A DNA stretch of 64,000 nucleotides from Leucoraja ocellata. Lineage: Eukaryota. The notes below the pieces were generated by a model. The model did not search any database. It was given only the letters and a program-made list of their open reading frames with translations, and was not told where the DNA came from. The position numbers and the translations under genes were made by a program. The stretch spans positions 1 through 64,000 of the forward strand of contig JAWMAR010001182.1 of the NCBI GenBank assembly GCA_036785375.1. Reading direction: 5' to 3'. Shown in pieces: positions 1 to 64,000 of the stretch. The stretch's first letter is position 1. Every line of letters begins with the position of its first letter.

Positions 1-860
1 TGGATAGGCTGGGTGAAATGGGCAAATGCATGGCAGATTGCAGTATGATGTGGATAAATGTGAGGTTGTCCACTTTGGTGGCAAGAACAGGTGAGTAGAC
101 TATTATCTGAATGGTGGCCGATTAGGAAAAGGGGAGATGCAACGAGACCTGGGTGTCATGGTACACCAGTCTTTGAAAGTTGGCATGCAGGTGCAGCAGG
201 CAGTGAAGAAAGCGAATGGTATGTTGGCATTCATAGCAAAAAGGTTTTGAGTATAGGAGCAGGGAGGTTCTATTGCAGCTGTACAGGGCCTTGGTGAGAC
301 CACACCTGGAGTATTCCGTACAGTTTTTGTCTCCTTATCTGAGGAAAGACATTCTTGCCATAGAGGGAGTACAGAGAAGGATCACCACACTGATTCATGG
401 TATGGCAGTACTTCCATATGAAGCACGACTGGATAGACTCGGCTTCTACTCGCTAGAATTTGGAAGATTGAAGGGGGGGGGGGGTCTTATAGAAACTTAC
501 AACATTCATAACGGGATGGACAGGCTAGATTGTTCCCGATTTTGGGGAGTCCAGAACAAGGGGTCACAGTTTAAGGATAAGGGGGAAGTATTTTAGGACC
601 GAGATGAGAAAGAAAAATCAATCTGAGAGTAGTGAATCTGTGGAATTCTCTGTCACAAAAAGTAATCGAGGTCAGTTCATTGGCTATATTGAAGAGGGAG
701 TTGGATGTGGACCTTGTGGCTAAAGGGATCTGCGGGTATGGAGTGGAAGGCAGGTACAGGATACTGAGCTGGATGATCAGCCATGGTCATATTGAATGGC
801 GGTGCAGGCTCGAAGGGCCGAATGGCCTACTCCTGCACCTATTTTCTATGTTTCTCTGTT
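1..860 (+). mobile_element. CR1-type LINE 3' fragment (RT C-terminus and 3' UTR)
   Basis: LYRALVRPHLEYSVQF and NLWNSL motifs, frameshifted, with tttctatg tail. Paralogous copy at about 16782-17570. Confidence 0.85.
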
Positions 861-3290
861 ACTATAACATTAGCTTATACTTCCATCCACAGGAACAGAC
901 CCTGAATCGATTGAACATTGGTCAATGATCACCAATGCGTCCACTATTTGTAGAGCCACCTCCATGAGGATCCTGGGATGCAGACCATCAGACCCAGGGG
1001 ATTTATCATCCTTCCGTCCCATTCGCCTAACCAATTCTATTTCTCGCCTAACGAAAATGTATTTCAGTTCCGCTACCCCTCAGATCCTCTGTCCTCCAAT
1101 ACATCTGGGAGATTGTTTGTGTCTTCTTCTGTTCTTCTAAGACAGATCCGAAGTACCAGTTCAACTATTCTGCCATTTCATTATTACCCATAATAATTTC
1201 ACCCGTGTCTGTCTTCAAGAGACCCACATTTGACTTTGCTACTTTTTCCCCTTAACATATCTAAAGAAGCGTTTATAGTCCCTCCTGATGTTCTTGACCA
1301 ACTTCCACTCACACTTAATCTTCTCAGCTCCTATTGCACGTTTTGTTTCCTTCTGTTGCCCTATGAACGTTTCCCAATCCTATGGCTTATGGCTACTTTT
1401 TGCTGTGTCATACATCTTTTCTTTTAATTTTATTCTATTCTGAACGTCTCGTGTCAGCCGCGGTTGCCTCCTACTCACCTTTGAATCTTTCTTCCTTTTT
1501 CGAATGAAATTATCCTGTGTCTTCCGGTTTATGCCCAGAAATTCCTGCCATTGCTGTTCCATCGTCATTCCTGCTAGGATGCCTTTCCGGTCTACCTTGG
1601 CCAGCTCCCCTCCCATGCCTTCATAGTCCCCTTTGTTCAACTACATCACTGACATTTCCCGAGTTAATCTTCCCCTTCTCAAATTGCAGATTAAAACTAA
1701 TCATATTATGATCACTACCTCCAAACGGTTCCTTACCTCGAGTTCTCTTATCAAATCTGGTTGATTGGACAACACTAAATCTAGAATTCTCTGGTCGGCT
1801 CCATTACAAGCTGCTATAATAACCCATCTCGGAGGCACCAAAGTGGCATTACCTTAGTTACATGCCCGTTTTAACTCCTGCTGCAACTTACACGCTACAT
1901 CGGGCTATTATTTGGGGGTCTGTAGATAACACCAGTTAGTGTTCTTGCCTTTACAATTCTTCAACTGCAGCCACGTGTCAGTAATCCCCACAATGTCATA
2001 TCTACCAACCAATAACTAAGCCTCAAGCACATCTACTTTACTTCTTATACTTTGCGCATTCATATACAATACTTTTAATTCCTTACGCATCTCACCTTTC
2101 ACATCGATCCCTATTACACTTGGCCATAGTCTCCTATCCTTTGTGAGCTTTCTTTTCCATTAATTCTGGGGGTCATTAACTATCCATTTACTCTTTTTCC
2201 CTTTAACTCTATCCTTGGCTATCCCATTTGACCCCCCCCCCCCCCCCCCCCCCCCCTTAGTCAGTTTAAAACCACCAGTGTAGCAGTGTCAAACCTGCCT
2301 GCCAGAATGCAAGTGTCCCACCTGATAAAGTGCAATCAGTCCCTTTTGTACAGTTACCCCTTACTCCAAAAGATCCCAGTGTTCTAAGAATCTAAATCCC
2401 TGCCCCCTGCACCAGGTCCTCAGGCACGCATTCAGGACCTGTATCTCCCTGTTCCTGCTCTCGCCAACACGAGGAACTGGAAGCAACCCGGAGATAACAA
2501 CTCTGGAGGTCCTGCGCTTCAGCAATTTTCCGAGCTCTCTCAAGTCACGCTAAAGAATATTCACCCCCTTCTTTCCGACATCGTTTGTGCCAATATGTAC
2601 AATTAAGGGATTGAAGATTAGGGGTAACATGAGGGGGAACTTCTTTACTCAGAGAGTGGTGGCTGTGTGGAATGAGCTTCCAGTGAAGGTGGTAGAGGCA
2701 GGTTCGTTTTTATATTTTAAACATAAATTGGATAGTTATATGGACGGGAAAGGAATGGAGGGGTATGGCCTGAGCGCAGGTATATGGGACTAGGGAAGAA
2801 TACGTGTTCGGCATGCACTAGAAGGGTCGAGATGGCCTGTTTCCGTGCTGTAATTGTTATACGGTTATATGGTTATATGGTTATATGGTTATATGGTTAT
2901 ATGCACCACCACTTCCGGCTATTCACCTACGCCCTTGAGGATTTTCTGCTCTGTGTCCGTGACAACCTGGATCCTGGCATCAGGGAGGCAACGCTCCATC
3001 ATCGAACCCCGTCTGTTGCCGCAGGAACCCCTGTCCGTACCTCTCACAATGGAGTTTCCAAGTCCCACGGCGTTGCCTGACGTCGGCCTCTTTGGATTTG
3101 GCTCAACAGCACCAGGCTCAACGCAACCAGGCTCAACGCAAGCCAGTCCGCCGCTCAATGTGTTAACGTCTTCTGTCCCGACAGCTTCTAAGTGGGTGAG
3201 CCCGTTCTCAAGAGGTACAATACCCGGGGACCTTTGCATTCCATGTCTCCTTCCCTTTCTCACTGTCACCCACCTTCTCTCCTCCAGTAC
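861..3290 (-). mobile_element. Degraded CR1 LINE (ORF1 SGNH-esterase-like region and start of ORF2) with a nested CR1 3' fragment at about 2600-2900 (+)
   Basis: GNSIVRGTDR and RVVISGLLPVPR (CR1 ORF1 esterase); the copy at 17575-19950 shows LNVLHMNAQGIRSKVDEL and IGVIYRPPNS (APE). The nested piece ends in (atatggtt)n. Confidence 0.8.
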
Positions 3291-3570
3291 CTTAGAAACA
3301 CAGAAACATAAAAACATAGAAAATAGGTGCAGCAGTAGGCTATTCGGTCCTTCGAGCCTGCACCGCCATTCAATATGATCATGACTGATCATCCAACTCT
3401 GTATCCCATACCTGCCTTCTCTCCATACCTCCTGATTCCTTTAGCCACAAGGGCCACATCTAACTCCCTCTTAAATATAGCCAATGAACTGGCCTCAATC
3501 ACCTTCTGTGGCAGAGAATTCCACAGATTCACCACTCTCGGAGTAAAACATGCTTTTCTCCTCTCGGACC
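3291..3570 (-). mobile_element. CR1 3' end fragment
   Basis: ATAGAAAC-type tail and NLWNSLPQKVIEA motif; copy at about 19952-20225. Confidence 0.75.
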
Positions 3571-3965
3571 TAGGTTTAGTTAGCTGCAGCAAAAAATGGA
3601 GAATGATGAAATAAATATTTAGAGATATATAAACTGATAACACAGTATTTTGGGGACGAAATGTGTTTTGCTTGAGCTGCTTGCGCCAGTTGTGATCTCC
3701 ATTGGGATCAATGTCCATTTGTGACGTGGCGCCACTTTCCACCGCCATCTGTTCTGAACTGGATTTACCAACAAACTCTGCATCCATCGTATCCAGCCGC
3801 CTCGCCTCCAACTGAATGGCAATAGCACTACTATTCCGGTCCTCGACTCTTCCCCCTGATCACACTATTCTTATATAAACCCATCTCTGATTGTTCCTGT
3901 AAGCACTCAGGTTACAAATCTGCTTAATATAATGAGTTTACAATGTACATTAAAGATTAACTCTT

Positions 3966-5025
3966 GTGTTTAAGAGGGAACTGCAGATGCTGGAGAATCG
4001 AGGGTTACACAAAAAAGCTGGAGAAACTCAGCGGGTGCAGCAGCATCTATGGAGCGAAGGAAAAGGCAACGTTTCGGGCCGAAACGTCCTCACTATTCAG
4101 GGAACGGGGGCTCCCCTCCTCCACCATAAATGAGGCTCGCACCAGGGTCTCTTCCATACCCCGCAACACTGCTCTCTCTCCCCATCCCCGCACTCGCAAC
4201 AAGGACCGAGTCCCCCTAGTCCTCACCTTTCACCCCACCAGCCGTCACATACAAAAAGTAATCCTCCGTCAGTTTCGCCACCTCCAACGTGACCCCACCA
4301 CTCGCCACATCTTCCCATCTCCCCCATATCTGCCTTCCGCAAAGACCGCTCCCTCCATAACTCCCTTGTCAATTATTCCTTCCCTCTCGGTCCACCCCTT
4401 CCCCGGCACTTTCCCTTGCAACCGCAAGAGATGCAACACTTGTCCCTTTACCTCCCCCTCGACTCCGTTCAAGGACCCAAGCAATCGTTCCAGGTGCGAC
4501 AGAGGTTTACCTGCATCTCTTCCAACCTCATCTATTGCGTCCGCTGCTCTAGATGTCAGCAGATCTATATCGGTGAGACCAAGCGGAGGTTGGGCGATCG
4601 TTTCGCCGAACACCTCCGCTCGGTCCGCAATAACCAAGCTGACCTCCCGGTGGCTCAGCACTTCAACTGCCCTTCCCACTCCGTCTCCGACCTCTCTGTC
4701 CTGGGTCTCGTCCATGGCCACAGCGAGCAGCACGGCAAATTGGAGGAACAGAACCTCATATTCCGTTTGGGGAGTCTGCACCCCGGGGGCATGAACATCG
4801 AATTCTCCCAATTTTGTTAGTCCTTGCTGTCTCTCCCCTTCTCAGCCCCCTGCTGTCTCCTCCCTTCCCCAGCCTTCGGCTACTCTCCCTTTTCCCTTTC
4901 TTGTCCCCACCCACCCCGCCCCCGATCAGTCTGAAGAAGGGTTTCGGCCCGAAACGTTGCCTATTTCCTTCGCTCCATAGATGCTGCTGCACCGCCTGAG
5001 TTTCTCCAGCTTTGTGTAACCCCAT
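3966..5025 (+). mobile_element. Penelope-like element (GIY-YIG endonuclease region) with inverted terminal segment and a 12-bp TSD
   Basis: SNLIYCVRCSRCQQIYIGETKRRLGDRFAEH...KLEEQNLIFRLG. Segment 3990-4086 is the reverse complement of 4941-5022. Flanked by agattaactctt (3954) and agattcactctt (5026); the empty site is at 20609-20620. Confidence 0.9.
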
Positions 5026-5136
5026 AGATTCACTCTTCACCAGTTGCAACCAACGGCGGCGGACGGTGTTTATACAAGCAAGGGAATCTAATTATATTTT
5101 AAGGAAGCAGAGTCTAGGGCGGCAAAGCGAAGTCGC

Positions 5137-5645
5137 CCAATTATAGGAAGGATGTCAACAAAATAGAGAGAGTACAGAGGAGATTTACTAGAATTTGCCT
5201 GGGTTTCAACAACTAAGTTACAGAGAAAGGTTGAATAAGTTAGGTCTTTATTCTCTGGCGCGCAGAAGGTTAAGGGCGACTTGATAGAGGTCTTTAAAAT
5301 GATGAGAGGGATAGACAGAGTTGGTGTGGAAAAGCTTTTCCCCTTTGATAATAGGAAGATTCAAACAAGAGGACATGACTTCAGAATTAAGGGATAGAAG
5401 TTTAGGGGTAATATGAGGGGGGACGTCTTTACTCAGTGAGTGGTAGCTGTGTGGAATGAGCTTCCGGTGGAAGTGGTGGAAGCAGGTTAATTGGTACAAT
5501 TTAAAAATAAATTGGATAGGCATATGGATGAGAAGGGAATGTAGGGTTATGGTATGAGTGCAGGCAGGTGGGACTAAGGGAAGATAATTGTTCGGCACGG
5601 ACTTGTAGGGCCGGGATGGCCTGTTTCCATGCTGTAATTGTTATT
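5137..5645 (+). mobile_element. CR1 3' fragment
   Basis: PNYRKDVNKIERVQRRFTR-type sequence with the 3' UTR; copy at about 20720-21230. Confidence 0.8.
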
Positions 5646-6221
5646 TGGAGAAGGTTCGCGTTTGTGATTGGTCATAGAGCAAATTCGTCTGGCATTTATC
5701 TCCCAAGCCATTACCCCAGCGCAGACGCTGCAGTTCTGCAGATGCAAAGTATTGAGAATGAAAACAAGGGGAAACAGCTTGAAAGGATGATTCTCGGACG
5801 TGTGCATCGTGCGTAGAACTCCGCAGTTGGGAAGACATTGAGAATGATGGAAGGGGCTTTCCAATTAAAATGTAACTGATTACGAAAAACAAGGAATCTT
5901 TCTGCTGTTAGTGCCAGCTAAGATATTTATGAGGATTAGGGTTGATTGGTGATTTTTTGACTTGGCGGCAACTTCTGCACAAATCTTTCCATAACATTAT
6001 TTACAATCAAACCCTCCATACTTTGAATCCAACAGCCAAGCCTTCAGCTCTCAATGCCAATAGGTCCACAATTCTGTTCCTCAGCCGTTCCATGCCCAAC
6101 CACTCTTTTCTATTTGCGGCCATCTATGTTCCATGTAAGTACCCAGACCACAATTCTTGATTCACATCTTGTAAACGGCTTCTCCTACCTTTGTGCAATA
6201 ATATGTATATAAACACATATA

Positions 6222-6525
6222 TTTCGTTTAGGGATACAGCGCGGAAACAGGCCCTTCGGCTCACAAAGTCCGCGTTGATCAGCGATTCCCGCACACTAAC
6301 ACAATTCTGCGCACTGGAGATATTTTACCATTTTACCGAAACTCCAAACTGATACGTCTTTGGAGTACTCGAGGAGACCAGGATAAAACGCTTCTTGGAG
6401 AACGGACAACTCGTCACGCGGATAACGGACAAACTCCGTGCAGGCAACAACCGTGGCCAGGGTCAAACCCGGATCTCTGGCTGTTTCGGACAACAACGCT
6501 ACCGCTGCGGCGCGTGGCCTCCGTC
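6222..6525 (-). mobile_element. tRNA-derived HE1-like SINE (degraded)
   Basis: gatacagcgcggaaacaggcccttcggc...acaaactccgt...ggtcaaacccggatctctgg...ctaccgctgcg resembles the reverse complement of the elasmobranch HE1 SINE; copy at about 21800-22100. Confidence 0.6.
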
Positions 6526-8572
6526 CCCGTTCTGCAGCGGGCGAATCAGTCATACCGGGCTGGTCATCATTTATAGGCGATTGAGGTCTGGCCTAGCCGG
6601 TGATACTCTGTCGGCGGTGGGCTGCCTACTGCTGGGTTTGGCCGCGGCTAGATCGCATTTGTCCGCGCGATGGCCACATTCGATACACATGCAGGTTTGC
6701 CGTTTAATTTGTCTCTGTAACTGTTCCTGTATGCAGGAGAGAGGTTGTGTGTGGGTACTTGCTGGACGGCGCGGACGGGATGGAGCGAATGGACAGTCTT
6801 CACTCTGTAAACTAAACTTGAGAAAACTCAAGCAATGTATTATAGTTCACTTTACAATTCGTTCTCTTCTGAAACGGCTCGAAGTTAGATTGTTTCCCTT
6901 TCAAAATAGATTATTATAATTATTAGGAATGCAAATGCAATCAAATCAAATGGTATAATTTACTTTCACATCTTCGGTCTATAAAAGAGAAGTGCCCTTT
7001 TCTAATGGCAGTCGTTGTTTTTAGATAGAAAGAACAAAAGATGAAAAACTATTTTGTTCTTAACATAAATCCTATTAAAACGCAGTCAAAAATATATGCG
7101 GGATTGATTCGAATTGATCGGAGAGCACCTTGGTTCGGTTTGAATAATTACAATTGTTGAAACAGAATCTCTTGCTTGTTTCATATTGCTCCTGTTCTTC
7201 AACGACGAATAAATATCCACCTGGTGAACTTGGCCAACACATTCCTAAGTGTTCATAATTTGAGTGTTAATAATAAATAGATCTTGGACTATATCGACTA
7301 AACCTGGTGTTTTTATTCCTGTATTGAAAGAAGTTGCGCAACGTCTGGGGGCAGATAAATCCTCGGTAACCCGTCATGGTCAATGTGTGTCTGCAACAAC
7401 AGAGGTGCAGCTGTAGAAACGCTGCCGAATATGGCAGTGCCCCAATGCGTTATTTCATCGAATCTGCTTTTTAACATTAGGACCGAACTCTCTCTTCAGT
7501 ACATGAATGTATTTTTATTGCTAATATTATGCCAATCTCCGTTCAGTCACCATTCAAATACACTTTACTGATTGCACCTGGAGAATTCCGTTTTGTAGAA
7601 AAACAAATAGCCTTGAACATTAAACTTATTTTTCGCCTTACAACTGCTGCCTTGCCGCTGGAGATTTATTTTATTTTCTGTGCAATTGTACATGTTCAGT
7701 ATCTGCGGTAGTTTGTACTTTATTAAACTGCGTCCTATTGCAGCTGGTCCAAATTCGGCGCATGTTCTGCTGTATAAGCCAAATATGCAGGGTTCAGCCA
7801 TTGCCTGAAAATGAAATACTTCGTTGAACAGCAGGCACAATCACTGTTCACAATCACTGCACCTCTTCGGAATTCCTGTAGCCATTGCGAAATTAATACC
7901 AAACTTCCTAAACCTGGTCCAGACTCTGTCTGTTTTGGAACTTACAACATAGAACATACAGCAAAATATCGTTCAGTTTAGTTTATTGCCTCGTGTACCG
8001 AGGTACATTGGAAAGCTTTTGTTACGTGCTATCCAGTCAGCAGAAAGACAACACATGATTGTAATCGAGCCATTCGCAGTATTAAAGATACATGATAAGG
8101 GAACAAGGTTTAATGCAAGGTGAAGCCAGCATAGCCCGATCAATGGTGCTCGGGTCAGCATCTAGATGGATCAGTTGAAGAACAGATTTTGAGTTCACAA
8201 TGTTCCTGTCGACCCGATACCAAGACCAGCTCCGATCTATCTGCGCGTAATCAATATTCTTCCATTCCCTGCAGAATCATATCTCCATCCAAAACTATTT
8301 TACACTATACTATCGTATCCTCCTTAACCAGCAGCGCGTTATAAACACTCGCCACACTTTGTGTAAAACGTAGCGCCGCAGATTTGCTTTAAATGTTGCC
8401 CTTCTTAGCATAAAGCTGTGCCCTCTTCGATACATTTTTTCCATTCTGGGAAAATCAAAGTTCTGACAATCTACCGGGTCGCATAAGTTTACATAACTCA
8501 ACCAGTTGTACCCGCAATCTCCGACGTTCCAGAGGGATAACAATCCAAATATCGATTGGTCAATCTCTCCCT

Positions 8573-8880
8573 CTAAACAGTCCATGCTCTCACCCCAACC
8601 AATGGACTGTTTACCCTCCTACCATCCGGGAGGCGCTACAGGTCTCTCCGTTGCCGAACCAGCAGGTCGAGGAACAGATTCTTTCCGGCGGCTGTCTCTC
8701 TACTCAACAACGTACCTCGGTGACTGCCAATCACCACCCCCCTTCCCCCCGGACACTTATTATTATTTATTCAAATCGTTCGCTATGTCACTCTTCAAGG
8801 GAGATGCTAAATGCATTTCGTTGTCTCTGTACTGTACACTGACAATGACAATTCAAATTGAATCTGAATCTGAATCTGAA
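8573..8880 (+). mobile_element. Rex1/Babar-type LINE 3' fragment with (gaatct)n tail, inserted only in unit 1
   Basis: HPNQWTVYPPTIR frame matches the element at 50003-50960; absent from the paralogous site at about 24222. Confidence 0.7.
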
Positions 8881-9129
8881 CTATCTGATACCCGCTAATC
8901 CAGCCACAATGCGCAACTGAGCAACTGCGGCTGTAAAACACGCTGTTCTTATTAAGTTTCTCCATCTTGCTGAATTGGCAAAGTCATTCACTAATGGCCT
9001 TGTTGCCGGTCACCAGTTTGTGCAGCGTTGTAGTTTAGTTAATTTACATTAGTTTGGTGGAGTTAAAGTAACCTAAACAAATACAATTACAAAAAACAAT
9101 ACTAACCAAAAAAACACAAATGAATGACC

Positions 9130-9740
9130 AGGTACACTACACCCACTGGCTCTCCCTTGTCCATTTTCCTACTACCATCCTTAAACAAAATCCAGAAGAT
9201 TAGTCAAGTATGATTTCCCCTTCGTAAATCCATGCTGACTCGGACCGATCCTGTCACTGCTATCCAAATGTGCCGCTATTTCATCTTTTTATAATTGATT
9301 CCAGCATCTTCCCCACCACCGATATCAGGCTAACTGGTCTATAATTCCCTGTTTTCTCTCTCCCGCCTTTCTTAAAAAGTACGATAACTTTTGCTACCCT
9401 CCAATCCACAGGAACTGATCCTGAATCTATGGAACATTATAAAATTATCACCAATGCAACCACGAATTCTAGAGCCATTTCCTTAAGTGCCCTGGGATGC
9501 AGACTATCAGGCCTTGGGGCTTTATTAGCCTTCAGTCCCATCAGTCTACCCAACACCATTTCATGCCTAATGTGGATGTAATTCAGTTCCTTCCTCACCC
9601 ATATCCTCTGGCCACTACTACATCAGGAACATTGTCTGTGTCCTCCTTAGTGAAGACGGATCCAAAGTACCTGTTCAACTCATCTGCCATTTCCTTGTAC
9701 CCCATAATAAATTCATTTTTTTCAGTCTTCAAGGGTCCAG
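9130..9740 (-). mobile_element. CR1 RT fragment
   Basis: MADELNRYFGSVFTKED; copy at about 24470-25080. Confidence 0.75.
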
Positions 9741-10524
9741 TCTTCAAGGATGTAGTTGAGGCAGGTACTGTCGCAACGTTTAAGAAATAATGCGACAAGT
9801 ACATGGATAAGATATGTTCAGAGGAATATGGGCCACTCGTAGGCAGGTGGGGTTTGCAGATGGGGTTCCTTGGTCATCGTGGGCAGGTTGTGCCGGAGGA
9901 CTATTTTTCACGATGTATGACACTAGAACTCTATGCCAACATCGAAGAACAACAAGTCGCTTTCTGCTTGTGCAAGGCACACGTTTCTGGAGTTAACATC
10001 CGAGTCTTCAACGTTACTAAATCTCTTTTTCGCTAATTTGGAAGAACATTCGGCACATCGACGTCTGTCTTGATTATATAGTCTCTCGTGGTAACGTCCA
10101 CAACGTGAAATGTCAATTCACCACATCGTTCGTTCCAGAGAATTGAAATATCCTGACCTATACAGTCTCTCTCGGAATTGAACGTCTCCAGTCCTGCAAA
10201 AACGTTGCCGTTAATACGCTGCCACTCCCCAGATTAATGGTATCAATGCGAACATATTGCGATCTGGAGAACATCGCACGTGCGGTCTCGCCAACGTCCC
10301 AGACTAGATTGTTAAACTCCACTTACACCCAACTGCGTGCGATTCCAGCAGTGAAATAAGCCCACACATCAAGCTGCTGAGGAGGAAAAAATCCTATCAT
10401 CCACATTCAAATTGACTCGCATTGGTTGGAAGCAAATTGTTCATGAACAAGATGGAGAAAAGGCCCTGTTTCTGTGCTGTGTAACATGCAACTACCACTT
10501 ACAGTGAGAGTTGGTTCAATATAC

Positions 10525-10558
<34 letters not shown>

Positions 10559-11734
10559 TGAGGGAGAGTATGCGCTGCGTCCCTTTAAATAGTTACCGTC
10601 TTATTTTATACTCCTGTCCTCTTTTAGAGACCTATATCCGAGGAACACATTAAAATATTTCAACTGATCAACTTGTCACATTTTAATTCTGCATAACTCC
10701 TCATAGTTTTATTCGCTGCTGAGAGATACCGTTTCTGCATTCTACAGTCCATCTCATAATTCACACTGTCCAATATTAGTACCATTCGTGCGAGGAGAGT
10801 TGCATACTCCCTAGTTTAAATGGATCCTTAATAAATTATTTCGAAAAATAATATCCCTCCACCTGTGGTGTACTGCTCTGTGAAGTTTTTGTCTGTGAAT
10901 TGCTTAGGTCGAGTGCAGCAAACATGACACTTCTTTCTTTGGTCAAGACTTTCTTCAGGATGATGTATCCCCAAACATTTACAGCCGGTGAGATTCTCCT
11001 TAACCGATTCAATCATCTTGTACATCAACATTCTTGATATCTCCAACGGATCATTGAATTGAGAAGATGTCTCCCTAATATCCGGAATAACATCAAATGC
11101 TGTTCACCTCTGTGTTTTATGAATTAACACATGTATTTAAAGATAATCTGTTGATCAAGAATATTTCTAGCCGTTGTATATTTCCAGTCAGTTGTCACAT
11201 TACACATTATATTCGCTTATTCTTTACTTCATGAAGTGGCAACAGTTGAAATACATTAATGCTGCTGTTGTAGCTGAATTGTATACGATGTCGTCTAGAA
11301 GGTTCCCTGTGGTTTACATCATTTAGACCCTGCCAAAAAATGATTATCTTTCCGTTTGAAAGGCAGCTACACGGATAATGCAAGATGAAATTATTAATGG
11401 GTGCATATGAAATGATGGGAACGGTGTCTGGAAAATGCATTGCAAATTCTACAAGTAATATATTGTATTACATCGTAGCTTGTGTGCATAAATGATACAT
11501 GACACGAATTCTGCTGCATCTGTGTGCCACGCGTTACAAGTTAAAAATAGAATGTTCACTCGTATTTTACAGTTCCTTAGTTCTGTTGGTGCTCAGCTGG
11601 TGCCTGAGTAGCGAGCGGTCGCATAATGAGTTTGATCGCTTTGCATCACATGGGAGCAAACTATTTGTTCAACGGTCCACAATAAATGTCCGCGGGGAGG
11701 TGAACGCACGCAGTCCTTAAGTTTTTTCTAAGAA

Positions 11735-11740
11735 TATAAA
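11735..11740 (+). promoter_or_regulatory. Putative TATA box of the GPCR genes (also 27062, 44223, 58106)
   Basis: TATAAA starts exactly 81 nt upstream of the exon 1 ATG in all four copies. Conservation partly reflects recent duplication. Confidence 0.5.
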
Positions 11741-11815
11741 TATAGCGCTGTTTGACTTCTCACTTTGACTCCTATAAGTTTTGCACTGCATAACTGCGGA
11801 CGGCTTGAAGGAAAA

Positions 11816-14191
11816 ATGAGTTGGAAGCGGCATTTGGAAGTTGAATATTATTATTATCCAATTCTGGCAGCAATCGGAGTACCCGGTAGGTCAAGGGAAC
11901 GCAGTAAGTGGGACTGAGACGTGGGATGAAGTGTTGATAAAGACAATGTTAAAGGTAAAGTGTAAATAGTGTGCGAAACACGGGAATGCTAGACTGCATT
12001 CTTCAGGTTAGGGCGGTATTAACTAGAAAATGTTTGTTTAAGAAATTACTGCAGTTGCTGGAGATAATCGAATCTAGACAAACATGCTGGAGAATTAGAC
12101 AGCGGGTGAAGCGGCATCTAGGAAGCGAAAGAATAGGTGACGTTTCGGGTCGAGACTGATCAGTCTGAAAAAGGGTCTCGACACGAAACGTCGCCTATTC
12201 CTTTGTTAAGCTACTTGTTCGTTGGTCGTTCATTGGATCTGGCACAGGTTAATTCTCTTCAGATTCAGGTTTAGGTGCATTGTTGTCATGTCTCTCTGGG
12301 AGCTGCAAAAAGCGATGGTTTGCAAGAAATCAAAATTAGATCAAATAATATTAAATAACAGTACAAACAATTCAATCTCAGTAACAGGTAGTGTAAAAGG
12401 GGAAATCGGAGTTCAGCGCGTAGTTCAAGTTTGGGAGCGCACTGCAGCGTATCACTTCCACAAAGCCCAATGTCCGCAAGGGGATATAGGTGAAACGGCA
12501 ATGCCCTGGCATATGGAAGAGCGGCTCAGAAGCCTGAGAACAGAGGGGGAGGAGCTGTTCTGGAGTCTGGTGGAGCGAGCTTTAAGCCTTCTCCATTTTC
12601 TGCCCGACGAGAGCAGGAAGTAGAAGGAATGAGCGGGGTGAAACATGTCTCCGTTTCCAAGGGATTGTGAAGTGCGAACGCAGTCAACAGTGCGGAGTCC
12701 ATTTCGTGATATGGACCCGGCGTCTTCCAGAACCCTGTGCAATTTATTCTTTATAGGGCATAGATGGACCCACAACAAGCTTTGTGCGGCACCGTTGTTG
12801 AGAATTATTGTGGAAGGGTGTTATCACTAATTCTCTCGGTTTATTCTTTAGGAAGTTGAGTATCCATTCGCAAGCTGGTGCACTGATCGCTGGGCTCTGG
12901 AGTTTATCAATGGGTTTGGATGGGAGTAGTGTTGAAGGCAAGTTCTCCAGCGGAGAAATGGGAACCCGACTTTCGACTCCTTGTTGGCCGGCTGTTCCCG
13001 GGAAGGGTTTAGGTCCAGGACGACGGCGTCTGATGCGGACATGTTGCTGCAATATGCAGTCTGCGGTGCATCACGGGTGGCTGGGAGACAGCTCACGCTA
13101 CCTGCGTAGACCGCTGCTAATTAATCCGCACAGCTCCTTGGCAAGCACCCAGGTTTGCATGTGGGCAGTTGTTTTCGAACAAATAAGCAAATCGTAACCA
13201 AGTTTGACCCCCGCCTCCAAATTTGCATCACGTGTCTCTTACATGTAACTACAGTTTCCTCTTTTCTACACCCGCAGTGAACTTGCTGGCAATTGTGATC
13301 CTGTCGCGCAGAAATTGTGGTCTCTCCAAATGCACCACTCGGTACCTGGTGGCCATGGCGACTGTGGACCTCTTGGTGATCGTCTGCGAAGTGATATTAA
13401 ATCGGATTGCCGACCTTTACTGGATGAAAACATTCCTCTTCCACAATACTGTGTGCAGGTTCATTATGTTCCTCGCTCCCGCGGCCGTTGCCTGTTCTGT
13501 TTGGCTCACGGTTGCTTTCACATTTGATCGCTTTGTGGCCATTTCCACTCAGACTCTGAGAACCAGATACTGCACTGAGAGAACCGCGCTGGTGGTTATA
13601 GTCACCCTAACTGCGTTCTTCTGTTTACAGAACGTCCCCTGGCCTTTTGCGTACAATTATTATTTCAGGGATCAGCAGGGTATACAGTGGGGTTGCCTAA
13701 TACGATATCAGTTTTATAGCCTATCCTCGTGGATAGCTTTTTCCTGGACTCAACAGCTGCTAGTCCCAGTCATTCCATTTTGTTTGATTATGCTGATGAA
13801 CGTGCTCACAGTCAGACGCATTTTAGTGGCCAGTCGTGTCCGCAGAAAACTCCGCGATCTCAGTAGTGAGGACCCCGAGATCGCAAACCGCAGACGGTCC
13901 GTAATTTTACTCCTTGCAATCTCTAGCAGTTTTATGCTGCTCTGGGGCACAAACGTAGCATATTTCGTTTTCTATCGAATTACGAATGCATTTATGTACA
14001 GGGGGTTCAAGAACCCATATGCAACATTTGATCAAACAGGAATTCTGCTACAACTGTTGAACACCTGCACAAACACGCTCATTTACACCGTGACACAGAG
14101 GAGGTTCAGACAGCATCTGCTCCAGGTACTCATGCACCCCTTCACCCTAACTGTAAGTTTAATAAAATCGAGAAAATCTGGTGTAAAATAA
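11816..14191 (+). CDS. GPR139/GPR142-like class A GPCR, copy 1; join(11816..11885,13278..14191), 327 aa
   Basis: Exon 1 ATG at 11816 encodes MSWKRHLEVEYYYYPILAAIGVP and ends in phase 1 at G|GTAGGT. The acceptor cttttctacacccgcAG at 13276-13277 restores GVPV-NLLAIVILSR. Seven hydrophobic segments with AMATVDL (TM2), TM3 Cys plus ECL2 WGC, FDRFVAI (DRY-like), SSFMLLW (TM6) and LNTCTNTLIY (TM7). Family call is from motif recognition, not a search. Confidence 0.92.
12260..13200 (-). mobile_element. Old Rex1/Babar-like LINE remnant filling most of the GPCR intron (all four copies)
   Basis: LLSSGRKWRRLKARSTRLQNSSSPSVLRLL and CEWILNFLKN resemble the Rex1 RT and C-terminal region. Confidence 0.6.
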
Positions 14192-14779
14192 CATTACAAA
14201 TCCTTGTGTGAGTAAGTGCAAAAACTAGGTAATGAAGGAGTTTTCTCTGAAATCTTTCCGCATCAATTTTCCAAAAAATAGCTTAGAAAATCAAGCTGAA
14301 CGCGCCCCTTGCACTGGAATGCACATTTGGCCATCTATTTAACATACGACACGGGCTCGTTGTTCAAAGTGCCCAATGGGAAGGGCGGCCATGTGGAACC
14401 GAGTGCTATGTTGTACTGGAGCAGACCTCCAATGATTCCGGAATTGAGCCTCGCCGTTAACTGTTTCCACATTCCTTTGAATCCAGCGGCAAAGTCTCCA
14501 GCACGTTATGAAAACAGACATAGTTATGGTCCTAAACATTGCATGCTCCATTACTCTACACTTCTTTGAGACGTTCCATGGTTACTTGTGTAAATGCCCA
14601 GTGCACCACTGTGTTCCATAAAATTACTGCTGCAACATTTACATTAATGAGAGTTCCATTTTATATTTGTTTCTCGCACTGAATGTAATGCATCGTTGCT
14701 TCTTACTGAGGTTTTCGGTTTCCATTGCAATTCTTAATTCTGCACCAGATGCAGGCAAAGGTAGTGGGTGCCGTTCAAA

Positions 14780-16780
14780 CTGCCACGCAGATTTGTTACA
14801 TCCGCAAACTTGCTAGTGTTGCTCCACATTCCCACTTCCAAATCATTAATATATGGTGAAAATTTGCGGCCCCAACACCGAGCATTGAGGCACTCCACTC
14901 GCCACTGCATGCCATTCTGAAAAGGACCCGTTCACCCCTACTCTTATCTTCATTTCTGCCAACCAATTTTCTATCCATGTCAACACCCTATTCCCAATAC
15001 CATGTGCTCTAATTTTAGTCACCAGTTTCCCGTGCGGCACCTTATCAAAGGCTTTCTGAAAGTCTAGATACTCTACATCCAATGGACCCCCTCCAACCAT
15101 TAACTTGTCACAACCTCAAAAAATTCCCGAAGATTAGTCAAGCGTGATTTCCCTTTCATAAATCTATGTATACTTGGACTAATCCTTTGCCTATCCAAAT
15201 GCCCCATTATTACCTCTTTATTAATTGACTCCAGCATCTTATCCACCACCGAAGTCAGGCTAACTGGTCTGTAATTCCCCGTTTTTTCTCTCGCTCCTTT
15301 CTTGAAAAGTGGGAAGACATAAATAATTTGGAAGACATAAATAATTTGCCGTAAATAGCAGGGGACCGGGGATCAAATAAGATGGAGGAACGGAGTGAAA
15401 TGCATGTTAGTCGGGAAGTGGTGTGATGTAAATTGAATGGATTAAAGGCCGATAAATCCCCAGGGCCAGATAGGTTGCATCAATGGATGTAGCCCCGGAA
15501 ACAGTGGATACATCAGTGATAATTTTTCAAAACTCTTCAGATTCTGTAGTAGTACCTGAGGATTGGAGGGTAGCCCCACTTTTTAAAAAGGGGTGGAGAG
15601 AGAAAACGGGGAATTACAGACAAGTTAGTCTAACATCGGTAGTGGGGAAACTGCTAGTCAGTTATTAAAGATGGGATAGCAGCACATTTGGAAAGTGGTG
15701 AAATCATTCGACAGTCAGCATGGATTTATGAAAGCTAAATCATGTCTGACGAATCTTATAGCATTTTTCGACGATGTAACTAGTAGAGTGGATAAGGGAG
15801 AACCAGTGGATGTGGTGTATCTAGACTTTCAGAAGGCTTTCGACAAGGTCCCACATAAGAGATTAGTACGCAAACGTAAAGCACACGGTATTGGGGGTTC
15901 AGTATTGATGTGGATAGATAACCTGCCGGCAAACAGGAAGCAAAGTGTAGGAGTAAACGGGTCCTTTTCAGAATGGCAGGCAGTGACTAGTGAGGTAACA
16001 CATGGCTCAGTGCTGGGACCCCAGCTATTTACTATATATATTAGTGATTTGGACGAGGGAATTAAATGCAACTTCTCCAAGTTCGTGGATCACACGAAGC
16101 TTGGGGGCTGTATTACTGTGAGGAGGATGCTAGGAGGCTGTAAGGTAACTTGGATAGGCTGCGCGAGTGGGCAAATCCATGACAGATGCAGTATAATGTG
16201 GATAACCATATAACAATATAACAATTACAGCACGTAAACAGGCCATCTCGACACTTCTAGTCCGTGCCGAACACATATTCTCCCCTAGTCCCACATACCT
16301 GCGCCCAGTCCAGAACCCTCCATTCCTTTCCCGTCCATATAACTATCCAATTTATTTTTAAATGATAATAACGAACCTGCCTCCACCACCTTCAGTGGAA
16401 GCTCATTCCACACAGCCACCACTCTCTGAGTAAAGAAGTTCCCCCTCATGTTACTCCTAAACTTCAGTCCCTTAATTCTCAAGTGATGTCCCCTTGTTTG
16501 AATCTTCCCTACTCTCAGTGGGAAAAGCGTGTCCACATCAACTCTCCCTATCCCTCTCATCATTTTAAAGACCTCTATCAAGTCCCCCTTAACCTTCCGC
16601 GCTCCCAATAATAAAGCCCAAACTTGTTCAACCTTCCTCTGTAACTTCGTTGCTGAAACCCAGGCAACATTCTAGTAAATCTCCTCGGTAGTCTCTCTAT
16701 TTTGTTGACATCCTTCCTATAATTAGGCGACCTAAATTGTACACCATACGCCGGAATTGGCCTCACCAATGTGAGGTTAA
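14780..16780. mobile_element. CR1 RT fragments with an internal inversion (minus 14780-15310, plus 15311-16205) and a nested CR1 3' fragment (minus 16205-16770)
   Basis: YLDFQKAFDKVPH and SGVPQGSVLGP motifs on both strands; the same inversion junction occurs at about 62400. Confidence 0.8.
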
Positions 16781-19700
16781 TGTGAGGTTATCCCCTTTGG
16801 TGGCAAAAGCAGGCAAGTAGACTATTATCTGAATGGTGGTCGATTAGGAAAAGGGGAGATGCAACGAGACCTGGGTGTCATGGTACACTAGTCACTGAAA
16901 GTAGGCATGCAGGCGCAGCAGGCAGTGAAGAAAGCGAATAGTATGTTGGCATTCATAGCTAAAAGGTTTTGAGTATAGGAGCAGGGAGGTTCTACTGCAG
17001 CTGTACAGGGCCTTGGTGACACCACACCTGGAGTATTCCGTACAGTTTTGGTCTCCTAATCGGATGAAAGATATTCTTGCCATAGAGGGAGCACAGAGAA
17101 GGTTCACCACACTGATTGGTGGTATGGCAGGACTTCCATATGAAGCACGACTGGATAGACTCGGCTTGCACTCGCTAAAATTTGGAAGATTGAGGGGGGA
17201 TCTTATAGAAACATACAACATTCATAACGGGTTGGACAGGCTAGAATGTTCCCGATTTTGGGGAGTCCAGAACAAGGTTGTCACAGTTTAAGGATGAGGA
17301 GGAAGTATTTTAGGACCGAGATGAGAAAAAAAATCAATCTGAGAGCAGTGAATCTGTGTAATTCTCTGCCACAAAAAGTAATCGAGGTCAGTTCATTGGC
17401 TATATTTAAGAGGGAGTTGGATGTGGCCCTTGTGGCTAAAGGGGTCTGGGGGTATGGAGTGAAGGCAGGTACAGGATACTGAGTTGGATGTTCAGCCATG
17501 GTCATATTGAATGGCGGTGCAGGCTGGAAGGGCCGAATGGCCTACTGCACATATTTTATATGTTTCTATGTTACTATAACATTAGCTATACTTCCATCCA
17601 CAGGAACTGACCCTGAATCTATTGAACATTGGACAATGGTCACCACTGCGTCCACTATTTGTAGAGCCACCTCCCTGAGGATCCTGGGATGCAGACTATC
17701 AGACCCAGGGAATTTATCATCCTTCCGTCCCATTAGCCTACCCAATTCTATTTCTCGCCTAAATAAATTTGATTTCAGTTCCTCTACCCCCTTAGATCAT
17801 CTGTCCTCCAGTACACCTGGGAGATTGTTTGTGTATTCTTCGGTGAAGACAGATCCGAGGTACCAGTTCAACTATTCTGCCATTTCATTATTACTCATAA
17901 TAATTTCACCCCTATCTGTCTTCAAGAGACCCACATTTGACTTTGCTACTCTTTTCCCCGTAACATATCTAAAGAAGCTTTTATAGTCCCTCCTGATATT
18001 CTTGGCCAACTTCCCCTCACACTTCATCGTTTCAGCCCCTATTGCACGCTTTGTTTCCTTCTGTTGCCCTATGAACGTTTCCCAATCGAATGGCTTATGG
18101 CTACTTTTTGCGGTGCTATACATCTTTTCTTTGAATTTTATTCTATTCTGAACTTCTCTTGTCAGCCGCGTTGCCTCCTACTCCCCTTACAATCTTTCTT
18201 CCTTTTTCGAATGAAATTATCCTGCGTCTTCCGGATTATGCCCAAACATTCCTGCCATTGCTGTTCCATCGTCATTCCTGCTAGGATGCCTTTCCGGTCT
18301 ACCTTGGACAGCTCCTTTCTCATGCCTTCATAATCCCCTTTGTTCAACTACATCACTGACATTTCCGATTTAATCTTCTTCTTCTCAAAATGCAGATTAA
18401 AACTAATCATATTATGATCACTACCTCCAAACGGTTCCTTACCTCGAGTTCTCTTATCATATCTGGTTGATTGGAGAACACTAAATCTAGAATTCTCTGG
18501 TCGGCTCCATTACAAGCTGCTATAATAACCCATCTCGGATGCACCAGAGTGGCATTACCTTAGTTACATGCCCGTTTTAACTCCTGCTGCAACTTACACG
18601 CTACATCCGTGCTACTATTTGGGGGTCTGTAGATAACACCAATTAGTGTCTTCTTGCCTTTACAATTCTTACAATGCAGCCACGTGTCAGTAATCCCCAC
18701 AATGTCATATCTACCAACCACTAACTGAGCCTCAAGCTCATCTACTTTACTTCTGATACCTTGCGCATTCATATGCAATACATTTAATTCCTTACGCATC
18801 TCACCTTTCACATCGATCCCTATTACACTTGGCCATAGACTCCTATCCCCTTGTGAGTTTTCTTTCCCGTTAATTCTGGGGGTCATTAACTATCCATTTA
18901 CTCTTTTTCCCTTTAACTCTGTCCTTGCTTATCCCATTTGACCCCCCCCCCCCCTTAGTCAGTTTAAAACCACCAGTGTAGCAGTGTCAAACCTGCCTGC
19001 CAGAATGCTAGTGTCCCACCTGATAAAGTGTAATCAGTCCCTTTTGTACAGTTCCCCCTTACTCCAAAATATCCCAGTGATCTAAGAATCTAAATCCCTG
19101 CCCCCTGCACCAGGTCCTCAGCCACGCATTCAGGACCTGTATCTCTCTGTTCCTGCTCTCGCCAGCACGAGGAACTGGAAGCAACCCGGAGATAACAACC
19201 CTGGAGGTCCTGCGCTTCAGCAATTTTCCGAGCTCTCTCAAGTCACGCTAAAGAATATTCATCCCGTTCTTTCCGACATCGTTTGTGCCGATATGTACAA
19301 TTAAGGGACAGAAGTTTAGGGGTAACATGAGGGGGAACTTCTTTACTCAGAGAGTGGTGGCTGTGTGGAATGAGCTTCCAGTGAAGGTGGTAGAGGCAGG
19401 TTCATTTTTTATATTTTAAATATAAATTGGATAGTTATATGGACGGGAAAGGAATGGAGGGGTATGGTCTGAGCGCAGGTATATGGGACTAGGGGAGAAT
19501 ACGTGTTCGGCATGGACTAGAAGGGTCGAGATGGCCTGTTTCCGTGCTGTAATTGTTATACGGTTATATGGTTATATGCACTACCACTTCCGGCTATTCA
19601 CCTACGCCCTTGAGGATTTTCTGCTCTGTGTCCGTGACAACCTGGATCCTGGCATCAGGGAGGCAACGCTCCATCATCGAACCTCGTCTGTTGCCGCAGG

Positions 19701-22700
19701 AACCCCTGTCCGTACCTCTCACAATGGAATCTCCAACTACCACGGCGTTCCCTGACGTCGGCCTCTTTGGTTTTGGCTCAACAGCACCTTTTGCTTCGCA
19801 AGCCAGTCCACCGCTCAGTGTTTAACGTCTTCTGTCCCGACAGCTTCTAAGTGGGTGAGCCTGTTCTCAAGAGGTACAATACCCGGGGACCTTTGCATTC
19901 CATGTCTCCTTCCCTTTCTCACTGTCACCCACCTTCTCTCCTCCAGTACCTTAGAAACACAGAAACATAGAAACATAGAACATAGGTGCAGCAGTAGGCT
20001 ATTCGGCCCTTCGAGCCTGCACCGCCATTCAATATGATCATGACTGATCATCCAACTCTGTATCCCATACCTGACTTCTCTCCATACCTCCTGATCCCTT
20101 TAGCCACAAGGGCCACATCTAACTCCCTCTTAAATATAGCCAATGACCTGGCCTGAATCACCTTCTGTGGCAGAGAATTCCACAGATTCGCCACTCTGTG
20201 TAAAACATTTTCTCCTCTCGGACCTAGGTTTAGTTAGCTGCAGCAAAAAATGGAGAATGATGAAATACATTTTTATAGATATATAAACTGATAACAAAAG
20301 TATTTTGGGGACAAAATGTGTTTTGCTTGAGCTGCTTGAGCCAGTTGTGATCTCCATTGGGATCAATGTCCATTTGTGACGTGACGCCACTTTCCATAGC
20401 AATCTGTTCTGAACTGGATTTACCAACAAACTCTGCATCCATCGTATCCAGCCGCCACGCCTCCAACTGAATGGCAATAGCTCTACTATTCCGGTCCTCG
20501 ACTCTTCCCCCTGATCACACTATGCTTCTCTAAACCCATCTCTGATTGCTCATGTAAGCACTCAGGTTACAAATCTGCTTAATATAATGAGTTTACAATG
20601 TACATTAAAGATTCACTCTTCACCAGTTGCAACCAACGGCGGCGTACGGTGTTTATATAAGGAAGGGAATCTAATTATATTTTAAGGAAGCAGAGTCTAG
20701 GGCGGCAAAGCGAAGTCGCCCAATTATAGGAAGGATGTCAACAACATAGAGAAAGTACAGAGGAGATTTACTAGAATGTTGCCTGGGTTTCAACAACTAC
20801 GTTACAGAGAAAGGTTGAATAAGTTAGGTCTTTATTCTCTGGCGCGCAGAAGGCTAAGGGGGGACTTGATAGTGGTCGTTAAAATGATGAGAGGGATAGA
20901 CAGAGTTGATGTGGACAAGCTTTTCCCTTTGAGAATAGGGACGATTCAAACAAGAGGACATGACTTCAGAATTAAGGGATAGAAGTTTAGGGGTAATATG
21001 AGGGGGAACCTCTTTACTCAGTGAGTGGTAGCTGTGTGGAATGAGCTTCCAGTGGAAGTGGTGGAGGCAGGTTCTTTGGTATAATTTAAAAATAAATTGG
21101 ATAGGCATATGGATGAGAAGGGAATGGAGGGTTATGGTATGAGTGCAGGCAGGTAGAACTAAGGGAAAATAATTGTTCGGCACGGACTTGTAGGGCCGGG
21201 ATGGCCTGTTTCCATGCTGTAATTGTTATTTGGAGAAGGTTCGCGTTTGTGATTGGTCATAGAGCAAATTGGTCTGGCATTTATCTCCCAAGCCATTACC
21301 CCAGCGCAGACGCTGCAGTTCTGCAGATGCAAAGTGTTGACAATGAAAACAAGGGGAAACAGCTTGAAAGGATGATTCTCGGACTCGTGTGCATCGTGCG
21401 TAGAACTCCGCAGTTGGGAAGACATTGAGAATGATGGAAGAGGCTTCCAATTAAAATGTAACTGATTACGAAAAACAAGGAATCTTTCTGCTGTTAGTGC
21501 CAGCTAAGATATTTATGAGGATTAGGGTTGATTGGTGACTTTTGACTTGGCGGCAACTTCTGCACAAATCTTTCCATAACATTATTTACAATCAAACCCT
21601 CCATACTTTGAATCCAACAGCCAAGCCTTCAGCTCTCAATGCCAATAGGTCCACAATTCCGTTCCACAGCCGTTCCATCACTGTTTCCTTTTTGCGGCCA
21701 TCTATTTTCCATGTAAGTACCCAGACCACAATTCTCGATTCACATCTTGTAAACTGCTTCTCCTACCTTTGTGCAATAATATGCATATAAACACATATAT
21801 TTCGTTTGGGGGTACAGCGCGGAAACAGGCCCCTCGGCTCACAAAGTCCGCGTTGATCAGCGATTCCCGCACACTAACACAATTCTGCGCACTGGAGATA
21901 TTTTACAATTTTTCCGAAACTACAAACTGATACGTCTTTGGAGTATTCGAGGAGACCAGGATAAAACGCTTCTTGGAGAACGGACAACTCGTCACGCGGA
22001 TAACGGACAAGCGCCGTGCAGGCAACAACCGTGGTCAGGATCAAACCCGGATCTCTGGCTGTTTCGGACAGCACACTACCGCTGCGGCGCGTGGCCTCCG
22101 TCCCCGTTCTGCAGCGGGCGAATCAGTCATACCGGGCCAGTCATCAGTAATAGGCGATTGAGGTCTGGCCTAGCCGGTGATACTCTGTCGGCGGTGGGCT
22201 GCCTACTGCTGGGTTTGGCCGCGGCTAGATCGCATTTGTCCGCGCGATGGCCACATTCGAAACACATGCAGGTTTGCCGTTTAATTGGTCTCTGTAATTG
22301 TTCCTGTGTGCAGGAGAGAGGCTGTGTGCGGGTACTTGTTGGACGGCGCGGACGTGATGGAGCGAATGGACAGTTTTCACTCTGTAAACTAAACTTAAGG
22401 AAACTCAATTAATGTATTATAGTTCATTTTATAATTCGCTCTCTTCTGAAACGACTCGAGGTTAGATTGTTTTCCTTTCAAAGTCATTATCGTGTAACTG
22501 AAATGTAACTAGCAGATGGAAGAGTTGTCACCGGAAGTAAAGATAATGATATGTTTCTGTCTTCCTCTTCACACTTCTTTATTCTTCCACGTACTTTTTA
22601 GACAGAAAGAACAACAGATGAAAAACTATTTTGGTCTCAACACGAATCCTATTAAATCGGAGACAAAAATATATGCGGGATTGATTCGAGTTTATCAAGA

Positions 22701-25700
22701 GCACCTTGGTTCGCATTGAATAATTAAAATTATTGAAACATAATCTCTTGCTTGTTTCATATTGCTCAGATTCAATTTTTAATTTAATTGTCATTGTCAG
22801 TGTACAGTACAGAGACAACGAAATGCATGAAATGCTCGTGTTGACAGTGGTTCAACAACGAAGACATATCCACCTGGTGAACTTGGCCAACACATTCCTA
22901 AGTATTCATAATGTGAGTGTTAATAATAAATAGATTTTGGACTAAATCGACTAAACCTGGTGTTTTTATTCCAGTATTGAAATAAGTTGCGCAACTTCTG
23001 GGGCAGATAAATCCTCGGTAACCCGTCATGGTCAATGTGTATCTGCAACAACAGAGGTGCAGCTGTAGAAACGCTCCAGAATATGACAGTGCCCCAATGC
23101 TTTATTTCATCGAATCTGCTTTTTAACGTTAGGACCAAACTCTCTCTTCAGTACATTAATGTATTTTTATTGCTAATATTATGCCAATCTCCGTTCAGTC
23201 ACCATTCAAATACACTTTACTAATTGCACCTGGTGAATTCCGTTTTGTAGAAAAATAAATAGCCTTGAACATTAAACTTATTTTTCACCTTAAAACTGCT
23301 GCCTTGCCGCTGGAGATTTATTTCATTTTCTGTGCAGTTGTACATGTTTAGTATCTGCGGTAGTTTGTATTTTATTAAACTACGCCCTATTGCAGCTGGT
23401 CCAAATTCGGCGCATGTTCTGCTGTATAAGCCAAACATGCATGGTACAGCCATTGCCTGAAAATAAAATACTTCGTTTTATAGCAGGCACAATCACTGTT
23501 CACAATCACTGCACCACTTCGGACTTCCTGTAGCCATTGTGAAATTAATACCAAACTTCCTAAACCTGGTCCAGACACTGTCTGTTTTGGAACTTAGAAC
23601 ATAGAACATACAGCAAAAGATCGTTCAGTTTAGTTTATTGCCTCGTGTACCGAGGTACATTGGAAAGCTTTTGTTGCGTGCTATCCAGTCAGCAGAAAGA
23701 CAACACATGATTGTAATCGAGCCATTCGCAGTATTAAAGATACATGATAATGGAACAAGGTTTAATACAAGGTGAAGCCAGCATAGCCCGATCAAACATG
23801 GTGCTCGGGTCAGCATTTAGATAGATCAGTTGAAGAACAGATTTTTAGTTCACAATGTTCCTGTCGACCCGATAACAAGACCAGCTCCGAACTATCTGCG
23901 CGTAATCAATATCCTTCCTTTCCCTGCAGAATCATATCTCCATCCAAAACTATTTCACATTCTACTATCGTATCCGCCTTAACCAGCAGCGCGTTATATA
24001 CACTCGCCACACTTTGTGTAAAACGTAGCGCCGCACATTTTCTTTAAATGTTGCCCTTCTTAGCATAAAGCTGTGCCCTCTTCGATACATTATTTCCATT
24101 CTGGGAAAATCAAAGTTCTGACAATCCACCGGGTCTCATAAGTTTACATAACTCAACCAGTTGTCCCTGCAATCTTCGACGTTCCAGAGGGATAAAAATC
24201 CAAATATGACCAATCTCTCCCTGTATCTAATACCCGCTAATCCAGCCAGCATGCGCAACTGAGCAACTGCGGCTGTAAAACGCGCTGTTCTTATTAAGTT
24301 TCTCCATCTTGCTGAATTGGCAAAGTCATTCACTAATGGCCTTGTTGCCGGTCACCAGTTTGTGCAGCGTTGTAGTTTAGTTAATTTACATTAGTTTGGT
24401 GGAGTTAAAGTAACCTAAACAAATACAATTACAAAAACAATACTATACAAAAAACAAAACAAATGAATGACCAGGTACACTACACCCACTGGCTCTCCCT
24501 TGTCCATTTTCCTACTACCATCCTTAAACAAAATCCAGAAGATTAGTCAAGTATGATTTCCCCTTCGTAAATCCATGCTGACTCGGACCGATCCTGTCAC
24601 TGCTATCCAAATGTGCCGCTATTTCGTCTTTTTATAATTGATTCCAGCATCTTCCCCACCACCGATGTCAGGCTAACTGATCTATAATTCCCTGTTTTCT
24701 CTCTCCCGCCATTCTTAAAAAGTGCGATAACATTTGCTACCCTACAATCCACAGGAACTGATCCTGAATCTATGGAACATTATAAAATTATCACCAATGC
24801 AACCACGAATTCTAGAGCCATTTCCTTAAGAGCCCTGGGATGCAGACTATCAGGCCTTTGGGATTTATCAGCCTTCAGTCCCATCAGTCTACCCAACACC
24901 ATTTCATGCCTAATGTGGATGTATTTCAGTTCCTTCGTCACCCATATCCTCTGGCCACTACTACATCAGGAACATTGTTTGTGTCCTCCTTAGTGAAGAC
25001 GGATCCAACGTACCTGTTCAACTCGTCTGCCATTTCCTTGTACCCCATAATAAATTCATTTTTTCCGTCTTCAAGGGTCCAGTCTTCAAGGATGTAGTTG
25101 AGGCAGGTACTGTCGCAACGTTTAAGAAATAATGCGACAAGTACATGGATAAGATATGTTCAGAGGAATATGGGCCACTCGTAGACAGGTGTGGTGTGCA
25201 GATGGGGGACATTGGTCATCGTGGGCAGGTTGTGCCGGAGGACTATTTTTCACGATGTATGACACTAGAACTCTATGCCAAGATCGAAGAACAACAAGTC
25301 ACTTTCCGCTTGTGCAAGGCACACGTTTCTGGAGTTAACATCCGAGTCTTCAACGTTACTAAATCTATCTTTCTGCTAATTTGGAAGAACATTCGGCAGA
25401 TCGACGTCTGTCTTGATTATATTGTCTCTCGTTGTAACGTCCACAACGTGAAATGTCAATTCGCCACATCGTTCGTTCCAGAGAATTGAAATATCCTGAC
25501 CTATACAGTCTCTCTCGGAATTGAACGTCTCCAGTCCTGGCAAAAACGTTGTCGTTAATTCGCTGCCACTCCCCAGATTAATGGTATCAATGCGAACATA
25601 TTGCGATCTGGAGAACATCGCACGTGCGGTCTCGCCAACGTCCCAGACCAGATTGTTAAACTCCACTTATACCCAACTGCGTGCGACTCCAGCAGTGAAA

Positions 25701-27142
25701 TAAGCCCACACATCAAGCTGGCTGAGGAGGAAATAATCCTACCATCCACATTCAAATTGACTCGCATTGGTTGGAAGCAAATTGTTCATGAACAAGATGG
25801 AGAAAAGGCCCTCTTCCTGTGCTGTGTAACATGCAATTTACAGTGAGAGTTGGTTCAATATACCTGCCCCCCCCCCCACCCCCGTGAGGGAGAGTATGCG
25901 CTGCGTCCTTTTAAATATTTACCGTCTTATTTTATACTCCTGTCCTCTTTTAGAGACCTACATCCGAGGAACACATTAAAATATTTCAACTGATCACCTT
26001 GTCATATTTTAATTCTGCATAACTCCTCATGGTTTTATTCGCTGCTGAGAGATACAGTTTCTGCATTCTGCAGTCCATCTCATAATTCACACTGTCCAAT
26101 ATTAGTACCATTCGTGTGAGGAGAGTTGCATTCTCCCTAGTTTAAATGGATCCTTAATAAATTATTTCGAAAAATAATATCCCTCCTCCTGTGGTGTACT
26201 GCTCTGTGAAGTTTTTGTCTGTGAATTGCTTAGGTCGAGTGCAGCAAACATGACACTTCTTTCTTTGGTCAAGACTTTCTTCAGGATGATCTATCCCCAA
26301 ACATTTACAGCCGGTGAGATTCTCCTTAACCGATTCAATCATCTTGTACATCAACATTCTTGATATCTCCAACGGATCATTGAATTGAGAAGATTTCGCC
26401 CTAATATCTGGAATAACATCAAATGCTGTTCACCTCTGTGTTTTATGAATGAACACACTTCTTTAAAGATAATCTGTTGATCAAGAATATTTCTAGCCGC
26501 TGTTTATTTCCAGTCAGTTATCACGTTACACATTATATTCGCCTATTCTTTACTTCATGAAGTGGCAACAGTTGAAATACATTAATGCTGCTGTTGTAGC
26601 TGAATTGTATACGATGTCGTCCAGAAGGTTCCCTGTGGTTTACATCATTTAGACCCTGCCAAAAAATGATTATCTTTCCGTTTGAAAGGCAGCTACACGG
26701 ATAATGCAAGATGAAATTATTAATGGGTGCATATTAAATGATGGGAACGGTGTCTGGAAAATGCATTGCAAATTCGACAAGTAATATCCTGTATTACATC
26801 GTAGCTTGTGTGCATAAATGATACATGGCACGAATTTTGCTGCATCTGTATGCCACGCGTTAAAAGTTAAAAATAGAATGTTCACTCGTATTTTACAGTT
26901 CGTTTGTTCTGTTGGTGCTCAGCTGGTGCCTGAGTAGTGAGCGGTCGCATAATGAGTTTGATCGCTTTGCATCACATGGGAGCAAACTATTTGTTCAACG
27001 GTCCACAATAAATGTCCGCGGGGAGGTGAACGCACGCAGTCCTTAAGTTTTTTTCTAAGAATATAAATATAGCGCTATTTGACTTCTCACTTTGACTCCT
27101 ATAAGTTTTGCACTGCATAACTGCGGACGGCTTGAAGGAAAA

Positions 27143-29526
27143 ATGAGTTGGAAGCGGCATTTGGAAGTTGAATATTATTATTATCCAATTCTGGCAGCAA
27201 TCGGAGTACCTGGTAGGTCAAGGGAACGCTGTAAGTGGGACTGAGATGTGGGATGATGTGTTGATAAAGACAATGTCAAAGGTAAAGTGTAAATAGTGTG
27301 CGAAACACGGGAATGCTAGACTGCATTCTTCAGGTTAGGGCGGTATTAACTAGAAAATGTTTGTTTAAGAAATTACTGCAGTTGCTGGCGATAATCGAAT
27401 CTAGAAAAACATGCTGGAGAATTAGACAGCGGGTGAAGCGGCATCTATGAAGCGAAAGAATATGTGACGTTTCGGGTCGAGACTGATCAGTCTGAAGAAG
27501 GGTCTCGACCCGAAACGTCACCTATTCCTTTGTTAAGCTACTTGATCGTTGGACGTTCATTGGATCTGGCACAGTTTAATTCTCTTCAGATTCAGGTTTA
27601 GGTGCATTGTTGTCATGTATCTCCGGGAGCTGCAAAAAGCTTCGGTTTGCAAGAAATCCAAATTAGATCAAATAATATTAAATATCAGTACAAACAATTC
27701 AAACTCAGTAACAGGTAGAGTAAGAGGGGAAATCGGAGTGCAGAGCGTAGTTCAAGTTTTGGAGCGCACTGCAGCGTATCACATCCACAAAGCCCAATGT
27801 CCGCAAGGGGATAGAGGTGAAACGGCAATGCCCTGGCATATGGAAGAGCGGCTCACAAGCCTGACAACAGAGGGGAAAGAGCTGTTCTGGAGTCTGGTAG
27901 AGCGAGCTTTAAGCCTTCTCCATTTTGTGCCCGACGAGAGCAGGAAGTAGAAGGAATGAGCGGGGCGAAACATGTCTCCGTTTCCAAGGGATTGTGAAGT
28001 GCGAACGCAGTCAACAGTGCGGAGTCCATTTCGTGATATGGACCCGGCGTCTTCCAGAACCCTGTGCAATTTATTCTTTATGGGGCATAGGTGGCCCCAC
28101 AACAAGCTTTGTGCGGCACCGTTGTTGAGAATTATTGTGTGTTACCACTAATTCTATCGGTTCATTCTTTAGGAAGTTGAGTATCCATTCGCAAGCTGGT
28201 GCACTGATCGCTGGGCTCTGGAGTTTATCAATGGGTTTGGATGGGAGTAGTGTTGAAGGCAAGTTCTCCAGCGGAGAAATGGGAATCTTACTTTCGACTC
28301 CTTTGTTGCCCGGCTGTTCCCGGGAAGGGTTTAGGTCCAGGACGACGGCGTCTGATGCGGACATGTTGCTGCAATATAGAATCTGCGGTGCAACAAGTGT
28401 GGCTGGGAGACAGCTCACGCTACCTGCGTAGACCGCTGCTAACTAATCCGCACAGCTCCTTGGCCAGCACCCAGGTTTGCATGTGGGCCAGTTGTTTTCG
28501 AACAAATAAGCAAAGCGTGCCTTAAATTGATCCCCGCCTCCAAATTAGCATCGCGTTTCCCTTGCATGTAACTACAGTATCCTCTTTTCTACACCCGCAG
28601 TGAACTTGCTGGCAATTGTGATCCTGTCGCGCAGAAAGTGTGGTCTCTCCAAATGCACCACTCGGTACCTGGTGGCCATGGCGACTGTGGACCTCTCGGT
28701 GATCGTCTGCGAAGTGATATTACATCGGATTGCCGACCTTTACTGGATGAACACATTCCTCTTAAACAATACTGTGTGCAGGTCCATTATGTTCCTCGCT
28801 CCCGCGGCCGTTGCCTGTTCTGTTTGGCTCACGGTCGCTTTCACATTTGATCGCATTGTGGCCATTTCCACTCAGAATCTGAGAACCAGATACTGCACCG
28901 AGAGAACCGCGCTGGTGGTTATAGTGACCCTAACTGCGTTCTTCTGTTTACAGAACGTCCCCTGGCCTTTTGCGTACATTTATTACCTCAGGGATCAGCA
29001 GGGTACACTGTGGGGTTGCCGAATACGATATCAGTTTTATAGCCTATCCTTGTGGATAACATTTTCCTGGACTCAACAGCTGCTAGTCCCAGTCATTCCA
29101 TTTTGTTTGATTATGATGATGAACGTGCTCACAGTCAGACGCATTTTAGTGGCCAGTCGTGTCCGCAGAAAACTCCGCGATCTCAGTGGTGAGGACCCCG
29201 AGATCGCAAACCGCAGACGGTCCGTAATTTTACTCCTTGCAATCTCCAGCAGTTTTATGCTGCTCTGGGGCACAAATGTAGTATATTTCGTTTTCTATCG
29301 AATTACGAATGCATTTATGTTCAGGGGGTTGATGAACCGATTTGCAACATTTGAACAAACTGGAATACTGCTACAACTGTTGAACACCTGCACAAACACG
29401 CTCATTTACACCGTGACCCAGAGGAGGTTCAGAGAGCAGCTGTTCCAGGTACTCATATACCCCTTCACCCTAACTGTATGTTTAATAAAATCGAGAAACC
29501 GGTGTAAAATAACATTACATTACTAA
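27143..29526 (+). CDS. GPR139-like GPCR, copy 2; join(27143..27212,28601..29526), 331 aa
   Basis: Same 70-nt exon 1 (MSWKRHLEVEYYYYPILAAIGVP, G|GTAGGT), acceptor AG at 28599-28600, uninterrupted 7TM ORF with DRI motif; C-terminus extended to RNRCKITLHY. Confidence 0.92.
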
Positions 29527-30209
29527 TCCCACCGTGAGTCAGTGCAGAAACTAGGTAATGAAGGAGTTTTGTCTGAAAGCTTTCCGCATCAATTTTCAAA
29601 AACATAGCTGAGAAATATATTCTGAACGCGTCCCCTGCACTGGAATGTACATTTGGCCATCTATTTAACATGCAACACGGGCGCGTTGTTCAAAGTGCCC
29701 AATGGGAAGGGCGGCCACATGGAACGAGTGCTATGTTGTACTGGAGCAGACCTCCAATGAATCCGGAATTGAGCCTCGCCGTTAACTGTCTCCACATTCC
29801 TTTGAATCCAGCGGCAACGTCTCCAGCACGCAATGAAAACAGACATAGAGTTATGGTCCTAAACATTGCATGCTCCATTACTCTACAATTCTTTGAGCCG
29901 TTCCATGGTTACGTATGTAAATGCCCGGTGCACCAATGTGTTTAATAAAATTCTTGTTGCAACATTTACGATAGTGAGAGTTCCATTTTATATTTGTTTC
30001 TCGCACTGAATGTAATGCCTCATTGCTTCTTACAGAGGCCTTCGGCTTTCAGTACAATTAGTAATTCTGCACCAGATGCAGCCAAAGGTAGTCGGTGCCG
30101 TTCAAACAAGTTGGCATTACTAACTATACTTTTAATGGAAGCAGAGTGTCACAAGCTAGTGTCCAGTAGAGGGCTGTAAGGTGAGTAAGTACAATTCTTC
30201 CTGCAACAT

Positions 30210-30720
30210 TTCAATTCAATTCAGTTCAATTCAACTTTATTGTCATTGCACAGATACAAGTACGGGTACAACGAAATGCAGTTTAGCGTCAGTCCGTGGT
30301 AATAGTGCAACATAGAAATAAAAATTCAGAATAAGCAAACAATGTGGACGGAGAGACTGGAGAAATCTTTCGGCGGGACTCCGAGTTCAGCAATGTGATA
30401 GTGTTCTTGTAGAAGCTGTTCCTCATCCTACTGGTACGAGACCCGAGGCTCCTGTACCGCCTACCTCATGGGAGGTGGGCAAACAGTCCATGGTTAGGGT
30501 GGGAGGGTTCTTTGATGAACTTCCCGGCCCGTCTCAGACACCGTTTTCGGTGCAGGGCATCCATGGCAGGGAGCGGGGCACCGATGATATAATGAGCGGT
30601 TTTCACCACCCGTTGTAGTGCCTTCCTGTCCGCTACGGTGCAACTGCTGTACCATACCGTGAAGCAGGTGATCAGGATGCTTTCGATGGTACAGCGGTAA
30701 AAGTTGGTCAGTATCTGACC
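30210..30720 (-). mobile_element. Rex1/Babar LINE 3' fragment with (aattc)n tail
   Basis: The minus strand carries FYRCTIESILITCFTVWYSSCT-like sequence; flanked by a duplicated stretch of about 230 bp. Confidence 0.7.
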
Positions 30721-31809
30721 AACTTTACATTACGTTAATGAGAGTTCCATTTTATATTTGTTTCTCGCACTGAATGTAATGCCTCGTTGCTTCTTACAGA
30801 TGCTTTCGGTTTTCAGTACAATTGGCAATTCAGTACCAGATGCAGCCAAAGGTAGTGAGTGGGTGTTATTCATACGTTGGCATTACTAATTATATTTTTA
30901 ATGCAAGCAATGAGTAACAAGCGAGTGTCCAGTAGAGGGCGGTAAAGTGAGTAAGTTCACCTGTGTGGTACAGAGATGCTGAATCGATTTGCATTAATGT
31001 CTCACCTCCATTGATACAGCGCTGACGCTGGAGCTCTGCCTATTGGAGATTCGAGTGAGTGCTCACAGTCGGATTTATCTCCTCCTGCAGGGCAAGGAAA
31101 TGTGAGAAATTCATAAATTTATTTTCTTCACCGATGGCGGCTGAGATTTGTATAGCTCCAAATTTGAGTTGAGTACTCGCTCCCCCAATCCTCCGCTCCC
31201 GACGTGGTAACGGTTACATTTTTACATATTCTGATTGACATTTTCCCTCTCGAGGCCGAAAATACCTTCGCTGAACATGTTATGCTTTATTTCTCGACAT
31301 TACTGATTAAAGTTTAAAAAAAAATCAAAAGACTGAATTGAAAACGACTAGCTTCAACTGATGACGTCACAATGGCTCGGCTAGCAGTGATCAGCTTCAC
31401 TTACGTTCGGGAACGGCTTGAGTTGGGGGACCACGCCTCCTGTGGGGCTACGGGTAGGGAACGGGTGCGTTGGGGGAGCAGACCCTATCGTAGCCTCTCA
31501 TAATGTTATATACTTCAACCAGATCTTCCTTCAATCTCCGACATTCCAGAGGGAAAGAATCCAAATATGACCAATCTCTCCCTGCAACGCTAATCCAGCA
31601 CCACTCCGGTAAATGAGCAACTGCGACTCTAAAACACGCTGTACTTAGTAAATGGGTCCAAATGCCGAATTGGCAAAGACATTCACTAATGGCTTTCTTA
31701 CTGGTCACCAATTAGTACAGCTTGCTAGTTTAGTTAGTTTACATTAGTTCATGATAGGCGTCTACAGGGTAGACTGTCAGAACTTTGATTTTCCCAACGG
31801 TCGGTTCTA

Positions 31810-32900
31810 ACCGGGATGGCTGCACTGGCAGATGTTGAAATAATGGAGTGACTGGGCTTGTATATATTGGAATTTAGAAGGATGAGAGGGATTCTTTTTA
31901 AACATATAATGTTATTGAGGGTTTGGACGCGCTCGAGGCAGGAAACATGTTCCCGATGTTGGGAGAGTTCAGAACCAGGTCCACGGTTTAATAATAAGGG
32001 GTAAGCCATTTAGATGGAGATACCGACACAAATTTTCACACATAGTACTGAGTCTGTGGAGGCCGGTTCTCTGGATACTGTCAAGAGAGAGCTAGATAGG
32101 TCTCTTAAAGATAGTGGAGTCAGGGGGAAAAGGGGAGAAGACAGGAACGGGGTACTGATTGTGGATGATCAACCTTGATCACATTGAATGGCGGTGGTGG
32201 CTCGAAGGGCCGAATGGCGTACTCCTGCACTTATTGAAAAGAAGCTTATCAGCTAATTTCCAACTGTATCATATCTGCAGGACCTTCTCTCTCTGCTTCC
32301 AGACCCATACACTAATTTATTGCACAAACACATGTGTTACTTTTTAAGCTAGGGGGGCTCAACATTTGCAAGTAAATTAACAGGCACAACCCTCGGTAAC
32401 GTGCAGGGATGTTTCGTTGAACACCTCCGCTAAATTCGCATAAAACTGCATGATCTCCCGCTTGCTAAATAGCCTACAACTTATTCTTAAACTGTGGTCC
32501 CTAGGCCTGGACCCTCTCAACATCGGGAACATGGTTCCTGCCTCCAACGTGCCCAATCCCTTAATAATATTTTACGTTTCAAAAAGAGCTAATCTCAGCA
32601 TACAAAATTCCAGTGTATACAAGCCCAGCCGCTCCGTTATATCCACATATGACAGTCCCGCCATCCCGGGAATTAACCTCGTGAACCTACGGTGCACTCC
32701 TTCAATAGCAAGAATGTCGTTCCTCAAATCTGGAGACAAAAACTGCGCACAATACTCCTGGTGTGGCCTCACTAGGGCCCTGTACAACTGCAGAATGGCC
32801 TCTTTACTACAATACCCAATTCCTCTTGTTATGAAGGCCAACGTGCAATTAGCTTTCTTCACTGCCTGCTGTACCTGCATGCTTATTTTCAGTGAGTGAT
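31810..32900. mobile_element. CR1 3' fragments (+ 31810-32230; - 32480-32900)
   Basis: QLYRALVRPHQEYCAQF; counterparts at about 48460-49680 and 49890-51070. Confidence 0.7.
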
Positions 32901-33514
32901 GAACAAGGACACCAAATGATACCCATCACCTTCTCAAGTGCAAAAGTTTCCCTCCCGTTCCCTGTTAAACATTTCCCCTCTCAGCTTTAACCTAATTCCT
33001 CTGGTTCTTGATTTTCCAACTCTTGGTAAAGGACAAGATACAATATACATTTACTTATCTCATGTACCAGTTGCTACAGTGAAATGTGTGGTCACCATAT
33101 AACCATACAATAAAATAAAGAACACAACACACGATAGAGTCCAACATAAAACATCTCCACACAGCAGAATAAAGTTTCCCACTGTGATTCACGTGTGATT
33201 CACGTTGTCCAATCCGCTAATGACTTCATACACTCTGCCTCGTGCGCCCAAGGAACATAGGCTCAAGATATCGGAGATCCGCTGTGGACACAGGCCCTTC
33301 GTCCCACACAATCTGCGCTTACCATCGATCACCCCATACAGTAGTACTCTACTACAAGCTGGAAACAATTTACTATTTATAGACATTAAAAATAAACGAT
33401 ATTTCTGTACGTGCTTCGAGTCTGGGAGGAAACCGGAGCACGCGGAGAAAACCCAGGCAATCATCAGAATCAGAATCGGAATCAGAATTATGTGTATTGT
33501 CATTTTAAAGTAGG

Positions 33515-34290
33515 TTCAAACGAAATTACGTTCCTGCAGACAGAACAATAACAAAAAACATACAATTAGTGCAATTCCACACAAACATCCATCGCATTGA
33601 ATCTCCAAATACCTCCTCATTGTGATGGAAGACAAAGGTCTCATCTCTTCCCTGTTCTCTGTTCTTTATTCTTGCCCCGCAGTCAAGCAGTCAAACTGCT
33701 GCATCAAGCTGATCGAAGCTTTTGATGTTCGAGACCCCGGCGGACGATGGTAAGTCCCGCGTTCGTTTGCGCCGTGTCGGGCGATATAAAGTCCTGCTAC
33801 CGGTCGATTTAAAGCCCTTGATTCGGGCGGGAGAAGTTGCCGTTGCGGGAGCTCCGAAAAGTGGTCCCCCACAAGGGACCCGCGAGCTCCCGATGTTACC
33901 GTCCGCGGGGCCTGCAGCCGGAGCCTCCGAAGCGCCGTATTCGGGTCGCAGCCGCGCGCCACCGCAGCGCTCCGCGCACCGATGTCGGCCAGCTCCGCGA
34001 TAGTGAGTCCGCAGGCTGTGCGACTGGAGCCCCAGGTCGATTCCGGTTGGAGGCCGCCTGCTGCACGATGTTAGGCCCCAACAACAACGGACACTCGAGA
34101 GGGAAAAGGTCGAGTCCCAGAACGGGGAAGAGATTTAAAAATCCCCCCTGCACCCCCCCCCCCCCCTCCCGCCCACATATACACAGCTAAAAATAATATA
34201 AAACTAAACCAAAACATACATCTAACAAGACAAAAAGAAATAAAAGAGAGACAGACTGCGGAGGCCATTGCCGCGAGGCGCCGCCTTCTT
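33515..34290 (-). repeat. GC-rich interspersed repeat (retroposon 3' UTR or SINE-like)
   Basis: Homologous to 51820-52610 (-) and to the 3' end of 39477-39994 (+), sharing the cacagtgagg...ctcactgtg stem-loop. Confidence 0.55.
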
Positions 34291-34419
34291 GTCCAACCGT
34301 GAGAACTTGCAAAATCGTTACCGACAGCTACGACACTACGCCGCCTAATTTATTCCTAGCCTGTTCAACCTATCCTTTCAGCGAAGTCCTTGGAGGTAGT
34401 ATAGTAGAGCTATGATCTG

Positions 34420-34848
34420 GAACATAGAAACATAGAAACATAGAAACATAGAAAATATGTGCTGGAGTAGGCCATTCGGCAGTTTGCCTGAACCGCCATT
34501 CGATATGATCATGGCTGATCATCCAACTCAGTATCCTGTACCTGCCTCCTCTCTAAACCCCCTGATCCCTTTAGCCACAAGGGCCACATCTAACTGCATC
34601 TTAAAAATAGCCAATGAACTGGCCTCAACTACCTTCTCTGGCAGATAATTCCACATTCACCACTCTTTGTGTAAAAAATGATTTTCTTATCTCGGTCCTA
34701 AAAGACTTTCCTCTTATCCTTAAACTGTGATCCCTTGTTTAATACTTCCCCAACATCGGGAATAATCTTCCTGCATCTAGCCTGTCCAACCCCTTAAGAA
34801 TTTTGTAAGTTTCCATAAGATGCCCCCTCAATCTACTAAATTCTAGCG
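34420..34848 (-). mobile_element. CR1 3' fragment with (atagaaac)n tail, inserted in the TRV1 unit only
   Basis: Absent from the paralogous site at about 52845. Confidence 0.75.
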
Positions 34849-35687
34849 AAGGAACAACCTTCCAGTGAAGGTGTTGTCATGTTGCTGTTGTGAAGGAATT
34901 CCCAGACTATAGCGATGTCGAGAAGTAATTCAGTACCGGATCATTGAGCAAAAACAGTAATTACGGCCTTAAGGTATTTGCACATTTGTGCAGTCGCGCA
35001 TTGGGAAGGCGTCATGAGTATTTAAAGTGTTTAATTTTACTGCCCTCGTGTGAATATCCATCAGGGGATTAATTTCATCAGTTGCTGTAGCTATGTATCT
35101 GGTGTCCAGTGATATATCCTGCGACACAGATCTGGATTACTCAGCAAGGCCCAATGGTGAACTACCCATCTGCATTACTGATAATCCGCCATTTGCGGTA
35201 AATAGTTTGGTTTATTGACTTCCTATTCTTCCCGCGTCCCGGATGATTTTTCTGCAATAAGTGAAGGCCAATGACCACCTGAAATTAGAATGTCTGTCAG
35301 GGTGTTGGTGAAGTGGAATTGGTTAACGTAATTGTGACAATTCCGGGCCAGCCAATCCTCCATCCAGTGACACCCTAGTTTGTCTGATTAAAACAGAAAA
35401 TTCTGCAGTTATTAACCAGGTTATCCAGGACTAAGAGAGAATGAAACAGAACACACGTTTCAGATATCTGGTCACATGTTCTATCTCGCTGTCATAAGAG
35501 CTCTTGTAATTCTCTGCAGCTAGCGGCTAATGTTATGGAAACGGATTCCGGAGAAGCAGCTCGCAGTTGGAAACAATAAAACCACCAGAACACCTGCACA
35601 CAATGAAAGCAAACCGACAACTGAGAGAGAACAGGAAAGCAGGCACATCCTACCGCATGAGCGGAGCAGAGAGCAAGACACAGGCGA

Positions 35688-35725
35688 TGTTTTTGTAAGG
35701 GGCTTAACTTGTTTCCATCACTGTG
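35688..35725 (-). promoter_or_regulatory. Recombination signal sequence (23-class, 22-nt spacer) of TRV1
   Basis: Minus strand: CACAGTG-atggaaacaagttaagcccctt (22 nt)-ACAAAAACA; perfect heptamer, 8/9 nonamer. Confidence 0.93.
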
Positions 35726-36196
35726 CGCCACAGTGCGCAGTAATAGACTGCAGAGTCGCTGAGATCCAGCCCTGAGATACTCAAGCTGGTGAACTTAGTC
35801 GCGGTATTGAGCTCAATAGAGAAACGAGTGTCAGCGTATTGGGCCTTATCTTCATTGTTCCTGGTGTCTCTCCACATAGTAAACTCGGGCTGCATGCCTG
35901 GATATTGTCGGTACCAGAATAAAGTATATGCTGTCCATGTGGTATCATAGTTACAGGTTAAAGTCACCGCTTCTCCTTTTGTCTTCGTCGCCGAGGGCAG
36001 TGGCTGTGTGACAGATTCTCCGTGAATAGTGACTGTAAAATAAATATATTGAGATAGTAACAGACACCGGAGTGCCATGAGATTGCACTTCTCAAGCCAA
36101 AATGTCACTGAGGAGGGCGAGGGGAACTGAAAATATTGATCCAGAATTACCTGTCAGAAACGCTCCCCACACAACACAGATGCCGAGGAAACGCAT
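35726..36196 (-). CDS. T-cell receptor alpha/delta-type V gene segment 1; leader exon 36196..36151, V exon 36032..35726
   Basis: Leader MRFLGICVVWGAFLT ends at G|GTAATT; 118-nt intron; acceptor ttattttacAG. V domain ESVTQ...VTLTC...LFWYRQYPG...RFSIELNTATKFTSLSISGLDLSDSAVYYCALWR has canonical Cys/Trp/YYC and is followed directly by an RSS. WYRQYPG and YYCAL are typical of TRAV/TRDV. Confidence 0.92.
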
Positions 36197-38359
36197 TTTA
36201 CCCGTTCACTCTGTACTAGCTGAGTACGAAACTTGAAGAGACAAAAACTGGATCGTGTCTGCTGGTCTCCGGATGTTCGCTGTCACTGCCATGTGCCCCC
36301 AGTGATGGAGTCAGAGATGTGGGTGGGCAGCTGGGTCTTAGCCAATTGAAATACACGTAGCCGGAATCCAGCTTTCCCCCCGAGAGTATTCGCATCCGCT
36401 TGAATAAACCGTGATTGAGGAAGGCATATTTGTTCTGGTAACCGGTAGTGAAGGTGCGAAGCCTGAGATTGTTAAGCGTAACAATAATAAGGTGCATATT
36501 CACAAATGGAATAGATCGGGTAAACTCACAGAGTCTCTTGGCCAGATTGGGGGCATCGAGAAACAGAGAACATAGATTGAAGTTGAGTGGGGAGGAAGAT
36601 TTAATAGAGACCAGAAGTGCAACTTTTTCATGCAAAGGGGGCGGCGCATGGAACGCGCCGACGGAGGTAGTAGTTAAGGCAGGTAAAATCGCAAAGTTTA
36701 AGAATAACATTGACATGTACATGAGTAGAACTGATGTTGAGGGTTATGGGCGAAACGCTTGCGGGTAGGACTGGTGTGGATGGAACATGTTGGCCGGTGT
36801 GGGCATGCTGGGCCGAAGGGTATGTTTCCACGCTGTAAGACTCTATGATGCCTTGATTCTAAAAAAAAAACACCACAGTATTATCGGCATCCGTCCAAAG
36901 GCGACAGGCAGCGGTCAGATCTACAGTCGATTCGACCGTGTCGAGAAAATGGGATTTATGTTTTGATGTTTTCATTGAGAAATGCACGTGGTTTCTATAT
37001 GAAGTAAATTACACACAAAGCCAGAAGGATGTGCAAGGATCCAATTTCAATCAGTTTTCAGTTCCACTCCCCTCCATCTGCCACGTTTTGACCAATGAAA
37101 TTAATTCCTGAGGACCTCACCCCACCGAGTCCACGCCAACCATCGATGACCCGATCACTTTCGTTCCATGTTATTCCACTTTTCCATCTATTCCTCACAC
37201 ACCTGGTGCATGTTTACAGAGGCCAATTAACCTAAAATAACCACACGTATTTTGGATACGGGAGGAAATCAGAGCACCTGGACGATACCGACACGGTCAC
37301 AGCGAGACGGGAAAACTCCACTCAGACATTACCCGAGGACAGGATTGATCCCGGATCTCTGAAGCTTTGAGGCAGCAGCTGCGCCACTGAACCGAAAAAA
37401 TGTGTGATTTGTTTTTATAAAGATTGCAGCTGGGTGATTGTTGAACTTTAACTACAGCTAGCCGGCAAAATTGGTTTGGAATTTCCATGAGTTTCAGCAA
37501 TATATCGAGTGGTCTAGTGATCTGCATTCTGCGCACCGACCGCTGCTGCCTGGATTCGGTTCGTGGTCAGGGAGTAGGGCAGTTTATTTCTGCCTCCAGT
37601 GGAAACATTATTAGACCGCGCATCGTTCACTCTGTGTAGTTTCAGCGTCGCCTCCACCACGTGAACAGTCAGCAGCTGATTAACATTAAAATAATGCACT
37701 TATGCAAAAAAAACACAAACATTATTGCTACCAACGGCTAATAATACCATAATCCCGACAGGATCAGGCGGCCAGGGCTTTCAGATACAAATTAATATTG
37801 AAATTCAGATTCAAAATATATCTCCAAAATCGAAGAAAATATATGCCAACAATGGCCCACAAATCATCTTTTAGAATATGCTAACTATACAACGTGTTGT
37901 GCGTCATGTAAACTACATGTAACACTTGCTCGCGGAATGGCGTGGATATCAGGGTAGTTGGGGAGGAGCAGCCATACATTGAGATAAAAAAACATCGCTC
38001 AAAATATAACTCTTTGATCAAGGACATTCCTTCCTGATATTTATTCCTGGTCATTTGGCACGTTATGCGTTATATTTTCTTATCGTTTTCATCATGAAGT
38101 GCCAACAGGTGAAATATATTAATGCCGCTGCTGTATCCAATTGTATTCACTACCAACTAGAAAGGTTCATGTGATTTGCATCATTCAGACCGCTGCACAG
38201 GAACCATTCTCGTTTGTTTTGAAGAAGAGCTCCAAGCGAAATCCAGGAAAATATTATTACTGGGTAAATGTCAAGTGAATTCAACAGTGGCTGGGAAGAG
38301 CAGTACAAAAGGTTGCAAATACAATATTACATCGCAGCATGTGTTGATAAGTGACCACA

Positions 38360-39290
38360 AGGTCATAAGTGATGCGTGAAGAATTAGGCCACTAGGCCCA
38401 TCAAGTCTACTCTGCCATTTAATCATGGATGATCCATCACCCCCTACCCCGAACCCCATTCTCCTTCCTTCTCCCCACAACCCCAGACGCTCGTACTAAT
38501 CCAGAATCTACCTATCTCTGCCTTAAATATATAAATTAACGGCGTCCACAGCTTGGTGTGGCAAAGAACTCCACAGATTCACCACCCATTAATTAAAGAC
38601 ATTCGTCCTCCTTCTTCCCAAATTAACGCCATTCTATTCTGAGGCTATGGCCTATGGTCGTAGATTCTCCCTCTAGTGGAATCATCCTCTCCACGTGCAT
38701 TCTATGCAAACCTTTCAAGATCCGGTAAGTTTCAATGCGGTCCCCCCCCCCCCCCCCCCCCCCCCCACCCCCCCCCCCCCCCCCCCCCCCCCCGATGCTT
38801 CCAATCTCCAGCGAGTACAGGCTCAGTGTCTTCAAACGATCAACATATTTTAACCGCCTCATTCTTGAAATCGATATTGTAAACGTCCTCTGGACCCTCT
38901 CCGCAGCTGGCTCATCATTCCTCAGATATGGTGCCCACAATTGCTCACAATACTCCAAAGGCGAGCTGACCAGCGCCTTTGTAGTGCCTCAGTATTACAT
39001 ACCTGTTGTAGTATTCTTTCCCGATTGAAGTAAATGATAGCATTGCGTTTGTCTTCTTTACTAACAATTCGATTTGCAAATTACCTGGTTTGGGAATCCT
39101 GCACTAGCCCTCTCATGTCCCTTTGCACCTTCGATTTCTTGATTCTCTCCCGATGTTTTGAAATATTCTGCGCCTTCTACCAAAATGCATGACTCCACAC
39201 TTTATTACTCAATATTCCATCTGCCACTTCTCTGCCCACTCTCCAAACCTATCCAAGTCCTTATGTAAACACCCAGCTTTCTCTCCACCA
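38360..39290 (-). mobile_element. Degraded CR1 fragment containing a poly-C tract
   Basis: EYCEQLWAPYLRND and IETYRILKGL motifs. Confidence 0.7.
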
Positions 39291-39476
39291 CCTGTGTATG
39301 GAGCATGCTGCCGGTGAAGGTAGTTGAGGCAGGTACTGTCGCAACGTTTAAGACATATTGCGACAGGGATATGGATAAGATATGTTAACAGGAATATGGG
39401 CCAATCGTAGCCAGGTGGGGTGTGCAGATGGGGTACATTTTTGATCGTGGGCAGGTTGGGCCGGGGGACTATTTTT

Positions 39477-39994
39477 GGGCCGGGGGACTACGAGGCTGTA
39501 GCGGCGGCAGCAGCGGCGGAGACCGGACTCGGCACCGAAGCTGTAGCGCCGGCGGCAGCAGCAGCAGCAGCAGCAGCGGAGACCTGACCCGGCACCGAGG
39601 CTGTGGCGACGGCGGCGGCAGCAGCAGCAGCAGCGGAGACCTGACTCGGCACCGAAGCTGTAGCGGCGGCGGCGGCAGCGGCAGCGGAGACCTGACTCGG
39701 CCTCTGAGCTGTGGCGAGGCAGCGACCACCCACGGAGTTTGAACCGTCGCCTCGGCGCAGAGGGAGAACAAAGAGGGAAGAGCCAGAGACTTTAAGATTT
39801 TGCCTTCCACCACAGTGAGGAGGTGTTTGGTGAACTCACTGTGGTGGATGTTAAATTTGTGTTGATTGTGTGTTTTTGTCATTTTTTAATTATATGTATG
39901 ACTGCAGGGAAACAGAATTTCGTTCAGACCGAAAGGTCTGAATGACAATAAACGAATCTAATCTAATCTAATCTAATCTAATCTAATCTAATCT
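39477..39994 (+). repeat. Inserted retroposon carrying a GC-rich minisatellite (about 4 units of 50-60 bp) and an (aatct)n tail
   Basis: Units agcggagacctgactcggcaccgaagctgtagc(ggc/agc)n; the empty site ggactatttttcacg is at about 9898-9912. Confidence 0.7.
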
Positions 39995-40049
39995 TTTTCA
40001 CGCTGTATGACACTAGAACTGTATGCCAAGATCGAAGAACAACAAGTCA

Positions 40050-43045
40050 TGTTGAGCGTGGCCCCTTAGACAAGAGTGACCATAATATGGTTGAGTTCTT
40101 CATTAGGATGGAGAGTGACATTTTCAATTCAGAAACAAGGAATCTGAACTTAAAGAAAAGTAACTTTGAGGGTATGAGACGTGAATTGGCCAAGGTTTAT
40201 TGGCATTTGATTCTTAAAGGGTCGACGGTGGATATGCAATGGAAGGCATTTAAAGACTGCATGGATGAACTACAACAATTGTTCATCCCAGTTTGGCAAA
40301 AGAATAAATCAGGGAAGGTAGTGCATCCGTGCATAACAAGGGAAATCAGGATAGTATCAAAACAAAAGATGAAGCGTACAAATTAGCAAGAAAAAGCAGC
40401 CTACCAGAGGACTGGGAGAAATTTTCGAGTCCAGCAGAGGAGGAGAAAGGGCTTAATGAGGAAATGGAACATAGATTACTGGCAGGGAACATAAAAACGG
40501 ACTGCAAATGTTTATATAGATATGTGAAGAGAAAACGATTAGTTAAAACAATTGTAGGTCCCTTGCAGTCAGAAACACGTGAATTGATCATAGGGAACAA
40601 GGACATGGCAGACCAATTGAATAACTACATTGGTTCTGTCTTCAATAAGGAAGACATAAATAATCTGCCGGAAATAGTAGGGGACCGCGGGAAAATTGAG
40701 ATGGGGGAACTGAGTGAAATCCAGGTTAGCCGAAAGTGGTGTGAGGTAAATTGAATGGATTAAAGACTGATAAACCCCCAGGGCCAGATAGGCCGCATCC
40801 CAGAGTACTTAAGGAAGTAGCCCCAGAAATAGTGCATGCATTAGTGATAATTTTTAAAAACTCCTTAGATTCTGGAGTAGTTCCTGTGGATTGGAGGGTA
40901 GCTAATTTACCCCACTTTTAAAAAAGTAGGGAGAGAGAAAACTGGGAATTACAGACCAGTTAATCTAGCATCGGTAGTGGGGAAACTGCTAGAGTGTTAT
41001 TAAAGATGGGTTAGCAGCACATTTGGAAAGTGGTGAAATCATTGGAGAAAGTCAGCATGGATTTACGAAAGGCAAATCCAGTTGAGCAGAGGGATCTGGG
41101 AATAACCGTGTATAGTTCCTTAAAGGTGGAATCTCATATAGATAGGGTGGTAAAGACAGCTTTTGGTATGCTAGACTTTATAAATCAGAGCATTGAGTAT
41201 AGAAGCTGGGATGTAATGTTAAAATTGTACAAGGGATTGGTGAGACCAAGTCTGGACTATGGTGTACACTTTTGGTCGCCCAATTATAGGAAGGATGTCA
41301 ACAAAATAGAGAGAGTACAGAGGAGATGTACTAGAATGTTGCCTGGGTTTCAACAACTAAGTTACATAGATAGGTTGAATAAGTTAGGTCTTTATTCTCT
41401 GGAGCGCAGAATGTTAAGGGGGGACTTGATAGAGGTCTTTAAAATGATGAGAGGGATATACAGAGTTGATGTGGACAAGCGTTTCCCTTTGAGAATAGGG
41501 AAGATTCAAACAAGAGGACATGATTTCAGAATTAAGGGACATAAGTTTAGGGGTAACATGAGGGGGAACTTCTTTACTCAGAGAGTGGTAGCGGTGAGGA
41601 ATGAGCTTCCAGTGGAAGTGGTGGAGGCAGGTTCGTTGGTATCATTTAAGAATAAATTGGATAGGCATATGGATGAGAAGGGAATGGAGGGGTATGGTAT
41701 GAGTGCAGGGAGGTGGGACTAAGGGAAACAAGTTGTTCGGCACGGACTTATAGGGCCGAGATGGCCTGTTTCCGTGCTGTAATTGTTATATGGTTATATG
41801 GTTATATGTCTGACGAATCTTATGGAATTTAACGAGGATGTAACTAATGGAGTGGATAAGGGAGAACCAATGGATGTGTTATATCTGGACTTCCAGAAGT
41901 CTTTCGACAAGGTCCCACATTAGAGATTAGTATACAAACTTAAAGCACACGGTATTGGGGGTTCAGCATTGATGTGGATAGAGAATTGGCTTGCAAACAG
42001 GAAGCAAAGAGTAGGAGTAAACGGGTCCTTTTCAGAATGGCAGGCAGTGACTAGTGGGGTACTGCAAGGCTCAGTGCTGGGAACTCAGCTATTCACAATA
42101 TATATTAATGATTTGGACGAGGGAATTGCATGCAACATCTCCAAGTTTGCGATGACACGAAGGTGGGGGGCAATGTTAGCTGTGAGGAGGATGCTGAGAG
42201 GCTGCAGGGTGACTTGGATAGGCTGGGTGAGTGGGCAAATGCATGGCAGATGTAATATAATGTGTATACATGTGAGATTATCCACTTTGGTGGCAAAACC
42301 AAGAAAGTAGACTATTATCTGATTGGTAGCCGATTAGGAAAAGGGGAGATGCAACGAGACCTCGGTGTCATGGTACACCAGTCATTTAAAGTAGACATGC
42401 AGGTGCAGCAGGCAGTGAAGAAAGCGAATGGTATGTTACCATTCATAGAAAAATGATTTGAGTATAGGAGACAACACCAGGAGTATTGCGTACAGTTTGT
42501 TCTCCAAATCTGAGGAAAGACATTCTTACCATAGAGGGGGTACAGATAAGGTTCACCAGACTGACTCCTGGGATGTCAGGACTTTCATATGAAGAACGAC
42601 TTGATAGACTCGGCTTGTACCCGCTACATTTTAGAAGATTGAGGGGGGATCTTATAGAAACTTACAAAATTCTTAAGGGGTTGGACAGGCTAGGTGCAGG
42701 AAGATTGTCCCCGTTGTTGGGGAAGTCCAGGACAAGGGGTGACAGTTTAACGATAAAGGGGAATTCTTTTAGGACCCAGATGATAAAAACATTTTTTTCC
42801 CACAGAGAGTGGTGAATCTCTGGAACTCTCTGCCACAGAAGGTAGTTGAGGACAGTTCATTGGCTATATTTAAGAGGGGGTTTGATATGGCCCTTGTGGG
42901 TAAAGGGATCAGGGGGTATGGAAAGAAAGCAGGAACAGGATACTGAGTTGGATGATCAGCCATGATCATATTGAATGGCGGTCAGGCTCGAAGGGCCGAA
43001 TGGCCTACTCCTGCAACTATTTTCTATGTTTCTATTTTTCTATGT
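40050..43045 (+). mobile_element. About 3-kb CR1 LINE ORF2 fragment with a nested CR1 3' insertion at about 41080-41806
   Basis: MADQLNNYIGSVF, YLDFQKSFDKVPH and GSVLG motifs; the nested piece (ORF 41030-41722) ends in (atatggtt)n and splits KGKS|CLTNL. Confidence 0.85.
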
Positions 43046-44303
43046 TAATTGGCTTGATAAAAAAAACGTTAAATTATCCAACTTGGCGATATGCAGAATA
43101 CTGCCCTGCCTACTTCAAAGTTCCACAGGTTCAGTAGGTAATAACTGAACTGATCATCTTGTCATATTTTAACCCTCCATAACTCATCATGGTTTTGTTC
43201 GCTGCAGAAGGAAAACAATTCTGCATTATCCAGTCCATCTCATAATTCACACTGTCAAATACTAGCATCACTCGTGTGAGGAGAGTTGCATACTCCCTAG
43301 TTTAAATTGATCCGTAGTTCATTATTTCGAAAAATAATATCCCTGTTCCTGTGCTGTACTGCATTGTGAAGTTTCTTTTCCTGCGAATTCCTTAGGTCGA
43401 GTGCAGCAAACATGACACTTCTTTCTTAGGTCAAATCTTTCTTCAGAATGATCTATCCCCAAACATTTACAGCCGATCAGACCCATTCAATTCGTTCTAT
43501 TATCTTGCACATCAACATTCGTGATATATCAAATGGATTAATGCATTGAGCAGAGTTGGCCCTAATATCTGGAATAACACCAACAGCTGTTCACCTCTGT
43601 GTTTTATGATTTAACACATTCATTTAAAGATAGCCTGTTGATCAATAATATTTCTAGCCGCTGTTTATTTCCAGTCAGTTGTCACATTACACATTATATT
43701 CGCCTATTCTTTACTTCATGAAGTGGCAACAGTTGAAATACATTAATGCTGCTGTTGTAGCTGAATTGTATACGATGTCGTCTAGAAGGTTCCCTGTGGT
43801 TTACATCATTTAGACCCTGCCAAAATATGATTATCTTTCCTTTTGAAAGGCAACTCCACGGATATTGTACAAGATGAAATTATTAATGGGTGCATGATAA
43901 ATGAAGGGAACGGTTTCTGGAAAATGCATTGCAAATGCGACAAGTAATATACTGTATTACATCGTAGCATGTGTGGATAAATGCTACAATACACGAATTT
44001 TGCTGCATCTGTGTGCCATGCGTTAAAATTAAAAAATAGAATGTTCACTCGTATTTTACAGTTCCTTAGTTCTATTGGTGCTCAACTGGTGCCTGAGTAG
44101 TGAGCGGTCGCATAATGAGTTTGATCGCGTTGCATCACCTGGGAGCAAACTGTTTGTTCAACGGTCCACAATAAATGTCCGCGGGGAGGTGAACGCACGC
44201 AGTCCTTAAGTTTTTCAAAAAATATAAATATAGCGGTGTTTGACTTCTCACTTTGACTCCTATAAGTTTTGCACTGCATAACTGCGGACGGCTTGAAGGA
44301 AAA

Positions 44304-46677
44304 ATGGGTTGGAAGTGGCACTTGGAATTGGAATATTATTATTATCCAATTCTGGCAGCAATCGGAGTACCCGGTAGGTGAAGGGAACGCAGTAAGTGGG
44401 ACTGAGATGTGGGATGATGTGTTGATAAAGACAATGTCAAAGGTAAAGTGTAAATAGTGTGCGAAACACGGGAATACTAGACTGCATTCTTCAGGTTAGG
44501 GCGGTATTTGAAAATGTTTGTTTAAGAAATTACTGCAGTTGCTGGAGGCATCGAATCTAGACAAAAATGCTGGAGAATTATACAGCGGGTGAAGCGGCAT
44601 CTATGAAGCGAAGGAATAGGTGACGTTTCGGGTCGAGACTGATCAGTCTGAAGAAGGTTCTCGACCCGAAACGTCACCTATTCCTTTGTTAAGCTACTTG
44701 ATCGTTGGTCGTACATTGGATCTGGCACAGGTTAATTCTCTTCAGGTTTAGGTGCATTGTTGCCATGTCTCTCCGGGAGCTGCAAAAAGCTTTGGTTTGC
44801 AATAAATCCAAATTAGATCAAATAATATTAAATAACAGTACAAACAATTCAATCTCAGTAACAGGTAGTGTAAAAGGGGAAATCGGAGTGCAGAGCGTAG
44901 TTCAAGTTTGGGAGCGCACTGCAGCGTATCACTTCCACAAAGCCCAATGTCCGCAAGGGGATAGAGGTGAAACATGGAAATGACAATACCCTGGCATATG
45001 GAAGAGCTGCTCAGAAGCCTGACAACAGAGGGGAAAGAGCTGTTCTGGAGTCTGGTGGAGCGAGCTTTAAGCCTTCTCCATTTTCTGCCCGACGGAGCAG
45101 GAAGTAGAAGGAATGCGCGGGGTGAGACATGTCTCCGTTTCCAAACGATTGTGACGTGCGAACGCAGTCAACAGTGCGGAGTCTATTTCGTGATATGGAC
45201 CCGGCGTCTTCCAGAACCCTGTGCAATTTATTCTTTATGGGGCATAGGTGGCCCCACAACAAGTTTTGTGCGGCACCGTTGTTGAGAATTATTGTGGAAG
45301 GGTGTTACCACTAATTCTCTCGGTTCATTCTTTAGGAAGTTGAGTATCCATTCGCAAGCTGGTGCACTGATCGCTGGGCTGTGGAGTTTATCAATGGGTT
45401 TGGATGGGAGTAGTGTTGAAGGCAAGTTCTCCAGCGGAGAAATGGGAATCTTACTTTCGACTCGTTTGTTGCCCGGCTGTTCCCGGGAAGGGTTTAGGTC
45501 CAGGACGATGGCGTCTGATGCGGACATGTTGCTGCAATATGCAGTCTGCGGTGCAACAAGTGTGGCTGGGAGACAGCTCACGCTACCTGCGTAGACCGCT
45601 GCTAATTAATCCGCACAGCTCCTTGGCATGCACCCAGGTTTGCATGTGGGCCAGTTGTTTTCGAACAAATAAGCAAAGCGTGCCCTAAATTGATCCCCGC
45701 CTCCAAATTAGCATCGCGTTTCCCTTACATGTAACTACAGTTTCCTCTTTTCTACACCCGCAGTGAACTTGCTGGCGATTGTGATCCTGTCGCGCAGAAA
45801 TTGTGGTCTCTCCAAATGCACCACTCGGTACCTGGTGGCCATGGCGACTGTGGACCTCTCGGTGATCGTCTGCGAAGTGATATTACATCGGATTGCCGAC
45901 CTTTACTGGGCGCACTCATTCCTCTTCCACAATACTGTGTGCAGGTCCATTATGTTCCTCGCTCCCGCGGCCGTTGCCTGTTCTGTTTGGCTCACGGTTG
46001 CTTTCACATTTGATCGCTTTGTGGCCATTTCCACTCAGAATCTGAGAACCAGATACTGCACCGAGAGAACCGCGCTGGTGGTTATAGTCACCCTAACGGC
46101 GTTCTTCTGTTTACAGAACGTCCCCTGGCCTTTTGCGTACAGTTATTATTTCAGGGATCAGCAGGGTATACCGTGGGGTTGCCGAATCCGATATCACTTC
46201 TATAGCCTGCCCCCGTGGATTGTATTTTCCTGGAGTCAACAGCTGCTAGTCCCAGTCATTCCATTTTGTTTGATTATGCTGATGAACGTGCTCACTGTCA
46301 GGCGCATTTTAGTGGCCAGTCGTGTCCGCAGAAAACTCCGCGATCTCAGTAGTGAGGACCCCGAAATCGCAAACCGCAGACGGTCCGTAATTTTACTCCT
46401 TGCAATCTCCAGCAGTTTTATGCTGCTCTGGGGCACAAACGTGGCATATTTCGTATTCTATCGATGTACGATTGCATTTATGTACAGGGGGTTGAAGAAC
46501 CCATTTCCAACATTTGAACAAACTGGAATTCTGCTACAACTGTTGAACACCTGCACAAACACGCTCATTTACACCGTGACCCAGAGGAGGTTCAGAGAGC
46601 ATCTGATCCAGGTACCCATGTACCCCTTCACCCTAACTGTACGTTTAATAAAATCGAGAAATCCTTGTGTAAAATAA
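44304..46677 (+). CDS. GPR139-like GPCR, copy 3; join(44304..44373,45764..46677), 327 aa
   Basis: Exon 1 MGWKWHLELEYYYYPILAAIGVP, GT-AG intron 44374..45763, intact 7TM exon 2. Confidence 0.92.
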
Positions 46678-48663
46678 CGTTACATTACTGATCCCTCCGT
46701 GAGTCAAACACTAGGTAATGAAGGAGTTTTCTCTGAAATCATTCCGCATCAATTTTCAAAGAAATAGTTGAGAAATAGAATCCGAACGCGTCCCATGCAC
46801 TGGAAAGCACATTTGGCCATCTATTTAACATGCGACACGGGCGCGTTGTTCAAAGTGCCCAGTGGGGAGGGCGGCCATGTTTAACCGAGTTATATGTTGT
46901 ACTGGAGCAGACCCCCAAAGATTCCGGAATTGAGTCTCGCCGTTAACTGTTTCCACCTTCCTTTGAATCGAGCGGCAACGTCTCCAGCACGTGATGAAAA
47001 CAGACATAGAATTATGGTCCTAAACATTGCATGCTCCATTACTCTACAATTCTTTGAGACGTCCCATGGTTACGTATATAAATGCCCAGTGCACAAATGT
47101 GTTTAATACAATTCTTGCTGCAACATTTACGTCAATGAAAGTTCGATTTTATATTTGTTTCTCGCACTGAATGTAATGTCTCGTTGCTTCTTCCAGAGGC
47201 TTTCGGTTTTCAGTACAATTAGTAACTCTGCACCAGATGCAGCCAAAGGTACTGGGTTCTATTCATACAAGTTGGCATTACTAACTATATTTTTAATGCA
47301 AGCAGTGTGTACCAAGCGAGTGTCCAGTAGAGGGCGGTAAAGTGAGTAAGTTCACCTGTGTGGTAAAGATATGCTGAATCTATTTACATTAATGTCCCAC
47401 CTCCATTGATGCAGCGCCGACGCTGGAGCTCTGCCTATTTTAGATTCGAGGGAATGCTCAGAGAGTCGGATGTATCTCCTCCTGCAGGGCAAGGAAATGT
47501 GAGAAATCCATTAATTTATTTTCCCCACCGATGGCGGCTGAGATCTGTATAGCTCCAAATTTGAGTTGAGCACTCTCTCCCCAAATCCTCCTCTCCCGAC
47601 GCGGTAACAATTACATGTTTACATATTACGATTGACGTTTTTCCCCTCGAGTCCGAGACACCTTCACTGAACATTTTATGCTTTATTTATTGACTTATTA
47701 CTGATTAAAAGTAAGTAAGAAGTTTAAAAACGTCAAAAGAACTTGACTTTAAATCGACCAGCTGCTTAATGGCACGGCTATCAGTGAACAGCGTCCCTGA
47801 AGATTTCATCCTATATTTCACATTATTCGCGATTAAAACATTAAAATTGTGAACTTTCACAAAATTTTTACATATTCTGATCCACATTTATCCCCTCCAG
47901 GCAGAGAGCACCTTCGTTGAACATGTGATGCTTTATTTTTCGGCATTACTGATTAAAGTTTTAAAAAATCAAATTACTTTGAAAATTAACACGGCTAGCT
48001 GCAACTGATGACGTCACGATGGCTCGGATAGCAGTGATCAGCTTCACTGACGTTCGGGAACGGCTTCTGTTGGAGGACCACGCCTCCTGTGGGGGCTAGG
48101 GGTAGGGAACGGGTGCGTTGGGGGAGCAGACCCCATCGAAGCCTCTCATAACTTTACACACCTCAACGAGATCTTCCTGCAATCTCCGACATTCCAGAGG
48201 GAAAGAATCCAAAGATGACCAACCTCTCCCTGCACCGCTAATCCAGCCACCATTCCGGTAAATGAGCAACTGCTGCTCTAAAACACGCTGTTCTTAATAA
48301 ATGTGCCCATCTTGCCGAATTGGCAAAGACATTCACTAATTGCTTTGCTACTGGTCACCAATTTGTACAGCGTGCTAGTTTAGTTAGTTTACATTAGTTC
48401 TTGATATGCGTGGATAGGGTAGACTGTCAGAACTTTGATTTTCCCAACGGTCGGTTCTAACCGGGATGGCTGGACTGGCATATGTTGAACGAATGGAGCG
48501 ACTGAGCTTGTATGCACTGGAGTTTAGAAGGATGAGAGGGCATCTTATTGAAACATATAATGTTATTGAGTGTTTGGACACGCTAGAGGCAGGAAAATTG
48601 TTCCCGATGCTGGGGGAGCCCAGAACCAGGGCCACTGTTTAAGAATAAGGGGTAAGCCATTTA

Positions 48664-49436
48664 GCCATATAACCATATAACCATATAACAATTACAGCAC
48701 GGAAACAGGCCATCTCGACCCGTCTAGTCCGTGCCGAACACGTATGCTCCCCTAGTCCCATATACCTGCGTTCAGACCATAACCCTCCATTACATTCCCA
48801 TCCATATAACTATCCAAGTTATTTTTAAATGATAAAAACAAACCTGCCTCCACCACCCTCACTGGACGCTCATTCCACACTGCCACCACTCTCTGAGTAA
48901 AGAAGTCCCCCCTCATGTTACCCCTAAACTTCTGTCCCTTAATTCTCATGTCCCCTTGTTTGAATCGTCCCTACTCTCAGTGGAAAAAGCTTATCCACGT
49001 CAACTCTCTCTATCCCTCTCATCATTTAAACACCTCTATCAAGACCCCCTTTAACCTTCTGCGCTCCAAAGAATAAAGCCCTAACTTGTTCAACCTTTCT
49101 CTGTAACTTAGTTGCTGAAACCCAGGCAACATTCTAGTACTCCCTCTATATCTCCTCTGTACTCCCTCTATTTTGTTGACATCCTTCTTATAATTAGGCG
49201 GCCAAAATTGTACACCATACTACAGAATTGGCCTCACCAATGCCTTGTACAATTTTAACATTACATCACAACTTCCATACTTAATGCTCTGATTTCTAAA
49301 GGCCAGCACACCAAAAGCTTTCTTTACCACCCTATCTATATGAGATTACACTTTTAGGAAACTGTGCACAGTTATTCCCTGATCCCTCTGTTCACCTGCA
49401 TTCTTCAATTCCCTACCATTTACCTTGTACGTCCTA
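48664..49436 (-). mobile_element. CR1 3' fragment nested in an older CR1
   Basis: (aaccatat)n tail; absent from the paralogous site at about 32010. Confidence 0.75.
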
Positions 49437-50002
49437 TTTAGATGTAGATGATGAAACAAATATTCACACAGTGTGGTGAGTATGTGGTATTCTCTGCCTC
49501 AGGGTGTCGGTTCTCTGGACACTGTCAAGAGAGAGCTGGAGAGGGTTCTTAAAAATATCGGAGTCAGGGGATATGAGGAGAATGCAGGAACGGGGTACTG
49601 ATTGGGGATGATCAGCCATGATCACATTGAATGGCGGTGTTGGCTCGAAGGGCCGAATGGGCTACTGCTGCACATATTGTATATTCAAAGGAAGCTAATC
49701 AGCTATATTCCATCTCCGTCCTGTCTGCAGTATCTCCTCTCTCTGCTTCCAGGCCCATAAACTAATTTATTGCACAAACACATGTGTTACTTTTTAAGCT
49801 AGGAGGGCTCGACTGTGGCAAGTAAATTAACAGGCACAATCCTCGGCAACGTGCAGGATCGTGTCGTTGAACACCTCCGCTCAATTCGCCTCCAACGCGT
49901 CCAATCCCTTAATAATCAATTATGTTTCAAAAATATTCCCTCTCATCCTACTAAATTCCAATGTATACAAGCCCAGCCGCTCCATTATATTCACATATTC
50001 AG

Positions 50003-50965
50003 ATTCAGATTCAGATTTTGATTCAACTTTAATTGTCATTGTCAGTGTACAGTACAGAGACAACGAAATGCAGTTAGCATCTCACTGGAAGAGCGACATA
50101 GAATAGTATTCCAATAAATAAATCTATTTACATACATACAGTCATGGTGTTTTTCCTGTGCGAAGAGTGTCCGGGCGGAAGGAAGGGGTGGGGGTGATTG
50201 GCAGTCACCGAGGTACATTGTTGAGTAGTGTGACAGCCGCAGGGAAGAAGCTGTTCCTGGACCTGCTTTTCCGGCAACGGAGAGACCTGTAGCGCATCCC
50301 GGATGGTATGAGGGTAAACAGTCCATGGTTGGGGTGAGAGCAGTCCTTGGCGATGCTGAGCGCCCTTCGCAGACAACGCTTGCTTTGGACAGACTCAATG
50401 GAGGGGAGCGATGACCCGGTGATGCGTTGGGCAATTTTCACCACCCTCTGCAGTGCTTTCCGGTCGGAGACAGAGCAGTTGCCATACCATACTGTGATAC
50501 AGTTGGTAAGGATGCTCTCGATGGTGCAGCGGTAGAAGTTCACCAGGATCTGAGGAGACAGATGGACCTTTTTCAGCTCCTCAGGAAGAAGAGGCGCTGG
50601 TGAGCCTTCTTGACCTGAGTTGAGGTATTGTGGGTCCAAGAGAGGTAATCGGAGATGTTGACCCCCAGGAACCTGAAGCTGGAAACACGTTTCATCTCCG
50701 TCCCTTTGAAGTGGATGGGGGTGTGCGTGCCGCCCCTGGACTTCCTGAAATCTACAATGAGCTCATTGGTCTTCTTGAAGTTAAGTATTCAGGTTGTTGT
50801 CAGCGCACCGTGCTGCTAGGAGCTGGACCTCCTCCCTATAGGCCGACTCATCGTTGTTGCTGATGAGGCCAATCACCTGTATCATCTGCATACTTGATGA
50901 TGGTGTTAGTGCCATGTACAGGTGTGCAGTCATAGGTGAATCTGAATCTGAATCAGAATCAGAAT
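50003..50965 (-). mobile_element. Rex1/Babar-clade LINE 3' fragment (RT C-terminus, DUF1891-like)
   Basis: ILVNFYRCTIESILTNCITVWYGNCSVSDRKALQRVVK...HPNHGLFTLIPSGMRYRSL; (cagatt)n at the end. Confidence 0.85.
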
Positions 50966-52451
50966 GAACATATTTGCTCCTATACTCAATTCCACTTGTT
51001 ATGCAGGCCAACGTGCGATTAGCTTTCTTCACTGCCTGCTGTACCTACATGCTTACTTTCAGTGAGTGATGTACAAGGACCCCAATTGATACCGATCACC
51101 TTCTCAAGAGCAAAAGTTTCCCTCCCGTTCCAGTTAAATATTTCCCCTCTCGCCTTTAACCTAATTCCTCTGGTTCTTGATACTCTAACTCTGGGTAAAG
51201 TACAAGATACAAGATACATTTATTTGTCACATGTACCAGTTCGTACAGTGGAATGTGTGATCACCATATAACCATACAATAAAATAAAGAACACAACACA
51301 CGATAGAGTCCAACATAAAACATCCCCACACAGCAGAATCAAAGTTTCCCACTGTGATTCACGTGTGATTCACGTTGTCCAATCGATAAAGATTTCATAC
51401 ACTCAGCCTCCTCCGCCCAAGGAATATAGGCTCAAGATATCAAATATCCGTCGTGGACACAGGCCATTCTTCCTACATAATCTGCGCTCACCCCATCCAG
51501 TGGCACTATACTACAAGCTGGAGACAAGTTACAATTTACAGATATTTAAAAATACGCATTTCGAGTCTGGGAAGAATCCGGAACAACCGGAGAAAACCCA
51601 GGCAGTCATCAGAATCTGAATCGGAATCAGAATGCGGTTTATTGGCATTATTTATTTAGCGAATGCAAAGTCCTTTAGCCAATCAGTTGCCTCTTGATCT
51701 GCTGTATGAAGGGTGACAAGTCTTCCTTTGAGTCTTTGTTGAGGACATGCTTCAATGATGTGTTGCATTGTTTGCTGCTCACCACATGCACACCGTGAGG
51801 TTGGACTGCCATTTAAACATAGGTTCAAACGAAATTACGTTCCTGCAGTCATAACAACAACAAAAAAACACAATTATCTCAATTGCACACAAACATCCAT
51901 CACAGTGAATCTCCAAACAACTCCTCACTGTGATGGGAGGCAAAAGTATTATCTCTTCCCTTTTCTGTTCTTTATTCTTCTTCCGCAATCTAGCAGTCAA
52001 ACTGCTGCATCGAGCTGATCGAGGCTTTTGATGTTGGAGCCCCGGCGGGCGATGGTAAGTCCCGCGGCCGCGTCGGGCGATAGAGAGTCCTGCTACGGGT
52101 CGATTTAAACCCCTCGATTCGAGCGGGAGATGTTACCGTTACGCAAGCTCCAAAAAACGGTCTCCCACCAGGGACCTGCGAGCTCCCGATGTTACCGTCC
52201 ACAGGGTCTGCGGCCGGAGACTCAGCAGCCCCGAAGTCGGGTCGCAGCCGCGCGCCGCCACAGGGCTCCGCGCTCCGACGTCGGCCCGCTCCGCGATGGT
52301 GAGTCCGCAGGGTGTGCGACTGGAGCCCCAGGTCGATTCCGATTGGACCCCGCCGGCTGCACGATGTTAGTCCCCAACGACAACGGAGACTCGACAGGGA
52401 AAATGTCCAGTTCGAGTCCCCGTACAGGGAAGAGATTTAAAAGCCCCCCCC

Positions 52452-52482
<31 letters not shown>

Positions 52483-53670
52483 CTCCCCCCGCAAACGTCC
52501 TCCCTCCACACACACAAACACAGCTAATAAACCAAAACATACAACTAACAAGTCAAAAACAAATAAAAGACAGACCGTAGGGGCCTCTGCCGCGAGGCGC
52601 CGCCATTTTGTCCAAACAGGAGAATTTACTAAATCGTTACTGTCAGCACCGTACTCAGGATCTAAACGGGTCTCTGACAGTGTAATGCCCCTGTCCCACT
52701 TAGGAATTAGTTTACCTTCCGGTGGGTCTTCAGTGTAAGGGAGCAACTCTCCAGCTACGACACTATGCCGCCTAATTTATTCCTACACTGCTCAAACTAT
52801 CCTTTTTGCGAGGTCCCTCGAGGGAGTACAGTAGAGCTATGATCTAGTGAAGGTGTTGTCATGTTGCTGTTGTGGAGGAATTCCCAGACTATAGCGATGC
52901 AGAGAAGTAATTCAGTACCGGCTCATGGAGCAAAAACAGTAATTACTGCATTAAGGTATTTGCACATTTGTGCAGTCACCCATTGGGAAAGGCGCCAGGC
53001 GTATTCAAAGGGTTTAATTTTACTTACCTCACGGGCATATCCATCAGGGTATTTATTTTAGCAGTTGCTGTAGCTATGCATCTGGTGTCTAGTGATATAT
53101 CCAGCGACACAGATCTGGATTACTCAGCAAGGCCCAATGGTGAACTACCCATCTGCATTACTGATAATCCGCCATTTGTGTTAAATAATTTGGTTTATTG
53201 ACTTCCTATTCTTCCCGCGTCCCGGACGATTTTTCTGCAAAAAGTGAAGGCCAATGACCACCTGAAATTAGAAAGTCTGTCAGGGTGTTGGTGAAGTGGA
53301 ATTGGTTAACGTAATTGTGACAATTCCGGGCCAGCCAATCCTCCATCCAGTGACACCATAGTTTTTCTGATTAAAACAGAAAATTCTGCAGTTATTAACC
53401 AGGTTCTCCAGGACTGAGAGAGAATGAAACAGAACACACGTTTCAGATCTCTGGTCACATGTTCTATCCCGCTGTCATAAGAGCTCTTGTAATTCTCTGC
53501 AGCAAGTGGCTAATGTTATGGAAACGGATTCCGGAGAAGCAGCTCGCAGTTGGAAACAATAAAACCACCAGGACACCTGCACACAATGAAAGCAAACCGA
53601 CAACTGAGAGAGAACAGGAAAGCAGGCACATCCAACCGCATCAGCGGAGCAGAGAGCAAGACAAAGGCGA

Positions 53671-53708
53671 TGTTTTTGTAAGGGGCTTAACTTGTTTCCA
53701 TCACTGTG
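53671..53708 (-). promoter_or_regulatory. Recombination signal sequence (23-class, 22-nt spacer) of TRV2
   Basis: CACAGTG-22 nt-ACAAAAACA, identical to the TRV1 RSS. Confidence 0.93.
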
Positions 53709-54179
53709 CGCCCCAGTGCGCAGTAATAGACTGCAGAGTCGCTGAGATCCAGCCCTGAGATACTCAAGCTGGTGAACTTAGTCGCGGTATTGAGCTCAAT
53801 AGAGAAACGAGTATCAGCGTATTGGGCCTTATCTTCATTGTTGCTGGTGTCTCTCCTCATAGTAAACTCGGGCTGCATGCCTGGATATTGTCGGTACCAG
53901 AATAAAGCATATCCAGTCAATGTGGTATCATAGTTACAGGTTAAAGTCACCGCTTCTCCTTTTGTCTTCGTCGCCGTGGGCAGTGGCTGTGTGACAGATT
54001 CTCCGTGAATCGTGACTGTAAAATAAATATATTGAGATAGTAACAAACACCGGAGTGCCATGAGATTGCACTTCTCAAGCCAAGATCTCACTGAGGAGGG
54101 CGAGGGGAACTGAAAATATTGATCCAGAATTACCTGTCAGAAACGCTCCCCACACCACACAGATGCCGAGGAAACGCAT
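53709..54179 (-). CDS. T-cell receptor alpha/delta-type V gene segment 2; leader exon 54179..54134, V exon 54015..53709
   Basis: Same leader, intron and V architecture as TRV1, open frame ending DSAVYYCALGR, followed by an RSS. Confidence 0.92.
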
Positions 54180-54291
54180 TTTCCTCGTTCACTATGTACT
54201 TGCAGAGTTCGAAACTTGAAGAGACAAAAACTGGATCGTTTTCTCAGTCAAAGGGCGTCTGCTGGTCTCGCTGTCACTGCCCTGTGGCCCC

Positions 54292-54304
54292 AGTGATGTC
54301 GTCA
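54292..54304. promoter_or_regulatory. Possible CRE/decamer-like TCR V promoter element (copy 1 at 36301..36313)
   Basis: AGTGATGTCGTCA / AGTGATGGAGTCA about 105-125 bp upstream of the V leader ATG, resembling the TCR V promoter decamer AGTGAYRTCA. Confidence 0.3.
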
Positions 54305-56117
54305 GAGATGTGGGTGGGCAGCGGGGTCATAGCCAATTGAAATACACGTAACCGGAATCCAGCTTCCCCCCCGAGAGTATTCGCATCCGCTTGAACAAAC
54401 CTTGATTGAGGAAGGCATATTTGTTCCTGTAACCGGTAATGAAGGTGCGAAGCCTGAGATTGTTAAGCGAAACAATAATAAGGTGCATATTCACAAATGG
54501 AATAGATCGGGTAAACTCACAGTCTCTTGGCCAGATTGAGGGGCGATCGAGAAACAGAGAACATAGATTGAAGTTGAGTGGGGAGGAAGATTTAATAGAG
54601 ACCAGAAGGGTAACTTTTTCATGCAAAGGGGGCGGCGCATGGAACGCGCTGACGGAGGTAGTTGTTAAGGCAGGTACAATCGCAAAGTTTAAGAAGAACA
54701 TTGACATGTACATGAATAGAGCTGATGTTGAGGGATATGGGCGAAACGCTTGCGGGTAGGACTGGTGTGGATGGAACATGTTGGTCGGTGTGGGCATGCT
54801 GGGCCGAAGGGTATGTTTCCACGCTGTAAGACTCTATGATGCCTTGATTCTAAAAAAAAAACACCACTGTATTATCGGCATCCGTCCAAAGGCGACAGGC
54901 ATTGGTCAGATCTACAGTCGATTCGGCCGTGTCGAGAAAATGGGAGTTATTACGATATTTTGGCGTTTTCATTGAGAAATGCACGTGGTTTCTATATGAA
55001 GTAAATTACAAGCAAAGCCGGAAGTATGTGCAAGGAGCCACTTTCAATCAGTTTTCAGTTCCACTCCCCTCCATCTGCCATGTTTTGACCAATGAAATTA
55101 TTTCCTGAGGACCTCATCCCATCGAGTCCACGCCAACCATCGATGACCCGATCACTTTCGTTCCATGTTATTCCACTTTTCCATCTATTCCTTACACACT
55201 TGGTGCATGTTTACACAGGCCAATTCACCTAAAATAACCACACGTATTTTGGATACGGGAGGAAATCAGAGCACCTGGACGATACCGACACGGTCACAGC
55301 GAGACGGGAAAACTCCACTCAGACATTACCCGAGGACAGGATTGATCCCGGATCTCTGAAGCTTTGAGGCAGCAGCTGCGCCACTGAACCGACAAAATGT
55401 GTGATTTGTTTTTATAAAGATTGCAGCTGGGTGATTGTTGAACTTTAACCACAGCTAGCCGACAAAATAGGTTTGGAATTTCCATGAGTTTCAGCATTAT
55501 ATCGAGTGGTCTAGTGATCTGCATTCTGCGCACCGACCGCTGCTGCCTGGATTGCGTTCGTGGTCAGGGAGTAGGGCGGTTTATTTCTGCTTCCAGTGGA
55601 AACATTATTAGACCGCGCATCGTTCAGTCTGTGTAGTTTCAGCGTCGCCTCCACCACGTGAACAGTTAGCAGCTGATTAACATTAAAATGATGCACTTAT
55701 GCAAAATACACAAACATTAATGCTACCAACGGCTAACAATACCATAATCCCGACAGGATCAGGCGGCCAGGGCTTTCAGATACAAATTAATATTGAGATT
55801 CACATTCAAAATATATCTCCAAAATCGAAGAAAATATATGCCAACAATGGCCCACAAATCATCTTTTCGAATATGCTAACTATACAACGTGTTGTGCGTC
55901 ATGTAAACTACATGTAACACTTGCTCGCGGAATGGCGTGGATATCAGGGTAGTTGGGGAGGAGCAGCCATACATTGAGAAATCGTAACATTTGGCTAGGT
56001 CTTTACATGGAAATGGTTCCGCCTTCACAGACCTCGACTATGGGAAAAACAACTGCGATTATTGTGAATTGTGGAATTATAGTACGTCACGTTTTTGAAT
56101 TTCAAAATATACTTTAT

Positions 56118-56925
56118 GGGCAAATGCATGGCAGATGCAATATAATGTGTATACATGTGAGGATATCCACTTTGGTGGCAAAACCAAGAAAGTAGACTAT
56201 TATCTGAATGGTAGCCGATTAGGAAAAGGGGAGATGCAACGAGACCTGGGTGTCATGGTACACCAGTCATTTAAAGTAGACATGCAAGTGCAGCAGGCAG
56301 TGAAGAAGGCGAATGGTATGTTAGCATTCATAGAAAAATGATTTGAGTATAGGAGACAACACCAGGAGTATTGCGTACAGTTTGTTCTCCAAATCTGAGG
56401 AAAGACATTCTTACCATAGAGAGAGTACAGAGAACGTTCACCAGACTGACTCCTGGGATGTCAGGACTTTCATATGAAGAACGACTTGATAGACTCGGCT
56501 TGTACTCGCTACATTTTAGAAGATTGAGGGGGGGTCTTATAGAAACTTACAAAATTCTTAAGGGGTTGGACAGGCTAGATGCAGGAAGATTGTCCCCGTT
56601 GTTGGGGAAGTCCAGGACAAGGGGTGACAGTTTAACGATAAAGGGGAATTATTTTAGGACCCAGATGAGAAAAATATTCTTTTCACACAGAGAGTGGTGA
56701 ATCTCTGGAACCCTCTGCCACAGAAGGTAGTTGAGGCCAGTTCATTGGCTATATTTAAGAGGGGGTTTGATATGGCCCTTGTGGGTTAAGGGATCAGGGG
56801 GTATGGAAAGAAAGCAGGAACAGGATACTGAGTTGGATGATCAGCCATGATCATATTGAATGGCGGTCAGGCTCGAAGGGCCGAATGGCCTACTCCTGCA
56901 ACTATTTTTATGTTTCTATTTGTCT
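56118..56925 (+). mobile_element. CR1 3' fragment
   Basis: Nearly identical to 42237-43045. Confidence 0.8.
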
Positions 56926-58186
56926 ATGTTAATTGGCTTGATTAAAAAAAAAGTTAAATTATCCAACTTGGCGATATGCAGAGTACTGCCCTGCCTACTT
57001 CAAAATTCAGAAGGTTCAGTAGGTAATACTTGAACTGATCATCTTCTCATATTTTAACCCTCCATAACTCATCATGGTTTTGTTCGCTGCAGAGGGAAAA
57101 CAATTCTGCATTATCCAGTCCATCTCACAATTCACACTGTCAAATACTAGCATCATTCGTGTGAGGAGAGTTGCATACTCCCTAGTTTAAATTGATCCGT
57201 AATTCATTATTTCGAAAAATAATATCCCTGTGCCTGTGCTGTACTGCATTGTGAAGTTTCTTTTCCTGCGAATTCCTTAGGTCGAGTGCAGCAAACATGA
57301 CACTTCTTTCTTAGGTCAAATCTTTCTTCAGAATGATCTATCCCCAAACATTTACAGCCGATCAGACCCATTCAATTCGTTCTATCATCTTGCACATCAA
57401 CATTCGTGATATCTCAAAAGGATTAATGCATTGAGAAGATTTCGCCCTAATATCTGGAATAACACCAACAGCTGTTCACCTCTGTGTTTTATGATTTAAC
57501 ACATTCATTTAAAGATAGCCTGTTGATCAAGAATATTTCTAGCCGCTGTTTATTTCCAGTCAGTTGTCACATTACACATTATATTCGCCTATTCTTTACT
57601 TCATGAAGTGGCAACAGTTGAAATACATTAATGCTGCTGTTGTAGCTGAATTGTATACGATGTCGTCTAGAAGGTTCCCTGTGGTTTACATCATTTAGAC
57701 CCTGCCAAAATATGATTATCTTTCCTTTTGAAAGGCAGCTCCACGGATATTGCAAGATGAAATTATTAATGGGTGCATGTTAAATGAAGGGAACGGTTTC
57801 TGGAAAATGCATTGCAAATGCGACAAGTAATATACTGTATTACATCGCAGCATGTGTGGATAAATGCTACAATACACGAATTTTCCTGCATCTGTGTGCC
57901 ATGCGTTAAAATTAAAAAATAGAATGATCACTCGTATTTTACAGTTCCTTTGTTCTGTTGGTGCTCAGCTGGTGCCTGAGCAGCGAGCGGTCGCATAATG
58001 AGTTTGATCGCGTTGCATCACCTGGGAGCAAACTGTTTGTTCAACGGTCCACAATAAATGTCCGCGGGGAGGTGAACGCACGCAGTCCTTAAGTTTTTCA
58101 AAGAATATAAATATAGCGCTGTTTGACTTCTCACTTTGACTCCTATAAGTTTTGCACTGCATAACTGCGGACGGCTTGAAGGAAAA

Positions 58187-60556
58187 ATGAGTTGGAAGTG
58201 GCACTTGGAAGTGGAATATTATTATTATCCAATTCTGGCAGCAATCGGAGTACCCGGTAGGTGAAGGGAACGCAGTAAGTGGGACTGAGATGTGGGATGA
58301 TGTGTTGATAAAGACAATGTCTAAGGTAAAGTGTAAATAGTGTGCGAAACGCGGGAATGCTAGACTGCAATCTTCAGGTTAGGGCGGTATTAACTAGAAC
58401 ATGTTTGTTTAAGAAATTACTGCAGTTGCTGGAGATAATCGAATCTAGACAAAAATGCTGGGGAATTATACAGCGGGTGAAGCGGCATCTATGAAGCGAA
58501 GTAATAGGTGACGTTTCGGGTCGAGACTGATCAGTCTGAAGAAGGGTCTCGATCCGAAACGTCACCTATTCCTTTGTTAAGCTACTTGATCGTTGGTCGT
58601 TCATTGGATCTGGCACAGGTTAATTCTCTTCAGGTTTAGGTGCATTGTTGCCATGTCTCTCCGGGAGCTGCAAAAAGCTTTGGTTTGCAAGAAATCCAAA
58701 TTAGATCAAATGATATTAAATAACAGTACAAACAATTCAATCTCAGTAACAGGTAGTGTAAGAGGGGAAATCGGAGTGCAGAGCGTAGTTCAAGTTTGGG
58801 AGCGCACTGCAGCGTATCACATCCACAAAGCCCAATGTCCGCAAGGGGATAGAGGTGAAACGGCAATGCCCTGGCATATGGAAGAGCGGCTCAGAAGCCT
58901 GACAACAGAGGGGAAAGAGCTGTTCTGGAGTCTGGTGGAGCGAGCTTTAAGCCTTCTCCATTTTCTGCCCGACGGAGCAGGAAGTAGAAGGAATGAGCGG
59001 GGTGAGACATGTCTCCGTTTCCAAAGATTGTGAAGTGCAAACGCAGTCAACAGTGCGGAGTCCATTTCGTGATATGGACCCGGCGTCTTCCAGAACCCTG
59101 TGCAATTTATTCTTTATTGGGCATAGATGGTCCCACAACAAGCTTTGTGCGGCACCGTTGTTGAGAATTATTGTGGAAGGGTGTTACCACTAATTCTCTC
59201 GGTTTATTCTTTAGGAAGTTGAGTATCCATTCGCAAGCTGGTGTGCTGCTCGCTGGGCTGTGGAGCTTATCAATGGGTTTGGATGGGAGTAGTGTTGAAG
59301 GCAAGTTCTCCAGCGGAGAAATGGGAATCTTACTTTCGACGCCTTTGTTGCCCGGCTGTTCCCGGGAAGGGTTTAGGTCCAGGACGATGTCGTCTGATGC
59401 GGACATGTTGCTGCAATATAGAGTCTGCGGTGCAACAAGTGTGGCTGGGAGACAGCTCACGCTACCTGCGTAGACCGCTGCTAATTAATCCGCACAGCTC
59501 CTTGGCAAGCACCCAGGTTTGCATGTGGGCCAGTTGTTTTCGAACAAATAAGCAAAGCGTGCCCTAAATTGATCCCCGCCTCCAAATTAGCATCGCGTTT
59601 CCCTTACATGTAACTACAGTTTCCTCTTTTCTACACCCGCAGTGAACTTGCTGGCAATTGTGATCCTGTCGCGCAGAAATTGTGGTCTCTCCAAATGCAC
59701 CACTCGGTACCTGGTGGCCATGGCGACTGTGGACCTCTCGGTGATCGTCTGCGAAGTGATGTTACATCGGATTGCTGACCTTTACTGGGGGCACTCATTC
59801 CTCTTACACAATACTGTGTGCAGGTCCATTATGTTCCTCGCTCCCGCGGCCGTTGCCTGTTCTGTTTGGCTCACGGTCGCTTTCACATTTGATCGCTTTG
59901 TGGCCATTTCCACTCAGAATCTGAGAACCAGATACTGCACTGAGAGAACCGCGCTGGTGGTTATAGTGACCCTAACTGCGTTCTTCTGTTTACTGAACGT
60001 CCCCTGGCCTTTTGCGTACATTTATTATTTCAGGGATCGGCAGGGTACACTGTGGGGTTGCCAAATACGATATCACTTTTATAGCCTCTCCTCGTGGATA
60101 ACATTTTCCTGGACTCAACAGCTGCTAGTCCCAGTCATTCCATTTTGTTTGATTATGCTGATGAACGTGCTCACAGTCAGACGCATTTTAGTGGCCAGTC
60201 GTGTCCGCAGAAAACTCTGCGATCTCAGTAGTGAGGACCCCGAGATCGCAAACCGCAGACGGTCCGTAATTTTACTCCTTGCAATCTCCAGCAGTTTTAT
60301 GCTGCTCTGGGGCACAAACGTGGCATATTTCGTATCCTATCGATGTACGATTGCATTTATGTACAGGGGGTTGAAGAACCCATTTGCAACATTTGAACAA
60401 ACTGGAATTCTGCTACAACTGTTGAACACCAGCACAAACACGCTTATTTACACCGTGACCCAGAGGAGGTTCAGAGAGCATCTGCTCCAGGTACTCATGT
60501 ACCCCTTCACCCTAACTGTAAGCTTAATAAAATCGAGAGAATCTGGTGTAAAATAA
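58187..60556 (+). CDS. GPR139-like GPCR, copy 4; join(58187..58256,59643..60556), 327 aa
   Basis: Exon 1 MSWKWHLEVEYYYYPILAAIGVP, GT-AG intron 58257..59642, intact 7TM exon 2. Confidence 0.92.
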
Positions 60557-61284
60557 CATTACTAATCCCACCGTGAGTCAGTGCAAAACTAGATAATGAA
60601 GGAGTTTTCTCTGAAATCTTTCCGCATCAATTTTCCAAAAAATAGCTTAGAAATACAATCTGAACGCGCCCCTTGCACTGGAATGCACATTTAGCCATCT
60701 ATTTAACATGCAACACGGGCGCGTTGTTCAAAGTGCCCAGTGGGAAGGGCGGCCATGTGGAGCCGAGTGCTATGTTGTACTGGAGCAGACCTCCAATGAT
60801 TCCGGAATTGAGCCTCGCCGTTAACTGTTACACATTCCTTTGGCAACGGCAACGTCTCCAGCACGCAATGAAAACAGACATAGAGTTATGGTCCTAAACA
60901 TTGCATGCTCCATTACTCTACAATTCTTTGAGCCGTTCCATGGTTACGTATGTAAATGCTCAGTGCACCAATGTGTTTAATAAAATTCTTGTTGCAACAT
61001 TTACGTTAATGAGAGTTCCATTCTATTTTTCCTTCTCGCACTGAATGTTATGCCTCGTTGCTTCTTACAGAGGCCTTCGGTTTTCAGTACAATTAGTAAT
61101 TCTGCACCAGATGCAGCCAAAGGTAGTGGGTGCCGTTCAAACAAGTTGGCATTACTAACTATATTGTTTAATGGAAGAAGAGTGTCACAAGCTAGTGTCC
61201 ATTAGATTGCTGTAAGGTGAGTGGGTTCGCCTGTCTGGTAAGCCAGAGATTCTGCATCGTTTAGCATTAATGCCCCACCTCCAT

Positions 61285-62887
61285 CTAGCTTGTCCATTTA
61301 TAATTGTATATGTTTCTATAAGAACCCCCCCCCCCCCCCTCAACTTTCTAAACTCCAGAGAATACAAGCCCAGTCTTTTCAACCTTTCCTCATATGACAG
61401 TCCCGCCATCTCAGGGATCAATCTCGTGAACCTACGCTGAAATGCCTCAATCACGAGGATGTCCTTCCTCAATTTAGGAGACCAAAACTGCACACAATAC
61501 TCCAGATATGGCCTTACCAGAGCTCTATACAACTGCAGAAGAACCTCTTTACTCCGATACTGAAATCCTCTTGTTATGAAGGCCAACATTCCATTGGCTT
61601 TCTTCACTGCCTCCTGTATCTGCACGCCAACGTTCAATGACTGGTGTACAAGGCCGCCCAGGTCTCGATGCACCCCCCCCCCCCCCCCCCCCCGTTACCT
61701 AACCTAAACCCATTGAGATAATAATCTGCTCCCTTGCGTTTGCCGGCAAAGTGGATAACCTCATATTTATCTATATTATACTGCATGTGCCACGCAACTG
61801 CCCAATTCACACTACCTGTCCAGGTCACCCTGCAACCTCCTAACAGCTTCTTCACAGTTCACACTGCCACCCAGCTTTGTGTCATCTGCCAACCTGCTAG
61901 TGTTGCTCCTAATTCCCTCTTCCAAATCATTAATATATATGGTGAAATGTTGCGGCCCCAACACCGAGACTTGAGGCACTCCACTCGCCACTGCCTGCCA
62001 TTCTGAAAATGACCCGTTCACTCCTACTCTTTGCTTCCTGCCTGTCAATCAATTTTCTATCCATGTCAACACCCTATCCCCAATACCATGTGCTCTAATT
62101 TTAGTCACCAGTCTCCCGTGCGGCACCTTATCCAAGGCTTTCTGAAAGTCTAGATACTCTACATCCAATGGATCCCCTCCAACCATTTAACTTGTCGCAA
62201 CCTCAAAAAATTCCCGAAGATTAGTCAAGCGTGATTTCCCTCTTCATAAATCCATGTAGACTTGGACTAATCCTTTTGCTATCCAAATTCCCCATTATTA
62301 CCTCTTTATTAATTGACTCCAGTATCTTATCTACCACCGAAGTCAGGCTAACTGGCCTGTAAGTCTCCGTTTACTCTCTCGCTCCTTTCTTGAAAAGTGG
62401 GATGAGGAAGACATAAATAATTTGCCGGAATTATCAGGGGACCGGGGGTCAAATAAGATGGAGGAGCGGAGCGAAATGCATGTTAGTCGGGAAGTGGTGT
62501 GAGGTAAATTGAATGGATTAAAGGCCGATAAATCCCCAGGGCGAGATAGGCGGCATCGTAGAGTACTAAAGGATGTAGCCCCAGAAACAGTGGATGCATT
62601 CGTGATCATTTTTCAAAATTCTTCAGATTTTGGAGTAGTTCCTGAGGATTGGAGGGTAGCTAATGTAACCCCAATTTTTAAGAAGGGAGAGAGAAAACGG
62701 GGAATTACAGACAAGTCAGTCTAACATCGGTAGTGGGGAAATGCTAGAGTCAGTTATTAAAGATGCGATAGCAGCACATTTGGAAAGTGGTGAAATCATT
62801 GGACAGTCAGCATGGATTTATGAAAGGTAAATCATGTCTGACGAATCTCAGTGCATTTTTCGAAGATGTAACTAATAGAGTGGATAA
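61285..62887. mobile_element. CR1 RT fragments (minus 61285-62400, plus 62400-62887)
   Basis: LYRALVRPYLEYCVQFWSP, SGVPQVSVLGP, ADDTKLGG and QHGFMKGKSCLTNL motifs. Confidence 0.85.
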
Positions 62888-63087
62888 NNNNNNNNNNNNN
62901 NNNNNNNNNNNNNNNNNNNNNNNNNNNNNNNNNNNNNNNNNNNNNNNNNNNNNNNNNNNNNNNNNNNNNNNNNNNNNNNNNNNNNNNNNNNNNNNNNNNN
63001 NNNNNNNNNNNNNNNNNNNNNNNNNNNNNNNNNNNNNNNNNNNNNNNNNNNNNNNNNNNNNNNNNNNNNNNNNNNNNNNNNNNNNNN
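62888..63087. other. Assembly gap (200 N)
   Basis: Run of N. Confidence 1.
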
Positions 63088-64000
63088 TATTTGGTTGTTC
63101 TCAGGGTACCTACGAAGATGCTCTAGACATGAGAAGAAAGCTTTCTACCAAAATGTGAACTGATAACGAAAGTAATTTCGGGACAAAATGTATGTCTCTT
63201 CTGCTGCTTGTGCCAATTTTGATATTCATGGCAATCAGTGTCCATTTGTAATGAGGCGCCACCTTCCTCAGATATATTTTCATAACTTGGTTTACCAACA
63301 AACCCTCCATCCGTTGAATTCAGCCGCCACGTCTTCAGTTCTCAGTGCCAATAATTCCACCATTCAGGTCCTCGACGGTTTCACCTCAACAGACGTTTCT
63401 TCTTTAAAACCATTTCTGAATGTTCATGTAAGTACCCCGGCCACAAATCAGCTTGAGACAATGATCATAAAATAATCCTTCCTTATTTGCTCATGGGGGC
63501 TTTCGGTTTTCAGCATAGGCTGTGGGCCGAGCATCGACAATGTGTCCAGAATTTAACTTTCGTGACCCACGCAACAAAATTACATGGCATTTTGCACAGA
63601 TTTAGATAAAATATAATTGGGAAGGAAGTCATATCTCGTCAGTGCCAAAAGTTACACATTAATTAGCTAAACTAATTAGAAAAGGAGATATAAAAAGTAA
63701 GCGCCATCTCGTGTCCAATGTCCATAATACACGATGGGAGCAAAAATTCCGTGCTGCTGTCTATTTGAACCATATATTATTATACCATAAATATATGACT
63801 TGTGACTGTTTTCCTATAACATTATGTATCATTATCTATTATATATTAAAAGTCTGTGGCTGCCGCCGTCTGGCGTCCGTCCGGCTGCCTTTCTGCCTTT
63901 TGATTCGTTCCCTCGTGTGATTTCACAATGTCCAATGCCGAAATCTGTCCCGTTTCCTCCTCCTCCTCTACCCTCCCTCCACTCTCCTCCGCCCCTCCCC

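Follow-up and report, generated by a model that had tools for sequence, protein, structure and literature searches.

Tandem orphan class A GPCR genes with variable extracellular loops, interleaved with T-cell receptor V segments, in the skate Leucoraja ocellata

Among the vertebrate class A receptors classed as orphans are GPR139 and GPR142, for which L-Trp, L-Phe and certain peptides are agonists. The agonist site of GPR139 comprises E3.32, F3.33, H5.43, R6.51 and N7.38/39 (PMC8807744), and one study (PMC8557429) places the clan formed with GPR142 as the sister of protostome neuropeptide receptors. Cartilaginous fishes are described as showing a 'relative paucity' of GPCRs (PMC8455134), and the catshark is reported to have no more than two canonical OR genes and six OR-like ones (PMC11979771). 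This GPCR-poor picture would change with a family of several hundred receptors, intact and apparently selected, that automatic annotation calls 'probable GPR139'. The family described here, for which a literature search of open-licence papers yielded no published description, is a candidate for the missing receptor repertoire, whether sensory or immune.

Gene structure and relatives

The window, a stretch of 64,000 nt from Leucoraja ocellata, carries four class A GPCR genes (W1-W4), each intact and made of two exons, all on the + strand and interleaved with T-cell receptor (TCR) V segments.

11735..11740, + strand: candidate TATA-like box of gene 1, 81 nt upstream of the start codon, predicted from sequence only
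11816..11885, + strand: GPCR gene 1 (W1) exon 1, encoding the N-terminus and TM1 up to its middle
13278..14191, + strand: gene 1 exon 2, end of TM1 to stop (PF00001; whole protein 327 aa)
27062, 44223 and 58106: candidate TATA-like boxes of genes 2, 3 and 4, matching gene 1 in position, likewise predicted
27143..27212, + strand: GPCR gene 2 (W2) exon 1 (tblastn; in-frame splice)
28601..29526, + strand: gene 2 exon 2 (PF00001; 331 aa protein with a longer tail)
35687..36196, - strand: V segment of TCR alpha/delta type, flanked by genes 2 and 3 (leader at 36196-36151, V exon at 36032-35726)
35725-35687, - strand: 23-spacer RSS of this V segment
44304..44373, + strand: GPCR gene 3 (W3) exon 1 (tblastn; in-frame splice)
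45764..46677, + strand: gene 3 exon 2 (PF00001)
53670..54179, - strand: the second V segment of TCR alpha/delta type, flanked by genes 3 and 4 (leader at 54179-54134, V exon at 54015-53709)
53708-53670, - strand: 23-RSS of the second V segment
58187..58256, + strand: GPCR gene 4 (W4) exon 1 (tblastn; in-frame splice)
59643..60556, + strand: gene 4 exon 2 (PF00001)

The first exons, each of 70 nt, were located by tblastn with the N-termini of relatives and end at a GT donor with an in-frame splice; the introns are phase-1, GT-AG and 1386-1392 nt long. An earlier sequence-only reading had taken the array to run from 13278, the first base of W1 exon 2, to the W4 stop at 60556, overlooking these short exons. 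All four genes score above the PF00001 gathering cut-off (41.6-68.1 bits against 30.5, three being scanned from the TM2 Met), and the AlphaFold model of W1 shows seven helices and helix 8 (pLDDT 88.8, pTM 0.84). Foldseek aligns the model to peptide receptors at TM ~0.7, with many ranking alike and no single relative picked out. In W1-W4 the micro-switches N1.50, D2.50, DRF, W6.48, N7.49 and Y7.53 are kept, P6.50 and P7.50 are both Thr, and a TM3-ECL2 cysteine pair is present (C83/C163). We classify W1-W4 as class A (rhodopsin-like) genes that are recent tandem copies encoding orphan receptors. Of the intervening V segments, the one between genes 2 and 3 matches V-set at 8e-14, with TCR Vdelta1/alpha chains as its best single-domain PDB matches. 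GPCR gene and V segment were duplicated together.

W1-W4 belong to a large tandem family, as is characteristic of chemosensory repertoires. The L. ocellata assembly, which is probably diploid, yielded 834 motif matches (control 0), with 131 and 120 scored matches for two queries, scattered across many other contigs and clusters. Eight RNA runs from another organism contained intronic repeat reads and, in small numbers, diverged exon reads that stem from other members of the family, and are uninformative on W1-W4.

The nearest named relatives are GPR139 and GPR142, and we assign the skate family to their clan on several shared features. Against the PDB, the family profile matches GPR139 best (1e-19 vs 8e-15 for CCR5); when skate GPR139 is compared with its own genome the family ranks next after GPR139/142; and a phase-1 intron before the TM1 Asn is common to both. 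The family differs from GPR139 in possessing the TM3-ECL2 cysteine pair, and from GPR139 and GPR142, with one locus each, in its hundreds of copies. An orthologous relationship to GPR139 was rejected, given 22% identity to skate GPR139, a separate clade (100/100) and a replaced agonist pocket. The suggestion, made from sequence, that the aromatic amino acid ligands of GPR139/142 might guide deorphanisation does not carry over to these receptors: GPR139 (on C465, 85% identical to human GPR139) and GPR142 are both present elsewhere in the skate, and the agonist-site positions in the W1-W4 family read A90, P91, Q183, N249 and I279, with W6.48 retained.

Low-copy relatives from bony vertebrates (salamander, coelacanth and teleost) fall together with the chondrichthyan family, to the exclusion of GPR139/142 (SH-aLRT 98), and show no expansion among the matches examined. 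They are possibly the 'GPR210A/B' of PMC6504862, with which their tree position is compatible; the main text of that paper does not mention 'shark'.

Variation and selection among the paralogs

All twelve loop strings quoted in the sequence-only reading, together with the invariant EDPEIA...SSSF stretch, occur as written in the four genes. Region borders were drawn from the helices of the AlphaFold model and from our own motif-anchored generic numbering. Over codons 25-321 of W1-W4, variable residues number 18 of 45 in the extracellular loops (ECL), 11/53 in the helix tops, 6/128 in the inner TM and 4/46 in the intracellular loops (ICL). The extracellular part (ECL and helix tops) is thus variable at 29/98 residues against 10/174 for the core (Fisher p=2.9e-7), and the ratio of nonsynonymous to synonymous-only codons is 29:10 against 10:12 (p=0.03). 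The claimed clustering in extracellular loops holds, as does the near-invariance of TM cores and intracellular loops; the 'pocket rim' applies only as vestibule, since 33 of the 36 positions lining the helical pocket, mapped by generic numbering, are identical. Heterozygosity is 0.049 in the TM pocket, 0.040 in the remaining core and 0.247 in the ECL. Variation therefore sits in the loops and vestibule, the helical pocket being as invariant as the core. The core is under purifying selection, and a shared signalling interface would be consistent with the low intracellular pN/pS (~0.3 in W1-W4). The C-terminal tail, which the earlier reading did not mention, also varies (7/25 residues of helix 8/C-tail over the same codons).

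A similar loop excess occurs in two sharks (23/45 vs 11/174 and 25/45 vs 37/174). Loop variants are shuffled among the paralogs into mosaic combinations, with a recombination signal that none of 500 permutations equalled (0/500 as low).

The check proposed by the sequence-only reading, PAML M7/M8 on one tree, proved a false friend. Whole-gene LRTs for clade A were 120 (M1a/M2a), 129 (M7/M8) and 115 (M8a/M8), and clade B gave 118, or 101 once the ECL2 deletion was masked, but 40 neutral simulations with gene conversion gave 11-242. Since these span the observed values, whole-gene site tests are uninformative and were dropped as evidence for selection; standard site models are untrustworthy in tandem receptor arrays of this kind. 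The null is a harsh one, as recombination is heavier in these simulations than in the actual sequences (long-range incompatibility 0.5-0.7 vs 0.26).

Tests that resist recombination point to selection. Among 32 distinct clade A copies, tree-free minimum-change counts give an ECL nonsynonymous rate 1.48 times the gene-wide synonymous rate, a ratio reached in 2/260 neutral-loop simulations with gene conversion; the ratio is 1.61, 2.96 and 1.56 in the three A subclades, and again 1.48 in clade B, whose 26 copies share 66% identity with clade A. For the 12-copy subclade holding W1-W4, ECL pN is 0.120 against an intron p of 0.046 (0.031-0.051 in 100-column windows), with 37 changes where 19.3 are expected (P=2e-4), so that loop amino acids change at 1.9 times the intron rate; this comparison is valid for that subclade only, as intron types differ among the 32 copies and the intron alignments of the other two A subclades, partly non-homologous, were left unused. 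When every extracellular segment is given its own tree, M1a/M2a gives 30.9, exceeding all 10 neutral simulations (0-28.5). The excess falls on a minority of loop codons (73, 74, 153, 164, 166, 258, 264 and 270), and codon 73 occurs as six codons differing solely at positions 1-2.

Other results temper this picture. Diversifying selection, as the sequence-only reading proposed it, stands by the recombination-resistant tests but fails on half of what had been named as refuting it, an extracellular dN/dS not above 1: mean ECL omega is 0.95 once the loop region has its own rate. Synonymous diversity is about double in the ECL (0.13 vs 0.06-0.07 in the core), and in clade A the number of hypervariable codons shows no excess against the ECL-local synonymous rate (P 0.2-0.8). 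The observed number of codons with at least four residues was reached in 36-99% of neutral-loop runs (real tree, 0.7-1x rate). Two non-extracellular codons, S220 and L314, were also scored as selected, and the overlap of five selected sites between clades A and B (p=0.01) loses significance when only extracellular sites are considered (p=0.12). On these comparisons we consider diversifying selection on the extracellular loops quite likely; positive selection is probable rather than proven.

Possible functions and comparison with known receptor families

In the reading we prefer, which we regard as an evenly balanced proposition, these orphan tandem copies have loops diversified by positive selection, and each would recognise a peptide-like ligand in a variant form of its own, with the shared conserved core passing on the signal. 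A peptide is suggested because of the family's kinship and the location of the variation, and ligand specificity would be the selected trait. The helical pocket, constant within a subfamily and different between subfamilies, would anchor the common end of the ligand, and the loops would read its variable part. Gene conversion may homogenise the core and shuffle loop cassettes while selection retains divergent loops, and we propose that the raised synonymous diversity of the loops arises because of this combination. The family could then be a sizeable repertoire for sensing external peptides. In a more speculative form, which we consider less likely than not, at least ~400 peptide-sensing receptors per haploid genome would constitute a third lineage of the GPR139/142 clan and an overlooked repertoire of cartilaginous fishes. 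Gene conversion would shuffle hypervariable loop cassettes, three in number, over an unchanging pocket to yield combinatorial specificities, and the family would be a germline counterpart to the CDR loops in the neighbouring TCR V segments.

It is unlikely that relaxed constraint with gene conversion explains the loops, such that they drift neutrally, retain older genealogies and belong to redundant passengers of TCR-locus duplications. The local-rate omega, the raised ECL pS, the whole-gene LRTs reproduced by neutral simulations, the generally weaker constraint on class A loops and the joint duplication with V segments in a repeat-rich locus all fit this explanation. Relaxation caps the ratio near 1, however, whereas 1.5-3 is observed in all four subsets and 1.9 against the intron. 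Moreover, the loops keep some constraint, since 14/45 ECL residues never vary; clade B loops carry 36 nonsynonymous and only 4 synonymous changes; of 49 clade A exons, 46 retain their full length and an open frame; and loop changes are explained neither by an AID-hotspot bias (variable at 9/19 hotspot and 19/37 other C/G) nor by a CpG excess, the core being richer in CpG than the loops.

An arms race, with receptors on leukocytes whose loops detect microbial or parasite peptides, or evade a docking pathogen protein while the pocket keeps one ligand, also seems improbable. Variable exposed loops over a fixed pocket are the pattern expected of host entry receptors, and the cluster lies among TCR alpha/delta-type V segments. 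Against this, family members also occur in clusters on many other contigs, escape by itself would not call for hundreds of loci, and the mammalian TRA/TRD locus likewise holds olfactory receptor genes among its V segments, without a known T-cell role. We give little credence to small-molecule chemoreception, of aromatic amino acids or similar as in mammalian GPR139/142: the top PDB match, the intron shared with skate GPR139 and the pocket differences between subfamilies A and B favour it, but the low identity and altered agonist site stand against it, and close paralogs differ outside the pocket, in contrast to odorant receptors for small molecules.

For deorphanisation, the paralogs, ~90% identical and differing almost only in loops, provide a natural chimera series.

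Compared with OR/TAAR/V1R and MRGPR/FPR families, the skate genes share tandem birth-and-death arrays, a short N-terminus, a coding sequence lying nearly all in one exon and, probably, diversification on what would be the ligand-facing side. They differ in having no homology to these families beyond class A (PF00001 only), and in that close paralogs vary in the loops and not in the helical pocket. Look-alikes of the family in the Atlas include FMRFamide-receptor-like and Srw-bearing clusters, and an expansion of FMRFamide-like receptors is reported for a snail (PMC11589774). The protostome MIP/proctolin/myosuppressin/FMRFamide-type receptors are given as the sister of GPR139/142 in PMC8557429; the skate expansion is independent of theirs and took place in a vertebrate.

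Four receptor copies and their surroundings

The window carries one receptor gene in four copies (W1–W4), all on the + strand, and each comprises a TATA-like box, a 70-nt exon 1, a 1.39-kb phase-1 intron and an exon 2 encoding the remainder of a protein of 327–331 amino acids. All four pass Pfam 7tm_1 and the exon-2 protein is predicted to fold as a seven-helix bundle (pLDDT 88.8). The copies lie within duplicated blocks of 4–6 kb that are 92–95% identical, and between them occur two complete TCR alpha/delta-type V segments with 23-spacer signals on the opposite strand. The contig's first 264 kb contain 16 receptor motifs and nine V segments with a signal.

Other features of the window
35687–36196 and 53670–54179, − strand: the two TCR V segments
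12085–12278: short repeat within the W1 intron, a common interspersed element since thousands of RNA reads of another organism map there
15728–16213 and 41057–41722: intergenic fragments of LINE-type retrotransposons, the former with a reverse-transcriptase match (RVT_1, 2e-10)
62888–63087: run of 200 N, close to the window end

Of 307 nt, 10 distinguish the two V segments, yet seven residues are changed and six of these fall in the CDR1, CDR2 and CDR3-start regions, which provides a small parallel to the loop variation of the neighbouring receptors.

The receptor loop variation is a real feature. Strings quoted in the sequence-only reading are all exact, and its claim that paralog differences cluster on the extracellular side was borne out: 18 of 45 residues vary in the extracellular loops (ECL1–ECL3) and 11 of 53 in the helix tops, against 6 of 128 in the inner helices and 4 of 46 in the intracellular regions (extracellular versus core, p=2.9e-7), while helix 8 and the tail vary at 7 of 25. 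At 0.12, loop pN is roughly double the gene-wide pS (ratio 2.0, bootstrap 1.1–3.5), but not significantly higher than the loops' own pS (1.5, 0.6–8.6). Since four sequences were insufficient to decide on selection, paralogs were collected.

Identity and size of the receptor family

Among named proteins the nearest come from skates (Leucoraja 86%, Amblyraja 64%), and named matches among the best 120 derive from sharks, rays and one chimaera and mostly carry the label 'probable G-protein coupled receptor 139'. GPR139 and GPR142 had also been put forward as a lead to ligands, but this lead does not carry over. The window protein is 22% identical to the skate's own GPR139 (which shares 85% of its residues with human GPR139) and lacks the GPR139 agonist-binding residues defined in PMC8807744; genuine GPR139 and GPR142 genes are present elsewhere in the genome, in two copies each. 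Kinship with GPR139 is nevertheless real: GPR139 gives the best PDB match and has the TM1 intron in common. In trees (midpoint rooted, one from a quick search) the chondrichthyan family groups with genes that salamander, coelacanth and teleosts have in low copy number, and together they form a third lineage beside GPR139 and GPR142, perhaps the 'GPR210' of PMC6504862.

A ten-codon motif of the family has 834 exact matches in the assembly, and its reversed control none. The GPR139 copies form an inverted pair 47 kb apart (G000:C465:705415-706347 and 753048-753980) and the GPR142 copies also share a contig (C123:4606788 and 5087891), so that these pairs reflect either joined haplotypes or true local duplications. 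Because both genes are doubled, with 6 differences in 906 nt between the two GPR139 copies, the assembly probably contains both haplotypes, and the motif count would then correspond to roughly 400 loci per haploid set, motif-perfect members only and pseudogenes included. At G000:C33:8272768-8314954 the motifs lie 3–6 kb apart in an array far denser than that of the window.

Recombination and probable selection on the loops

A search of the skate's own genome yielded 131 scored matches. Clade A consists of the 49 closest loci (48 at 88–100%, one frameshifted), of which three were excluded: one stops at codon 4, one lacks two codons and the third is the frameshifted locus. Copies differing by no more than 9 nt were then merged, which reduced the other 46 to 32. 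Clade B shares 66% identity with A and comprises 35 loci, or 26 after merging. Eleven of the 35 (L073 and L075–L084) show a four-codon in-frame ECL2 deletion directly before the conserved cysteine, in two sequence versions and in otherwise intact genes. Analyses were confined to exon 2 (codons 25–321) and employed custom codon-model code.

The paralogs recombine: incompatibility increases with distance, to a degree matched by none of 500 permutations, and a given ECL1 string is paired with differing ECL2 and ECL3 strings across copies. Site models gave large LRTs for clade A (M1a/M2a, 120, placing 7% of sites in a class with omega 4.9; M8a/M8, 115) and clade B (118). When a gene family that undergoes gene conversion and has fully neutral loops was simulated forward, LRTs were 60–242 in 30 runs and 11–234 in a further ten, and therefore the site-model check proposed earlier would 'confirm' selection whether present or absent and is uninformative. 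Whole-gene site models mislead for these receptor copies.

Tests resistant to recombination favour selection on the loops. In a tree-free count of the fewest changes connecting the codons observed at each site, loop nonsynonymous change in clade A was 1.48 times the gene-wide synonymous rate, a ratio reached in 2 of 260 neutral simulations (20 of 280 runs, each with fewer than 12 distinct sequences, were excluded); the ratio was 1.61, 2.96 and 1.56 in the three A subclades and 1.48 in clade B. For the subclade of the window genes, where intron diversity is uniform along its length, the loops carry 37 nonsynonymous changes against 19 predicted by the intron rate (P=2e-4). With a separate tree for each extracellular segment the LRT dropped to 30.9 (A) and 14.6 (B), compared with 0–28.5 in ten neutral runs. 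Eleven codons remained in a grid model that left synonymous rates free: the loops hold six of them and the top of TM6 three, and the intracellular side and the tail have one each. A loop excess likewise occurs in the protein sets of two sharks, which, as representatives of 90%-identity clusters, reveal clustering only and not dN/dS. Neither AID hotspots nor CpG account for the loop changes.

The diversifying selection proposed in the sequence-only reading is thus favoured by these counts, although average loop omega is 0.95 when the local rate is free. Synonymous diversity of the clade A loops is about twice that of the core, as would be expected of selected 'islands' that resist conversion, but a locally older genealogy at the loops would give the same appearance, and the hypervariable loop codons show no excess over the local rate. 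Clade B is free of this ambiguity, with 36 nonsynonymous and four synonymous loop changes. We consider positive selection on the loops probable, with fairly good confidence.

Pocket, loops and known systems

The pocket was defined as 36 helical lining positions using motif-anchored numbering. Its heterozygosity (0.049 in A, 0.031 in B) is close to that of the other core (0.040 and 0.021), whereas the loops reach 0.247 and 0.196. Between A and B the pocket differs at 3.32, 3.33, 3.37, 5.42, 5.43, 5.46, 6.51 and 7.36. Fixed within clades and different between them, it therefore implies two tiers, with the pocket varying by subfamily and the loops by paralog, a pattern that would suit a large ligand whose anchor is common and whose surface varies.

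Our literature search found no description of this receptor expansion; the papers on the genomes of catshark and whale shark, in the passages covered, emphasise how small receptor repertoires are and nowhere use the term 'GPR'. Receptor arrays that diversify mainly in their loops are an already known type of phenomenon, and what is new here is the size of the family, its obscurity and the two-tier pattern.
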